A stretch of 51,706 bases of DNA, from IMG/VR virus record IMGVR_UViG_3300030620_000008, positions 1-51,706 of that record; one strand, 5' to 3'. The position numbers and the translations under genes are program-made. This document shows, in pieces, positions 1 through 51,706 of this stretch (position 1 is its first letter; every line of letters begins with the position of its first letter). The DNA is from a virus (lineage: Duplodnaviria; Caudoviricetes). The notes under the pieces were generated by a model. The model was given only the letters and a program-made list of their open reading frames with translations, searched no databases and was not told where the DNA came from.

Positions 1-136
1 TTTCAAAATAGGGTGGCTATTCAATAAATATAGGTTCCACGCAGTTTATTATTTAATTTTAAAATAGTAAATGCAATAGATACAATAAAATATATTACAT
101 AAAATTATAATAAACATTAAAAATTCATTTCACAAA
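1..136. repeat. Terminal direct repeat, left copy
   Basis: 1..136 matches 51571..51706 except A at 10 vs G at 51580. Confidence 0.95.
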
Positions 137-205
137 AATTTCATGTGGAATGGGGCTAAAAGTTGGAATTTTTGGGAGTTTGTGGCCAGAAAAAGCAGAA
201 AAGGG

Positions 206-235
206 TTGACTTTACTAATAAAGGAGTTATATATT
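206..235 (+). promoter_or_regulatory. Sigma70-like promoter of the packaging/structural arm
   Basis: TTGACT(206-211)-N18-TATATT(230-235); predicted +1 falls at about the ATG at 242. Confidence 0.6.
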
Positions 236-241
236 TAGTTC

Positions 242-829
242 ATGAAAAGCCCCGCTAACGGCTCTACAAGCACTACTGCAAGCAGTGAGACTATTAAAGT
301 CTTGCGAAGAATTGCTAGTCTAAGTATTCATGAATTACCGGTTGATAAAATTGCTGATATTGTCGGAATTAATGTTGATGATTTATATAAGATTTATGAA
401 ACTAAAGAATATAGGGATATATTTTCAAGTATATATAATGATGAATTAGAGCAACAAGAAGCTATTAAAGATGGGTGGGACGGCGTCGAAGCTTTGGCGA
501 TTAGTCAAGTGTTAAACAGTTTGCAAGGGTCGGTTGACCAAGAATATGCGTTGAGAGCCGCTATGGTTGCTAACAGAGCTCAGAGAAGGAGTATAAATAA
601 CAGGCCGCTAAATGCCCGGCCTGTAGAAGGAAAAGTTATTGTCTTCCAATTGAGGCAAACCTTCGTCCAGCAAATCAATGACAGACAGAGAAATATGACT
701 GTTTTGGAAAACAAACAGGAAGACGGATTGAACCCAAAATCCGTAGAGAAAATGTTTATGCTTGACACCGAGGAAGGTTTAGAGTATGAAGATATGGATG
801 AACTAGCGCAGGCGATGGCCAATGTCTGA
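242..829 (+). CDS. Hypothetical protein, candidate terminase small subunit
   Basis: 195 aa; first gene of the packaging operon; HTH-like segment PVDKIADIVGINVDDLYKI; acidic tail. Function is inferred from position only. Confidence 0.5.
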   Translation: MKSPANGSTSTTASSETIKVLRRIASLSIHELPVDKIADIVGINVDDLYKIYETKEYRDIFSSIYNDELEQQEAIKDGWDGVEALAISQVLNSLQGSVDQEYALRAAMVANRAQRRSINNRPLNARPVEGKVIVFQLRQTFVQQINDRQRNMTVLENKQEDGLNPKSVEKMFMLDTEEGLEYEDMDELAQAMANV

Positions 830-1775
830 TAGTGAAAATAGTCAAAGTAGTGAAAATGTCTGCATCTATCATGGTGGGTGTGATGACGGTTTCGCATCTG
901 CCGTAATTGTTCACGAAGCGTTAAAAGGTGATGTTTTATTGTGTTATGGAAGATATAATAAGCCTGAAGAATTTCTTGAAATTGTAGAAGGTAAAAATGT
1001 TTATTTTGTAGATTTTTCAGTTAAACGAGATATTATGAAACAATATGCTGAAAAAGCTGGAGATATTACAATTATTGATCATCATGAAACCGCTAAGAAG
1101 GAGTTATTTGAATTAGATAAAGAATTTGATAATTTAGATTTAGTATTTGATATGAGCCATTCTGGAGCTTATTTAACCTGGAAATACTTTTTTAAATCCG
1201 GTCCACCTGAATTAATTAAACATATTGAAGATGGTGATATGTGGTGGTTTAAAAAAGATTTAACTGAAGCTGTGCAAATGTCATTAAGAAGTATTAAAAA
1301 AACTGTTCCAGATTGGAGTGAATTAATCTTTCCAACTATGTATAATGAACATGAAATTATTAGTCAATTATATGCACGCGGTTATCCAATGGTTCAAATG
1401 AAGAATGAACATGTTAATTTAATTCTTGAGAAGGTTCATTTATTTTATATTAGTAACCATGAAACTGTAGCATGTAATTGTAATTACTTCTATGCATCAA
1501 CAGTAGCTAATCAGTTAATGAAACGATATAATGTGCCATTTGCACTTTGTTACTTTGTTACGGAAAATTGTGATGTACAATTATCATTTAGGAGCGAAAA
1601 AGATAGATTTAATGTGGCAGATTTAGCTGTAAAATTTGGCGGTGGCGGACATCAAGCTGCCGCTGGTTGTCATATTTCATTAACTAAATTCTTAGAATGC
1701 GTAGAAACTAAAAAAGCGCGTAATGAGGCAGGCCGTCTGAAAGCCCTTGAAAGGGTTAAGGATGCCGGGCCGTAA
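822..1775 (+). CDS. DHH/DHHA1 family phosphoesterase
   Basis: Motifs YHGGCDDG, YFVDFS, IIDHH, SFRS and GGGGHQAAAG. Confidence 0.92.
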   Translation: MSDSENSQSSENVCIYHGGCDDGFASAVIVHEALKGDVLLCYGRYNKPEEFLEIVEGKNVYFVDFSVKRDIMKQYAEKAGDITIIDHHETAKKELFELDKEFDNLDLVFDMSHSGAYLTWKYFFKSGPPELIKHIEDGDMWWFKKDLTEAVQMSLRSIKKTVPDWSELIFPTMYNEHEIISQLYARGYPMVQMKNEHVNLILEKVHLFYISNHETVACNCNYFYASTVANQLMKRYNVPFALCYFVTENCDVQLSFRSEKDRFNVADLAVKFGGGGHQAAAGCHISLTKFLECVETKKARNEAGRLKALERVKDAGP

Positions 1776-1980
1776 AACATCTGTAAGAGTTCCAACAGAT
1801 GAAAAAAACTTAAGTAAAAAACATAAGCGTGATGCTGCGGCATCAAAAACGCCTAATTTAGCTGAATTTCCGCAAAGAATGCATAAAAAGTATGGCGTAT
1901 TGCCGCATCTTGGAATTGATCCAGAAGGTGTAGTTAGAAAATTAAATAGATCTAAAAAGAAGGTTGAAAAAGATGCCTAG
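1762..1980 (+). CDS. Small basic protein (72 aa)
   Basis: ATG at 1762 overlaps the upstream gene; K/R-rich. Confidence 0.7.
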   Translation: MPGRKTSVRVPTDEKNLSKKHKRDAAASKTPNLAEFPQRMHKKYGVLPHLGIDPEGVVRKLNRSKKKVEKDA

Positions 1981-2113
1981 TAAAAGTAAGGTCGGAAGGT
2001 GTGTAAGAAAAGTTCAAAGGAAGGGAAGAAGTAAAGTATCCGCAATTAGAGTATGCCAAAAATCAACCGGCCAGAGTTATAAGACCGGTAGAAAATCAAG
2101 AAGTAATAAATGA
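1973..2113 (+). CDS. Very basic 46-aa protein (not in ORF track)
   Basis: MPSKSKVGRCVRKVQRKGRSKVSAIRVCQKSTGQSYKTGRKSRSNK; overlaps both neighbours. Confidence 0.75.
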   Translation: MPSKSKVGRCVRKVQRKGRSKVSAIRVCQKSTGQSYKTGRKSRSNK

Positions 2114-2223
2114 TTATGGTTAAAATATTGTTAATCATGGTGGTAATTGCATTAGTAATTGCTCTTTTTGGTATATTAAGTATATTAGATAGTTTATGCC
2201 ATGGACAATCTGAAGATGAGTAA
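2110..2223 (+). CDS. 37-aa single-transmembrane peptide (not in ORF track)
   Basis: MIMVKILLIMVVIALVIALFGILSILDSLCHGQSEDE; ATGA overlap upstream, fills the gap to terL. Confidence 0.6.
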   Translation: MIMVKILLIMVVIALVIALFGILSILDSLCHGQSEDE

Positions 2224-3667
2224 TTTCGCCCATGTCCAAGCCGATGTAGCACAGATTAAGTCTTTAGTCCGTGATGATCCGGAGTTTTTAATTCATTTTT
2301 TCCATTACGAAGAATTAGATTTAGAAGTTCCTGATTTTCATATTAATGGTTTTAGACTAATGATTAGTTCAACTGTTTCCCGGCTTGCCTTTGCCCTTCC
2401 ACGCGACCACGCTAAGACAACTCTTGCCAAACTGGCAGCAGTTTGGCATTTTCTTTTCTCAAACTTTAAATTCATTCTTTATTTATCTGATACCGAAACA
2501 GTTGCTACTGCGGCTTGCAGAGATATAATCAATTGGATGACATCCGATAATTTTGTTAAAGTATTTGGTAAGATTTATTTTCATGTGGAAAGGCCTGGTG
2601 ATGGTCATTATGAATTTGAATGGGATGGGAAATATTGTATTTTACTAGCTCGTGGTGCAGGTCAACAAGTTAGAGGATTAAATTTCCATAATACTAGGCC
2701 ACAATTAGCAATTTGTGATGACTTGGAAACTATTAAATTATTAAGAAGTCCATCCGGATTTAAACAATTTAAACAATGGTTCTACGGTGAATTTAGAAAA
2801 TGCTTAGATGCGATGCTTAATAAAATTATATATATCGGAAATATGGTAGGCGCGGGATGTTTATTAGAAAGTCTTTGTAAAGCCACAGAATGGTATTCTG
2901 TTAGATATGCGGCATTATTATCCAACGGATCACCATTATGGCCTGAAAGATGGCCATTAGAAAAATTGAAAGTAGATTTTAGGGAATATTTAAAAGAGGG
3001 TATGCTAGACGTATGGTACGCCGAAGTAATGAATATGCCATTAAGCGGTGTTAGAAAACTTATTCAAGCTGATCAAATAACATATGACGAGCCAAAACAA
3101 CCTGATCAAATTCAATATGGATTTATTGTAATTGATCCTGCTATTTCTAAGAAAACATGGGCTAATCAAACAGGAATCACTGCTCATGGCTGGACTGGTA
3201 TGCGTTGGCAGATAGTTGATCTAATTCTTGCACCACATCTAGGTCCGATGGAAACATTTAAATTAACTGCAATGCTTTGTTTCAAGTGGGGTATTAGAGT
3301 AGTTGGTATTGAATCTAATGCATTTCAAGCGGTATTAAAACCTGTATTTGAGATATGGGCAAAGTGGTATCATTATGAAGATTTAGTATTTGTTCCTGTA
3401 TTTGGTTCTGAAAAGAAAACACAGCGGTTAACGGCTTGGTGTATGCTATTATCTAGTGGCCAATATGCGGTTAATAATAATGATTTTCAATTAACTACAC
3501 AGTTATTAAATTATGATCCAATGAAAGAACATAATGATGATGACGGTATTGATAGTTGTGCATATGGCCCGCAAATGATTGAACAATATTCAAGAGAGTT
3601 TATGCAAGATTTGAAACCGCCGCAATTAATTAATAATATTCCTGAATTAGAGTTGTCACCTGTATGA
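2216..3667 (+). CDS. terL: Terminase large subunit
   Basis: Walker A variant PRDHAKTT, VRG, Walker B LAICDDLE, nuclease motifs IVIDPA and DDDGIDS; start could be 2201 or 2216. Confidence 0.92.
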   Translation: MSNFAHVQADVAQIKSLVRDDPEFLIHFFHYEELDLEVPDFHINGFRLMISSTVSRLAFALPRDHAKTTLAKLAAVWHFLFSNFKFILYLSDTETVATAACRDIINWMTSDNFVKVFGKIYFHVERPGDGHYEFEWDGKYCILLARGAGQQVRGLNFHNTRPQLAICDDLETIKLLRSPSGFKQFKQWFYGEFRKCLDAMLNKIIYIGNMVGAGCLLESLCKATEWYSVRYAALLSNGSPLWPERWPLEKLKVDFREYLKEGMLDVWYAEVMNMPLSGVRKLIQADQITYDEPKQPDQIQYGFIVIDPAISKKTWANQTGITAHGWTGMRWQIVDLILAPHLGPMETFKLTAMLCFKWGIRVVGIESNAFQAVLKPVFEIWAKWYHYEDLVFVPVFGSEKKTQRLTAWCMLLSSGQYAVNNNDFQLTTQLLNYDPMKEHNDDDGIDSCAYGPQMIEQYSREFMQDLKPPQLINNIPELELSPV

Positions 3668-3828
3668 TTAGGCGCGCGCCTCCACGTAAGCAAAATCGTA
3701 AAAAATCTTTAGCTGTATTACATTCTAAGGATTTATTGAAAAAAGAACCTGTCTCACGTAAAACATTTTGGCCTACTGATACTACTAGTTCTGATAAGTT
3801 TAATAAACTTAGTAAACAAAGTAAATAA
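3664..3828 (+). CDS. Basic 54-aa protein (not in ORF track)
   Basis: ATGA-coupled to terL; MIRRAPPRKQNRKKSLAVLH...; shares this motif with the next gene's N-terminus. Confidence 0.7.
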   Translation: MIRRAPPRKQNRKKSLAVLHSKDLLKKEPVSRKTFWPTDTTSSDKFNKLSKQSK

Positions 3829-3829
3829 A

Positions 3830-5506
3830 ATGTTATCCATGCGTAAACTTCATAAACTTACTGTACCGCCGCATAGACAAAATCGTAAAAAGCATCTAGT
3901 ATTACTACATTTCGGCGGTGGTTTACGGCCTACAAAATTTATTAATACGCAGATATTTGGTATACATGCATTTTCCGTTGTCCTTGTAGCTACATTATTT
4001 GTTAATACACAATCATTTGGTTCGCATGTTATACTTTCGGAGAATAATCTTTTAATTACACATTTCACAAATGCGCAGACTTTTGGTTCACATAAATTAT
4101 CAGCCGAACTAGCTGCAACTAGTTTTACAAATAATCAAGCTTTTGGTAATCATACGCTCAGCATTGAACTAATAGCAACTAGTTTTATTAATCAACAAGT
4201 CTTTGGTAATCATGCTCTTAACGCTAATCTTCAAGCTAATAAATTTATTAATGAACAAACCTTTAATAATCCATCCGTTTCTGTAGAATTAACCACTAGT
4301 AGTTTTACTAATATTCAAACTTTCGGCACGCATGAAATTACTATAGTTGAGCTAATAAGACCAACACACTTTGCTAATATTCAAGTATTTGGTGCGCCGG
4401 CATTAAGTGTTATAATCGCCCCGCAAAGCTTTACCAATTTACAAGCATCTGGAACACATTTCCTATCAGTCAGACTTGATGCAACTAGTTTTGTAAATGG
4501 ACAAGTCTTTGGTTCACATACTATTGCAGAACCGGCGCCAAATATATCACCTACACATTTTACAAATACACAAGCTTTTGGCACCCATGCTTTAAGTGTA
4601 AATCTAGTACATACAAGCTTTGTAAATATACAAACATTTGGTAATCATATATTAAATACCAAACTTGAGCCAACTTCATTTGTGAATACACAAACTTTTG
4701 GTGCGCCGGCGGTTTCAGCTAATCTTATAGTTGCGCTGTTTACTAATACGCAAATATTTGGCACGCATGCTTTAAGTGTTATACTTGAACCTACCAAATT
4801 TATAAATGCGCAGGCGTCTGGAACGCATATAATTACTGTACCTAGTAATGACATTGTAACTGTAGGTATTGGCTCGGCAACGATTGCAGGTGGTACCGCC
4901 ACTGAAGAAAAAACGCTCCCCGGATCAGTGCAGGCTGGTGATACAGTAATCGTTAATTTTACTTCAGATGCCAGCATTGATCCAGGCGGTAATGGTGGCG
5001 GTGTCTTAGGTCAAGGTTATGTCGACATTGTAGCTGGCAGTAGTGCCAGTATCCCTGGCCGCCAAGTTGCTTACAAGAAAGCCCTTGCCGAAGGCGAAAC
5101 TACAATTGTAGTAGAGCAGCGCGCAACACTTGGCAGCGTCATGGCAATGCTTGTATTGCGCGGCGTTGACCAGACCACGCCTCTCGACGTGACGCCGCCA
5201 GCAGAAGCGACTGGAGGAAGCGGTAATCCGAACCCACCGTCAATTACACCGGTTACAAACAAGTGCGCGATTGTTATTTGTGGCGAGTTAGATGATGATG
5301 CTGTAGGTGCAAGCGGCGGCGCGCCACCTAACTATACCGGCACTTTTGTCGCACGAGATACCGAGCTTGGTGATGACAACGCAACTGTATTTCTTGCCGT
5401 ACGCATCCTTGAAACTGCGGCGCTTGAAGATCCGGGTGCGTTCACAAGTACCGGCGGTAATGATCAGTGGGCGGCGAGCACGATTGCTTTCCGACCGGCT
5501 GCATAA
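3830..5506 (+). CDS. Repeat-shaft fibre-like virion protein
   Basis: 15 repeats of about 20 aa (LxxTxFxNxQxFGxHxLS) followed by a GC-richer beta-rich C-terminal domain. Confidence 0.75.
   Translation: MLSMRKLHKLTVPPHRQNRKKHLVLLHFGGGLRPTKFINTQIFGIHAFSVVLVATLFVNTQSFGSHVILSENNLLITHFTNAQTFGSHKLSAELAATSFTNNQAFGNHTLSIELIATSFINQQVFGNHALNANLQANKFINEQTFNNPSVSVELTTSSFTNIQTFGTHEITIVELIRPTHFANIQVFGAPALSVIIAPQSFTNLQASGTHFLSVRLDATSFVNGQVFGSHTIAEPAPNISPTHFTNTQAFGTHALSVNLVHTSFVNIQTFGNHILNTKLEPTSFVNTQTFGAPAVSANLIVALFTNTQIFGTHALSVILEPTKFINAQASGTHIITVPSNDIVTVGIGSATIAGGTATEEKTLPGSVQAGDTVIVNFTSDASIDPGGNGGGVLGQGYVDIVAGSSASIPGRQVAYKKALAEGETTIVVEQRATLGSVMAMLVLRGVDQTTPLDVTPPAEATGGSGNPNPPSITPVTNKCAIVICGELDDDAVGASGGAPPNYTGTFVARDTELGDDNATVFLAVRILETAALEDPGAFTSTGGNDQWAASTIAFRPAA
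3923..4840 (+). repeat. Degenerate ~60-bp coding tandem repeat, 15 units
   Basis: Recurring FxNxQxFG codons; boundaries approximate. Confidence 0.85.
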
Positions 5507-5529
5507 CAACCAGAACGAGGAGCTAAAAG

Positions 5530-5937
5530 ATGACGAACGCTGTTTACGACGCATGGAAAGACCTAATCGCTTCTGCTGGTCTAGGTCTTGCTGCACTTGA
5601 TCTTACCGCGGCAACACTAAAAGTTGCAGCAATTGATACCGGTGTCTACACATTTTCTCAAGCGCACGATTTCTTTAACGATGTGACCGGTGTAATTGGT
5701 ACACCTGTTGCAATTGGCAGTCCTACTGTTACAGGCAAAACAATAGACGGCGCTGATGCAACTTTTACAGATTTAACCGCAACCAGTATTGAAGCTCTTA
5801 TTCTTTACATGGATACTGGTGTGTCTACTACAAGTCCGTTGGTTGCCTATATTGATACCGGTGTTACCGGCTTACCACTTACTACTGATGGTGAAGCAAC
5901 TGTTACTTGGGACGCAGCTGGGATCTTTGATCTTTAA
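5530..5937 (+). CDS. Small beta-rich virion structural protein
   Basis: SD GAGGAG; resembles a common phage structural family (DAxDxTF...LILYxDTG...PLVAYID...VTW..GIF). Confidence 0.7.
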   Translation: MTNAVYDAWKDLIASAGLGLAALDLTAATLKVAAIDTGVYTFSQAHDFFNDVTGVIGTPVAIGSPTVTGKTIDGADATFTDLTATSIEALILYMDTGVSTTSPLVAYIDTGVTGLPLTTDGEATVTWDAAGIFDL

Positions 5938-5952
5938 AAAGGTTTAGGTAAA

Positions 5953-7884
5953 ATGGCGAAGTCCAAAACAACTTTCCAACTAGATGAAACCGGTGCTAAG
6001 ATAAATGAAGAACAACATATTAAACTATTGAAACATGTAAGAGAAAAACTAGACTTCGGTAATTTTGTCAGAAAACATTTAGTTGACAGGCTTAGAATGA
6101 TTGATAATGAATTAAGTGGTTACGTTATTCCGACAGGTGATGATGCAAAACGTCATCAGGATAATGTCAGCGGAAAAGCTCCAAAACCTGTAGATATCAG
6201 TCTTCCATTAACTGTAGTTCAATTAGATGAGTGTACTACGTTTCTATTAAATGTATTAGCGCCTGATAATGAAATGTATGAAACTACTGCCGAAGCTTCA
6301 TTAATGGAACAAGCGCGTGCATTTACTTCTGTAATGAACCAGAATGCTATTGATTTTCAACACTATCGAAATATGGGAAAGGCATTTTTTAATGGATTGA
6401 AATACAATTTCGGTGGATTAATAACAGAATGGGAGCAAGTGATTGGTAGAGGCATTAATTTTGATGAAACAAGGCAACAAGGTGAAGTTAAATTTACTGA
6501 TAATAGTATAGTCACAGAAGGTAATGCTGTTATATCTGCTGATCCATATAATTTTATTTGGGATGTATCTGTATTGCCTGTTGATTTACCAAGATTGGGT
6601 GAGTTTTTTGCTACTATTCAAATGCGTACACCGTTTAGAGTTAAAAAAGCTGCACAACAGGGTATTTTTTATAACACACAAGATATAATTGACCATCGCG
6701 CAGTCGAAATGAGGTATTACGAGCAAAAACCGCGCTTCCTTGTAGAAGGTGCGTTGGTAAAAGAGGGACAGCAGATCAACTGGCGTAGTACATTGCAGCC
6801 GGAATTAAATGTTTTCATGGATGCTAATAGTGTTGAAATTGTTAATACGTATATTTGGCTTAATCCTAAAGAATTTGGATTAAGTTCTACTCAAGAATTA
6901 CAAATTTGGTTAATATCCATCGCTAATGGATTTAGAATTATCCGGGCCGTTCCGTTAGATTATGCGCACGGTATGCTTCCATGCGGATTTTTCATGCCTT
7001 GGGAAGATGAAAGTGGTTTAGACGCGCTTTCATACGGCGAAATGTTACGCCCATTGCAACATTATGCCAGCTTCCAAATTAATACAGATCAACACGGGCA
7101 AAGAAAAGCTTTAAATAAAGTTACAATTCTAGACAGACAAGCATTTGCTGGTGTTAACAAAGAAGATTTCCGAAGTGGTGTTGTATTTGCGGATTTAAAC
7201 TATGCTGTTGATAGAGATATTCGTAGAGTTGCAATGCAATTTGATCATAATCAACAACAAGATGCTCCTGAGCAAATTAGTAAAATTGTTGATCTTATGC
7301 AATACATTCTTCCAACCAGTATCCAACGCGCTATGAGCGATTTAGAACGCGCTACACTATATCAAGCCGCATGGACAGTGCAAGCTGCCAATAGAAGACC
7401 GTATAAAATTGCAAGAATTATTAATGATCAAGGTTTAGAACCTGTAAGACATCAAATGTATTATAATATTCTTCAATTCCAGAAGTCAATGGAAATTATT
7501 AGCCCTGAGAATGGTGAATTATTAACAGTTAATCCTGCACAGATTGCAACAGCTAGAATTAAGTTCTTAATCTCTACTGGATTAAAAGGTATTGATAAAT
7601 TACAAATTACTGAAGGATTAAGAGATGTAATTAATATGTTATTACAAAGCAAAGCTGGTAATGATCAAATTGATGTAGTCAGAGTAATTGATTATTGGTT
7701 AACATTAATGGGTGACAGGTTTGACTTTACCGCATTCAAATGGCAGGATGATTTTGATAAACTTACAAGAGAACAAAAGCAAGTAGCTTTCCAATTACTA
7801 CAACAAGCAATTCAAGAACAAGAGCAACAAGAAGGTCAAAGCGAGCAAGAAAATTCATTATTAAATCTAGTGGCAGGTGAATAA
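5953..7884 (+). CDS. Portal protein
   Basis: 643 aa between terL and scaffold/capsid; ADPYNFIWD segment; Q/E-rich helical C-terminus. Confidence 0.8.
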   Translation: MAKSKTTFQLDETGAKINEEQHIKLLKHVREKLDFGNFVRKHLVDRLRMIDNELSGYVIPTGDDAKRHQDNVSGKAPKPVDISLPLTVVQLDECTTFLLNVLAPDNEMYETTAEASLMEQARAFTSVMNQNAIDFQHYRNMGKAFFNGLKYNFGGLITEWEQVIGRGINFDETRQQGEVKFTDNSIVTEGNAVISADPYNFIWDVSVLPVDLPRLGEFFATIQMRTPFRVKKAAQQGIFYNTQDIIDHRAVEMRYYEQKPRFLVEGALVKEGQQINWRSTLQPELNVFMDANSVEIVNTYIWLNPKEFGLSSTQELQIWLISIANGFRIIRAVPLDYAHGMLPCGFFMPWEDESGLDALSYGEMLRPLQHYASFQINTDQHGQRKALNKVTILDRQAFAGVNKEDFRSGVVFADLNYAVDRDIRRVAMQFDHNQQQDAPEQISKIVDLMQYILPTSIQRAMSDLERATLYQAAWTVQAANRRPYKIARIINDQGLEPVRHQMYYNILQFQKSMEIISPENGELLTVNPAQIATARIKFLISTGLKGIDKLQITEGLRDVINMLLQSKAGNDQIDVVRVIDYWLTLMGDRFDFTAFKWQDDFDKLTREQKQVAFQLLQQAIQEQEQQEGQSEQENSLLNLVAGE

Positions 7885-8126
7885 TGTTTAATATGGAGAT
7901 CATAGATGCACAAAAGATTATATTGTATAAACTTGCTATTAACGATTTTCCCCAATTAATAGAATTAATAAAAGATGAAAAATCAGAAGCTGAAAAAAAT
8001 CTCTGCAAATTACAATACAAAGACGGTGACCAGTTTAAAACTGAATTTATTAAACGCCAACTAATAATACAGCTGCTCGATGATTTAATTAGTTTCTTTA
8101 CAAAGCTCCAAGAACAAGGACTGTAA
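7884..8126 (+). CDS. Small helical protein
   Basis: 80 aa, TAATG-coupled to the portal gene. Confidence 0.7.
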   Translation: MFNMEIIDAQKIILYKLAINDFPQLIELIKDEKSEAEKNLCKLQYKDGDQFKTEFIKRQLIIQLLDDLISFFTKLQEQGL

Positions 8127-8127
8127 C

Positions 8128-8928
8128 ATGGCCATCGGTAGTCTCTTTAGTCGTAGTGGTGGTACACCGAGTTCACCTGCACAAACACCCGATAGTTCAA
8201 CACAGCAAACACAGCCCGCAGCTGATCCTCAAAATCAGCAAGTACAACAAGATCAACAAAGCCTGAAGGATGATCAACAATTACCTGATGAATTAAGTAA
8301 ATTCTGGAATGATGAACAAACTGATCCGCAAAAACCAACTGATAGTGCTACGCAACCGCAAAAACCAGCAGATACCGTAGATTTCAATAAGCAACTCAAC
8401 GAATTTATTACATCTAAAAATCTATTCCAAGGTATTGATCCAGCTAAAATGGCGACTGAATTGCAAGAAGGTAAGCTTGATCACTTAAACGAAACCATCG
8501 GTGGTGCTATCAATAGAGCATTTCAAGAAATGTTAACTATTCAAGCTAAATTTCATAACAGCGCTGTTGATACCGCGGTACAAAAAGCATTACGTGAAAG
8601 CACTAACTATTCTCGACTTGATGCAGCAAAGAGCCGTCTTAATGAAGCGCTTCCATTTACTACAGAAGAAGCCTTTTCACCTATTGCAGATAGTATTCTT
8701 AATCAAGCAATGAAAATCCATAAGAATGATCATACAAAAGCCGTTAAAACTACAGTTCAATTTTTCAGAGCTATGCAAAAACAATTTTCATCAGGATTTA
8801 AACAACGGCAATTAAAAGATCCGCAATTTTCTGAAATGTTTCAATTAAATCCAGATGAAACAGAGGACTTGACACCTTCACACAATGCGCCCAATATAGA
8901 TTTTATGAAGTTGTTAAAAGGTAGCTAA
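8128..8928 (+). CDS. Capsid scaffolding protein
   Basis: Q/P/D-rich disordered N-terminus, helical core, directly upstream of the capsid gene. Confidence 0.7.
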   Translation: MAIGSLFSRSGGTPSSPAQTPDSSTQQTQPAADPQNQQVQQDQQSLKDDQQLPDELSKFWNDEQTDPQKPTDSATQPQKPADTVDFNKQLNEFITSKNLFQGIDPAKMATELQEGKLDHLNETIGGAINRAFQEMLTIQAKFHNSAVDTAVQKALRESTNYSRLDAAKSRLNEALPFTTEEAFSPIADSILNQAMKIHKNDHTKAVKTTVQFFRAMQKQFSSGFKQRQLKDPQFSEMFQLNPDETEDLTPSHNAPNIDFMKLLKGS

Positions 8929-8945
8929 GCTCTGGAGAGATCACA

Positions 8946-10127
8946 ATGGCTGTGAAAGGTATCTTTCTTTCTGATAGTGGCATTATCGGCGATCTTAAGC
9001 CTGATCTTGCCGGTGGTCTACTACAAACTGAACAAGCTGGCATGGCGCCGTTCTTCGCGCTTAGTGCCGGCATGAAATCACAGCCAATCAATTCATTGGC
9101 TGCAATTTGGTTTGAAGAGGCACATTTAACACGACGTGTCAATGTTGTAAATAACGCTACTACAGGTACGACTTTCACTGTTGATGATGGATCAGTTGTT
9201 CTACCAAATCAAGTTTGGATGGTGGAAACAACTGGTGAATATGTTTTTGTTACTGCCGTTGTTGGTGTTACTGTTACAGTTGAACGTGGATTTGCTGATA
9301 CTACTAATACAACTATTAACGGCAGTTCTACACCTGTTCCAATTCAACAGGTTGGTAATGCATTTGAGGAAGCATCTGCTAGGCCAAGTGGTTACTCAAA
9401 GCTTGGTTATCCTCGATACAACTATATTCAACGTTTCCGCACTCCTTGGGATGTTTCTCGTGATGTTCCAAAGCTTGACTTCCAAACAACTAACAACATG
9501 AAGGCAAAAAATCGTCGTGATGGCGCAATGATCCATGCTGAAGATATTGAATATTCATTGCATTTTGGTCGCAAGACTATTGACAAACGGAATGGTAAGC
9601 ATTTCAGTACCATGGACGGCCTTGATCCGATTATTATTACCAACGTTGAATCGCAATCAACTGCAGTTAAGTGGTCTCAACTACGCGATTTTGTTCAAAG
9701 CGTGCACACCGTAAATATTAAAGGTACGCCCAATGAACGTATTACATTCTGCGGCGACAGTGTGTTAAGTGTTGTTGATACACTTGCACAGACTTGGGGA
9801 AATATTCAGTTAGAACCTGGCGGCAGTGCTTTTGGTTTAAGGGTGACTAAGGTTATTACACCGTTTGGCACAATTATGTTGGTTTCTCACCCAATCTATA
9901 TCATGAACCCGGTTTGGAACAAACAGCTTACTATGTTTCATCCAGGTGCTGTTGTCATGCGGTGGTTCAGAACTACTGAAGAAGATACTTATGATGAAAA
10001 CGGCCAGCGCGCAGGCGTTGATGCCGATTTTGGTATCTTCACTTCTGTGCTAACAATGGAATATTTGGTCGAAAAGACCGCCGGTAAGTTTACCGGTATT
10101 GATACTGCGGATGTTGTTGATTTGTAA
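8946..10127 (+). CDS. Major capsid protein (SU10/DUF5309-like, HK97 fold expected)
   Basis: 393 aa; WFEE, GNAFEEAS, YNYIQRFRT, DIEYSLHFG, TMDGL, FGLRVTKVITPFG; SD GGAGA. Confidence 0.88.
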   Translation: MAVKGIFLSDSGIIGDLKPDLAGGLLQTEQAGMAPFFALSAGMKSQPINSLAAIWFEEAHLTRRVNVVNNATTGTTFTVDDGSVVLPNQVWMVETTGEYVFVTAVVGVTVTVERGFADTTNTTINGSSTPVPIQQVGNAFEEASARPSGYSKLGYPRYNYIQRFRTPWDVSRDVPKLDFQTTNNMKAKNRRDGAMIHAEDIEYSLHFGRKTIDKRNGKHFSTMDGLDPIIITNVESQSTAVKWSQLRDFVQSVHTVNIKGTPNERITFCGDSVLSVVDTLAQTWGNIQLEPGGSAFGLRVTKVITPFGTIMLVSHPIYIMNPVWNKQLTMFHPGAVVMRWFRTTEEDTYDENGQRAGVDADFGIFTSVLTMEYLVEKTAGKFTGIDTADVVDL

Positions 10128-10146
10128 TTCTGAGGAGGGCCTTAAA

Positions 10147-10536
10147 ATGTCTAAGTCTTATGTAGCAACAAAGGGTAGCGGAAAAATTAGTTTTCCGGAT
10201 GAGGGAGGTAAAACTTGTAAATATCAAGTAGTTGATGGTGTTTTAACTCTTGAAGATCGACACGCCGAATTATTTGATAAAATGTTAGCAAGCGGTGAAA
10301 GGTTTGATTTAAATCAAATGTATAGACCTTTTAATAGAGAAGCCGCTTTACAGATAGCTAAAGAGCATCAATCTAAGAAACCAGCCGCAATTGCCGGCGG
10401 AATGACTGCCGGTCATATGACTGAAATGATGATGTCGCCGGCACAACAAATTGCTAAGAGACTGGTTGATAAAGATAAAGAAACAAAAGAAACTGTGCTT
10501 GTTGAAAATAAAGCACCGTCAAACAATGAAAAATAA
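10147..10536 (+). CDS. Hypothetical protein following the capsid gene
   Basis: SD GAGGAGG before ATG at 10147. Confidence 0.7.
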   Translation: MSKSYVATKGSGKISFPDEGGKTCKYQVVDGVLTLEDRHAELFDKMLASGERFDLNQMYRPFNREAALQIAKEHQSKKPAAIAGGMTAGHMTEMMMSPAQQIAKRLVDKDKETKETVLVENKAPSNNEK

Positions 10537-11240
10537 TGTTCTCAGAAACTGTAGACAATGTACTAACACGTGTTCAGAGACTAGAGTTATTTACTAAAAG
10601 TAACGCAATTTCATACGTTAATTTTACATTAAAAGAATTATCATCTAAAAGATTATTTTACAGGGATAGAATAGAAAATTCTATAGACATTTCCGGCAAT
10701 TCAACTAATGCTTTTATTTGGGCGCGGCCAAAGAACTTTAGACAATTTGAAACAGTTAAATTTATACCAAGCCTTGTCTTTCCAAGACTAATTCCACCAG
10801 GCCCGCAGCAAGATAAAGAAGATCACTATTATTATGGCGGTTCAACTTATTTTGTATTTAACGGTGTGCAAGGTGAACAAAATATTAATTTATCTTATTT
10901 TGTATTTCCACCTACATTTAAATATTATGAACCTAATACTAGACCAGCTAAATTTGATAGAGAAACGGAGACTTGGTTATATTTAAATGAATTTAGTACA
11001 TACGTTCCCACGCTCCAGACAGAAGGTATGAATGAAACAGCTGAAGAACGTGTGTTTCATTGGTTATTATTAAGTTGGTCAGAATTAATAGAAGAAGGTG
11101 CGATGGCGAAAGCGTTAAAAAGTATAGATGATCCAAGAGCCAGATCAACATTTGCTGTGTTTAGAGATATGTTTAATACATTTACAAGTTCTGAACCGTT
11201 TGAAGGTAAAGAAATTAAGTTAATAGGAGAAAACGAATGA
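10536..11240 (+). CDS. Putative head-tail adaptor (tail tubular A-like)
   Basis: Position and size (234 aa); helical ends around a beta core. Confidence 0.55.
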   Translation: MFSETVDNVLTRVQRLELFTKSNAISYVNFTLKELSSKRLFYRDRIENSIDISGNSTNAFIWARPKNFRQFETVKFIPSLVFPRLIPPGPQQDKEDHYYYGGSTYFVFNGVQGEQNINLSYFVFPPTFKYYEPNTRPAKFDRETETWLYLNEFSTYVPTLQTEGMNETAEERVFHWLLLSWSELIEEGAMAKALKSIDDPRARSTFAVFRDMFNTFTSSEPFEGKEIKLIGENE

Positions 11241-11440
11241 GCTTAATTGCTAAAAAAATTAATCTAACTCCTCCGGCTGATATACAAATTAATCAGGAAA
11301 TGGTACGCTGGTTAATTGAGAATTTTGATAAAATTCGTGCAGTATTAAGTAATGGAATTAATGGAACATTTATTAGCAATGATGTACCAGCTAAAACTAT
11401 TACTGTCATTGCCGGCGTCATAACAAGCATAGAGGAGTGA
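11237..11440 (+). CDS. Small structural protein
   Basis: 67 aa; C-terminal GINGTF...KTITVIAGVIT fibre-tip-like motif. Confidence 0.65.
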   Translation: MSLIAKKINLTPPADIQINQEMVRWLIENFDKIRAVLSNGINGTFISNDVPAKTITVIAGVITSIEE

Positions 11441-11443
11441 CAG

Positions 11444-11938
11444 ATGCGTGGTGAGTTTACAATCTATCCAGGCACTAAAAAAGAATTAGTTATTCCTAAT
11501 TTTATTACAGATACAGGTGAGTTATCTTTTTTAAAAATGCTAATGCGTGATGATCAAGGTCTAGTTGCCGGCGGTGGAAATTGGTATTTTGGCTTGTGCG
11601 GTAATACAGTAGTTAATGAGACAGCAACACTGCCAGATGTTACTGATGAGGTTGCTGCGGCAAACGGTTATGTTAGACAACCCGTACCAAGAAGTTTAGC
11701 CGGTTGGCCAACTACAGAACAAGTGAATAGTGTTTATAGAATTGTATCAGCTGTATTTACTTTTACAGCAAGTGGCGGTGATTATGATAAAGCTTTTACT
11801 AGATTATTCTTAACTGATGTGGCATCTGGATTAACACCAGGATTTTTATTTGCCTTGTCACGTCCATTACTTGTTCCATTTTTATTAATAGATGGGCAAA
11901 ATTATCCTGCAACTTATTCTATTTATTTAGGTGATTAA
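11444..11938 (+). CDS. Beta-rich tail structural protein
   Basis: EVAAANGYVRQPV...FTFTASGG motif typical of small tail proteins; SD GAGGAG. Confidence 0.65.
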   Translation: MRGEFTIYPGTKKELVIPNFITDTGELSFLKMLMRDDQGLVAGGGNWYFGLCGNTVVNETATLPDVTDEVAAANGYVRQPVPRSLAGWPTTEQVNSVYRIVSAVFTFTASGGDYDKAFTRLFLTDVASGLTPGFLFALSRPLLVPFLLIDGQNYPATYSIYLGD

Positions 11939-11941
11939 CTG

Positions 11942-13861
11942 ATGGCTTTAATTATAAATCAATTTCGTGGTTTAATTCCAAGCTTAAGTCGTCAACAGGT
12001 TCAAGAACCGTTTGTCATTGACGGTAAGAATTTTATTTTTGCAACGCAAGGGCCAAGAACTGCTTTTGGTAGCGATATTTATATTTATGAGAGATTATAC
12101 AGACCTCGTTATATACAAAGTATTAAAGTCGGGCAGGAATATTTTTTATTTACTGATAATGGTATATTAATCATAGATAGCGCTAATAATAGATATGCTC
12201 CGTTTTATCATCTTCCGATTAATCAAACATATTTTCCTTGGTCCATCGCATTTGTAGCTAATAGATATTATTTTGCAAAAAAGAATAGTCCGCTATTACA
12301 ATATAATCCATTAACAGGTAGTATTATAGTTATGGATGATCCAAATATTCCGGCTAATCCAGTCGCTGTCACACAATCTGGCGGCCGTCTGATTATATTG
12401 GGTATAGCTGCAATTGCTTGGTCAGCTATAGATGATGGCGAAGATTTAGCTCCAGATGCTGAAGGTACCGGTGCCGGATTTCAATTAACGGCAATTGCTG
12501 GCGGCGGCAATCCATTAGCTGCTAAAGAAGTTGTTGGCGGATTTATTACTTATTTAGAAAATGGTATATTATTCTCCAGATTAATTGACGCGGCTATTCC
12601 ATTTCATCACACTGTAATATCTTCTGAAACCGTACCACTTAATCCATTTTGTATTGCAGATATCAGTAAACAAAATCATATTGTTCTCAGTAGAATTGGT
12701 TTTTTTTCTGTTTTAAATATTACACCTGAACCGTGGCAACCATTAATGAGCGAGCATTTTAAGGAAACTATTTTTAAAAACGTCAATACTAATATAGATG
12801 AAAATTATAGATTATTCTATGATACAAAACGTCAACTATTATTCATATCTTGGCGGCAAGGTGCTGAAATTTTTGATAAATCATTTGTTATTTATATACC
12901 ACGGGATGAATTTGGTTCATTTGATTATTTACACTATTCATTAATGAATTTTCCTCCACATATTAGTACTATCGCAGAAGATGATTTAGTTTATTTGGAT
13001 CACGATAGATACGCCAGGAAAATAACCGAGTTTGGAAACTTTGAAATTTTTTCTCGGCGAGCCAATTTATATGCACAACGCGGTATCACTGATGAACATT
13101 CTGCATATTTTGACGGTGTAACTAATAATTTTAGTACGGTTATAAAAATAAGCACTATTGACTTTTCTCGTGAAGTATTACCCAATAATACTATATATAA
13201 CTTGAATAAAGAAATAGAAACCGTTGATGATGATTTAGAAATTGTTAAACTTTATACTTTTATCGAGTCGAATCAACAATCTACTGACGGTTTATTTTTC
13301 TCAGACGGTTTTGGAAGTTTTGATCAGGCCGCTTTTGAAACCGCGGTGGGTATGTTAGCCGGCTTTTCTACTTATCAAGTTATTCAACACTTACGTGAAT
13401 ACGCGTTTGTTGATAGTTTTGTTGAATTAGGCGTATTTAGATTACAAGACCCACAAGCTGTTGGTCGTTATCATGCGCAAACATTAATAGCAATTAATAG
13501 CAGTGATCAAGTCTCAGAACAAACTTTTATCGACTGGTTAACTATTGAAGGTGATGATATTAACGAAGATTGGAATATACTTGATGAAGAAGAAGATTGG
13601 GGAGAAGGTGTTACTACAGGTAGTAGATTTTTTGTAGAATTACATGCTTCAAACGATGCGTATAATTTGATTAATCAAGATGGCGGACTTTTTAAAACTA
13701 CGGAATTAATTCCAATTATTGTAGATGGTCGAAGAACTTTATATACTACGTATGAAAATGCTTTATATTTAAGTCTTAAAATAAAAACAAAAGACCCCGG
13801 CGATTATTTTGAGATAAAACAAATAGAGATGGAAACTCCTGTAGCTGGAAGGCAATCTTAA
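11942..13861 (+). CDS. Putative tail nozzle / DNA-stabilisation protein
   Basis: 639 aa; N-terminal FRGL; beta-propeller-like segments (GGRLIILG..IAWSAIDD); position in the tail module. Confidence 0.6.
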   Translation: MALIINQFRGLIPSLSRQQVQEPFVIDGKNFIFATQGPRTAFGSDIYIYERLYRPRYIQSIKVGQEYFLFTDNGILIIDSANNRYAPFYHLPINQTYFPWSIAFVANRYYFAKKNSPLLQYNPLTGSIIVMDDPNIPANPVAVTQSGGRLIILGIAAIAWSAIDDGEDLAPDAEGTGAGFQLTAIAGGGNPLAAKEVVGGFITYLENGILFSRLIDAAIPFHHTVISSETVPLNPFCIADISKQNHIVLSRIGFFSVLNITPEPWQPLMSEHFKETIFKNVNTNIDENYRLFYDTKRQLLFISWRQGAEIFDKSFVIYIPRDEFGSFDYLHYSLMNFPPHISTIAEDDLVYLDHDRYARKITEFGNFEIFSRRANLYAQRGITDEHSAYFDGVTNNFSTVIKISTIDFSREVLPNNTIYNLNKEIETVDDDLEIVKLYTFIESNQQSTDGLFFSDGFGSFDQAAFETAVGMLAGFSTYQVIQHLREYAFVDSFVELGVFRLQDPQAVGRYHAQTLIAINSSDQVSEQTFIDWLTIEGDDINEDWNILDEEEDWGEGVTTGSRFFVELHASNDAYNLINQDGGLFKTTELIPIIVDGRRTLYTTYENALYLSLKIKTKDPGDYFEIKQIEMETPVAGRQS

Positions 13862-14551
13862 ATGACTAAGCGAGTTCAACGCATTAGGCATAATACAACT
13901 GGTGCTGATGCATTTATTGGTCGTGATGGTGAAATAACTGTTGATACTACTAAGAAAACTTTAAGAGTTCATGATGGACTTACGGCGGGTGGTGTAGAAG
14001 CTGCGCGGGCTGATCTAGGTAATGTCTTATCAAGTCAAATCACTAATCTGGTATCTATTGTATCAAGTAGTGCGGCGGGTAAAGTAACACCTGCACAACT
14101 AGCGGAATTTCAAGGTAATTTAAAACCATTGGGATTAGTTTATTTAGAAGATGCGGCAGGACCGACTTTAGATTTTGGTTCTCCTGGTATTATTCCAATT
14201 AACGGTACGCCATTATATAATGTAAACTCAATAATAGATACTGCAAATAATAAAGTTGTCATACCGAGCGACGTAACTAAAGTTCGTTTAACTGTACAAT
14301 TATCACTTGAAGTTACAGCTAATGCAAACTTACTTGTTTTATTTACTAAAAATGCTGATATATCATTGAAATACGGACAATACGGACCTGCCGGTGCACA
14401 ACCATCAGAACAATCAACAAATATTCAATTTTCATCACCGATATTACCTGTAGTTATTAGTGATTTCTTTGAAATTAGACACATTCCTTCATCAAGTACA
14501 GCATTTGCTTTGATTATGAACCAATCATGGCTTCAAGTTGAAGGGTTGTAA
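13862..14551 (+). CDS. Tail fibre/adaptor with an Mtd_N-like N-terminal domain
   Basis: N-terminus VQRIRH..GADAFIGRDGEITVDTTKKTLRVHDGLTAGG. Confidence 0.75.
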   Translation: MTKRVQRIRHNTTGADAFIGRDGEITVDTTKKTLRVHDGLTAGGVEAARADLGNVLSSQITNLVSIVSSSAAGKVTPAQLAEFQGNLKPLGLVYLEDAAGPTLDFGSPGIIPINGTPLYNVNSIIDTANNKVVIPSDVTKVRLTVQLSLEVTANANLLVLFTKNADISLKYGQYGPAGAQPSEQSTNIQFSSPILPVVISDFFEIRHIPSSSTAFALIMNQSWLQVEGL

Positions 14552-14553
14552 CA

Positions 14554-16629
14554 ATGACGCTTGATCTTACATGGCTTGTTGATAGAATACCGCTAGATAA
14601 AACTAGACTAAAGGCTGTATTACAGGAAATATCTGATTTTATAGATAGTGGTGAAGGCGCAGGTGGGGTAACTAGTCATAGTCTGTTAGATAATTTACTT
14701 AGTGATGATCATACACAATATATATTAGTAGACGGCGCAAGAGGATTTACAGGCGTTGTCCCCGGCATTACTCCTACCGATCCTACACATTTAGTTACTA
14801 AAGCTTATGCAGATGCTTTAGTTATTGGCGGCCATGATCCTGTTACTTTAGCTGGAACACCTGATTATTTATCAATCGCGGGTCAAGTTATTACATTGGG
14901 ATTAGTCGATCTTACTACAGATGTTGTCGGCAATCTGCCGGTTGGAAATCTAGCCGGCGGCACTAGTGCAGGTGCTACAACATTTTGGCGCGGTGATGGT
15001 ACTTGGGCAATACCGAGCGTAACTTTCTTAGTATTAACCGATACTCCATCTTCATTTACCGGACACGGAAATAAAATTGTTGCTGTAAATGTCGGTGAAA
15101 CCGCACTTGAATTTATTGCCGTACCTGGCGGCGGTGATATGCTTGCGTCTGTTTATGATCCGCAAGCAAAGGCTGCTGATGCTTTCGCCCGCGCTAATCA
15201 TACTGGCACACAGGCAGCTAATACTATTGATGAATTTAATCTAGTTAGTCCTCAAAACAATGATGTATTAGCGTTTGATACAGGTTCTGGTAAAGGCGTT
15301 TGGCAAAATCCTGTTGAAGCTGGCTTAGCTACTGCGGTACAAGGTGATAAAGCTGATACCGCATTGCAACCAAGTGGAATTACATCTGCTAGTATTATAC
15401 CAGCTACAAACAATTTAAACTTTTCTGGCGGTGCTGATGGTAATGTTTGGACTAAGCAAGCTGATGGCTCTGTCGCATTTGAAGGCGCAGGAGCACACAC
15501 CCACGCGTTAGCTGATATTACTGATGCAGGTTTGTTGGCCGCGAAGGATACGGTAGACACTGATGATATCGAAGCTAGTGCAATCACAGCAGCAAAGATA
15601 GCCGATACGGCGGTCACACCTGGCGACTATACCAACTCTAATATTACCGTGGATCAACAAGGTCGGATTACGGCGGCGACTTCGGGCTCGGGTGGCGGAG
15701 AGGCCATTAATCGAACAGGTTTTGACCCTACCGCAGTTTTGATCGATGCTGCTCAGATTATCTTCACGGATACCTATACTCAAACGGCAGCTATCCCTTG
15801 GGCGAAAGCCGCTGGAAGTAATTTTAATGGTGGCAGCGTTCAGATTGACTTTGTGGCGAATGATGCCGGTTCTGGTGTTTCTGATGTGCACACTTGGGGC
15901 GCAGAGTTTATTGATGGTGGTACCCGAGACAACGCCGACTTGCCAACTACGTTTGTTGCTGGTCGGCAAACGATGCTCTTTATCTATGAAGAGACGGACA
16001 ACGTTATTGCAGTTTATTTTGCGGGCGTTCTTGCTCCAACTATAGTCGCCAGCACATCTACGACGGAGACGCTCGGCTTAACATTCCAGCTCCACCGTAG
16101 CGTCACTTACGTAAGCCACGCTGCGAGTGTAGACTGGACTGTCCCGGCGGCAGCTCCGGCCGGCTCACTCTGGTTGATCAAGCCGGAACATGATGGTTCG
16201 TTCGTAAGCGTTGCTGGTGACGTCGGCAGTGTGAATGGTACGGCCGGGGGCACGGCACGGCTTGTTAATGGTGGGCGCGGTTATGTGTGGGTGCGATCAA
16301 ACGCGGGCTCGGCACCAGTCGTCGAGGTATTCGGTGAGATAATCGCGGCACCTACCGTCACGGCTGGCGCAAAGACTTATGACAATGATGACTACGGATT
16401 GACGGTTGAAATTACTGCCGCAGGCACTCAGACTTTTGGTGCCGCAGCAGGCTTCACCAGCGGATTTTTCGTTAACATCTTCAATATCACCACTGCTGCC
16501 GTCTTGATTGATGGAGTAGACGCTGATCATTCGTTGCCTGCTAACGGTGCTGTTACGGCAATGAGGCACAGTGATGGCTCGCTCCGTGTGTATGGCGCCG
16601 GTGGCAACACCATCTTGGATGCATTGTGA
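14554..16629 (+). CDS. Tail fibre protein
   Basis: Fibre motifs TTFWRGDGTW, LTDTPSSF, ARANHTGTQ, HTHALADITD, ITVDQQGRITAA. Confidence 0.85.
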   Translation: MTLDLTWLVDRIPLDKTRLKAVLQEISDFIDSGEGAGGVTSHSLLDNLLSDDHTQYILVDGARGFTGVVPGITPTDPTHLVTKAYADALVIGGHDPVTLAGTPDYLSIAGQVITLGLVDLTTDVVGNLPVGNLAGGTSAGATTFWRGDGTWAIPSVTFLVLTDTPSSFTGHGNKIVAVNVGETALEFIAVPGGGDMLASVYDPQAKAADAFARANHTGTQAANTIDEFNLVSPQNNDVLAFDTGSGKGVWQNPVEAGLATAVQGDKADTALQPSGITSASIIPATNNLNFSGGADGNVWTKQADGSVAFEGAGAHTHALADITDAGLLAAKDTVDTDDIEASAITAAKIADTAVTPGDYTNSNITVDQQGRITAATSGSGGGEAINRTGFDPTAVLIDAAQIIFTDTYTQTAAIPWAKAAGSNFNGGSVQIDFVANDAGSGVSDVHTWGAEFIDGGTRDNADLPTTFVAGRQTMLFIYEETDNVIAVYFAGVLAPTIVASTSTTETLGLTFQLHRSVTYVSHAASVDWTVPAAAPAGSLWLIKPEHDGSFVSVAGDVGSVNGTAGGTARLVNGGRGYVWVRSNAGSAPVVEVFGEIIAAPTVTAGAKTYDNDDYGLTVEITAAGTQTFGAAAGFTSGFFVNIFNITTAAVLIDGVDADHSLPANGAVTAMRHSDGSLRVYGAGGNTILDAL

Positions 16630-17291
16630 TGCCTATTTTCCCCGGCATACTGGCATCCTCAGATGGCTGGCTCCGCGAATATTTGATGGACGAGGGATCG
16701 GGCACGATTGTTGCTGATACAAAGAGCGGGCAAGATGGCGCGTTTGGCGCAGACCCTCCTTCCTGGTCAGGCGGCAGCGTGCTATTCGATGGCGTTGACG
16801 ACTTTATTAACATCCCCTCTGGTGGTCTTCCAGGAGGAAATGCATCACTTACTATGTGTGCCACTTTCAAAAAGACGGCCAGTGGTGACGGCGGTATTGT
16901 CCAATACTCTAATTCTGGCTCGACCCGGCGTCGGCCATCAATATGGGCACTTACGAACACCAACTTGACCTTTGTTGTTAATGGCGATGATTTGTCCGTT
17001 ACTACATCGGACTATCAAGATGTGGACATATTTGCCTCATGGCGATACAACGCCGTAACACTTGAACTATTTGGGGCGAGCGCCACTTTAGGCGCAAGCG
17101 GCAGCAAGATACTCGGCGCTGCACCCGATTGGTCGCCATCAGGCGCGTTGATCGGAGCATTGGCGGATAACTTCTTCCCCGGCCTTATATACTATATTTC
17201 GATCCACAATCGCTTCTTGAGCGATGATGAATTAGCCGATCATTATACTTACGTACAAGGACTTATGACCGCCAGGAGCATTACCGTATGA
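16626..17291 (+). CDS. LamG/concanavalin A-like lectin-domain protein
   Basis: YLMDEGSGTIVAD, FDGVDDFI, FPGLIYYISIHNRFLS. Confidence 0.8.
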   Translation: MMPIFPGILASSDGWLREYLMDEGSGTIVADTKSGQDGAFGADPPSWSGGSVLFDGVDDFINIPSGGLPGGNASLTMCATFKKTASGDGGIVQYSNSGSTRRRPSIWALTNTNLTFVVNGDDLSVTTSDYQDVDIFASWRYNAVTLELFGASATLGASGSKILGAAPDWSPSGALIGALADNFFPGLIYYISIHNRFLSDDELADHYTYVQGLMTARSITV

Positions 17292-18304
17292 ACTTAATTA
17301 CGACATCAGCGCGCGGCAGAGCCTATCGCGGGCACCGCACTCGCGCTGCGCACTTGGAGTTCAGGCCACCTCATATGGTGGACCCGTACATTTATCAAGC
17401 GGCGGCCGGAGAGTTTGTATTTCCTGTATCGGCTGAATTGACGGCGGGCCGGGCGTATATTGGCAGCGACGGCAATCGATACTTCAATAAAGACCTTGAT
17501 GTCATAATCTTGATGCCGACGACCGCTCTTACAGTCGGCGTAACAGTTCGGGGTGGGCGCCATATTCGAACGATTGGAGGTAAGGTTACGGTTCCTATCG
17601 GCGCGTCAGCAGGTATGTCATTTGGGGAGCAAACCGGCTCAGTGTTTTGTGAAGGTGCCCACGTTGATTGTGATGGGCAGGAAGCAGATGGGATCGTTAC
17701 GCGGTTCAATGGCACCATTGCCACAGAAGAAGGGTTTGGAATAACTCAACATCCGGGCATTACTCTTCAGCACTGCTTAATCGAAAAGGTTGACAATCTT
17801 AATAGCTTTCACGGTGACGGTTATCAGATGCAAAGCCCAATTGACCGAGTTGATATGGAAAATGTGACTATTGAGAGTGCCTATCAAGGCATGTTCCTTC
17901 TTAATAATGGCGACCCTAACGACATCGGCCCTTCTCCAGATGGCGTGATTCTCCGAAACGTCAACCTCTACCATTATGGGGATGGCTTGCAGACACACTT
18001 TTGGGGCATCTGGCTTCACAACGGAACAACCGAGCGAACCACTGATCTCTATCCTGTTCGGTTCGACAATGTGTGGGTTGATGATAGTCCTGGTATGGAC
18101 TGGGAAGACGTCGCAACGGTCCCAAACGAAACTAATACATGGGGACCGTTAATGCAGACAGACGCAACCAGCGACTATTTCGCGTTCGACGGACTTAGCC
18201 TGGATATCACTGGTAACGTGCGCCGGGGCACGCCGCCGAGCGGAAACTTCGTGGTCGCCGCAACGTGTGGTCTTAACTATGTTAGTCCTTGGCCATTGCT
18301 ATGA
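17288..18304 (+). CDS. Beta-helix (pectin-lyase-like) protein, candidate depolymerase
   Basis: Beta-helix rung pattern ITLQHCLI, HGDGYQ, VDMENVTI, VILRNVNL, VRFDNVWV. Confidence 0.65.
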   Translation: MNLITTSARGRAYRGHRTRAAHLEFRPPHMVDPYIYQAAAGEFVFPVSAELTAGRAYIGSDGNRYFNKDLDVIILMPTTALTVGVTVRGGRHIRTIGGKVTVPIGASAGMSFGEQTGSVFCEGAHVDCDGQEADGIVTRFNGTIATEEGFGITQHPGITLQHCLIEKVDNLNSFHGDGYQMQSPIDRVDMENVTIESAYQGMFLLNNGDPNDIGPSPDGVILRNVNLYHYGDGLQTHFWGIWLHNGTTERTTDLYPVRFDNVWVDDSPGMDWEDVATVPNETNTWGPLMQTDATSDYFAFDGLSLDITGNVRRGTPPSGNFVVAATCGLNYVSPWPLL

Positions 18305-20742
18305 CTAGTCTCCACGCTTTTCTTCTACGGCGCCGCCCGCGCACTGGCGGTATGCCTCAGGAATCTCCACCGCCCGAGACTAACTTGATATCGCTCTACG
18401 CGCTCGATGGTGGCACAGCAATTGACAGCGAGAGTGGCGTCGATGGAACAATCGTCAGTAATTGGACTGCAACTGATGTAACCAGTTTAGTAGATGGCGT
18501 GGTCGGGACGGCGTTCTATAAAGATATTAATATCAATGCTCACATTATCTTGCCTGCAGATAACCCGGCACATGATCTTGATACAGTATCACTCGTATTC
18601 TATTATCAGCCTACAAGCAGTGCGGCAAAGCATGTTATCTTTGCCGCACACACTCCCTTTGCAGGGGCGCCCGGCAACTTTTCGATTGAACGGTTAACCA
18701 ACGGGCGATTACGTGTCTGGCATTACGGACAAGACGGGGCGCTTCGATACTTTGAAAGCACAAACGGCATTGCAGCCACAAATCTTGTCAACGGCACAGC
18801 ATACCGCATTGCTTTAGTGCTCGGACCACTTGGCGCGCACCTATACCTTGATGACGTTTTGGTGGCATCTATTCCAGAAAACCAAAACGGGTGGAATAAT
18901 ACGATTGATAAATACGTCGGCATCTGGACAAATGGAACGCAAGATCCGATGCAAGGCGTAATTGATTATATTAGAATATTCGATGGTGAGTTGAGCCTTT
19001 CGGGTGTACAGGCATTAGAAGATGCACAAAGTATTGCCATCGCAATTGACGATAACATTGGGGTAGTGCCGCCAAGTACAGCAACGAGTGTTGATGTAGC
19101 GGCAAATGATATTCTTGCTGACGGGCTTGCACTGAATATTTCCATTGCTTCCGATCCGTTCGGTCGCCTTTCAGTTAATAACAATAATACTGTGGATGCC
19201 CAGATAGTAATTACAACGCCAGAAGCGCCGGAGATGGATACAAACGAGAATGGCACCTACAAGATTGCCGAAAACGGCGGGCCGTTGTCAAATATAGCTT
19301 CGGTTACTTGGGTCCGACAAGCCTCGGCAGGTTCCTATACACCGTTCGCATTCGTTACAATTTCCAATCCGAGTGTTAGTCATCCTGGTTCATCTCGCCC
19401 TGGTTTTAGCGCGTCTGATCCTCGTAGTGCATCTTTCATTGACCCAATGTCTGGCATTGAATTATTTCGGATCGGGGGTAATCTTGGCGCCAATGTACTT
19501 ATCAACGGCGCGTCTGATAGTGGGCTGGATTATCCGCGCAAACTCCGAAACACAAATAACTCTAAGGGCTTCATTACGTGGAATGCAGATAGCACGCTGT
19601 TAATGATCGAGCGGTACTTCGCCAGGAATGGCGATCCGTCAAGTCCGGCGCAATCATATCTAATCGACGTAAATGCTAGCCACGGGGCTAGCGTGCCTTG
19701 GCGCATCATTCGTGTGAATGTAACACAAGACTTAAATGGCGCCGGCGGATCTAATGGCGGTTCTTCGTCATGGTGGTTTTGGGACCCACTTAATCCTTTG
19801 CGCGCATATGCGCAATTTAACGACGGTAGACTAGCCGAGTGGTGGCCTATCGGAGGCGACGGACATTCCGTAGGGGAGATCAATGTTCTTTATGGAACAT
19901 TGCCCGCTGGATTTGGTAGTGTACATAATAGCGACGACAGGCCAGGCGCAAGCACTCCAACACCTGATGGTGTATTGGTTAGTACGCCGTGCCGACGTAA
20001 CTCGGACGGTAGGAGAGGAGGTTTTCGGCGAAACCTTTTAACCGGGGCATTATCTAGCTTTGTCGTCTCGCCAGATTTCAACTATACCGGATCTTCTCTA
20101 GATCATCCTGATCGTTGCGCTGGTAGTGTTTCTGCGGCAGGAACATATACACCTTTCAACGAGAATGGAAGTCGGTTTAAGTTCAAACGTTGGTCGGATG
20201 GGGTTGAAGTGGCGGATACCGATCCGGTAAATGCCGCTACTCATACTAATATGGTGCTTCGAGATGGTGTTGAATATTACTGTGGAGTGCGTACCGATAA
20301 TTGCAGTATGTTTGACATTGCAGCAGGAACGTGGGAGGAAAAAATCACTGCCGCCCAATTCCAAGGCAACAATCCAAACCATCTTGGCGCGCTCAATTGG
20401 AACGATACGTTTGAGACTTACGGGGCGACAGGGAGTGGTTCCTCGGTCGGGCCGCGGTATTTCCTTTACACTCGGTCAGGCCCACGAAATGGCCATACTC
20501 GGGCGATCATGGGTATTCGTATGGGGATTAATGACGTAAACCAATTCCGCTTTATTTGTAACCACAGAGGTGTTCGAACCGACAACTCCAACGAGTGTCA
20601 TGCGCAAATGGATCCAAATGCGAAATACGTGGTGTTCCCAAGCAACTGGCAAGAGGCCAATAGCGGTCTGAGCGACGATGTTCATCCTTATGTTGCTGTA
20701 TTGCCAGATGGGTGGAGAAGTCCAAACAATGATGGTTCATAA
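18301..20742 (+). CDS. Multi-domain carbohydrate-binding tail protein (LamG, Ig-like, beta-propeller)
   Basis: LamG (LYLDDVLV, GVIDYIRIFDGELS), Ig-like VDVAANDI, propeller end HAQMDPNAKYVVFPSNW; ATGA overlap at 18301. Confidence 0.7.
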   Translation: MTSLHAFLLRRRPRTGGMPQESPPPETNLISLYALDGGTAIDSESGVDGTIVSNWTATDVTSLVDGVVGTAFYKDININAHIILPADNPAHDLDTVSLVFYYQPTSSAAKHVIFAAHTPFAGAPGNFSIERLTNGRLRVWHYGQDGALRYFESTNGIAATNLVNGTAYRIALVLGPLGAHLYLDDVLVASIPENQNGWNNTIDKYVGIWTNGTQDPMQGVIDYIRIFDGELSLSGVQALEDAQSIAIAIDDNIGVVPPSTATSVDVAANDILADGLALNISIASDPFGRLSVNNNNTVDAQIVITTPEAPEMDTNENGTYKIAENGGPLSNIASVTWVRQASAGSYTPFAFVTISNPSVSHPGSSRPGFSASDPRSASFIDPMSGIELFRIGGNLGANVLINGASDSGLDYPRKLRNTNNSKGFITWNADSTLLMIERYFARNGDPSSPAQSYLIDVNASHGASVPWRIIRVNVTQDLNGAGGSNGGSSSWWFWDPLNPLRAYAQFNDGRLAEWWPIGGDGHSVGEINVLYGTLPAGFGSVHNSDDRPGASTPTPDGVLVSTPCRRNSDGRRGGFRRNLLTGALSSFVVSPDFNYTGSSLDHPDRCAGSVSAAGTYTPFNENGSRFKFKRWSDGVEVADTDPVNAATHTNMVLRDGVEYYCGVRTDNCSMFDIAAGTWEEKITAAQFQGNNPNHLGALNWNDTFETYGATGSGSSVGPRYFLYTRSGPRNGHTRAIMGIRMGINDVNQFRFICNHRGVRTDNSNECHAQMDPNAKYVVFPSNWQEANSGLSDDVHPYVAVLPDGWRSPNNDGS

Positions 20743-20775
20743 TTTGTTATAAATTTTAAAACGCTTAGATTTAAG

Positions 20776-20804
20776 TTGACATTGAAATTGTTACATAGTA
20801 TAAC
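20776..20804 (+). promoter_or_regulatory. Near-consensus sigma70 promoter
   Basis: TTGACA-N17-TATAAC, 8 nt before the ATG at 20813. Confidence 0.75.
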
Positions 20805-20812
20805 TGTAGTTA

Positions 20813-21220
20813 ATGGGTAGTCAACAAAATGGAGGTAATGGCAAACGTACTGATTGGTTTAATGTATCAATCAGTACAGTTATAACTATTGTTGTATTGA
20901 TTATTAGTGCAATTGTTGCGTACTATGAAGTTGTAGCTAAACTGCATAGTGCTGATGCAGCTTTAAAAAACGGTATTGAATTAATACAATTTAAAATTGA
21001 CGCTATAAAACTAGAGCAAGAAAATAGAAGAAAGATTGTTTATGATGTGCCGTCATTAATAAGTGATACAAATCAAAGATTAATAAATTTTACTGAGGCA
21101 TTAAATAATTTAAGAAGTACACAAATAGGAATTGAAACTCGTTTGCGTGAATTAGAAAGAGCTGTAGATAGATTAGGTAATAGAAATCCTTCTAATAGAT
21201 TGCCTTTTGAGCTGCCGTAA
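20813..21220 (+). CDS. Membrane-anchored coiled-coil protein (holin or i-spanin candidate)
   Basis: One N-terminal TM segment followed by heptad-rich helices. Confidence 0.55.
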   Translation: MGSQQNGGNGKRTDWFNVSISTVITIVVLIISAIVAYYEVVAKLHSADAALKNGIELIQFKIDAIKLEQENRRKIVYDVPSLISDTNQRLINFTEALNNLRSTQIGIETRLRELERAVDRLGNRNPSNRLPFELP

Positions 21221-21237
21221 CGCTATGAGGTAACAAG

Positions 21238-21903
21238 ATGGCTATCACAAGAACCGGACCTGAACGTGTAACACCAATTGCTCGTCCCGGGACGAGTTCT
21301 ATTGATGTAGATGCTGGTGGTGTATCTATCGGCAGTTCAAGCCGCGGTAAAACAAATTTTTCTACTCAACCGAGTATGGCACTTGGTCGTGATATTATTT
21401 CCGAGATATTCCAAATTGGCGGCGCTGCTGAAATGGCTAATCAAGAATTTCTAAGTATTTTACAGGGACCCGAATTTAGTTTAGGCTTTGAAATGGGTAG
21501 TCAATTTGGCGGCGTGGTTAGTGAAAGCTCAGGCAGCGCCACACGTGAAACCAGAGCTACAGAACAGAGAAAGGATAAGTCTAAACAAGATACAGCTGAA
21601 CAAACTCAAGGTGGAGCTGAAGGTCAAACTGATACTGGAGATCGTATATTGGAATTTCTTAAACAAGAAGTTTTTGTACCATTAGGCTTTGGCGATATTA
21701 TTGCAGAGTTTGAACGTTTTGAAGATGCTAATCTCGGTGTTTTAGATCTTTTGGCAGGTGCAACACCGGAAGATCCTAGATCATTTTTAGATAGATTAAT
21801 TGAACAAATGTCTTCAAATGAACCAAGTCAAATGGGTGGTAGTGTTACTAAAGGTAAAGATAAAGACTTACGTAACAGAGCACAATTTCAAAGAGGGAGA
21901 TAA
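21238..21903 (+). CDS. Putative internal virion/ejection protein
   Basis: G/S/Q-rich, low in aromatics; first gene of the ejection cluster. Confidence 0.55.
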   Translation: MAITRTGPERVTPIARPGTSSIDVDAGGVSIGSSSRGKTNFSTQPSMALGRDIISEIFQIGGAAEMANQEFLSILQGPEFSLGFEMGSQFGGVVSESSGSATRETRATEQRKDKSKQDTAEQTQGGAEGQTDTGDRILEFLKQEVFVPLGFGDIIAEFERFEDANLGVLDLLAGATPEDPRSFLDRLIEQMSSNEPSQMGGSVTKGKDKDLRNRAQFQRGR

Positions 21904-21908
21904 ATAGC

Positions 21909-22703
21909 ATGGGACTTTTTGACTTTGGCTTTGGTTCGAAAGATGAAAAACAAAAGCAAGAAGCAGAACGCACAACTATTGCTGATGTAAGTGAAAGTTC
22001 AAGACAAGTCGGTGAAACAATTGGCACTGAACGGTTAAATACCCGTAATGTTGAAACAACTTTAAATGTGCGTACTAGAAAAGCGCTTGAAAGTTTATTA
22101 TTTTCTAGTGTCGCTCGTGCCGGACAGCCGGTTGGCGGTCGTCAAAGAAATGTTGCTACCAGAGCAATAGATGCGTCTAAATTATTAGCAACACGCGCAG
22201 CGACTGGACAAGAAGATATTGATGAAATGATTATGGCTATTATTAGTGATAGAGAAAGGCAAGGACAAACAGCTATTCGTGGCCAACAAGCAAGATTATC
22301 GGCTGCCGGTGGTAGTGCATTAGGCTCGAATGTCCAACAATTAGGTGCTTCATCTGAAGCCCAATTACTTTCAAGTCTTGCCAGTGAAGAAGCTCAATTG
22401 CGCCTTGGTGCAAGAGAACAAGCTACGCAAGAAATATTAGCAAGCCTTACAGCGCAATTAGGTGTTGGTGAATTACTTGAAGCACAAACTACTGGTAGAT
22501 TTTCAACACTTACGCAAAATGCGGCCGTGTTGGGTGATGTATTACGTGGTGCAAGAACTGTTTCTACAGGAAGAACTATAGGTAAGAGTACTGAAGCTTC
22601 CACGGTTGAGACTGACACGATACGTAAGATTATCGAAGAAATGCAACAAAAGGGTGAGATTAAGGGCGGTAGTAGCGGCTTTGACCTCGGGTTTGGAATA
22701 TAA
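21909..22703 (+). CDS. Putative DNA ejection (pilot-like) protein
   Basis: MGLFDFGFG N-terminus, A/Q-rich helices, GFDLGFGI C-terminus. Confidence 0.6.
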   Translation: MGLFDFGFGSKDEKQKQEAERTTIADVSESSRQVGETIGTERLNTRNVETTLNVRTRKALESLLFSSVARAGQPVGGRQRNVATRAIDASKLLATRAATGQEDIDEMIMAIISDRERQGQTAIRGQQARLSAAGGSALGSNVQQLGASSEAQLLSSLASEEAQLRLGAREQATQEILASLTAQLGVGELLEAQTTGRFSTLTQNAAVLGDVLRGARTVSTGRTIGKSTEASTVETDTIRKIIEEMQQKGEIKGGSSGFDLGFGI

Positions 22704-22705
22704 TC

Positions 22706-24955
22706 ATGACTGATCTTACTCGTTTGACTAATCCAACACAAACAACTAATATGCTTGAATTGTTTGGTGATATCGCTAAACAACGGCAAGAAACCATTCA
22801 AACTATTAAGCAAACTGATACCAGAATAATATCTTCTGATCAAGCATTTCAACGATCAATTACAAATTTATCTAGACAACAACAAGTCATATTTGGTGAA
22901 GCGCAAGAAACGTTAAATAATTTACGAACTATCGGAAGACTGCCGGGTGATCTTCCAGAATTACTTGGTATATTTAATGAAAAATTCTCACCACGCGCTC
23001 AACACGCTAAACTTCAATCATCCGAATTAGAATTACAACGTCTTGGTTTACAAATGAATACTGCGCAACAAGTTCATAGAATGAATGTTGCACAATCTGT
23101 AAGAGAACAGGCTACCGCTATTAATGTTTTACAATTTACAAGAGAAGGTTTAATTGATACGCAGAGAATGGCTGAGTTTGGACTTTCTTTAAGAGAGCAT
23201 GAGATTAGATTATCAGAACATAATAGAGAGGTTCTTGAAAAAAACTTAAAAGATCAGTCTGTTGATACATTAATACAGTGGCAAGCCGATCCAAGTAAAG
23301 CACCAAAAGAACTAAGAGATAAACCTGGACTAATTCGTGGTATGATATTACATAAGTCTGATTTAGAAACACAATCCAGAATGCTTGCTTTTACACTTAA
23401 TGCTTCTGAAAAAGATCAAAGAATTAGAAGCCTTTCAATAGATCAATTGCGCGGTATACTAGAAGGTAAGGCCGCACCGCCAGATGGTTTGACTATCGGT
23501 GAAATTGAAGAAAGATTTATTAATCAAAACCACGCGCAATTAACAAGCCGATCTGCCGTATTAGCACATAAAGCCGGTGAGCTTCAATTACGACAAGCTT
23601 TAAAAGCTGAATTACTTCTCGGTAAATCATCTACTGAAATACAAGATATGTTAAATAATATGGCTGGTGAAACTAATTCAATTATGCAAGGCGGTCTTGA
23701 GTTTACTAGAAATGAATTAACTATGGCATTTTCACAGAAATATAATGAAGAGCGTGAACGAAATAACGCAATGATGGATAGAGTTATCAGTCTAAGTGGT
23801 GTTGAAGGAGCCGCTTTAGAAAGCGGTACGATTGCGCAATCGCTTCAAATGGTAACAAATCCGCATACTGCATTTGATCCACAAAATCCTTATTCAATGT
23901 TGCCACCAGGTATTGCTGCGCAGGCTATGACTAATGATGCTAAACTTAATCAGGCTGTAGCATTAGGCAGTGCGGATTTAATTATCAAATACAATGAAGA
24001 ACAAAGAAATTTTCTCAGGCAGGCAAGGGATGCTTATGTTGATAGTCAGCCCAAGGAGGTTAAAGAGGCAACAAAGGAATTTATGGATAATGGCAGGTTT
24101 ATCACGGCTAGAAATGCTAATGATTATATGCTCAATAACATCGGCAATCCTGGCTTACTTGGCGCCGATCCTGTTCTTGGTCCTGTTTGGTCATCCTTGA
24201 CTAATTCATATATTGAACTTGCTAAAAAGCAGACTACTGGAATTAGTTTTGATCCAGTTAGTGGTACTGTAGATTTAACAGGAAAAGGATTAGATAGTGC
24301 AGTATTAACTGAGGAAGCTATTAGAAAAGGTAATGTACGTAAAACCGCTAAATCACATTTGTATCAAGAAGCTTTAAGAGTTTCATTCGGAAATTTAGTC
24401 AGAGGATCACCTGATGTTTGGGGTAAGTATGTTAATCAAAGAAGTGGTAACTTAAGTGAATTATTTTATGCTGTTTCTGAAAGAGAAGATGAAGGCGGTA
24501 ATGTTACTCAAGAATTAGTATTTAATCCTGCTGAAATGCTTATTACACTCGCATCAGACAGTGTTGCTTTGCAGCAAAAAGGGATTCTTCGGCCTAATGA
24601 TACACTAATTGATACCTTAATTGCAGAAATGCGGACTACTGGAATGCCTTCTATTAGGCAGATTGGAAGTGGATCTATTGGCGGCTCTGCGTTGATGTTT
24701 AGTCTTTATGGTGATACTCCAGAAGCATCTATTATGACAGAGGTTAATGCGTTAGAAGCGACTGCTAAGAAAGTTATTCATGAAGCTGTACGTGCTGGCA
24801 GTGAAATGTCTGGTATCAAAAATATGAGTGATCAAGCGCGTGCAGCACTTAATTTGCCGCCGAAAGAAGAATTGCCAATGGAGGAACAAATTCGTAGATC
24901 ATTAACCGGTACTGGGCCATCCACAAGTCAATTTAATATGCCAAGGGCGCAGTGA
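22706..24955 (+). CDS. Putative internal virion/ejection protein
   Basis: 749 aa, predominantly helical, no Cys. Confidence 0.6.
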   Translation: MTDLTRLTNPTQTTNMLELFGDIAKQRQETIQTIKQTDTRIISSDQAFQRSITNLSRQQQVIFGEAQETLNNLRTIGRLPGDLPELLGIFNEKFSPRAQHAKLQSSELELQRLGLQMNTAQQVHRMNVAQSVREQATAINVLQFTREGLIDTQRMAEFGLSLREHEIRLSEHNREVLEKNLKDQSVDTLIQWQADPSKAPKELRDKPGLIRGMILHKSDLETQSRMLAFTLNASEKDQRIRSLSIDQLRGILEGKAAPPDGLTIGEIEERFINQNHAQLTSRSAVLAHKAGELQLRQALKAELLLGKSSTEIQDMLNNMAGETNSIMQGGLEFTRNELTMAFSQKYNEERERNNAMMDRVISLSGVEGAALESGTIAQSLQMVTNPHTAFDPQNPYSMLPPGIAAQAMTNDAKLNQAVALGSADLIIKYNEEQRNFLRQARDAYVDSQPKEVKEATKEFMDNGRFITARNANDYMLNNIGNPGLLGADPVLGPVWSSLTNSYIELAKKQTTGISFDPVSGTVDLTGKGLDSAVLTEEAIRKGNVRKTAKSHLYQEALRVSFGNLVRGSPDVWGKYVNQRSGNLSELFYAVSEREDEGGNVTQELVFNPAEMLITLASDSVALQQKGILRPNDTLIDTLIAEMRTTGMPSIRQIGSGSIGGSALMFSLYGDTPEASIMTEVNALEATAKKVIHEAVRAGSEMSGIKNMSDQARAALNLPPKEELPMEEQIRRSLTGTGPSTSQFNMPRAQ

Positions 24956-25035
24956 TGAAAAAGCATCCATACTTTGAAGATGTAGTAGATCATATATTAG
25001 ACGGTCGCAGTTGGGCTCATGTAAGGATACACTAA
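24955..25035 (+). CDS. 26-aa mini-ORF coupling two large genes
   Basis: TGATG overlap upstream and TAATG overlap downstream; MKKHPYFEDVVDHILDGRSWAHVRIH. Confidence 0.55.
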   Translation: MKKHPYFEDVVDHILDGRSWAHVRIH

Positions 25036-28000
25036 TGGCTCTTTTTACGGATAATATGGTAGAACTTGCTCCAAGCGATCCAAATCAATTTACAGGTCCG
25101 CAAATAAGTACATCTAATGAGGAATTTAAAAATAGAGAAACACGTACAGCTGAACATATCCTAATGTTTCCGCCTGCTGCGGCCGCAGGTGCTGTTCAGA
25201 CATTTGGTGAAAGTCTTTATTTATTCAATTCTAATTCTGTTGAGAAATTCTTAAATACTTATATGCAACCACTTGGAAGTTATTATTCTAGGAATAAATC
25301 TCCTGCTCAGACTGTAGGAGATTTAACCGGATTATTTATTCCTGCTATCGGCGCATCAAAAATTCTTAGAACTGTCCAAGGCCTTGATAAGATTTCAGAA
25401 TTAACGCAGTCTAGCAGATTAGCTAAAACAATTATTGGCCGCTCAGGTGAGGCTGATGAAGTTTTAGGTCTATTACGTGCCAGGGATAGATATTTATCTT
25501 CTAGAGGGGCCTTTGATGTATTGGATCAGGATATTACTCGCAAACAGTTGGCGCGCAGAGCTAGAACTGCTGGTGCTGGCGAAGTCATTAGAGATACAAT
25601 TGCAGGAGAATTAGCTATTCTTGGTACTATGCATTCTTCAGACACTTTATATCCCGAAGATTTTACAGCGATGGATCATCTAGCTTTGAATGCTTTATTT
25701 CCAGGGGTATTTGCTGCTGCTAGAGTTTCACAAATTAATAAACTTATTAGAAATTCTGCCCAAAGCGTAGCTCGTGAAAGTGTGCTTGCAAGAAATCCGG
25801 CTGATCTTCCATTAGATCAGATTATTAGCCAGCCTGGTAATCGTGATTTAGGTTTAACTGTTTACGCAGAAGCAAGAAAAGTAGCTGCTAGAGAAAGAGA
25901 TCAAGCTGCGTCGACAGACACTGATATTAAATCTAACTTTGACAGAGATGAAAAAGCTTTTTCCGTTAAAATGAAAGAACAGGTTGAATTGCTTGGAAAG
26001 GATACTATTGTAAAGGATTGGACTAAACGAACTGTCCTATCAAAGGAACAAGTACAGACAATTATGGATGCTGAAAATGATTTTCCTACTACTATGCTAG
26101 GTGCGTATTCAGTTCAGAATGTACCTGATAATGTGCAAGGTTTTCTTAATCATGGTAAGAATTTAGCTAAAACGAAACGAATACAAATTGCTAATATACG
26201 TGATCGAGCAGGCGAAAAGGGAAGAGATTTGAGTTTTGAGGAGGCCGAGCAAATTGATAAATTAAGAAAAAAAGAAGAATTATTGATGAGTACTGAAACT
26301 TATATCTTAGCTGCCGACGGCTCAATGCTTCATGCTAAAAATTATAAGAAAATATTCCAAGATGATCCAGAAAAGATTATAACAGTTCCAAGAGTTCCCG
26401 GAAAGGAAAGCCGTAAATACACTGTAAAGCAAATCGGCTTCAGTGAAGAAGGTTTAGTAATTAGTGGTCACGGGGCAAAAGAAGGTGGCCGCGTTAAACA
26501 ATTAAAAGATTTTTCATTGGATGAACATACATCTTTATATGCTTTAGCACAACGCGCTGTTAAGAATTATAAACTAGGCGAATTTAAAATTGCAGTTCCT
26601 AAAGATGCTAACTATGTTCAATTAGATTATATTATGGAATTGCATAATAAATTTGGAAACGCTATAATGAAAGATTTGTCTCTTCCTAAAGAATGGACAG
26701 CCGGCCTTGCTGATGTTGAAATCAATTCATTAGCACAGAAATTCAAAGAATATAAACGACTTCGACAGACTACTAATCAACAGCTTCGTAGCGGTATAAA
26801 ACTTCCTCAGTCAGCTATTATTAATAAAGATGAAATAGCTAGAAGATTAAATCTTCCATTAACACCGTTCGGTGAAATCCATCCTGTTATGGGATTGTTT
26901 GAAAGTATTATGGTCGCTGATGATGATTTCTTAAAAGCGTTTGGTGATACAAGTCATATCCGTAGAGCATTGCAAGAAGAAGCATTTTGGCCACATCAAG
27001 TTCAGTATGCTGATGCAGATAAGTTAGCTTTACGTGGTAAGATGATTAATTGGCCTGAGAATAAGCAGAGCTCTTTAATTCTAAAACGACCTGTTAATCC
27101 GTTAGTAGGTACCGGGCAGACAATTCAAAGAGGTATTGAACAGACTAGATTAATGAAAATGAAAGGTCTTGGCGCTGCTAGTGAATATGAGGCTGATTTG
27201 GTTAAATTAGTTTTTGATGAACTAACAACGGGGACGGCCGCTGGTGCGACAAGAGTTGCACAAGATGTAACTTCTCTAGCCGTCGGCACTACAAGAACAA
27301 GTCAATTAGCTAATCTTCAATTGACAAAAGCAATGATTATGGCGGAGAACCCGTCATTACAGGCTGTGCAAGCGGTTGAAGTTTTAACTGATAAAATATT
27401 TAGAAATCAGGTCGGCAAAATATTTGAACAACATAATCAAACCTTTGCAACACTTCGTGCTGATAAGGGTGCAATGGATGAATTCAATCTTTATACGCAT
27501 ATGCGGCGCCAGGGATGGGATTTAGAAGAGGCATCTATTCACGGTGAAGCATTAAATGTTTTAGGTACAGACGGTAAATTCATGTTTACTTTATCAAACA
27601 CTGCTGAAAATAAAGCACGTTTTGAAAGAACTTTCGGCAGGGAAATGGAAGAGGGTGACTTAGCCCCAAGTATTAGTCCTAACTATGTTCCATTAGCTAT
27701 GAATGAAAAATCCTTTGCCGCAGCTTCTGCTGTTAATCATTTAGATACAATCTATCTAAGTAATACAAACCACCTTCGCCGCCTTGAAGGATTAATGCCT
27801 ATTAGAAGGAAACCCTGGCATGTCCCGCCTAAAAATCTGGCTAAGGAAGAACTATTTTATCTTATTAGACCGGATGGACGTCTTCATTCTGTGGCCCACG
27901 GAAAGACTATTGCAGAAGCGAAGGCTAAAGCTGATGCGGAAACTACAGCAGCTAAAGCGAATGGATTAAATCTTATTACGCAAAGCCAACAAGATATGGC

Positions 28001-30062
28001 TAAATACTTCAGCATTAAAGATGAAGCATTTGGCGCAATGGTTGACTTCACTGATGTACTTAGACAAACAGCCAGGGCTAAAGGTACTTCTGTAGGGTTA
28101 ATAGTTGACACCGGGCCGGAGGTTTTAAATGATATCATCAGAACCCAATCACAACATTTTGAAAGTGTCCTTCGGCGAACACGAGCGATGTTCTTCGAAC
28201 CACAACTCAATTATATGCAACAAATGCTCTCAAGAAGTGCACCTATCTCAGCTGCTAGAAGAGGTGAAAGTCCTTGGCAAATGTATACTGCTAGTATTAT
28301 GGGGAATCCTAGTATTAATCCCAATGATATTGCCGGCCGCGGTTATTTCGCTATTGAAAATATTATGGATAATATGCTTAATGCTGCCTGGGATAGAATG
28401 CGTGAAAGCAAAGGTATTAAAGCTCCTGCAGCGGTTAAAAATCCGGATGCTGCGTATAATAGATTGAAAGAAAGTCTTGGTGATTTTAATCCATTTCAAA
28501 ATGCAGCTGATTATGCTGAACGAACTCTTAATGTTAAACATCCACCGCAGTTAAAGAGATTATTTGCCGGATTAAATTCATTTACTTCATTGGTAACACT
28601 TCGATTAATGGAAGTTAGTCATTCGCTATTAACACTTATGAGCCTCGGCGCGACAATGCCGGGTGTAATAGCCGGGGCTAGAAAACAAATTGGTGAGACA
28701 CAGCAACAACATTCTGCAAGAGTTGGTACATTTTATAGATTGATTGATAAAGATAACGCGATGTTTAGCCCAGCCAGGGCAATGGCAGATAGTTTTCATT
28801 TCATGTTTACTAAAGAAGGTAGAGAGGTTTATAAGCGTGCAAGTGAATTAGGCTTCATGGATCAAACTGTTGCTGAAATTTTCAAGACCATGACTGCACC
28901 GCAACAAGGTTATCATAGTAATTTGATTAAAAACATCGGCAGAATTACTACATTTTTAAGTGATGAAAGTGAACGCCTTGCACGCGGTATTAGTTTTATA
29001 ACTGGTTATAGAATTGCAACTAAAGGGTTGGAGATAAAAAATGAGAAAGCCGCATTTGCGTTTGGACATAGATTTGCTGATGAGGTTATTGGAAATTACC
29101 ATCCTAATAATAGACCAAAAATGTTTCAAGGCGCTGTTGGTATGCCGCTTGGATTGTTTATGACATTTATGCAAAATTACTATCAAAGATTATTTGGATA
29201 TATAGAAAGTAGAGATGCAAGAGCCGCTGTTATACAATTTGCAACACAAGCCTCAGTGTTTGGCGGATCAACAGTTCCTGGGTTTAACCAATTTGCAGAC
29301 TTCTTTGCGAGTAACTATGATGGCTCTACTAATATTGTTGATGGGATGTATAGTAAATTCGGTGACGATGTTACTGATGCATTTTTATACGGGGGAGTTG
29401 CGAACATACCATTCATGTATGGTTTTGGCGATGGCTTTGGTATATATCAACGAGGTGATACTTCTATTCGCTCTATTCCGTCTGTATTCACTTTAGAAAA
29501 TACTCCAATAGTTACTATGTTCCGTGATGGTTTCAATGCGGTAGGAGAGGCTGTAAGTGCGGCGAGAAGTGGTGGATTTACTGATCAGCGTATCGCAGAA
29601 ATCCTTGGCTCGTATTCTACAAATAGGTTTCTTCGTAATATGGCTATGTTTTACGCTGATGTTTCTGTTGATCGTAGAGGGCAGGTTGTTAGTAGAGATA
29701 TTAGAAGCGATTTTGGCGCAATTAGTAGACTTGCCGGATTGAGACCGTTGAGTGAGACTAGTCAGAGTGAAGCTTATTACAGGCTGAGAAGTACTGAATT
29801 TAGTCGCGCCGCGGGAATGGAGCGTTTACGTGACAATGTTAGAAGTCGGGCCCGAGATGGTAGTCTCAATGCTGATACCGTGAATGATGCCGTTGCTGAA
29901 TATGCTAAGTATGGTGGAAGCGTTCAACACTTCGGTAGATTTCTTCGAGATAATATTATCGTAGGGACAGTTGATAGAGAGCAGAAGAAGGTAATTGATT
30001 TGTTGAAATCTAGTAACCGCGCTCAGGATGCGTTAAGGTTGATGGAAGTATTGCCGGAGTAA
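25035..30062 (+). CDS. Large internal virion/ejection protein (T7 gp16-like role)
   Basis: About 1675 aa, last large gene of the structural arm; VIGNYHPNNRPKMFQG..G....LFMTF segment. Confidence 0.7.
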   Translation: MALFTDNMVELAPSDPNQFTGPQISTSNEEFKNRETRTAEHILMFPPAAAAGAVQTFGESLYLFNSNSVEKFLNTYMQPLGSYYSRNKSPAQTVGDLTGLFIPAIGASKILRTVQGLDKISELTQSSRLAKTIIGRSGEADEVLGLLRARDRYLSSRGAFDVLDQDITRKQLARRARTAGAGEVIRDTIAGELAILGTMHSSDTLYPEDFTAMDHLALNALFPGVFAAARVSQINKLIRNSAQSVARESVLARNPADLPLDQIISQPGNRDLGLTVYAEARKVAARERDQAASTDTDIKSNFDRDEKAFSVKMKEQVELLGKDTIVKDWTKRTVLSKEQVQTIMDAENDFPTTMLGAYSVQNVPDNVQGFLNHGKNLAKTKRIQIANIRDRAGEKGRDLSFEEAEQIDKLRKKEELLMSTETYILAADGSMLHAKNYKKIFQDDPEKIITVPRVPGKESRKYTVKQIGFSEEGLVISGHGAKEGGRVKQLKDFSLDEHTSLYALAQRAVKNYKLGEFKIAVPKDANYVQLDYIMELHNKFGNAIMKDLSLPKEWTAGLADVEINSLAQKFKEYKRLRQTTNQQLRSGIKLPQSAIINKDEIARRLNLPLTPFGEIHPVMGLFESIMVADDDFLKAFGDTSHIRRALQEEAFWPHQVQYADADKLALRGKMINWPENKQSSLILKRPVNPLVGTGQTIQRGIEQTRLMKMKGLGAASEYEADLVKLVFDELTTGTAAGATRVAQDVTSLAVGTTRTSQLANLQLTKAMIMAENPSLQAVQAVEVLTDKIFRNQVGKIFEQHNQTFATLRADKGAMDEFNLYTHMRRQGWDLEEASIHGEALNVLGTDGKFMFTLSNTAENKARFERTFGREMEEGDLAPSISPNYVPLAMNEKSFAAASAVNHLDTIYLSNTNHLRRLEGLMPIRRKPWHVPPKNLAKEELFYLIRPDGRLHSVAHGKTIAEAKAKADAETTAAKANGLNLITQSQQDMAKYFSIKDEAFGAMVDFTDVLRQTARAKGTSVGLIVDTGPEVLNDIIRTQSQHFESVLRRTRAMFFEPQLNYMQQMLSRSAPISAARRGESPWQMYTASIMGNPSINPNDIAGRGYFAIENIMDNMLNAAWDRMRESKGIKAPAAVKNPDAAYNRLKESLGDFNPFQNAADYAERTLNVKHPPQLKRLFAGLNSFTSLVTLRLMEVSHSLLTLMSLGATMPGVIAGARKQIGETQQQHSARVGTFYRLIDKDNAMFSPARAMADSFHFMFTKEGREVYKRASELGFMDQTVAEIFKTMTAPQQGYHSNLIKNIGRITTFLSDESERLARGISFITGYRIATKGLEIKNEKAAFAFGHRFADEVIGNYHPNNRPKMFQGAVGMPLGLFMTFMQNYYQRLFGYIESRDARAAVIQFATQASVFGGSTVPGFNQFADFFASNYDGSTNIVDGMYSKFGDDVTDAFLYGGVANIPFMYGFGDGFGIYQRGDTSIRSIPSVFTLENTPIVTMFRDGFNAVGEAVSAARSGGFTDQRIAEILGSYSTNRFLRNMAMFYADVSVDRRGQVVSRDIRSDFGAISRLAGLRPLSETSQSEAYYRLRSTEFSRAAGMERLRDNVRSRARDGSLNADTVNDAVAEYAKYGGSVQHFGRFLRDNIIVGTVDREQKKVIDLLKSSNRAQDALRLMEVLPE

Positions 30063-30097
30063 GACTGGAGTAAGACTGGAGTAAAACCAGAATGAAA
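30054..30097 (+). repeat. 11-bp tandem repeat, 3 good units plus 1 degenerate
   Basis: CCGGAGTAAGA CTGGAGTAAGA CTGGAGTAAAA CCAGAATGAAA. Confidence 0.85.
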
Positions 30098-30268
30098 TTT
30101 GTAGAGCAAGAGATTAAAGAAATTAAGGATGATTTAAAATCTATTAAGCATGATATAAAAAAATTAGAAATACGATTAAATCTTTATGGAAAGCCTATAC
30201 GTGACGCAAAAGAAATAGTTGACGCATTAGAAATTCAAGGACCTGGTTTCCTTAATTCCCCAAAATAG
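30092..30268 (+). CDS. 58-aa coiled-coil protein (not in ORF track)
   Basis: MKFVEQEIKEIKDDLKSIKHDIKKLEIRL...; GGAG SD supplied by the repeat. Confidence 0.6.
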   Translation: MKFVEQEIKEIKDDLKSIKHDIKKLEIRLNLYGKPIRDAKEIVDALEIQGPGFLNSPK

Positions 30269-30477
30269 AGATCTCTTATATAACCAAATTGGTTATGATG
30301 ATATAATACTATTTTGAAATCAAGTGCTTGGCTGTTTTCATCGCGGATTATAAATTCCCCACAGGCTTGTGTTCTTAGATGAAGGTGTTGCGCCAAATCT
30401 ATTAATGTATCAATTTTATTAGATCGCATATATAGTTTTAGTAATTGATTATCCGAACTATATAAACCATATTTCAT
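30235..30477 (-). CDS. Hypothetical protein
   Basis: 80 aa, tightly packed last gene of the - arm. Confidence 0.6.
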   Translation of the reverse strand: MKYGLYSSDNQLLKLYMRSNKIDTLIDLAQHLHLRTQACGEFIIRDENSQALDFKIVLYHHNQFGYIRDLYFGELRKPGP

Positions 30478-30480
30478 TTT

Positions 30481-30786
30481 TCATTCGGCACCTGTAGGTT
30501 GATGCCCGCTTTTCTTAACAATAATATTTTCCGCATCAACAATATGATATATGCATTTTCCGATACCTGATTTAATAGCGACGGATAGTTTATTTGTTTT
30601 CCCATTATATGCAATAATTAACTGATCTTTCGGAAATGAATTTCCTCTGAAATCTGTATATTCTTGTTGCGGAATAACTGATCCTACGATTATTGGTTTC
30701 ATTTCTTGAACAATAGATCGGTTAATATAGATACTCTGATCTTGGCAAAATACGGTGAAGAGTGTGATAGCTAGTGGATTAGTCAT
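30481..30786 (-). CDS. Hypothetical protein
   Basis: 101 aa, SD AAGGAG. Confidence 0.7.
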   Translation of the reverse strand: MTNPLAITLFTVFCQDQSIYINRSIVQEMKPIIVGSVIPQQEYTDFRGNSFPKDQLIIAYNGKTNKLSVAIKSGIGKCIYHIVDAENIIVKKSGHQPTGAE

Positions 30787-30790
30787 TTGT

Positions 30791-31315
30791 CTACTCCTTG
30801 TTTACACCCATGAACATGATGGTTGCACGGTGGTCTTTAGCGTACTTTTTTATTAATGATTTATCAGGCAGCCAAACACTTTGCCATTTTAATTCTAAAT
30901 AGTTTTTATTATCTATGACGCTAAATGCGGGTTTATTCATAATAGTTTCTAACTCTGCAATAATATTATCGACATTCGTGTCAGCTTCTTTATAAATTGT
31001 AGCCGTCACATTTTCTTCACTGCTTAATTTTTCAACGGCTTTTCCACTGCTAACAATTAATTCACCGCGGTCAGTCCAATCATTAATTCTTCTAACTAAA
31101 AATTCGCCGGTTAATTCATTTTGAATACATTTTTCTTTAAAGATTTCAAGTGCTTGTTTAATATTTTGTGCTAATTCTACTTTTAGCATTAAATTAGCGT
31201 TACCAAGACATTCGTAAAGATAAGTCGGTGTAGTTTGTTGTTGATAGTTGTTAACGGCTTTTGTAGCGTTTAAGTGGTGTTGGTGTGACTTGTCTTGATC
31301 GGATTGATTAGTCAT
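30791..31315 (-). CDS. Hypothetical protein
   Basis: 174 aa, overlaps the upstream gene. Confidence 0.7.
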   Translation of the reverse strand: MTNQSDQDKSHQHHLNATKAVNNYQQQTTPTYLYECLGNANLMLKVELAQNIKQALEIFKEKCIQNELTGEFLVRRINDWTDRGELIVSSGKAVEKLSSEENVTATIYKEADTNVDNIIAELETIMNKPAFSVIDNKNYLELKWQSVWLPDKSLIKKYAKDHRATIMFMGVNKE

Positions 31316-31577
31316 TTGCTTGCCCCGTTTGGCGTCGACGTTCTCTAAGCATTAAACCTAATTCTCTCCAAGTTATTTCTTTTGCGCCATGTTGTATAGC
31401 AAGTTTCTTTTTTGATAAACAAATATCATAGTGATTACGTTGATACCATTTTCTAGCAACACCAATCTTATCTGCCATTTGATGTAATTCTTCTTCAGTA
31501 TCAGCAATCATATGACACATTATCATACGTCTAAAAGGTGCATTCATATCATCTATATAGACTGTCACTTTTTTCAC
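31308..31577 (-). CDS. DUF4031 family protein
   Basis: VYIDD..MCHMIADTEEELHQMADKIG..RKWYQ..HYDI...A.QHGA. Confidence 0.85.
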   Translation of the reverse strand: MKKVTVYIDDMNAPFRRMIMCHMIADTEEELHQMADKIGVARKWYQRNHYDICLSKKKLAIQHGAKEITWRELGLMLRERRRQTGQAND

Positions 31578-32911
31578 TCCACCTTCTTCGCCCGCACATC
31601 TTCTAATCTAGTAATATTATCTGGTTGCTTATTTAAATTCAATTCATTAATAACAGCTTCAATATCAAATAGTTTCCGTCTAAGCATAAACAATTCTCCT
31701 TTTTTAGGATCAGTAATTTTTTCAATACTATTAGATAATACTAATTCTTCTACAGCTTTTAGAAAATCAAAATTACTTTTAACATCTTTCCTTAAAGTCT
31801 TCCAAAGGACGCCAAGTGTAACTGGTTTATCAATGTATTGAAGGAATTCTATTACTTTTTGTTTTGCTGCGCCGGCTGGTGATAGGCCGAATTCTCCTAA
31901 TGCTTCTGGCATGAATTGTTCAGTAGCTGTTAATATAGCATTGGCCTCTATTACATCATCAGCTGTTATAGTATAACTAATTCTCCCGGCCGCCAATAGC
32001 ATTGATAATTTAAGTGCATGAATATGTCTCCTATTACAATAATAAACAAATCTCGGATCATCTATTGTAATATCTTGGTCATATATATCATGTGAGACAC
32101 CCCACGCCTCACGTGTCATTTTCATTTCACCTTCCATTTTGTAAAATAGATGACTATAAACATTTTCAATTTCTTTTGCTAAATAATTATCCGGTTCAGC
32201 CGGCGGATATTTACCTTTTCTTTTTTTACTAGCAAATACAAATACTAATCTGGAAGAAAATCCACTACCTACAGATAATGATGGCAGACATTCATTTAAT
32301 GTAGATGGTTGTGTACCTGCTAATATTGACAATAGAGGTTCCTTAATAATCTTAGTAGCGGCTGAAGTTGAATAATCATAATCTGATCCGTCCCAGCATT
32401 TTATTAAAAATGTAGTTAATTCTCTGGAATTAGTTCCAATTAAACTATCTAATTCACTAGCTACCGCGTATAATACATGTTTATCTTTTGGATGTATATG
32501 CATTTCTATGCTACTCAGATCAACTGGCCTTCCACTAGCAGCGATGCTTACTATGTTTTCTAATTCAATTTCACTTAATGACGCATCTTTTTCTGTTTCT
32601 GATATGAATTTTCTAATCAATCCCTGTCTCTGTCCCGCAGTATCATCTGGCGCAAATCTGATCTTTGTGGCCTTTTTTAGCCTATCAAGCATCCATTTAA
32701 TCGCAGTAGATTTTCTGGCGGCGGGCGGACCAACTAAGATTACATAAGTATTAGGGTATAGTTGTTCAATTCCAAATTGGTGATATACTCTCCTACCTAA
32801 CGCAGCACTTAATCCACTAATACCGCACCATAGATTGAATATAATTTGCGGCTCAGTGTATTCAGTGTATTCGGAATACACTTGTAGAAACGGGTTCTTA
32901 AAGACAATCAT
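31574..32911 (-). CDS. DUF3987/YfjI-type P-loop NTPase (candidate replicative helicase)
   Basis: LYPNTYVILVGPPAARKST (Walker A variant), ASELDSL (Walker B), WDG, GFSSRLVFV; possible C-terminal winged helix. Confidence 0.78.
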   Translation of the reverse strand: MIVFKNPFLQVYSEYTEYTEPQIIFNLWCGISGLSAALGRRVYHQFGIEQLYPNTYVILVGPPAARKSTAIKWMLDRLKKATKIRFAPDDTAGQRQGLIRKFISETEKDASLSEIELENIVSIAASGRPVDLSSIEMHIHPKDKHVLYAVASELDSLIGTNSRELTTFLIKCWDGSDYDYSTSAATKIIKEPLLSILAGTQPSTLNECLPSLSVGSGFSSRLVFVFASKKRKGKYPPAEPDNYLAKEIENVYSHLFYKMEGEMKMTREAWGVSHDIYDQDITIDDPRFVYYCNRRHIHALKLSMLLAAGRISYTITADDVIEANAILTATEQFMPEALGEFGLSPAGAAKQKVIEFLQYIDKPVTLGVLWKTLRKDVKSNFDFLKAVEELVLSNSIEKITDPKKGELFMLRRKLFDIEAVINELNLNKQPDNITRLEDVRAKKVE

Positions 32912-32950
32912 AAGTTCAGCGCATGGCTTGAGTGCTCACGCGCTGAACCT
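32912..32950 (-). promoter_or_regulatory. 14-bp hairpin ending at the NTPase start codon
   Basis: AGGUUCAGCGCGUG / CAUGCGCUGAACUU then AUG. Confidence 0.65.
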
Positions 32951-32960
32951 ATTGCCTGTG

Positions 32961-33200
32961 TTACGCGACGTCTGCTGCGTCAATAGCAACGATAAGCGCA
33001 TCCAATTCATTGTGAATTGCTGCTGCTGCCGGCGGATCAATTGATTGAAAAATCGGGCCGACACCTGGAGCACTTGGACGGTCTGAAGGATCACCTATCA
33101 GGGCTCTGAACTTATTGATCTCCGCGATAATCTCCACTTGTGCCGCTGCTGTAATAGGCTCCGTTGGAACTGCGTAACCACCGAACGTTGGAACTGCCAT
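32961..33200 (-). CDS. Small Ala/Pro-rich hypothetical protein
   Basis: 79 aa, SD GGAG. Confidence 0.7.
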   Translation of the reverse strand: MAVPTFGGYAVPTEPITAAAQVEIIAEINKFRALIGDPSDRPSAPGVGPIFQSIDPPAAAAIHNELDALIVAIDAADVA

Positions 33201-33206
33201 CTCGTC

Positions 33207-35708
33207 TTACTCCGTTGTTCCTTGGGTTGAACCAATTGAACTAGTTGAACCTGGGTTGTTAAACGTCAGCGGCACCATTTCTTTTTTGTTCCAAACATGC
33301 CCAATCATTGCATCGACGGGCACAACAAATTGTCTACCGTTAGCTTGACATGGAACATGGACAGTGTCAACAACTAATTTTCTAAGGTGCGGTTTAGTTT
33401 TAGGAATTTGAACTAACATACTGTCATGAAGTTGCAATGATAATAATCCACCTTCATCAAAGAAATTTGTTTTATAGTATAGATTATATAATGCTTTGTT
33501 AATGGCCCCGCTTGTACCGGCTTGTCCAATTTGACTTGCAAGTTCCCGTTGTGTTGAATTGTCATTAATTAAATCACCGAAAAATAATCTGGTTTGTCCC
33601 CAACAATCTGTAAATAGTTTGAAGTTTTTATTCGTCTGCTTGATGATTTCTCTAGTTTGATTAAATGTAGTTGGATATTTTTCATGGTACATCTCAATTA
33701 ATTTACCGCAGAATTTAATTAATTGATCCGACTTCCATTTACTCGCATCTTTATAACCTATTTGTTCAGCGGTAGCTATTGCAGCTTCGTGGCCCATTGT
33801 AACGTACAGTGTAAAACCCATCATAAAATAGTGTGCGCCGTACACTATGCGTTTAGTGTTTTGTCTAACACCTTTAGTACTATGAACAACCCATTCTTCA
33901 TCATTTTTATACCCATTGTAAACTTCTTCATATGGCTTACTGAAGAAATACGCTGCATTAATACAATGTGTATCTCTTGGATCATTTAGTAAATTAATTA
34001 ATTCTTCATCACCTGTTTGATAGGCTGTATAATACATATCACTTTGAGAATAATCCACTTCTAAAAATTCATATCCTTCATCAGCTACGCACATAGCTCG
34101 GATTGGTTTAGGAATATTCTGCCCTTGTGTTCCATATCCTAGATTATGTTTTCTGGAAGCCGCACGATTTGTTTTAGTAGCGCTGGAATTAATTCTAAAG
34201 TACCATCTGTTATTTATTAATGTTAAACCTTTCTCATATTTACTTAAATTATTAGCAGCTTCTTTAACATCTATTAATTGATTAATAATAATTTCTAATA
34301 ATGGGTGCTGGAACTTTATGATATTTAGATATTTCTTATCTGTAGTACGCTCCTTTTCCCCTTTTAAAAGTGGTTGTGCTTTTAATACATCATATATAAG
34401 GCTGGCAACTTGTACAGGTGAATTTTGATTAAAATCTGGATCACTGACCATTAGTTTTAAGTCAGCTAATTTAGTCTCTAATTCTTCTTTAAATCCATTT
34501 AAAATTTTACTGCGCCGATCTTGATCAACTAACAAACCTGTCATTGATGCCAGCAAAGCTGGGCGGGTTAATGGAAAATCTCTTATGTAATTTGTTAATC
34601 CGTATGGTTGAATTAAATTGAGCATTGCTATTGTGGCATATGCTGTATAGTATGTATCTAAGCCGTTGTAATTCAAATACCGATTAAAATTCTCCCGCAT
34701 AATTCTATCGTCAGCGGCGAAATCATCTTCATCTTTACTATCGTCTTTCCAGTAGCGATATTTATCTAATAAAGTTGAACAAATAAACGCAAGATTTCTA
34801 GGAGCTTCTGACCACATTGCGTGGAATAAATAATAGAGATCAAGCCAATACTGATCTACTGGAATATTGTAATACAGTAAATAAGTTAAATCATATGGAC
34901 CGTTTTGGTAAATCTTAGGTACAGGCATTTGTAGAAGTTTTTTAATCCAATACCAAACATCACATTCTTCTTCTGGTATCCAATGGCAATTATTTATTTT
35001 AGTCGGATTATAGAATGGAATAACTAATGTTTTATTTGAACCGTCTTTAAATATTGCTGTGAATGACATACATGTAATAAACGGCTTAGGCCAGCGCCGG
35101 GTTTCTATGTCATGACTGATAAAAATAGCTTTTCTTGCAAGCCTGGCAAAGTTAAATATATCAGTTGTCATTAATGCAATCTTAATATTCGGATCTGGAA
35201 TATTCTTAGGCTTTCCTTCCGCCCATCTTTTAGTCTTAGCCAAATCTCTCATGAATATCCATGTATACCATCTAATGCTTTGCTCATCATCATCCTTTGC
35301 AACTCTTGGTTCAATTGCATAGATTAATTTTTGAACCTCATCCATTACAATACATGGAATTTTATTGTAAAAATAAACACTTCCTCGGCATTTAGGTAGT
35401 GAAGTTATCTGCCGTTCATTGAAGAAACCTAAAGTAGCTTCATCATTAATAACAATTGCTTGCGGTCTTATATTACTGATTAATTGTGTTAAATTAGTAA
35501 ATACTTCGTTTCTTGCATTCGGATTAATAACAATAAGAAAATCTTTTTTTCCTCTTTTAATACGTTTCTCAATCATGGTTTTACATGAATAGTGTAGACT
35601 AGTATAATACATATTATTTTCGGTTAGACCGATTATTTCTAGATAAGGTTTGAGACGGAATTGTAGACCTTTAGAAAAGTTAGGCGGACCTAACCATAAT
35701 ATCTTCAT
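33207..35708 (-). CDS. polA: Family A DNA polymerase with 3'-5' exonuclease and degenerate UDG-like N-terminal domain
   Basis: ExoI HDIET, ExoII QNGPYDL, ExoIII YNGLD; QNIP; motif A DYSQSD; motif B RQNTKRIVYGAHY; motif C LHDS. Confidence 0.93.
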   Translation of the reverse strand: MKILWLGPPNFSKGLQFRLKPYLEIIGLTENNMYYTSLHYSCKTMIEKRIKRGKKDFLIVINPNARNEVFTNLTQLISNIRPQAIVINDEATLGFFNERQITSLPKCRGSVYFYNKIPCIVMDEVQKLIYAIEPRVAKDDDEQSIRWYTWIFMRDLAKTKRWAEGKPKNIPDPNIKIALMTTDIFNFARLARKAIFISHDIETRRWPKPFITCMSFTAIFKDGSNKTLVIPFYNPTKINNCHWIPEEECDVWYWIKKLLQMPVPKIYQNGPYDLTYLLYYNIPVDQYWLDLYYLFHAMWSEAPRNLAFICSTLLDKYRYWKDDSKDEDDFAADDRIMRENFNRYLNYNGLDTYYTAYATIAMLNLIQPYGLTNYIRDFPLTRPALLASMTGLLVDQDRRSKILNGFKEELETKLADLKLMVSDPDFNQNSPVQVASLIYDVLKAQPLLKGEKERTTDKKYLNIIKFQHPLLEIIINQLIDVKEAANNLSKYEKGLTLINNRWYFRINSSATKTNRAASRKHNLGYGTQGQNIPKPIRAMCVADEGYEFLEVDYSQSDMYYTAYQTGDEELINLLNDPRDTHCINAAYFFSKPYEEVYNGYKNDEEWVVHSTKGVRQNTKRIVYGAHYFMMGFTLYVTMGHEAAIATAEQIGYKDASKWKSDQLIKFCGKLIEMYHEKYPTTFNQTREIIKQTNKNFKLFTDCWGQTRLFFGDLINDNSTQRELASQIGQAGTSGAINKALYNLYYKTNFFDEGGLLSLQLHDSMLVQIPKTKPHLRKLVVDTVHVPCQANGRQFVVPVDAMIGHVWNKKEMVPLTFNNPGSTSSIGSTQGTTE

Positions 35709-35738
35709 TAGATTAAGTCCGCCATCTTTTGGTTAGTT

Positions 35739-36089
35739 TTACAAACCACCGGGAGCACGGTCGTGGTTCGCTTTACCGCCACCATGAGCCGCGGCGCTAT
35801 TCATACCAAAGCCTTCCGGTTGTGGACTATTGCCGAGTCGACCAACGAAACGATCATCAGGAGTTCCGCGTCGCTGCGATCCACGTTGGTCCGCATAGGC
35901 ACTGCACGAACGGCATCCGGAGTCCTTATTGGGCCTGTCCGACTCCATTGATAGGAAGGCATGGGCCGTACTTACAATCCAGCCATGCTGTGGCCAGATC
36001 CATGATAGTGGCGCAAAAGTAAAGTACGCGGCTGCAAGGCCAAATAGCAACAAGGCCGTTGCGCCAACAATGGTTAAACGTGGTAGCAT
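35739..36089 (-). CDS. Membrane-anchored hypothetical protein
   Basis: N-terminal hydrophobic helix, then a disordered G/R/S-rich tail; SD GAAGGA; start at 36095 or 36089. Confidence 0.55.
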   Translation of the reverse strand: MLPRLTIVGATALLLFGLAAAYFTFAPLSWIWPQHGWIVSTAHAFLSMESDRPNKDSGCRSCSAYADQRGSQRRGTPDDRFVGRLGNSPQPEGFGMNSAAAHGGGKANHDRAPGGL

Positions 36090-36122
36090 GATCATTCTTT
36101 CCTTCAGGTTTGGTTAAGATAG

Positions 36123-36209
36123 TGGTGCGGGAGACGGGATTTGAACCCGTAATCCTTTTTGAGGAGGCGGATTTTAAGTCCGCTGCGTTTACCATTTCGC
36201 CACTCCCGC
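36123..36209 (-). tRNA. trnL-TAA: tRNA-Leu, anticodon UAA
   Basis: Acceptor stem GCGGGAG/CTCCCGC, anticodon arm GCGGA-CTTAAAA-TCCGC, long variable arm, GGTTCAAATCC, encoded CCA. Confidence 0.96.
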
Positions 36210-36221
36210 AACACACCTTGT

Positions 36222-36773
36222 TTAGGCCGCTTGTTCATCCGTCTTTACATCGCTGATCAGCGTACAAGCATCAAGATCGAGCCTTGAGTAATAGACGTTC
36301 GGCTTTTTCCGATCTTGCTGGTGAACGATTGGCCCGCGGAATTGGTGGCCGATGATGCCTTGTTGAATATCAACCACCGTTCCACTTGCCTTGGCATGGA
36401 TGCTCAGTAACAAATCCTTGAACATTCCAAGCCATTGCTGAACCTGCTCTTGCGTAGGTTTTTTACCCTCTTCAACCGGCAAGAATTGCATCTCGCCGTG
36501 TTCTTTACCAAGCAAGTCCTCATGATCAACGTTTTCATCGGCGCATTCGACAACGCCGATACAGGTGAATGTAGTGAAGAAACAAAGCTTCCCACCCATC
36601 ACTCGTTGTTCAGACTTCTTCAGTTCCCAATCATAGAGCCCGATTGGGAACTTGTAGGCTGTCATGCGGAAACGTTCGACCTCGGTAATATCGACATTAC
36701 CAAGGTCCGCCAACGTCATCTGCATGTCTTGATCGCCAACCTTCACGACGATCGAGTGTTCTTGGTCAGTCAT
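36222..36773 (-). CDS. Putative single-stranded DNA-binding protein
   Basis: 183 aa downstream of the AAA_24 ATPase; FPIGLY beta-rich OB-like pattern; acidic. Confidence 0.5.
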   Translation of the reverse strand: MTDQEHSIVVKVGDQDMQMTLADLGNVDITEVERFRMTAYKFPIGLYDWELKKSEQRVMGGKLCFFTTFTCIGVVECADENVDHEDLLGKEHGEMQFLPVEEGKKPTQEQVQQWLGMFKDLLLSIHAKASGTVVDIQQGIIGHQFRGPIVHQQDRKKPNVYYSRLDLDACTLISDVKTDEQAA

Positions 36774-36894
36774 TGTTACTTTCCACTTCCTGTTTGTTTT
36801 CCTTGGCGGTAAAACAAAGCGAGATCATCACCGCCATTACTAGGGCGCCAATCCAGAGACCAAGGAGAAACGCAAGCCAGCCCGTCCATTCCAT
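36766..36894 (-). CDS. 42-aa single-transmembrane protein (not in ORF track)
   Basis: MEWTGWLAFLLGLWIGALVMAVMISLCFTAKENKQEVESNND; SD GAGG. Confidence 0.7.
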   Translation of the reverse strand: MEWTGWLAFLLGLWIGALVMAVMISLCFTAKENKQEVESNND

Positions 36895-36922
36895 AATCTT
36901 AGCCTCTGCTTTACAGTGTTTG

Positions 36923-37096
36923 TTATTCGTTGTAGGTTGCTAACGTGATTTGATCGTCGTCAACCTCAACAAAGTTGACTTCCTGCTCATCATCAGATGA
37001 TTGCAGGTTTTGCGTAAAGACAACGTCGGTGTCGAGAGTTACCTGGTTTTCTTTAACCAGGTTTAACAGATTAGTAATGAGTTCGAGAACCTTCAC
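36923..37096 (-). CDS. 57-aa acidic protein (not in ORF track)
   Basis: GTG start with GTGA overlap and SD GGAGG; 13 D/E versus 2 K. Confidence 0.7.
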   Translation of the reverse strand: MKVLELITNLLNLVKENQVTLDTDVVFTQNLQSSDDEQEVNFVEVDDDQITLATYNE

Positions 37097-38190
37097 GTTT
37101 TTCCCTCCACGCTGGGTTTGCTGGGTTTACCAAACAAAAGCGTCGGTTTAGGTTGGTTCGATGCTTCTAATTGAATAGGTGTAGGTGGTTTATTAATGAT
37201 TTTCTTTTTTTCCATTGAAGCTTGTAATAAGCCGAATTGTGGATGTGCGTCACCTCTATTATAAAATTTAAATGCTTCTGGTGGTGCACTATTAATAGGT
37301 GTTGAGATAGTCAAATAATCACAAATTTTACTAGGTGATAAATCCTGCCATTTAGTTAAAGCCGGCGGAATTGTTCTAGTACCACCATCTCTTTCATTAC
37401 TTGGTTTACTATCTATGTAAAAATCATTTCCGGCTAATAAGAAATAAAGCATTTCAAAATCAGCTGGCATTTGTATTGCGTGATTAGCGCTTGTTGATTT
37501 AATTTGTGTTTTAATCCATTCTACTTCTTCACGCATTTTACCCGTTGTGGGATTAAGTGTTTGTTTTCTTTTTTCATACCGATCTTCATGTGCTATGATT
37601 ATTAAATGACACGGTAATGATTGTAATTGTTTATAAGTCCATGTTGCGAAATGTCTGGTCCAACCAAATTCTGGCCGCTTTTCATTATCCGGTGTTACAT
37701 CGCTGAAGTCATATTTAGTTTCCAATGCATACTTCCAAGTCAAGCCCCAACAGAATGAAGTCCAACTATCTAATATTAGTATGTCATTGCGAGTAGTTTT
37801 ACTAATATCAATTTCAATATATGGCTGGTCTTTTGTAAGACTGTTAACTGTCGGAACAATTGTTTTATTATTTTCATTCCAGAAAAATCTGCCAGATTGG
37901 TTGTTTGGATAATCATCTTGTTTAAGCATTCTGGTAAAGAATTGTGGCGCTACCGGCATGTCAGTTTTGTCTGATAGGTCTATTACAAAAATTCTATCTC
38001 TTGCGGATTTAGAAATTTGCTTAGCAATATTATAGCCGCCTTCATCAATACATAGATGTATTATATTGAAACCAATTTCAGCAAATTTAAGAGACCACCA
38101 AGTTTTTTTAGTTTTTGGTTTGCCGTAGATTAAGAGATTAATTTTTAGTTGGTGGTTATTGATCATGTCATTGGCGGTTGGCATATTCAA
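37093..38190 (-). CDS. AAA_24/Sak4-like ATPase
   Basis: LLIYGKPKTKKT, LILDSWT, HLIIIAHE. Confidence 0.75.
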   Translation of the reverse strand: MNMPTANDMINNHQLKINLLIYGKPKTKKTWWSLKFAEIGFNIIHLCIDEGGYNIAKQISKSARDRIFVIDLSDKTDMPVAPQFFTRMLKQDDYPNNQSGRFFWNENNKTIVPTVNSLTKDQPYIEIDISKTTRNDILILDSWTSFCWGLTWKYALETKYDFSDVTPDNEKRPEFGWTRHFATWTYKQLQSLPCHLIIIAHEDRYEKRKQTLNPTTGKMREEVEWIKTQIKSTSANHAIQMPADFEMLYFLLAGNDFYIDSKPSNERDGGTRTIPPALTKWQDLSPSKICDYLTISTPINSAPPEAFKFYNRGDAHPQFGLLQASMEKKKIINKPPTPIQLEASNQPKPTLLFGKPSKPSVEGKT

Positions 38191-38585
38191 TTACTCCTAA
38201 TCATAGGTTTTCTGTCCCACCTATACTTCTCTTCATTCGGTAGCGTCGGTTCATTATCAACAATCATTTGATAATCTATATTATCCCAATAATTAACCAT
38301 TTCTTCCGGTTCAACCCCATACATTTTAGCGATTGATTTGAATAATTGGTGATAATTATAAACCGGATCGGTTTCACCTTCCAATACAGGGTAGTTTTTC
38401 TCTTTAATCCAATTCTCATGGGCTAATTGCGCATAGAAATATAGAGCGTGACAAGCTGGATGATCATCTAGGAAGCCGTTTGGCTTTATTAGATTAGTAA
38501 ATCTTTTAGGAGTAAACTTTACAGTAAATTCTTTTTGGCCTTTTATAACATTCATTGGTTGCATAGTAATCTTATCTCTAGGCAT
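38187..38585 (-). CDS. Hypothetical protein
   Basis: 132 aa, overlaps both neighbours. Confidence 0.75.
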   Translation of the reverse strand: MPRDKITMQPMNVIKGQKEFTVKFTPKRFTNLIKPNGFLDDHPACHALYFYAQLAHENWIKEKNYPVLEGETDPVYNYHQLFKSIAKMYGVEPEEMVNYWDNIDYQMIVDNEPTLPNEEKYRWDRKPMIRSN

Positions 38586-38811
38586 CTTTCTTTACTGCCT
38601 TTTCGTTATACTGTATCAGTTTTTCTAAGTCAAAGGTATTCCAATACTCTGGTTTACATTCTACTATATACACGCCGATTACAGGATCAAGTCTACTTAC
38701 TTTCATGGTGTATAGATATTGAATAAGCGCTTTTGTTTTATTCTCCGCATTAATAACCCGTGTAACAGGCACACTCCTTTTACGAATTGTTATGATATAA
38801 AAGGTTTTCAT
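38578..38811 (-). CDS. Hypothetical protein
   Basis: 77 aa, ATGA overlap, SD GGAAG. Confidence 0.7.
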   Translation of the reverse strand: MKTFYIITIRKRSVPVTRVINAENKTKALIQYLYTMKVSRLDPVIGVYIVECKPEYWNTFDLEKLIQYNEKAVKKDA

Positions 38812-39089
38812 GCCGCTTCCTGCATCTTCTTTTGTGCCTTTTGAAATTTTTCTTCGACCTCTTTAAGTAGATCTTTATCTTTTATTAAATGGAAAAAATC
38901 AGGATGTGGCGCATTACATCTTACACATGATCTATATGTCTCATGATAATCCCAAACAAATAATGACGGACTTAGCATACACCAGTAACAAAAATCTTTC
39001 ATAGTTACTAGTGTGATACGGCTTGATGGTGTTAATATTTTATCCGGTTCACTAGCTTTTTGGGGAAATAATTTTTTTAGAAAATTCAT
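38808..39089 (-). CDS. Small zinc-finger-like protein
   Basis: CYWC...CVRC pairs. Confidence 0.65.
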   Translation of the reverse strand: MNFLKKLFPQKASEPDKILTPSSRITLVTMKDFCYWCMLSPSLFVWDYHETYRSCVRCNAPHPDFFHLIKDKDLLKEVEEKFQKAQKKMQEAA

Positions 39090-40091
39090 TTATGCAACCT
39101 CACTCATCTTTTCAAATTCTAACTCAGCCTTAATCCAAGGCTCCGGCCGTTCCCAAATTTTTTCACTAGAGATGTTTTCTTTCATTTGATCTATTGCTTG
39201 TTTAACTAATTGTTTATTATGAACATCATGACAATACTTAAAAAATCTGCAAATATTTCCATAACTATCAACACATCTACTTCCTCTTTTAGGGAACCAT
39301 CCCATTTGATAATATGCTTTAATATCATTTAGATCAGAATAAAAAGTTCTCAACCAGTCTTGAATATCTATTTCAGATTTTGTAATCTGATAAGGTTTAA
39401 CGGATGCCTTTAATATATCTATGTAAACTGAGATATAAATAACAGTTAATGATTTGATTGGCCTATTTTGAATATGTTCTAATACTACTGCGTAAGGGAT
39501 GCATTGATCATCATTGGCATAAACATAAAACATGTCAGCCGGTTTATTTCTACGATGTGTCTTTACATCTATTACTATGTAGGTTTGATCAAGTAATGAA
39601 TAAACTATTCCATCTATAAATCCTACATAGTAGACTGGGATATCTTGAATATCACTCAAGCTAAAGTTAGATATTTTGATTTCAAACGGTACTTCTAAGG
39701 CCGGTCTTGTTAATCCGTCAACGCATTTAATTTCGGTTAATTCATATGGAGTTAAATCTTTCGAACTAGTCATTGCAACTAATGCAGATATACCAGCTTC
39801 AAGACTTCTATTATTAATTGGGTCAGGAACTTGATTAATCGGATAATGCTGTGCATAAGCCCAAATGGCTTCTTCTAAGTTTTTATTCTTGAGCCAAGTT
39901 TGATAACCGATATGCAATGCCTGCCCAATAACAGCAGCGTCACCATCGTAATCATCTTTTATGCGAGGCCATTCAAAAAATTTGGCAAATTCTAATTTCT
40001 TTTCACATGTATTATATGTGCCGCGACTTGAGTGGCTTAGGTCTAAGCGTTTTAAGTTTGGGTAGAAAGAATATAGCATTACAGGTGCCAA
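39090..40091 (-). CDS. PD-(D/E)xK exonuclease, Cas4/RecB-like
   Basis: LSHSS..TYNTC, GQALH, GFIDG..VIDVKT, and C-terminal C..C..C; start is TTG at 40091 or ATG at 40079. Confidence 0.82.
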   Translation of the reverse strand: MAPVMLYSFYPNLKRLDLSHSSRGTYNTCEKKLEFAKFFEWPRIKDDYDGDAAVIGQALHIGYQTWLKNKNLEEAIWAYAQHYPINQVPDPINNRSLEAGISALVAMTSSKDLTPYELTEIKCVDGLTRPALEVPFEIKISNFSLSDIQDIPVYYVGFIDGIVYSLLDQTYIVIDVKTHRRNKPADMFYVYANDDQCIPYAVVLEHIQNRPIKSLTVIYISVYIDILKASVKPYQITKSEIDIQDWLRTFYSDLNDIKAYYQMGWFPKRGSRCVDSYGNICRFFKYCHDVHNKQLVKQAIDQMKENISSEKIWERPEPWIKAELEFEKMSEVA

Positions 40092-40218
40092 CTCAGTTAC
40101 ACTGTTATCCTAGTAGCCGGGGGCCTTGCGAGCTGACCAGGCATGGAGGTCTGGAGTGTGTAACCATCCAGTGTCTCGAGAATGGATGCTTGCCCAGGTT
40201 TATCAAGAAAGTTGGCAT
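40085..40218. ncRNA. Candidate multibranch structured RNA
   Basis: Nested stems TGCCAACT/AGTTGGCA, GTTACAC/GTGTAAC, CATCCA/TGGATG, CTTG/CAAG in a GC-rich spacer. Confidence 0.55.
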
Positions 40219-40235
40219 AATGAAATTATTGTAGA

Positions 40236-40703
40236 TCATTGTATTCCCAACCCATCAAGGATGCTTGAAACATCAGCCACATCACTAGCTTTCTTCCTAG
40301 TCTTGCTTGCCGTACTCTCAGCTCTTTTAACTTGACTGCCGTAGCATTGTTGTAAACCTTTTACCATTATTCCAATATCTTGTGGTTGAAGTATTTCTTT
40401 TAAAACAGGATAACTTTGTAAAATTCCTAACACATATCTAACATCTTTAGAAACTAATTCTTTATCACTAAAATTTGCGACAATTGATGCAAGTGAAGTC
40501 TTAATATTACCCTTTAAAATCTCTTCATCGGTCTCTTCTTGAATTTGATCTTTTTTGCTTGAAATTGCTTGGATTTCAGTGGTTTGTAATTGTTCTGCAA
40601 TTTGTTCATTTGTTAATTGTTTAACTGCATTGCTAGCTGGTGTGCTGCCACGTTTAGATGCGGCAAGAGCCTCTTGAAGAAGTTTAACGGCGTTACTTGT
40701 CAT
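40236..40703 (-). CDS. Hypothetical protein
   Basis: 155 aa, helical, SD AAGGA. Confidence 0.75.
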   Translation of the reverse strand: MTSNAVKLLQEALAASKRGSTPASNAVKQLTNEQIAEQLQTTEIQAISSKKDQIQEETDEEILKGNIKTSLASIVANFSDKELVSKDVRYVLGILQSYPVLKEILQPQDIGIMVKGLQQCYGSQVKRAESTASKTRKKASDVADVSSILDGLGIQ

Positions 40704-40879
40704 TGTTGTGTTTTCCTTTTTTTATTAAGTTCTGGTCGATTAGAATTAAGCCATGTTTCAATAGCTTCTAAAATACTTTTTGGTGTTAAATCAATTGGAG
40801 GTGTATGCATAATATGATGAAAAATTATTTGAGCTAATTGACGTTTTGGATCAAAATGTGGTGTTGCTTGTTCAGACAT
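40700..40879 (-). CDS. 59-aa hypothetical protein (not in ORF track)
   Basis: MSEQATPHFDPKRQ...; SD AGGAG; ATGA overlap with the next gene. Confidence 0.7.
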   Translation of the reverse strand: MSEQATPHFDPKRQLAQIIFHHIMHTPPIDLTPKSILEAIETWLNSNRPELNKKRKTQQ

Positions 40880-40889
40880 TTATTCTCTC

Positions 40890-41228
40890 CTATTCTACAC
40901 CAACTTGATCTAAAATCTTCGACATTTCATTCTCCACTTCAGCAAGTAAACTACTTTCCGCACTGAACATTTTCATAGTAATCCAAGTAGTATTACTACC
41001 CTCTCTGGAATATGTAAGTTTTGTTTTAAATTTTGGTACCGGTTTACCTTTTGTAATTAATCCTTTTTTAGCTCTACTTAATTCAACACGCATTCGACTA
41101 ATATAGTCTCTTGCATCATGCATATTACCAGGAATTATCAAGCTGATTTCTTGATGCTTTAGAAAAGTTATTAAATCTGATTTTGGAGTAGAGATTTTAT
41201 TAAAGGTTTGCATTTCAGTCTGAACCAT
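40890..41228 (-). CDS. Hypothetical protein
   Basis: 112 aa ORF in the operon. Confidence 0.7.
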   Translation of the reverse strand: MVQTEMQTFNKISTPKSDLITFLKHQEISLIIPGNMHDARDYISRMRVELSRAKKGLITKGKPVPKFKTKLTYSREGSNTTWITMKMFSAESSLLAEVENEMSKILDQVGVE

Positions 41229-41470
41229 CTGAGTGACGCCTGTTTGTCTTGGTCAGTTTTATCTAGTTGATAGAGTTTTTGCGTGCCGTCTATTTGTTTT
41301 AATTGTAACTCATCAATTAAATCTGTTTGCGAATGCATACAAAGGTAACAATATGGAATAAAGTTTAAATAGACTATATTAATAACGGAATAATAAAAAG
41401 CTAGCGGTTTGCCGCAATTTGCGCAGTTGATTGAATGCATTATATGGCGGTATTTTGCATGATTAGGCAC
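41171..41470 (-). CDS. Zinc-finger-like hypothetical protein
   Basis: CANC...CYLC. Confidence 0.55.
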   Translation of the reverse strand: MPNHAKYRHIMHSINCANCGKPLAFYYSVINIVYLNFIPYCYLCMHSQTDLIDELQLKQIDGTQKLYQLDKTDQDKQASLRWFRLKCKPLIKSLLQNQI

Positions 41471-41684
41471 TTGTTAATTTTCCGTTATATTTTTTAATCC
41501 TTTTTTCAGTAGCAAGTTGTTCTTCTTTGCGCCATTTGGGTCTGGCGGTGTTTAAATCTCGATCTGTTTCAATACCTATTCTTTGCATATGAAGAATTTT
41601 TCTGTTAACATAATCAAGTTTGTTTCCTTTAATACCTTTAAAACGATTGAAAGTTGGGCGAATTGCAGAACGGCCTTCGTCCAT
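41463..41684 (-). CDS. Basic hypothetical protein
   Basis: 73 aa, SD GGAGG. Confidence 0.7.
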   Translation of the reverse strand: MDEGRSAIRPTFNRFKGIKGNKLDYVNRKILHMQRIGIETDRDLNTARPKWRKEEQLATEKRIKKYNGKLTSA

Positions 41685-41718
41685 CTTTAGAAACCTCCAT
41701 TCAAACTGTTAGTGTGTT

Positions 41719-41955
41719 TCACTTGTTTAAGTCTTCTTCTTTTGCAATTCTAATGATAAGATATGCACAACTTTTTCCTTGAAAAACCTCTCCTTGTGCT
41801 AAATCTAGTGCGGTTGCAAATTCTTCATGTTGATCTAATTCAATTTCTGCATCTAAATACGCACGAATAAATTCCATCGGTACTTCAACTTCATAAATAT
41901 TATCAGCTGTGATTGTATAGTTCGGGCCGAGATTGTTTGATAAACCGTTGGACAT
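41719..41955 (-). CDS. Acidic hypothetical protein (78 aa)
   Basis: SD GGAGG before ATG at 41955; the in-frame extension to 42069 is probably leader. Confidence 0.7.
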   Translation of the reverse strand: MSNGLSNNLGPNYTITADNIYEVEVPMEFIRAYLDAEIELDQHEEFATALDLAQGEVFQGKSCAYLIIRIAKEEDLNK

Positions 41956-42069
41956 TTTAGAAACCTCCATCTCGTAGCTTCTGTTTTGACATGGCGTCGC
42001 TGAGTTCTTTTTGTCGCCAGGGAGACGAGTGCTGCCCATTTCTGCAATCGGGGAGGCTTCCATGAGCAT
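41956..42069 (-). promoter_or_regulatory. Structured 5' leader that sequesters the SD
   Basis: UGGAAGCCUCC pairs with GGAGGUUUCUA; inner stems CUCGU/ACGAG and UGGCG/CGCCA. Confidence 0.55.
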
Positions 42070-42075
42070 GGTCTC

Positions 42076-42104
42076 TTTATATACTAAATAACACGGTTTG
42101 TCAA
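42076..42104 (-). promoter_or_regulatory. Sigma70-like promoter
   Basis: TTGACA-N17-TATAAA. Confidence 0.7.
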
Positions 42105-42502
42105 GGAAAATTTCTGTAATTTTTGAGATTTTTAATTAAATCATTTAGTATTCTATTTATTTCTTTTAAATCATTTAGTATTCTGTTCATTTCTTCAGGT
42201 GATTTAGTTTTAACTGTTTTAGTATAACTATAAGTAAAATTTTTATTTGCTTCATTACTTATGTCTTTTAGTATTTTAGTAAAATCTTCCGTTGATAGTT
42301 CTCCGGCTAATTCACCTAATAAGGATGATGCTGTATTTATGAGTATTTTTATAATACACAGGATACATATATCATTTTGTTTTGCGTCTTCTAATAAATG
42401 AACTAATTCTGTTATAAATCCTGGATTATTTTTTATGCATTCTGTTGGTGACATGAAAACCGTAAGTCTGTCTGGCTTAGGTGTTTGATTGGTCATAGTC
42501 AT
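42101..42502 (-). CDS. Hypothetical protein with a 10-aa duplication
   Basis: 133 aa; EMNRILNDLK-EINRILNDLI. Confidence 0.7.
   Translation of the reverse strand: MTMTNQTPKPDRLTVFMSPTECIKNNPGFITELVHLLEDAKQNDICILCIIKILINTASSLLGELAGELSTEDFTKILKDISNEANKNFTYSYTKTVKTKSPEEMNRILNDLKEINRILNDLIKNLKNYRNFP
42136..42195. repeat. 30-bp tandem duplication
   Basis: Two units, identical at 28 of 30 positions. Confidence 0.9.
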
Positions 42503-43193
42503 CTCCTAAAAGGGTTGAGATTATGGTTTCGGCTTCATTCTTTATTTCTTCTATTATTAATTCTTTATCTTCATCTCCCTCGTCGCCCCAAGGTAATCCA
42601 TACCGCTCTGCACAGATTGGTCCATAGCCAGCTTCAACACTTCGATGATCAGTTAATTCTTTAGAACAGAAGCAGCAGTTTCCTGTTTTAATTCCATAGA
42701 TTTTAAGACTTTCATTCCCACCTGTTATTAAATCGGTTGTTAATGATCTAACAGCTTCTACCACATTTTGTATAATTATTTGATTTTCTAACGCTTCTAT
42801 TATAATTTTTTGCTCTGGAATAATTCTTGCAGCTTTGAATATTTCTAAATTATCATAATAACAAGCAGCTCCAATAAAATTCTTATATTTATTATAATGA
42901 AGTCTTATTCTAATATTATTAAAATATATTTGAAGCTTTGGCCATTTTAAATGTATTGATCCTCTTTTAAAGAAATCAAATAATACACTAGCATCTCTTA
43001 AATCAAATAATGGCACAGCCAATGATTGAGAATTAGTCTTTGCAAGTAGACTATGAACATATGGCCATTGTTTTTCAGATAACCAATTTTTTGCTCTATA
43101 TTGACCAATTAAACTGTTGGCAAAACTTTGATCTCTACCTGAAAGCTTTGAAAGCTTTTCTTCCAGACTTTCAATTAATCGCTGTTCTTGCAT
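42477..43193 (-). CDS. DUF6011 zinc-ribbon domain protein
   Basis: GNCCFCSKELTDHRSVEAGYGPICAERYG. Confidence 0.8.
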   Translation of the reverse strand: MQEQRLIESLEEKLSKLSGRDQSFANSLIGQYRAKNWLSEKQWPYVHSLLAKTNSQSLAVPLFDLRDASVLFDFFKRGSIHLKWPKLQIYFNNIRIRLHYNKYKNFIGAACYYDNLEIFKAARIIPEQKIIIEALENQIIIQNVVEAVRSLTTDLITGGNESLKIYGIKTGNCCFCSKELTDHRSVEAGYGPICAERYGLPWGDEGDEDKELIIEEIKNEAETIISTLLGDDYDQSNT

Positions 43194-43211
43194 TGCTCAT
43201 ACTCCTTTGTG

Positions 43212-43496
43212 CTAAGCGCCTTTACTATGGTTAGGCTTGCCTTTTCTTTGGGTATAGGGAATTGATGATCTAACAGCTAGCTTAGGAGTTAGTACGGTAG
43301 TTACGTGCCAAAACTGGAATAGCTCTTCATAGTATCTTTCTAATCTTAACTGTAATTGACTCGGCTTATGAAAATCTTTTTCATTTTTACCGAATATTGT
43401 AGGCGGTTGAAGTTCTATTGCTAAATTTGTTATTAATTTAGTAAATTCATCTGGATCAGGAATTAGATGGCCGGGACTAGACATGTTCATCTCCAT
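43212..43496 (-). CDS. Hypothetical protein
   Basis: About 90 aa ORF in the operon. Confidence 0.6.
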   Translation of the reverse strand: MEMNMSSPGHLIPDPDEFTKLITNLAIELQPPTIFGKNEKDFHKPSQLQLRLERYYEELFQFWHVTTVLTPKLAVRSSIPYTQRKGKPNHSKGA

Positions 43497-43737
43497 AATG
43501 ATCCTTTGTAGGATATGCAGTGCAATCCGGGCAAGGAATTAAATAACCAATAGCGTTTTGAATATGCCTTATATCATTGCAAGTATTGCAATTGAATTGA
43601 ATAGTTCTGCGCATTTCAGCAAGCGCTTGGCGCGCATCAAGACGGGCAATCCTCTCGGCGCGTGTATAATGCTCGCAATTGTCTCGCGCAGCGAGAAGTC
43701 TCCTAATGATTATAGTCAGCTTGTCAATTGTGTACAC
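43477..43737 (-). CDS. Zinc-finger-like hypothetical protein
   Basis: CNTC...CPDC; SD AAGGAG before GTG. Confidence 0.65.
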   Translation of the reverse strand: MYTIDKLTIIIRRLLAARDNCEHYTRAERIARLDARQALAEMRRTIQFNCNTCNDIRHIQNAIGYLIPCPDCTAYPTKDHYGDEHV

Positions 43738-43753
43738 AGGTTCGTACTCCTTG

Positions 43754-43963
43754 CTAGGGTTTCAACCAAAAGTTAGAAGCGGAACACCCAATGCCCGTGG
43801 CGGCAACCATGCTCGGGCCTCCGGCCGGCTTATTATCCAAAGCACGTAGATCAGCTTTCATGCGTTGTAATTTGTTCCATGGAGCGGAACCATATCCAAG
43901 TCGAACGGTAGCCAAAACACGTTCTAGCAGCCAGATTGCTTCAATTAGTTCCCATCTTTCCAT
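43754..43963 (-). CDS. Hypothetical protein
   Basis: Likely start MERWEL just after the helicase stop. Confidence 0.55.
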   Translation of the reverse strand: MERWELIEAIWLLERVLATVRLGYGSAPWNKLQRMKADLRALDNKPAGGPSMVAATGIGCSASNFWLKP

Positions 43964-43967
43964 CTGT

Positions 43968-45848
43968 TTATTCCCTTTCATTCCGTTCATCTTGCGAAGC
44001 ATCCGGCCACTTAGGAACTAGATGATCTTCCTTATCTTGCAAATCCATAAAACTCTTTGCCTTTTGTTCCAATGACAATCCTTTAATCCTCTGCCTACTT
44101 AACGCATTTAATAAGCCTCTTTTATTAGATAATAAAATAACCTTATCAATAGCTCTAGTAACTGCAGTATACAACCATTCTCTATAGAGCATTCTATCGT
44201 TTTCTGTATGGCATACGATAACAACTAATGGAAACTCCCCGCCTTGACACTTATGACAAGTTGCCGCATACGCATGCATTAGTTGATTAAATGAGCCGAC
44301 TGTTCTAAATTCAACATCTTGATCTTCAAATCTTACTGTTACAATATGACTTGCTTGTCTTTGTGCTTTTTCTGCAAAATCACTATTTTTACCCTCTTCT
44401 AAATCTTTATTTCTTTTATCAAACGCGTTGTTTACATCTTGTGCAAATTCTGCGCTATTAAGTGTTGCCATTAGTTCATTAAAATCGATTGCGCTTCTCG
44501 GATCGAATTTAATCTTATCTCTCACTGATGAGTATAATTCATTAGGTTTGATTTTAATAACCCTACCAATCATTCCATTAGTTAATCCCCTTTCATTATC
44601 ATTCTGCGTTAGCATTAGTTTATCATTAACCGCTAATGCAATATGCTTGAATGCCGCGCTGATAATAATTCTTTCTCCTTTGGCTGGATTGAAGTATGAG
44701 ACAAAATGATCATTAAGATGCTCTTGCCCGAGAATACCTACATTTTGTGGAACAATTAAAGCATCCCTGAATGGATCAAATGATCCTTGTTTATGTAATG
44801 TTTTAATAATTTTTAAAACTTTAGTATATGCTTCATGCTCGTCATCAGGTAAATTAACCATTACAAAATTGTTAGGATGCGTGTCTGGAATATAACCCTG
44901 TAATATATTATGTGCGCCGGCGATGATTGGATTATCTAATGCTTGGCGATGGATTTTTGTTAATTCAAAGGTGGGCCATTGCTGCATTGCATAGCCTAAA
45001 ACTGATTTACCATTTACTGGCGGGAGCTGGTTAATGTCTCCGAGTTGGTAGACTTTTGTTTTTGGAAGTGTCGCCTTTACTAAATTATTCCAAAGCCAAA
45101 CCTGAACATTGCCAGCTTCATCAATTATAATAATATCGGCTGTTAAAGGATTAGTTTCTGTTCTATGCGGCACAAATAATCTTTTAGTTTCTCCGCTATT
45201 AATATCTACAATACCAACAGGTTTGTATTCTAAATGCGCATGAATTGTTCTACAGAATTTTCTTAGATGCATTGGAACATGCAAAGCCAAATTCCTTGAA
45301 GCTCTACCAGTAAATGAACATAGAATAATCTCTGGCTCACGATTGTATTTTTGAATAAATTCATCTGTTATTTTTGCAAGAAATCTATTAGTAATAGTAG
45401 TCTTACCAGTTCCAGCCGCGCCAATGATACATGCGTATTGATGATCTAGTAATCCTTTAAGCGCAAGCTCTTGACTTTCATCGAAAATTAAGGTTTTTTC
45501 CTTTTCAATGTAATCAGTTGGTTTAGAAGTTTCATCAATTTTTTCAATGGCACTGCCATCTATTAAAACTTCCGCATCTTTAGCAACTAATTCTTTTCGC
45601 GCGGCAAGTGTCATAGGAATGTTAATTTTAACATTCCTTCTATTCATGATTGATGCGATTTGCTTTTCTAATGCTGTTTTATTCTTATCAATTGTACCGG
45701 CCGGAGCTTTTGAAGGCGAAGCCTTGGCTTTATTCAATAAGGCTAGAAAATGTAATTCTTGTTCTGTTTTCTTTTTATTAATCTCACTTGAATTTTCAGT
45801 CGGCCTGGTAGAAGAGGTTGGTTTTAACTGAAGATTGAACATTTTCAT
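43968..45848 (-). CDS. RecD/Dda-like superfamily 1B DNA helicase
   Basis: GAAGTGKTT, IIDEAG, GDINQLPPV, LTKIHRQ, AYAATCHKCQG, LYTAVTRA; start placed at the ATGA overlap at 45848 (frame is open from 46001). Confidence 0.92.
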   Translation of the reverse strand: MKMFNLQLKPTSSTRPTENSSEINKKKTEQELHFLALLNKAKASPSKAPAGTIDKNKTALEKQIASIMNRRNVKINIPMTLAARKELVAKDAEVLIDGSAIEKIDETSKPTDYIEKEKTLIFDESQELALKGLLDHQYACIIGAAGTGKTTITNRFLAKITDEFIQKYNREPEIILCSFTGRASRNLALHVPMHLRKFCRTIHAHLEYKPVGIVDINSGETKRLFVPHRTETNPLTADIIIIDEAGNVQVWLWNNLVKATLPKTKVYQLGDINQLPPVNGKSVLGYAMQQWPTFELTKIHRQALDNPIIAGAHNILQGYIPDTHPNNFVMVNLPDDEHEAYTKVLKIIKTLHKQGSFDPFRDALIVPQNVGILGQEHLNDHFVSYFNPAKGERIIISAAFKHIALAVNDKLMLTQNDNERGLTNGMIGRVIKIKPNELYSSVRDKIKFDPRSAIDFNELMATLNSAEFAQDVNNAFDKRNKDLEEGKNSDFAEKAQRQASHIVTVRFEDQDVEFRTVGSFNQLMHAYAATCHKCQGGEFPLVVIVCHTENDRMLYREWLYTAVTRAIDKVILLSNKRGLLNALSRQRIKGLSLEQKAKSFMDLQDKEDHLVPKWPDASQDERNERE

Positions 45849-46054
45849 AGCAAAGTCGGTCCATGCTTGGGTGTCGTAGGGGTCGAGGAAATGATATTCT
45901 GTGAATTTATAATCTTCTGTTGATTTGAAAGCTTCTTTTGCTTGGTAAATGTTAGTAAGTTGATAATGAATTGTTCTGCCCATGTAATAGTTTCCTCCCA
46001 TGCGGGATGTATTGTAGGTCGACCCTCAATAGGGATTATATAATGCTCAGTCAT
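45845..46054 (-). CDS. Hypothetical protein
   Basis: MTEHYIIPIEG..., overlaps both neighbours. Confidence 0.6.
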   Translation of the reverse strand: MTEHYIIPIEGRPTIHPAWEETITWAEQFIINLLTFTKQKKLSNQQKIINSQNIISSTPTTPKHGPTLL

Positions 46055-46319
46055 TGATTTGTATCTTTTTGCATTCCCATACGTCATATGGATATGCTTT
46101 TTCTTTTGGCACGATATAGTTATCTGTTACTTTATGGCAAGTAAGTAATTGTATGCCAACATTTCTGCCAGCCAAATACATATCGCCCGGCTTAATTTCT
46201 TCATCGACTATAGTTACGCCTAATTTTTTTGCAGCATCAAAATAATCTTGTTCTTCGACATGTTGACGACCTGGCCATGTGCGAGTAATTTTTAACACAT
46301 AGTTATCAACCATTTTCAT
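46047..46319 (-). CDS. Hypothetical protein
   Basis: 90 aa, TAATG-coupled. Confidence 0.75.
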   Translation of the reverse strand: MKMVDNYVLKITRTWPGRQHVEEQDYFDAAKKLGVTIVDEEIKPGDMYLAGRNVGIQLLTCHKVTDNYIVPKEKAYPYDVWECKKIQIND

Positions 46320-47470
46320 TACTCCGCTTTCTTTGCGCCAAATCCTGGAATTTTAATTCCAGTCTTGGCATTTCTTAATTCTACCGATTGCCTATTTTTT
46401 GGTATTGGAATAATGACCGGCTTTTCACCTGCTTTCTGTCTTATTGTATATTTTCCTTGCTTTTCTGATGAAACTGGAGAGGCCGCTTTCTGTGCAATCT
46501 GAAACATCATTCTTCTAGCAATAATTTCAGCTTCAATAATACTACTTTCATCATACGGGTCTACATCATCTACGATATTTTCAATAATGATACCAATATC
46601 CACGAATTGACTACGCTTGTATTGGTTCCTGAAATTAGACGCGCCGGTTTGCGTGACCGTTTCAATAAATTCAATTGCTTTTGAACGTAGTTTTAATCTA
46701 CGCTTGTAGAAGTCTACAAGTTTTTGCAAAGCAGGTTTTAACTCTTTGATTAGAATTGATGGAACTAATTCAACAAACTGCTTTTCAAACGCCCACTTAT
46801 CACTTAGCGGCGTAAGTGATAATTTCTTTTCAAGATTTCCGCCGCTACGATGTATGCGAGTGCTAATTGTTAAATACTTATGTAATAGTTTATTTGCGTG
46901 ATGAATATCTTCGATTGTAAAGTTATGAATACCTATAGGGTTACTTGTAACATTATTAAGCTTCTGTCTAAGCAGGTACTTAGCCTTAATGAATTGAATT
47001 ATAATTCCACAAGCAGTATAATCAGGAAGCTTGCCAACTCTGGCAGCTTCCTTCATAACCATTAATTGATTTGTGTTAGAAGTGTTTTGAAATGATAGTA
47101 ATTGACTGAGCGCATAAATGTAATAGCCTTCAGGATCAATTTCCATTAATTTGTCTAAAGCTATACCATCCGTGTAAATCCATGGCAATGCAATATGGGA
47201 AATATTCATATGAACTAATGCTGTTTGCGTTCTTTCAATTCCATTAGTTTCAATCATTTCTTGCAATTCATTGTCATTCCATTGACCCAATTGCTTGCCA
47301 GTTTTTGAACAAACCTTTAGAAGCAAGAAAGGATCAATTCGCTTAGACAAAGCTTCCCTATCAAGAGGTTCAGGCTCTTGTTCATGGTTTATTAGAAGTT
47401 GAACAACACTCTCTGAAAGGTCTAGCCCGTTTGGTAGACCGTTAGAAGGAACGTTAGAAACTTGTAACAC
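46319..47470 (-). CDS. Hypothetical protein (383 aa)
   Basis: Long ORF with its own promoter; no family recognised. Confidence 0.85.
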   Translation of the reverse strand: MLQVSNVPSNGLPNGLDLSESVVQLLINHEQEPEPLDREALSKRIDPFLLLKVCSKTGKQLGQWNDNELQEMIETNGIERTQTALVHMNISHIALPWIYTDGIALDKLMEIDPEGYYIYALSQLLSFQNTSNTNQLMVMKEAARVGKLPDYTACGIIIQFIKAKYLLRQKLNNVTSNPIGIHNFTIEDIHHANKLLHKYLTISTRIHRSGGNLEKKLSLTPLSDKWAFEKQFVELVPSILIKELKPALQKLVDFYKRRLKLRSKAIEFIETVTQTGASNFRNQYKRSQFVDIGIIIENIVDDVDPYDESSIIEAEIIARRMMFQIAQKAASPVSSEKQGKYTIRQKAGEKPVIIPIPKNRQSVELRNAKTGIKIPGFGAKKAE

Positions 47471-47525
47471 TTTCTTAACCCCTAGCTGCGCCGTTTGTTT
47501 TGGCGTATAAACGCCTTATCATTAT

Positions 47526-47554
47526 CTATAGCACAACTAGGTTAAAAAGTCAAG
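47526..47554 (-). promoter_or_regulatory. Sigma70-like promoter
   Basis: CTTGAC-N17-CTATAG. Confidence 0.65.
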
Positions 47555-47592
47555 AACTATTTATTACTTACACAAGAAAATTTCAGATAATA

Positions 47593-47895
47593 TCAATGTC
47601 CTGTAAAGTGTGTTATTTGGAATGATAAAGCTTTTTCGTATTCATCGATCGCCTTGGTTAAACCACTAACACGTTTGCGGTGCCTGATCGTGGTGTCGAG
47701 CATGACCACGGCGGCGTCGCGGAGCTCATCGCCAACCTCTAGCAGGCGGTCGAGCTCATCTTCATGCCCGCGTTGCAGCTTAGCCAGCGCCTCTTCGATG
47801 GTTGTGGTGATCCTCTTGCCGAGCGCTCCTAGGGCATCGATCTCATGAGGCATGAGGGGGCCCCGCGCGATCTCGCGTTGTGTTGCCTGGCGCAT
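47593..47895 (-). CDS. Coiled-coil hypothetical protein, GC-rich gene
   Basis: 100 aa, SD AAAGGA. Confidence 0.7.
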   Translation of the reverse strand: MRQATQREIARGPLMPHEIDALGALGKRITTTIEEALAKLQRGHEDELDRLLEVGDELRDAAVVMLDTTIRHRKRVSGLTKAIDEYEKALSFQITHFTGH

Positions 47896-48297
47896 TTATC
47901 TAATTCCTTTCTCACGATCCATTTGTTCTTTAAGCCGCATCATTTCTTTTAATTCTTCTTCTTCCTCTTTAGTCAAAGCTTCTGTGTCTAAATAATCTAA
48001 TCCTTTAATTTCTGATAATACATCAGTCGGCGGATTTGGAAATTCTTTTCTTATTAATTCTTTATCCTCTTTGGTTATTTTATCTAAATCTTCTTTCCTG
48101 AAATTTATCTCCAAGTTAGCTTTGCGTTTCAATGTATTAATAACATCCCACGCTTCTCTAACTTGCTTATGATTTTTTCTCTTACCAAAAAATGTACAAG
48201 ATATTAAGTATTGATTTGCTTTGAGGAATAATAAATCAATTTCTTCTTGGGATAATTTATTCCCTCTTTGAAATCTGTATACTGATTGATGTGCCAT
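47896..48297 (-). CDS. Hypothetical protein
   Basis: 133 aa, first gene of the - arm. Confidence 0.75.
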   Translation of the reverse strand: MAHQSVYRFQRGNKLSQEEIDLLFLKANQYLISCTFFGKRKNHKQVREAWDVINTLKRKANLEINFRKEDLDKITKEDKELIRKEFPNPPTDVLSEIKGLDYLDTEALTKEEEEELKEMMRLKEQMDREKGIR

Positions 48298-48341
48298 TGT
48301 CTTTAGCCTTTTGTTTTCATAGGTAGATCCATATTCTAATT

Positions 48342-48368
48342 AGTATACTAAACAACTTATAAAGTCAA
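48342..48368 (-). promoter_or_regulatory. Promoter-like element
   Basis: TTGACT-N15-TATACT; spacer is short, but it aligns with the 42104 promoter. Confidence 0.45.
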
Positions 48369-48414
48369 TCTAAATCTATTAATTGAAACTTGAAAATTTC
48401 TGTAATAAATACGG

Positions 48415-48916
48415 ATACCGGTCCCTGTTTAGATCCTATTTAGACCGGAAACCCGCAGAAAGCCTAGGCTTTTGCCTGCCCTATGGCAATCTAAATAGGG
48501 CATCAGCCGGACCCGGCCTACCCTGCCCGGTGCGACCATGCTACTAATGTTACATATCCCTCTATCTAATCTAATATATCCTTATCCTATCCAATCTATT
48601 CCCTATCTTACCTATTCTTATCCAATAAATCCTTTGGACGTTGGATTTCATATATAGGGGGTACACTAAAAATTTACATTTTAGTAATTAATTTTAATAA
48701 TAGATTTTTTTCTTTCTATTAAAAATTTTTGATACCCCCTTAAAAGACTGTTTAGATTGGCAGGCAAACCTAATACATCCTTTGTATGATTAGCGACAGG
48801 TTTGGTGCCCCCCTGCCGGACGGGGTACCCCGGGGCGATCCTGCCCTATTTAGATCGGAGTAAACTGCCGCAAGCCTCTGATTTTCCTATATAAAAGCCC
48901 AAAGTGGGACCGGTAT
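48415..48916. other. Candidate replication origin
   Basis: Three nested inverted-repeat pairs around an AT-rich core, palindromes, and repeated CTRTTTAGA. Confidence 0.55.
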
Positions 48917-49059
48917 AGAGACCGGTACCCGGTTCTACCTGTGAAATAGTGTGAAATCCAGGCAACGTTGCCTAGCCGCAAGTCAAAAATTCCCTCCGAC
49001 AAGTCAAAAAACTCTTGACTTGCACCGTTGCTTGTGAGAGTATTCTTTTATGGTCTCAA

Positions 49060-49300
49060 ACGCTAAGCGAGCGAGGCAATCGGAAAACAGCTCCGGTGCG
49101 CGGAAACCGTAGACGTGGCGCCGGAAATCGCGAGGTACGGCGTTGCATCAAGATCCCCGCTAGCAGTTGTGGGCAGCAGTAGATGTAATGTTTTCCTCGC
49201 AAACAAGGTAAGTCTCACCTAATGTTGAGATACTACCTTGATGGTTTAACTTAAATCGCGGTGCAATGCCGCAAAATGCGGATAGCCCGCAAAGTGTGGA
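49060..49300 (+). ncRNA. Candidate structured RNA / long 5' leader
   Basis: Five or more stems whose non-Watson-Crick pairs are G-U on the + strand. Confidence 0.55.
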
Positions 49301-49313
49301 AAGGCTAAGACAA

Positions 49314-50261
49314 ATGGTTGCTCAAGGAATTCCATCAAGTGGTGGTGTCCAGCCTTCGGAGCCTTCGGAGGAAGTCACCATTACCAGCCTCGGTCAAGAA
49401 TACGTCGAAAGTATTCTTGGCGAGGAACGTGCAACCGATCCGGCTTGGCAAGCAAAACTTGTCGAGACTGTGAAGGAACTGCCTGCTAACTTGGCAGAGT
49501 TTCGTCGTGAAGTCTTCTCTCCGAATGACTTCAATAATGATGAAGCTTTGCTTCGCATGGCAGTTCTTCAAGACTGGCTAAGTCGCGAAGTCGAGAATAA
49601 TCCAAAGATCCGCTTCGTAACTAACAATCGCTCAGAGGATGGCAGTATCCCTAGCGGCTATTGCCTTGTCTTTACGCCGGTCACGCAGCAAGCCAAGAAA
49701 CAAGGTGATCCGCTTGAACTACTCGCAGTTCTGAGCGGCGTGGTTCCCTCCTACGACTTGCTTACCACTTCAACCAAGGGCAAGGAATACATCATTGACG
49801 CAGTCGAAAGCGCGTTGGTCAATCGACTGGCCAACGTCGCACGTCGCAGCGTCAAGCTTCCTGGCAAGTTCCAGATGCCATTTACTGTCGATGAATACAT
49901 CAGTCGGCAGCGTGGTGTGGAAAGCCTGGCAGCATTCCGCAAGATCGGCCCTGCCTTCGTCGATGCACTCAAAAAGCGTCGCATGACTAGCTTCATGACG
50001 CTGGACATGCTGCGTTTGTGCCTTAGCAACGCTACCATGACCGACAGTGTGTTCGGAGACAAGATGCCAAGCGAGGCATGGGATACGATCCTCGATGCCA
50101 TGATTCGCAAGGCTGAGGAAGCTGGTCTTGATCCCGGTATCTTCAAGACCTGGAAAGCTACCAGGCATCAAGCTGAGGCTCTTGTGGAAGATGATCAAGA
50201 GCCTGATGAAGATGAACAGTCACTTGAAAGCTTGCTTGGCGCTGTGACAGTCGCTTCGTAG
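49314..50261 (+). CDS. Hypothetical protein (~315 aa) with acidic C-terminal tail
   Basis: GGAAAGG before ATG at 49314; GC-richer codon usage; frame is open from 49266. Confidence 0.85.
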   Translation: MVAQGIPSSGGVQPSEPSEEVTITSLGQEYVESILGEERATDPAWQAKLVETVKELPANLAEFRREVFSPNDFNNDEALLRMAVLQDWLSREVENNPKIRFVTNNRSEDGSIPSGYCLVFTPVTQQAKKQGDPLELLAVLSGVVPSYDLLTTSTKGKEYIIDAVESALVNRLANVARRSVKLPGKFQMPFTVDEYISRQRGVESLAAFRKIGPAFVDALKKRRMTSFMTLDMLRLCLSNATMTDSVFGDKMPSEAWDTILDAMIRKAEEAGLDPGIFKTWKATRHQAEALVEDDQEPDEDEQSLESLLGAVTVAS

Positions 50262-50297
50262 AGCCTTCACAGGCTTTCGACAAGTTCTTCAAGAGGC

Positions 50298-50334
50298 AAT
50301 TGGGCAGATGAAATAGTCTGCCCAATTTGCTTTT
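50298..50334 (+). terminator. Intrinsic terminator-like hairpin
   Basis: AATTGGGCAGA/TCTGCCCAATT followed by TGCTTTT. Confidence 0.7.
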
Positions 50335-50354
50335 AGCCCTAGGAGAATGAGAAA

Positions 50355-50516
50355 ATGACCACTAATCCGGTCGAGCATCCAATCGTGACAAAGGCCCGTA
50401 ACGACTTTCGACATGGTTTGCGTGACGTGCCTGAAAGACCTGATCATCGTGACATGTACTTAGCGGCATGGAACGCGTTGCGTGATAAACACGCTGGTGT
50501 ATCTGCCGCTTCGTAA
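50355..50516 (+). CDS. 53-aa hypothetical protein (not in ORF track)
   Basis: MTTNPVEHPIVTKARNDFRHG...; SD AGGAG. Confidence 0.7.
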   Translation: MTTNPVEHPIVTKARNDFRHGLRDVPERPDHRDMYLAAWNALRDKHAGVSAAS

Positions 50517-50650
50517 ACACTTGAAGACAATCAAGCAGACGTAAAGGTCTTTCAAGCGAAGCGTTTGCAGCTAGAGCGGTCGGCAATGAATAGCAAACAA
50601 GCCGACCGCTCAATGGTGCAAATGATTGCACCTTGCTAGGAGCGAGTAAC

Positions 50651-50884
50651 ATGTCAAAATATCCGTTTCCAGTTTGGGCAACACAAGGTGGAGGTTTGGC
50701 TCGCGAAGTAGATGGCAAGCTGATTTTCATTACCAATCCTGATTGTCCAGGATTGGACGTTGGATATGACGTTCCGGAGGAATGGGGCATTGAGCCTGCG
50801 AATGCGTTAGCGCGAATGAAGTCAGATGACCATGAATACATGTCTGACTTCGCTTTGTGGGTTAAAGTATTCCAATCCAAGTAA
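50651..50884 (+). CDS. 77-aa hypothetical protein
   Basis: SD AGGAG before ATG at 50651. Confidence 0.75.
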   Translation: MSKYPFPVWATQGGGLAREVDGKLIFITNPDCPGLDVGYDVPEEWGIEPANALARMKSDDHEYMSDFALWVKVFQSK

Positions 50885-50969
50885 TACTTTCCCTGCCCAA
50901 TCAATCAACACTTATACTGCCAAACATATATTTTTTACTCCTAATCTACACTAAAATCTTGTACAATCA

Positions 50970-51012
50970 GAATAAAAGAAATGCCCTAGTCTCGAATTGA
51001 AACTAGGGCATT
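50970..51012. terminator. Terminator between convergent genes
   Basis: AATGCCCTAGT/ACTAGGGCATT with a U-rich tail on the - strand. Confidence 0.8.
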
Positions 51013-51022
51013 GTGTTAGAAC

Positions 51023-51340
51023 TTATAGCGCTGCGAGATCATCAATCAAAGCATCAGTATAAAACATCTTGTGCTGATGAAACAACTTACGGATTGCCCG
51101 TCTACGATTATCGAATGCCATAAGTGAAAACGCTTTGATTATCGCATGACCACGCGCAAGATCAGACAATGCAATTCCGTCATAAGGAACTGCATCAGGC
51201 AAGTCAAAGATATGAGTAAGTTCGCTTTCATTGCATTTCGCGAACTTGATACTTGTGCGCTCATAGTAAACAGCACGACAACCGGATGCGTAGATCAGCT
51301 GGTGACTAGTCATTACATTTACTCTACTTGCCACGAACAC
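51023..51340 (-). CDS. Hypothetical protein
   Basis: Stops just before the terminator; start uncertain (51340 or 51313). Confidence 0.6.
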   Translation of the reverse strand: MFVASRVNVMTSHQLIYASGCRAVYYERTSIKFAKCNESELTHIFDLPDAVPYDGIALSDLARGHAIIKAFSLMAFDNRRRAIRKLFHQHKMFYTDALIDDLAAL

Positions 51341-51570
51341 CGAAGCGGTGCCGCTGATCAGGTTACTTATATAGAATAAATTCCTTTCAAGACCTTGATT
51401 GATCTATTTGGATGTCAAATAATAGGAATGTGGCAAGGATGCAACACAATTCTGATAGAGCTCAGTTGCAGCAACTTGCATCACTCTGCATCACAGCCTG
51501 TGGGATACCACATACCAACGCATTGTATACCACACATTTGAATAAAATTGTAGGGGGGCTATGTCCCCAA

Positions 51571-51706
51571 TTTCAAAATGGGGTGGCTATTCAATAAATA
51601 TAGGTTCCACGCAGTTTATTATTTAATTTTAAAATAGTAAATGCAATAGATACAATAAAATATATTACATAAAATTATAATAAACATTAAAAATTCATTT
51701 CACAAA
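51571..51706. repeat. Terminal direct repeat, right copy
   Basis: Matches 1..136 at 135 of 136 positions. Confidence 0.95.

Follow-up and report, generated by a model that had tools for sequence, protein, structure and literature searches.

GC-rich spacers in the genome of an uncultured soil phage appear to be separate elements, two of them parts of one folded rightward transcript

The window, 51,706 nucleotides in length (51.7 kb), is a whole phage genome from soil metagenomes; the phage is uncultured and is carried by two soil samples. The genome has a GC content of 0.389 and is a mosaic, in which an AT-rich backbone is joined to islands of ~50% GC with coding genes among them. Two GC-rich gene parts (36359-36560 and 47625-47860) recur elsewhere in the same soil runs, on other contigs, with ~85-95% identity. 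Five spacers stand out by composition: spacer 1 (32912-32960, GC 0.55), spacer 2 (40092-40235, GC 0.48), spacer 3 (41956-42100, GC 0.47), spacer 4 (49050-49265, GC ~0.51) and spacer 5 (50517-50650, GC 0.49). Spacers 1, 4 and 5 fall within the ~50% GC islands, and spacers of the structural arm are AT-rich (GC 0.34, 0.21 and 0.36).

A sequence-only reading of this DNA had described all five as GC-rich and stem-rich. The first property holds throughout (0.47-0.55 versus 0.389 for the genome), and the second holds for three. When the transcribed strand of each element was folded against 200 dinucleotide shuffles, spacers 1, 4 and 5 exceeded the shuffles (32912-32960, 49050-49300 and 50517-50655; z -6.3, -2.8 to -3.4, and -4.6, respectively), and spacers 2 and 3 did not (z -1.7 to +1.7 in 100-nt windows on either strand). 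Across the genome, z falls below -3 in 15 of 1205 sense-strand windows of 100 nt (1.2%) in 1-30200, 19 of 720 (2.6%) in 30201-48297, and 21 of 133 (15.8%) in 48298-51706. These data support, as real, RNA structure with a sense-strand bias outside the structural arm, mostly at the right end; the earlier statement that the structural arm is devoid of such elements is thus roughly right.

The five spacers have little in common with each other or with sequences elsewhere. No 7-mer is present in three or more of them, and the best pairwise matches span 7-9 nt (E >= 0.34). A blastn search of 160 related loci (1.97 Mb in total) returned no match to any spacer, no alignable homologue was found, and no spacer variants are listed among four soil runs. 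In relatives with the same gene order, the spacers at these junctions are AT-rich or missing; spacer GC in the replication arm of AT-rich relatives is 0.17-0.41, and one gap bordering the giant gene of a relative (L014) has a GC of 0.45. The spacers are therefore lineage-specific. In a search of both strands of the whole window with Rfam 15, only a tRNA-Leu (36126-36209) reaches the gathering score, and no spacer has a match at that score on either strand. Relaxing the threshold to E <= 5 adds a single spacer match, to a microRNA model at 50574-50613, which is chance-level (24 bits versus a gathering score of 58, E = 1).

Spacer 1 contains a hairpin with a stem of ~16 bp (32910..32952, minus strand), directly 3' of the stop codon of a GC-rich 79-aa gene (32961-33200, minus strand). 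The minus strand of 32905-32965 folds with dG -29.3 and z -6.3 (0/200 shuffles as good), and the spacer 1 fold is stronger on the minus strand (z -5.8) than on the plus strand (z -4.2). The 3' arm of the hairpin reaches the primase ATG at 32911, with no Shine-Dalgarno sequence in between; the only purine-rich AGG nearby is at the 5' foot of the hairpin, and it is paired in the predicted fold. Start accessibility was calculated as the mean unpaired probability of positions -14 to +6 at 63 start sites (mean 0.48, sd 0.16), among which the primase start, at 0.15, has the second-lowest value. Because the hairpin abuts the primase ATG, it would be expected to lower primase translation, and this contact could be its real purpose.

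A simpler reading than membership in a regulatory programme is that spacer 1 is the gene-end hairpin of a small GC-rich gene cassette, most likely serving either to terminate transcription in part or to stabilise the 3' end of the 79-aa gene transcript. It has the GC-rich stem-loop of an intrinsic terminator; its tail is U-rich but interrupted, without a clean T-run, and the site is missing from the consensus terminator scan, so termination here is uncertain. In a relative (L006), the homologue of the 79-aa gene has a GC of 0.48 versus 0.38 for its genome and is followed within ~15 nt by a GC stem and a clean T-run, a canonical terminator. By eye alone, no conserved hairpin was visible ahead of the primase start in 16 relatives, for each of which 130 nt of upstream sequence were inspected. 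Morons are small accessory-gene cassettes in tailed phages that carry intrinsic terminators or 3' hairpins. As in morons, a small gene of odd composition is followed by a strong GC stem-loop, both at spacer 1 and at the terminator behind the right-end gene g331 described below, and the same pairing of gene and hairpin occurs in two relatives (L006 and L161). Unlike in morons, no clean T-run follows the spacer 1 stem, and the hairpin overlaps the start codon of the next gene. No promoter was identified for the spacer 1 cassette.

Spacer 2 (40092..40235, minus strand) is non-coding and lies upstream of a PD-(D/E)XK exonuclease gene. Its folding is insignificant, with z -0.9 for 40085-40218(-) and z +0.5 for 40092-40235(-), a range of -0.9 to +1.1 overall, and -1.5 to +1.7 in 100-nt windows. 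In three relatives (L014, L134 and L008), the exonuclease gene directly follows the upstream gene with zero spacer, and spacer 2 is probably a lineage-specific insertion. The exonuclease start has an accessibility of 0.32 if a TTG is used and 0.45 if an ATG is used. Spacer 3 (41956..42100, minus strand) comprises a sigma-70-like promoter (-35 element TTGACA, 42104-42099) and the GC-rich 5' leader, ~115 nt long, of a 78-aa gene (g78), the real start of which is the ATG at 41955. Again the fold is insignificant (41956-42069(-), z -0.3; 41956-42075(-), z -0.7; 100-nt windows of the transcribed strand, z +0.3 to +1.2). A CCUCC near the 5' end of the leader could pair with the Shine-Dalgarno sequence, and the accessibility of the g78 start is 0.30. 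The 14-nt ribosome-binding region at 41956-41969 is identical to that of the adjacent gene at 41686-41699. Spacer 3 is probably an ordinary 5' leader behind a putative host-type promoter.

At the right end, spacer 4 and a putative rightward promoter occupy 49015..49313 (plus strand). The -35 element of this promoter (TTGACT, 49015-49020) is flanked by GCAAGTCAA repeats in a dyad arrangement, with copies at 48978 and 48999 and an inverted copy at 49010-49023. The promoter was read from the sequence only and is missing from the consensus promoter scan. Behind it, spacer 4 would make up a 5' leader of ~265 nt that folds into several stem-loops and ends at the ATG at 49314. The plus strand of 49060-49300 has z -3.4 versus -1.3 for the minus strand, and 49050-49265(+) and 49195-49320 have z -2.8 and -3.2. 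The leader precedes g331 (49314..50261, plus strand), which encodes a protein from an uncharacterised family (~260 aa; 227 homologues at E <= 1e-3). The accessibility of the g331 start is 0.55.

The folding continues into the coding sequence. The first 581 nt, 49040-49620(+), have a dG of -227.4 versus -176.3 +/- 6.7 for shuffles (z -7.6), and the minus strand of the same interval has z -3.5. Structure in the g331 mRNA is strongest in the first 309 nt, with hairpins at ~49360-49440, and a further hairpin of ~40 bp lies at ~49473-49566 (z -5.1). Permutation of synonymous codons in the three thirds of g331 gave z -6.1 (0/100), -2.8 (0/60) and -2.5 (1/60), as compared to -0.45 and +0.09 for two control GC-rich genes. 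The mean window z of the right-end unit is -1.98 on the plus strand versus -0.23 for other GC-rich coding DNA of this genome (Mann-Whitney p = 5e-5), and folding is stronger on the plus than on the minus strand (Wilcoxon p = 0.02). In an alignment of 75 homologues, the columns for residues 13-33 of the 315-aa form (nt 49350-49412) are filled in <10%, and those of the wider stretch 11-35 in at most 21%.

The gene is followed by an apparent intrinsic terminator, t1 (50298..50334, plus strand; z -4.9), with a 12-bp stem, a 6-nt loop and a TGCTTTT tail; at the sequence level, it has the GC-rich stem, short loop and T-run of such elements. A canonical terminator is found at the same place behind a g331-family gene in a related locus (L161). 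The core of spacer 5, between g53 and g77b, consists of two tandem hairpins (50574..50632, plus strand). The first has a perfect 11-bp stem (50574-50584 with 50601-50611) and a 16-nt loop; the second has 7 bp (50615-50621 with 50626-50632). No T-run follows them; just downstream come an AGGAG (50638-50642) and then the ATG at 50651. The interval 50517-50655(+) folds with z -4.6 (0/200 shuffles), both strands of spacer 5 fold, and the accessibility of the g77b start is average (0.49). A 14-bp hairpin (50980..51012, z -3.6) lies between the convergent genes g77b (plus) and g105 (minus). Judged by its T-run, it is the predicted terminator of g105; read on the plus strand, the hairpin lacks such a run. 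The L161 locus has the same layout of family gene, terminator, small genes, terminator, TerS-like gene, TerL and portal. The one homologous g331-family locus that was folded has no comparable fold (z +1.3) and is unalignable.

A helix outside the five spacers (47472..47556, minus strand) has 21 interrupted base pairs (z -4.9, 0/200). Its 5' arm lies over a promoter-like site discerned in the base sequence alone (TTGACT, 17 nt, TGC-TATAGA). Its 3' arm covers the Shine-Dalgarno sequence of a 383-aa gene (g383), stopping two bases short of the GTG (47470); the predicted fold would thus sequester the ribosome-binding sequence and start region. At 0.11, g383 has the lowest accessibility of the 63 starts, and the three least accessible (g383, primase and DNA polymerase) are all starts of replication-arm genes. 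A degree of translational control there would fit this pattern, yet three values below -1.8 sd in 63 are close to chance expectation. Besides this helix, the folded elements at 49473-49566, 50298-50334 and 50980-51012 are also absent from the earlier list of spacers.

Several motifs at the DNA level accompany the putative promoters. A 15-nt exact repeat (42106-42120 and 48392-48406) lies upstream of two putative leftward promoters, and the -35 to -10 block of the spacer 3 promoter is shared with 48344-48368. The first genes of two divergent operons have similar initiation regions. The region 48400-48960 has an origin-like look, with an AT-rich core surrounded by iteron-like repeats and a perfect inverted pair of 14 nt. 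Candidate host-type promoters also precede structural genes (206-235 and 20776-20804). Protein scans covered 40 of ~63 predicted proteins with Pfam and 30 with PHROGs, with ~23 small ORFs outside the scan. The scanned proteins include no recognisable RNA polymerase, sigma factor, repressor or other regulator, in agreement with the sequence-only reading, no RNA-binding family or domain, and no DNA-binding regulator able to read the promoter-linked repeats. Because most early proteins are orphans, the absence of a regulator is a weak negative, and an orphan may hide an RNA-binding protein.

Taken together, these observations lead us to favour, by a modest degree, the reading that the five spacers are separate elements: one gene-end hairpin, two unfolded stretches and two parts of one folded mRNA. 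From their positions, spacers 4 and 5 appear to be pieces of a single rightward transcript (~49040-50900), folded throughout. This transcript would start at a host-type promoter near 49015-49045 and carry the multi-hairpin leader, the g331 hairpins, t1 and the tandem intercistronic hairpins. The folding would most likely serve mRNA stability, processing or read-through control within a short unit, which lies directly upstream of the packaging and structural genes. Gene expression would more probably be timed in the first place by DNA features (sigma-70-like promoters, terminators and repeated motifs next to promoters), with RNA hairpins then acting locally. Only the folded RNA at the right end is truly unusual. 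Folding of its first ~570 nt goes beyond the usual need of stability elements, and a more specific function is possible, since the single homologous locus examined (n=1) is unfolded.

The strongest competitor, though unlikely, is that the GC-rich spacers are passive, non-regulatory scars of horizontally acquired DNA and that the hairpins are terminators of imported genes. The mosaic genome, the location of three spacers inside GC islands, the recurrence of GC-rich gene parts in other contigs and the unfolded state of spacers 2 and 3 are all consistent with this proposal. GC import alone is insufficient to explain g331, however, as its coding sequence folds beyond both synonymous permutations and other GC-rich islands of the same genome; the primase-start hairpin and the 47472-47556 helix, moreover, involve initiation regions of the backbone.

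A lower probability is assigned to 49040-49620 being a cis-acting functional RNA, such as a processive antiterminator. The put RNA of HK022 is a cis-acting antiterminator of ~70 nt with two stem-loops. By analogy, polymerase would read past both t1 and the hairpin at 50980-51012 and continue into the packaging and structural genes, and RNA structure would set late timing. As with put, the folded RNA begins right behind a putative early promoter and upstream of a strong terminator. Its exceptional sense-strand fold (z -7.6 versus -3.5) holds against synonymous permutation, the ~21-25 residues missing in most homologues coincide with two hairpins, and the unit adjoins the TerS-like, TerL and portal genes, as judged by synteny with L161. 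Unlike put, the domain spans ~570 nt, overlaps a coding sequence and has neither a detectable relative nor an Rfam match. Such an RNA would also be dispensable in a relative, because the single homologous locus keeps the same terminators with an unfolded leader, and the structural genes here have candidate host-type promoters of their own.

Still less probable is a function of the inverted repeats in DNA, as binding sites of dimeric proteins or as origin or packaging signals. The spacer 5 stem, whose 11-bp inverted repeat is perfect and folds as well on one strand as on the other, and the neighbouring origin-like region would suit this role, but the right-end unit and spacer 1 fold better in sense than in antisense, as expected of G-U pairs in RNA. 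Least probable of all is the model drawn from the sequence-only reading, for which no support was found: that folded leaders form a coordinated timing programme in which a phage RNA-binding protein gates translation of the next gene. The three folded spacers, the buried primase start, the identical ribosome-binding regions, the similar initiation regions of the divergent operons and the many orphan early proteins are compatible with it, but two of the five spacers are unfolded, no sequence or structure is common to them, relatives with the same gene order lack them, and the claimed contact with initiation regions amounts to clear occlusion at one of the five downstream starts (primase). Because the five spacers are unrelated things, they do not have the look of a single RNA-based timing system. 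Precedent for the mechanism exists in T4, where RegA, gp32 and gp43 are described (PMC3014915) as translational repressors that bind the initiation regions of several mRNAs. The proteins scanned here include no recognised homologue, and the five spacers share no operator-like sequence or structure of the kind expected of a RegA-like single-repressor regulon.

Two other T4 arrangements, likewise described in PMC3014915, resemble individual elements here. T4 genes 38 and 25 have 'split' initiation regions, where a remote Shine-Dalgarno sequence comes to lie near the AUG through the folding of a hairpin. The primase hairpin is similarly placed immediately 5' of the AUG with the sole AGG at its 5' foot; in contrast to this T4 description, the AGG is paired in the predicted fold, and relatives lack the arrangement. 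For T4 gene e (lysozyme) and I-TevI, the same source describes early read-through transcripts that sequester the ribosome-binding site, with a late promoter inside the hairpin. The 47472-47556 helix has a similar layout, with one arm over a promoter-like site and the other over the Shine-Dalgarno sequence, although its putative promoter is host-type and, as against the T4 case so described, a late sigma factor is not known here. If this element acts like that of gene e, transcripts from upstream would be closed to initiation at g383, and those from the internal promoter would be open.

The genome is complete in one contig of 51,706 bp and carries a direct repeat of 136 bp at its ends (1-136 and 51571-51706), the copies being 99% identical. 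Packaging and structural genes occupy 242-30268 on the (+) strand, beginning with a TerS-like gene (242-829) that probably encodes the small subunit of terminase, and including the large terminase (2201-3667), the portal (5953-7884), the major head protein (8946-10127) and a 1683-aa protein (25011-30062). The replication genes run on the (-) strand from 48297 down to 30235 and comprise a RecD/Dda-like helicase (43968-46001), a DUF6011 protein (42477-43193), a PD-(D/E)XK exonuclease (39090-40091), an AAA_24 protein (37093-38190), tRNA-Leu(UAA) (36123-36209), a family-A DNA polymerase (33207-35708) and a DUF3987 primase (31574-32911). At the right end lie a short GC-rich unit (49266-50884, +) and a single (-) gene (51023-51340).

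Near-identical DNA is present in soil-metagenome runs from two samples, with no RNA run among those listed. Megablast and blastn searches for close relatives against 50,697 phage records return no match. The polymerase is only 26-30% identical to those of the nearest cultured phages (Polaromonas phage Tiera, the Pseudomonas PaP2/119X group and EBPR podovirus 3), and its best match among 5.8 billion database proteins reaches 40% identity. Used alone as query, it finds nothing in viral contigs; a polymerase alignment was used to fetch 160 related loci (1.97 Mb). In these metagenomic relatives (polymerases 28-40% identical) the gene order is kept as helicase, DUF6011, exonuclease, the gene g132, AAA_24, the gene g183, polymerase and primase, with the giant protein encoded on the opposite strand.

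To our knowledge, the ordering of expression in phages wholly dependent on host RNA polymerase is poorly known beyond a few models, and a purely RNA-based programme would be notable. The sequence-only reading proposed one here: five GC-rich, folded leaders, each touching or covering the next start, that impose timing after transcription and are possibly read by a phage RNA-binding protein. The five spacers (1-3 on the (-) strand, at 32910-32960, 40085-40235 and 41956-42100; 4 and 5 on the (+) strand, at 49050-49313 and 50517-50655) are indeed GC-rich, at 0.47-0.55 against 0.389 for the genome, and structural-arm spacers are AT-rich. When the transcribed strand is compared with 200 dinucleotide shuffles, only three of the five prove stem-rich: 32905-32965(-) folds at z -6.3, 49060-49300(+) at z -3.4 and 50517-50655(+) at z -4.6, whereas spacer 2 (40085-40218(-), z -0.9) and spacer 3 (41956-42069(-), z -0.3) fold no better than shuffles. 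A 100-nt sliding scan of the latter two on either strand ranges from z -1.7 to +1.7, with no significant window. The suggested scarcity of such elements in the structural arm roughly holds, as sense-strand windows with z < -3 make up 1.2% there, against 2.6% for the replication arm and 15.8% for the right end.

Coverage of the next start is similarly uneven. Taken as the unpaired probability over positions -14 to +6, accessibility averages 0.48 (sd 0.16) across 63 start sites. The primase start is occluded (0.15, rank 2 of 63), and those of g78, the gene 3' of spacer 3 (0.30), and the exonuclease (0.32/0.45) are somewhat low, but g77b, a later gene of the right-end unit (0.49), and g331, the 331-codon gene that heads it (0.55), are average. 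As a separate observation, the polymerase start is the third least accessible (0.19). There (35683-35736, -), two perfect 7-bp complements cross (35736-35730/35696-35690 and 35723-35717/35689-35683), so that the two helices either exclude each other or make a strained pseudoknot around the ATG and its Shine-Dalgarno sequence; in one test the local fold is not significant (z -0.05).

No 7-mer is common to three or more of the five spacers, the best pairwise matches span 7-9 nt with E values of at least 0.34, and Rfam matches none of the five at gathering score, the one hit inside a spacer at E ≤ 5 being a chance-level microRNA model in spacer 5 (E = 1). The idea that the spacers are copies of one repeat was dropped after the repeat and shared-motif comparison, and that of tRNA-like genes hidden in spacers 2 and 3 was dropped when ARAGORN found only the tRNA-Leu. 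The earlier observation is partly confirmed, and its interpretation survives only at its weakest: there is RNA structure, and it is concentrated away from the structural arm, but a coordinated programme acting through one RNA-binding protein is unsupported. The spacers are ordinary and heterogeneous: one is a hairpin at a gene end, one a plain leader, one an unexplained insertion, and two are pieces of the same folded mRNA, so the proposed programme should not be carried forward as stated. Gene expression most likely proceeds via host-type promoters and terminators, with local hairpins most likely influencing termination, the stability of mRNA and a handful of start sites.

The gene-end hairpin is that of spacer 1 (32910-32952). 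It begins ~10 bases past the stop codon of a 79-aa gene (32961-33200) whose GC content is 0.51 against ~0.35 for the backbone, and it ends within the primase ATG, with no Shine-Dalgarno sequence in between. In the related locus L006, the 79-aa homologue is likewise GC-rich (0.48 against 0.38 for its own genome) and is followed directly by a textbook terminator, a GC stem with a T-run. In spacer 1, the tail is U-rich but interrupted and the consensus terminator scan makes no call, so termination here may be partial. The simplest reading of this arrangement is that the hairpin would serve as a 3' terminator or stabiliser of the upstream 79-aa gene; occlusion of the primase start would then be a by-product, perhaps exploited. 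A formal alternative, by analogy, would be a 'split' initiation region of the kind ascribed to T4 genes 38 and 25 in PMC3014915. No conserved hairpin upstream of the primase gene is seen by eye in the printed sequences of 16 relatives.

Spacer 3 is a plain leader. It carries a predicted host-type promoter whose -35/-10 block recurs in the putative leftward-operon promoter at 48344-48368, and the two promoters are each preceded by an exact 15-nt repeat. The resulting leader is ~115 nt, GC-rich and unfolded. The real start of the gene that follows is ATG 41955, preceded by a strong GGAGG, and the gene after it has an identical 14-nt ribosome-binding region. Close to its 5' end the leader has a CCUCC that can pair with the Shine-Dalgarno sequence in the minimum-energy fold, the whole of which is not above chance. 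Spacer 2, also GC-rich and unfolded, is an insertion specific to this lineage.

Comparison with relatives bears on all five spacers. Blastn against the 160 related loci returns no match to any of them. In AT-rich relatives, spacers inside the replication arm have a GC content of 0.17-0.41, and the exonuclease gene directly follows its upstream neighbour, with no spacer between. The GC-rich spacers are thus lineage-specific. The differences listed for contigs of four soil runs over 31500-51400 lie at 36405-36523, 47679-47863 and 48567, with indels at 47226-47228 and 48807 and 52 further differences beyond these; none of those listed falls within a spacer.

Spacers 4 and 5 belong to a single predicted transcript, which is folded. 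From a promoter-like TTGACT at 49015-49020, read from the sequence, the (+) strand is folded almost continuously to 50900. Windows in 49040-50900 have a mean z of -1.98, as compared to -0.23 for GC-rich coding DNA elsewhere in the genome (Mann-Whitney p = 5e-5, non-overlapping windows), and in this unit the (+) strand is better folded than the (-) strand (p = 0.02). The first 581 nt of the (+) strand reach -227.4 kcal/mol where shuffles give -176.3 +/- 6.7 (z -7.6), with z -3.5 for the (-) strand of the same stretch; the rest of the g331 coding part gives z -4.0 (20 shuffles). Under synonymous-codon permutation, the first 309 coding nt of g331 score z -6.1, with 0 of 100 permutations as stable, and the second and last thirds score z -2.8 and -2.5, as compared to -0.45 and +0.09 for two control GC-rich genes. 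The fold is therefore not a by-product of the encoded protein.

Part of this fold coincides with an insertion in the protein. Residues 13-33 of g331, counted from ATG 49314 (nt 49350-49412), fall in alignment columns filled in fewer than 10% of 75 homologues, and the wider segment of residues 11-35 in columns filled in at most 21%. Two of the hairpins coincide with this insertion. Further along the unit, a strong predicted terminator at 50298-50334 closes the first gene. Spacer 5 consists of tandem hairpins between the later genes g53 and g77b, with the g77b ribosome-binding site just 3' and not occluded. The last hairpin, at 50980-51012, has a T-run that identifies it as the terminator of the convergent (-) gene, g105.

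The 331-codon frame itself (49266-50261) is real, as a full HMMER scan finds 227 homologues (cluster representatives, E ≤ 1e-3) of ~260 aa with an acidic C-terminus. A word-index search and the Atlas return only the protein itself, and the family has no Pfam, PHROG or PDB sequence match. Its predicted model is confident (pLDDT 85.7); Foldseek against PDB and BFVD gives no match at E ≤ 0.001, and VIA-align reaches at best Z 5.0 over 72 residues, which is not a convincing structural match. This is an uncharacterised protein family.

No g331 homologue occurs in the 160 loci fetched by polymerase, and one single-protein scan found none; a four-sequence family alignment yielded one locus, L161. Its layout is that of the present genome: iteron-like repeats in a divergent promoter region come first, then the family gene with a terminator behind it, two small genes with another terminator, a small (-) gene, a 197-aa protein, the large terminase and the portal. 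The 197-aa protein is 33% identical to the TerS-like product. This synteny places the right-end unit directly upstream of the late genes, the contig ends falling between. In both loci seen, the family gene heads a unit just upstream of packaging genes. The L161 leader and 5' coding part are unfolded (z +1.3, one locus). With one homologous locus compared, the terminators are a family trait and the extreme folding is not; folding of the right-end unit goes far beyond its composition, its codon constraints and its one available homologue.

One interpretation, which we consider improbable, is that 49040-49620 (~570 nt) forms a lineage-specific structured domain that acts as RNA and arose in part when sequence was inserted in frame near the start of a conserved gene. 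Equally a long shot are the roles it might have, as a cis-acting antiterminator timing read-through of the terminators into the packaging and structural genes, or as a processing or decoy RNA. If true, RNA structure would be the late switch of a phage that encodes no recognisable RNA polymerase or sigma factor. The one feature worth follow-up is the 5' domain of the rightward transcript, with its very strong folding; for this uncultured lineage of soil phages, a folded short unit heading the late region is a concrete candidate for control at the RNA level.

Its repeats give the long stretch of non-coding DNA that separates the divergent operons (48400-48960) the look of a replication origin. 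An AT-rich core (48545-48740) is bracketed by a perfect inverted pair of 14 nt (48489-48502, 48842-48855) and by additional, imperfect inverted arms. Within the core are short iteron-like repeats and a separate inverted repeat of 21 nt; in L161, iteron-like repeats stand at the matching place. Each operon opens with a gene whose translation-initiation region (48294-48311 and 49300-49317) is near-identical to that of the other, save for a one-base shift.

The further statement that no RNA polymerase, sigma factor or repressor is recognisable holds for 40 proteins searched against Pfam and 30 against PHROGs, among which no RNA-binding family appears either. PDB sequence searches with five proteins, including g105, g100, g133b and the 1683-aa protein, give nothing significant. 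For g105, no homologue was found, and its single-sequence model (pLDDT 56.9) is too poor for structure search. There are three candidates for DNA-level regulation. One is the 15-nt repeat upstream of the two leftward promoters, and another is a dyad of GCAAGTCAA copies that spans the rightward -35. The third is a helix (47472-47556, z -4.9) with its 5' arm over a promoter-like site and its 3' arm over the Shine-Dalgarno sequence of the least accessible start in the genome (0.11). This last arrangement would be that of T4 gene e and I-TevI as PMC3014915 describes them.

Several other features accompany this layout. A DHH-family phosphoesterase gene (822-1775; PHROG 4771, E 2.7e-73) lies between the TerS-like and large terminase genes, where L161 has no gene. 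The 558-aa gene adjoining the large terminase (3830-5506) contains a coding repeat of period ~60 nt in at least nine copies (3938-4831). Four structural genes at 14554-20742 have ~50% GC against ~35% for the backbone, which suggests an imported tail-fibre or host-range module; the proteins tested from this block have no PHROG match. The 1683-aa protein keeps 25-28% identity in relatives, where the replication arm always has its primase end opposite to it; its two PHROG matches are both of unknown function, it has no significant PDB sequence match, and it might conceivably be a virion-borne enzyme.

A GC-rich island (0.49) at 35701-37182, between the polymerase and AAA_24 genes, holds the tRNA-Leu(UAA), the g183 gene kept in relatives, a 118-aa ORF (35739-36095) whose N-terminus resembles a membrane helix by eye, and a 41-codon ORF (36770-36894) that is likewise membrane-peptide-like. 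Other soil-run contigs have loose ends at 47625, and one skips 47663-47778. Variants ~85-95% identical to a GC-rich 100-aa gene (47593-47895; GC 0.56) and to part of g183 (36359-36560) occur in co-sampled contigs, which points to modules shared among co-occurring phages.

Follow-up and report, generated by a model that had tools for sequence, protein, structure and literature searches.

The 51.7-kb phage genome analysed here (the window, positions 1-51,706 of IMG/VR record IMGVR_UViG_3300030620_000008) codes for a family A DNA polymerase whose steric-gate Glu is replaced by Asp. Sequence comparisons show this Asp to be fixed in, and characteristic of, a large clade with hardly any cultured members, the sister group of the 119X/PaP2-type phage polymerases. 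The enzyme is probably a family A DNA polymerase that replicates and proofreads normally, its sugar pocket being re-packed, and that works in an N4-type module without the primase domain found in N4.

The polymerase gene and its domains

The polymerase gene (33207..35708, minus strand) codes for a protein of 833 residues composed of a UDG-like, a 3'-5' exonuclease and a polymerase domain. The protein matches Pfam DNA_pol_A (PF00476, Klenow-like) over residues 404-807 with 92.8 bits (cut-off 34.3) and phrog_17 with an E-value of 1.4e-45. Its best solved relatives are Taq and Klenow. Residue equivalences were taken from a phmmer alignment to the Taq large fragment and from a MAFFT alignment with E. 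coli PolA (NC_000913.3). The polymerase domain (residues ~386-812; 33273..34553, minus strand) was delimited by the Pfam match and the Taq alignment. The exonuclease domain (residues ~195-385; 34554..35126, minus strand), with Exo I, II and III located by alignment to E. coli PolA, keeps the site residues D200, E202, N269, D273, Y347 and D351 (E. coli D355, E357, N420, D424, Y497 and D501, respectively). They are also kept in 143-147 of the 150 representatives compared below, and their integrity and conservation fit a proofreading DNA polymerase.

The amino terminus (residues ~1-165; 35214..35708, minus strand) is a family-4 UDG-like domain assigned by profile, AlphaFold2 and Foldseek. A profile of 36 amino termini searched against the PDB with hmmsearch retrieves 1ui0 (E 3.9e-7), and the AlphaFold2 model of the domain (pLDDT 91) finds the same structure in Foldseek (E 6.5e-7, probability 1.0), as well as UdgX and TM0511. 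The profile alignment to 1ui0 begins only at chain residue 61 and features no His at the HP(S/A) position, while the first strand of the domain, ILWLGPPNF, was read by eye as replacing the UDG motif. The domain is probably catalytically dead.

Active-site motifs and the sugar gate

Motif A is DYSQSD (34038..34055, minus strand; E. coli D705..E710, Taq D610..E615), motif B is RQNTKRIVYGAHYF (33825..33866, minus strand), with Tyr623 at the F762 position, and motif C is HDS (33420..33428, minus strand). Translation gives exactly the three motifs reported in an earlier, sequence-only reading of this DNA, and the alignment bears out its statement that the exonuclease residues are intact. The catalytic D552 and D762 and the motif B residues R615, K619 and Y627 are present (E. 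coli D705, D882, R754, K758 and Y766, respectively). The other aligned pairs are V622 with N761, Y623 with F762 and F628 with G767 and, in motif C, H761 with H881 and S763 with E883. The third motif C carboxylate (E883) is therefore absent. N4 gp39 has Ala at the same place (HDA), so that this position is not family-defining.

At the gate (codon 34038-34040), Asp557 substitutes for the usual Glu (E. coli E710, Taq E615), and the preceding residue is Ser556 in place of Ile (E. coli I709). This steric-gate Glu is the conserved position A2 of family A in a 19-cluster survey (Czernecki 2023) and is present in the aligned polymerases of E. coli, T7, N4, PaP2, Tiera, EBPR podovirus 3 (EBPR3) and Gordonia phages. 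It is described as packing on the 2' position, the gate residue contacting the sugar and not the base. The residue at the Y766 position helps to discriminate dNTPs from NTPs (Czernecki 2023). The view that both sugar-gate positions are altered holds for the Glu710 equivalent; it is overstated for position 762, where Tyr is an ordinary variant and the normal state of T7-type polymerases.

Distribution and phylogeny of the Asp gate

The comparison set comprised the 150 nearest cluster representatives at 50% identity. The gate is Asp in 112 and Glu in 36 of them, two not covering the column, a distribution that reflects neither chance nor sequencing error. An Asp gate is also found in 45 of 78 IMG/VR loci. 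In a FastTree phylogeny of 153 rows, the main Asp clade (108 rows) has an SH-like support of 98 and the gate state changes only three times, against a mean of 37.7 after shuffling. Most Asp gates trace to a single origin. In the Asp clade, conservation reaches 98% or more at just 22 columns, which include the gate and the catalytic Asp, Arg and Lys. The invariance of the Asp at ~35% identity argues for a specific function over a neutral swap.

Other pocket positions vary with or around the gate. An aromatic residue occupies gate+3 in 110/112 Asp rows versus 1/39 Glu rows, a co-variation that corresponds to about three evolutionary events. The independent Asp lineages (two or three: P0132, Mel-JY34 and the Vibrio phage) carry no aromatic residue there. 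Ser or Ala before the gate is found in the Glu-gate sister clade as well. Position 762 of the Asp clade is occupied by His (89), Tyr (21) or Phe (1), the analysed polymerase belonging to the Tyr subclade, and Phe stands at the Y766 position in 27 of the 112 Asp rows. Two isolated phages have an Asp gate, Microcystis phage Mel-JY34 and Vibrio phage VS-ABTNL-3; their genomes were deposited as ordinary DNA records.

The replication module

The polymerase gene is followed by an ORF for a 79-residue ORFan (32961..33200, minus strand) that has no Pfam or PHROG match and no BLASTP counterpart among 80 related loci. Of 39 Asp loci, 21 have a dNMP kinase gene in its place between the polymerase and helicase genes; Asp-gate genomes also carry ThyX and DNA ligases. 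The next gene (31574..32911, minus strand) codes for a DUF3987 protein of 445 residues, devoid of a primase domain, whose Walker A motif (GPPAARKST) occupies residues 61-69. Its match to Pfam DUF3987 scores 59 bits (cut-off 27, E 6e-16), G61 and K67 are shared by all of 46 homologues, and weak profile matches (E 6e-4) connect it to the AAA+ and lid regions of MCM4/7. It is a candidate MCM-related (SF6) replicative helicase, DUF3987 proteins having been described as such helicases, usually fused or adjacent to a primase (Kazlauskas 2016).

Directly upstream of the polymerase gene are a tRNA-Leu (UAA) gene (36123..36209, minus strand; ARAGORN, Rfam tRNA 67.5 bits) and the gene of a putative OB-fold single-stranded-DNA-binding protein (SSB) of 183 residues (36222..36773, minus strand). 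The AlphaFold2 model of the latter, built from 39 homologues (pLDDT 89.5), finds PrgE (E 8e-4) and then bacterial SSBs in Foldseek, and its position is filled in 48 of 79 Asp- and Glu-gate loci. Further along lie an AAA_24 (Sak4/RecA-like) ATPase gene (37093..38190, minus strand; Pfam AAA_24 E 7e-5, under the gathering score), with counterparts in 63 related loci by clustering and 37 by direct BLASTP, and a PD-(D/E)XK exonuclease gene (39090..40091, minus strand; Pfam PDDEXK_1 E 3.5e-8, phrog_1218 exonuclease), found in 53 of 80 loci. An SF1B Dda/RecD2-like helicase (43968..46001, minus strand) matches Pfam AAA_19, AAA_30 and UvrD_C_2, phrog_325 (Dda-like) and, under the cut-off, NCBIfam RecD2 (E 3e-76). 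Inside the module, 18 Asp-gate loci have the conserved unknown c11 and 16 have c15.

The putative N4-type module defined by these assignments (PolA with a probably inactive UDG domain, DUF3987/MCM-like helicase, Sak4-like ATPase, PD-(D/E)XK exonuclease, OB-fold SSB and SF1B helicase) is common to the supergroup formed by the 119X-like and Asp-gate phages. Its synteny is shared with PaP2, Tiera, EBPR podovirus 3, Mel-JY34 and a Desulfofustis phage.

Relationship to known systems

The best named matches of the polymerase are from the 119X/PaP2-type podophages (Fredfastierviridae), Polaromonas phage Tiera and EBPR podovirus 3 (26-30% identity over 76-89%). Their gene order is identical to that of the window: Dda-like helicase, exonuclease, ATPase, polymerase, DUF3987 protein and a convergent gene of ~1700-1850 codons. 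These polymerases resemble the Asp clade in His762, Ser/Ala before the gate, the HDS motif C and the amino-terminal extension, but have a Glu gate and Arg at gate+2. The analysed polymerase differs from the 119X type: it falls in the sister clade, marked by an Asp gate and an aromatic gate+3, and there in the Tyr762 subclade.

Phage N4 has the same set of functions, coded by gp37 (helicase), gp39 (UDG-PolA), gp42 (exonuclease), gp43 (dns), gp44 (Sak4-like) and gp45 (SSB). Its polymerase likewise features an amino-terminal family-4 UDG-like domain, in N4 with catalytic residues that are not conserved, and the DUF3987 region of gp43 scores 24.2 bits, under the gathering score of 27. The gene order differs, with gp44 at the place equivalent to the AAA_24 ATPase, and gp39 is unlike the analysed polymerase in its Glu gate, Phe762 and HDA motif C. 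N4 gp43 carries PriCT_1, and Kazlauskas 2016 describes N4 dns as a helicase with a C-terminal AEP domain; neither was found here or in 40 relatives. In the classification of Czernecki 2023, the N4-like PolA cluster (#17) is expected to have Phe at B3 (F762), where Tyr623 stands here. The Tyr expected at B3 in the T7-like cluster (#5) is found, but the genome has no Toprim/DnaG-type match and the nearest relatives of the polymerase are of the 119X type. T7 gp5 is otherwise similar as a replicative phage PolA with Tyr762 and an active exonuclease, an activity that is predicted for the protein analysed here; it differs in its Glu gate, HDE motif C, TOPRIM primase-helicase partner and absence of a UDG-like domain.

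Search for a primase

The earlier reading recognised no DnaG/TOPRIM or AEP primase in this DNA, in agreement with the profile searches. Pfam, run over the 63 ORFs of the genome, finds no primase among 19 families, and a six-frame search of the 51.7 kb gives no match to Prim-Pol, Toprim_2, Toprim_3, DNAG_N or PriCT_1. Control genomes were positive (Toprim_2 in 14/14, Toprim_3 in 7/14 and DNAG_N in 10/14). No ORF has a primase signal in Pfam, NCBIfam or the first 25 of the 32 matched PHROG families; among these 25, the label "DNA primase" occurs only in PHROG names attached to the DUF3987 protein. The C-terminal region of N4 dns matches none of 41 records, in a search that had no positive control.

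The same five primase families are absent from all 41 near-complete genomes searched, 29 with an Asp gate (the analysed genome included) and 12 with a Glu gate. The altered gate had been linked to the missing primase; this link does not survive the co-occurrence test, in which 12/12 Glu-gate genomes are as devoid of the five families as 29/29 Asp-gate genomes. Absence of a primase is not tied to the Asp gate.

Sugar selection and primer supply

In the reading favoured above, the gate package, namely Ser/Ala before the Asp, an aromatic side chain a helical turn further on and His or Tyr, both polar, at position 762, would form a re-packed pocket that still works and builds DNA from dNTPs, dNTP selectivity being assumed. 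Exclusion of rNTPs may be somewhat weaker. Priming would not come from the polymerase. Since the whole supergroup, with Glu or Asp gate, is without the N4 primase domain, primers would most likely come from elsewhere: recombination intermediates, transcripts, the host primase or an unrecognised phage protein.

An unrecognisable phage primase among the ORFans of the replication arm, which is compatible with an ordinary polymerase, is possible but doubtful. Many ORFs of this arm match no family, and DUF3987 helicases usually have a primase fused or nearby. Candidates are an ORFan of 383 residues (46319-47470), a DUF6011 zinc-ribbon protein of 238 residues (42477-43193) and conserved small proteins (40236-40703 and 38187-38585), while c11 and c15 keep their place inside the module in the loci counted above. 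Against this stand the silence of the Pfam, PHROG (first 25 of 32 families) and NCBIfam profiles, the lack of an Atlas match for the 383-residue protein and the empty search with the C-terminal region of N4 dns, which had no positive control. In addition, the conserved neighbour of the polymerase turned out to be an SSB, and the genes directly upstream of the helicase code for the polymerase, the 79-residue ORFan or the dNMP kinase.

The Asp-gate clade might instead have naturally relaxed sugar selectivity, ribonucleotides or 2'-modified nucleotides being inserted to a meaningful extent, for example at scarce dNTPs. The changes in the Taq and Klenow steric-gate mutants (the I614K, I614N:L616I and E615G sets; Klenow I709F) fall on this same pair of adjoining motif A residues, the gate and its neighbour. 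Taq I614K and I614N:L616I are described as using rNTPs better and hydrophilic substitutions of I614 in general as raising rNTP use; I614 accepts a wide range of residues and E615 only conservative change, with activity kept. In the analysed polymerase both positions differ, as Ser-Asp, with Asp invariant in the 112 representatives and Phe at the Y766 position in part of them. The E615D change in Taq is also reportedly one that raises rNTP use. Together with the I614 effect this means that the natural Ser-Asp pair could loosen the gate, and a weaker exclusion of rNTPs would be consistent with the Taq mutational work. The Taq and Klenow mutants, however, were obtained in the laboratory by selection for the use of rNTPs or 2'-modified substrates, whereas the change found here is natural, ancient and set among other changes. 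The Ser/Ala neighbour is not Asp-specific, since the Glu-gate sister clade has it too, and the aromatic gate+3 seems to make up for the shorter side chain. The proofreading residues are intact, and dNMP kinase, ThyX and ligase, often present in Asp-gate genomes, are an ordinary DNA-precursor set. Such relaxation is considered unlikely. It is rather improbable that the more than 100 clusters at 50% identity represent an "open-gate" lineage that arose naturally within family A, in which the Ser/Ala-Asp pair would let ribonucleotides be either inserted into the genome when dNTPs are short or extended from or started with.

Self-priming through the altered pocket, suggested by the sequence-only reading, is very unlikely, whether by the polymerase alone or with a small partner like SCCmec CCPol-MP. 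In that system a family A polymerase, CCPol, and the small protein MP, which is required, are reported to make primers de novo, next to the gene of a helicase (Cch2) of a usually primase-fused type. The order polymerase, 79-residue ORF, helicase resembles it, and no primase was found in the window. Nevertheless CCPol, in which the equivalents of E710 and F762 are both retained, uses dNTPs for priming; an altered gate is therefore not what makes it a primase. CCPols are described as being without most of the exonuclease domain, which is intact here. The 79-residue ORF is not a conserved small partner, having no counterpart in the 80 loci, and the Glu-gate relatives are equally without primases. 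A polymerase of the CCPol-MP type was rejected on these grounds.

The further suggestion was that the enzyme accepts modified nucleotides. A pocket serving for base- or sugar-modified nucleotides in a modified genome is likewise very unlikely: the pocket is unusual and UDG-PolA fusions occur in modified-thymine phages (SPO1 and relatives), but no nucleotide-modifying enzyme is found among the 19 Pfam families of the genome, the catalytic motifs of the UDG-like domain are apparently lost, as they are in N4, a phage not known for DNA modification, and the gate residue touches the sugar.

Implications

Should the enzyme exclude rNTPs normally, the Asp gate would serve as a lineage marker and its interest would be modest. 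Together with the isolated Asp-gate phages, this large natural group of invariant-Asp polymerases offers a ready-made experiment on how far sugar selection depends on the gate side chain and how far on its surroundings, and is a possible source of polymerases with an unusual substrate range. An open-gate lineage, if true, would explain replication by a module that lost the N4-type primase domain. The supergroup of 119X-like and Asp-gate phages, with its N4-type module and no detectable primase, makes the start of DNA chains a concrete, testable question for which PaP2, 119X, Tiera and Mel-JY34 are cultured members.

The family A DNA polymerase

The window (51,706 bases) is rated complete by the virus collection's own estimate. 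Its structural genes occupy the plus strand to ~30 kb and its replication arm the minus strand at ~30.2-48.3 kb. The latter codes for a family A DNA polymerase of 833 residues (33207-35708, minus strand; Pfam DNA_pol_A, 92.8 bits, cut-off 34.3) whose best matches among solved structures are Taq and Klenow. A homologue search with this protein, separate from the HMMER survey described below, yielded five relatives. Translation gives motif A as DYSQSD (34038-34055), motif B as RQNTKRIVYGAHYF (33825-33866) and motif C as HDS (33420-33428), all on the minus strand and exactly as the sequence-only reading had them. Residue equivalences were taken from an alignment with E. coli PolA (K-12 record), in which Ser556 corresponds to I709 and Asp557 to the sugar gate residue E710. 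The gate change is thus confirmed by alignment, and the same motif A equivalence is found in the HMMER alignment to Taq. In motifs B and C, Val622 corresponds to N761, Tyr623 to F762, Phe628 to G767 and Ser763 to E883. The catalytic residues D705, D882, R754, K758 and Y766 (E. coli numbering) are kept, as are all five exonuclease residues.

The amino terminus of the polymerase carries a further domain. A profile of 36 amino-terminal sequences matches 1ui0, a uracil-DNA glycosylase (UDG) of family 4 from Thermus thermophilus (E 3.9e-7), and the AlphaFold2 model of residues 1-195 (pLDDT 91) retrieves 1ui0, TM0511 and UdgX in Foldseek, each with probability 1.0. These matches to the UDG fold identify the window enzyme as a UDG-PolA in the sense of the accessible text of Czernecki et al. 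2023. The glycosylase motifs, judged partly by eye, seem to be lost from its sequence, as in phage N4. Two related IMG/VR loci (L049 and L050) have split polymerases, with a separate ORF of ~217-220 aa ahead of a polymerase ORF of 714-722 aa, and Vibrio phage VS-ABTNL-3 codes for PVS_29 (UDG/exonuclease part) and PVS_27 (polymerase part) with a 184-aa ORF between them. Note that PDB entry 9qhs ("phiLo family-A DNA polymerase with modified template", 1122 residues, released 2026), which may be the first solved UDG-PolA, is a weak match to the UDG-like model in the fold search (E 0.03, rank 31) and is not among the sequence matches of the whole polymerase.

Distribution of the Asp gate

With HMMER, 7972 matches were obtained among 1.84 billion cluster representatives, and the best 150 of these were aligned with MAFFT. 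The gate residue in these best 150 is Asp in 112 and Glu in 36, the column being uncovered in two. The column of Asp557 is at least 98% conserved in the Asp rows, one of only 22 such columns, alongside catalytic and exonuclease residues. The residue preceding the gate in the Asp rows is Ser (94), Ala (15), Cys (2) or Gly (1). Position 762 is occupied in these rows by His (89), Tyr (21) or Phe (1) and by His in 36/36 Glu-gate representatives. Overall, His stands at this B3 position in 125 of the 148 representatives covering the column, and also in PaP2, Tiera, EBPR podovirus 3, Mel-JY34 and others.

Other positions vary with the gate, in correlations that represent few evolutionary events. At the third position after the gate, 110/112 Asp rows have an aromatic residue and almost every Glu row has Cys, Gly, Thr or Asp; the second residue is Arg in 30/39 Glu rows and Tyr, Trp, Val or others in Asp rows; and motif 6 reads GQ.GT in Asp rows versus PQ.LS in Glu rows. 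At gate+3, no aromatic residue is present in the small Asp lineages of independent origin.

Sequences having motifs A, B and C were placed on a FastTree phylogeny (153 rows) together with Mel-JY34, the Desulfofustis phage, Aeromonas P5 and Gordonia Fribs8, with E. coli and Fribs8 as outgroup. On this quick tree, in which two long-branch joins are flagged, the gate state requires three changes, and shuffled labels need 37.7 on average. The main Asp clade comprises 108 rows (SH-like support 98), and its sister clade of 41 rows, which includes PaP2 and Tiera, has 40 Glu and one Asp. A polymerase ORF is found in 78 of the 80 loci fetched from IMG/VR, with Asp in 45 and Glu in 33. The gate Asp is a lineage trait.

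Among isolated phages, tblastn over 50,697 records found 366 matching the window polymerase. Coverage of at least 80% of the query is reached by 14 records, all 119X/PaP2-type phages plus Tiera, at 26-28% identity. For the few phages named among the 366 records, the gate is Glu in PaP2, Tiera and EBPR podovirus 3 (by alignment), in Aeromonas P5 and the Desulfofustis phage, and in the Gordonia Emalynvirus phages, whose motif is canonical; it is Asp in Microcystis phage Mel-JY34 and in Vibrio phage VS-ABTNL-3. The T7 and N4 enzymes have a Glu gate, combined with Tyr762 in T7 and with Phe762 and HDA in N4.

The replication module and the absence of a primase

The common gene order of the related loci is SF1B helicase, PD-(D/E)XK exonuclease, AAA_24 ATPase, a small conserved protein, polymerase, DUF3987 protein and a convergent gene of ~1700 codons. 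The small conserved protein (window 36222-36773; model pLDDT 89.5) has matches to PrgE and SsbA, which are OB-fold proteins, and is therefore assigned as an SSB, not a primase. DUF3987 proteins are described in the accessible text of Kazlauskas et al. 2016 as MCM-related replicative helicases that are usually primase-fused or primase-adjacent, N4 dns being a helicase with a carboxyl-terminal AEP domain. In our searches N4 gp43 matches PriCT_1, and DUF3987 below the cut-off. The DUF3987 protein of the window weakly matches MCM4/7 and, with Walker A as early as residues 61-69, has no space for an amino-terminal primase domain; no fused forms were found among the longer proteins searched, which is weak evidence.

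The primase missing from the sequence-only reading is not found by profile searches either. Prim-Pol, Toprim_2, Toprim_3, DNAG_N and PriCT_1 match none of 41 records (the window, 28 Asp-gate and 12 Glu-gate; 38 of the 41 at least 90% complete) while matching control genomes, and a search with the carboxyl-terminal part of N4 dns, run without a positive control, gave no match. Pfam assigns the 63 window ORFs to 19 families with no primase. At the sensitivity of these searches, then, the primase is truly absent. A census of 117 non-core proteins from Asp-gate loci found 34 Pfam families, with no primase among the matches listed (25 of the 34). The proposed link between altered gate and missing primase does not hold, since the 12 Glu-gate records are as devoid of the five primase families as the 29 Asp-gate ones. 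Absence of a primase at this sensitivity characterises the supergroup as a whole, formed by the Asp-gate clade and its Glu-gate 119X/PaP2-type sister clade, and not of Asp-gate enzymes. The CCPol-MP precedent gives no reason to take the altered gate for a mark of priming, since this priming family A enzyme keeps normal gate residues.

Several proteins lack an assignment. The 383-aa protein (46319-47470) has no match in Pfam, PHROGs, NCBIfam or Atlas, and hhalign (probability 0.1) shows no relationship between it and the ~350-aa protein that adjoins the helicase in Glu-gate relatives, for which PDB likewise offers no relative. A 238-aa protein (42477-43193, minus strand) has a carboxyl-terminal DUF6011 Cys-rich motif (Pfam E 2e-11) and matches several PHROGs of unknown function; two DUF6011 proteins occur among Asp-gate loci. 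The 1683-aa protein (25011-30062, plus strand) is kept in 50 loci; its gene converges on the replication arm and stands in the place taken by the virion RNA polymerase in N4. It was rejected as a primer-supplying RNA polymerase: its 25-sequence profile has no PDB relative and the alignment no invariant Asp. At the left end of the window, a DHH/DHHA1 phosphoesterase of NrnA/RecJ type (822-1775, plus strand) matches phrog_4771 (E 2.7e-73) and, below the cut-off, NCBIfam NrnA (E 3e-7); its homologue directly follows the DUF3987 helicase in two Glu-gate relatives (L057, L083).

Nucleotide metabolism and base composition

A dNMP kinase is coded between polymerase and helicase in 21/39 Asp-gate loci having both genes (e.g., L017:4009-4629 and L014:12538-13149) and in 0/25 Glu-gate loci; the window has a 79-aa ORFan at this position. 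The non-core proteins coded at Asp-gate loci include ThyX, MazG-type enzymes and DNA ligases, which form, with the dNMP kinase, ordinary DNA-precursor equipment. The 19 Pfam families of the window include no modification enzyme. In 16 loci with an Asp gate and 17 with a Glu gate, the helicase is followed by an Rv2179c-like protein of a 3'-5' exoribonuclease family.

Two regions of the window stand out by composition. Between the polymerase start and tRNA-Leu, an island at 35700-36100 has 51-59% GC versus ~28-37% in its flanks. Several of its reading frames are open, and the longest ORF (35739-36095, minus strand, 118 aa) starts with a hydrophobic helix. The island shows no Rfam family and an RNA fold z-score of -0.09. 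On the structural arm, the genes at 16626-20742 have ~50-52% GC versus 34-43% elsewhere on that arm and could represent a tail or receptor-binding block gained by horizontal transfer. Pfam matches to Laminin_G_3, Mtd_N and related families occur somewhere in the window genome.

Proposed function of the Asp gate

Most likely the window enzyme uses dNTPs to replicate DNA and proofreads; the Asp carboxylate would take over the role of the gate Glu. In Pol theta, the gate Glu works through the Tyr at position 762. The mechanism argument holds this position to be always polar in the present lineage, His or Tyr, with one Phe among the Asp rows. The aromatic residue one turn below the gate probably occupies the space freed by the shorter Asp side chain.

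A weaker exclusion of rNTPs by the Asp-gate enzyme is a live alternative. In Taq, the Ile next to the gate accepts many substitutions, hydrophilic ones increasing rNTP use, and the gate Glu accepts conservative change only. The E615D change in Taq reportedly raises rNTP use; no polymerase paper was found for "E615D" or "E710D" in the literature text searched. The body text of the papers searched likewise has no description of a natural family A Asp gate or of His762. The residues discussed at 762 in the accessible parts of the virioplankton (Nasko 2018) and PolA-classification (Czernecki 2023) papers are Phe, Tyr and Leu only, and "histidine", "His762" and "710" each have 0 occurrences in the portion of Nasko 2018 searched. 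Whether the Asp is unreported may also depend on the motif logos in Czernecki 2023.

In this proposal, the primers would be recombination intermediates that the exonuclease, Sak4-like ATPase, SSB and helicases generate, or would be provided by transcripts, by the host primase or by an unrecognised ORFan. The Asp gate is a well-defined, testable enzymological oddity within an otherwise ordinary phage replicase, and the absence of a primase is a clearly posed priming puzzle for the whole phage group.
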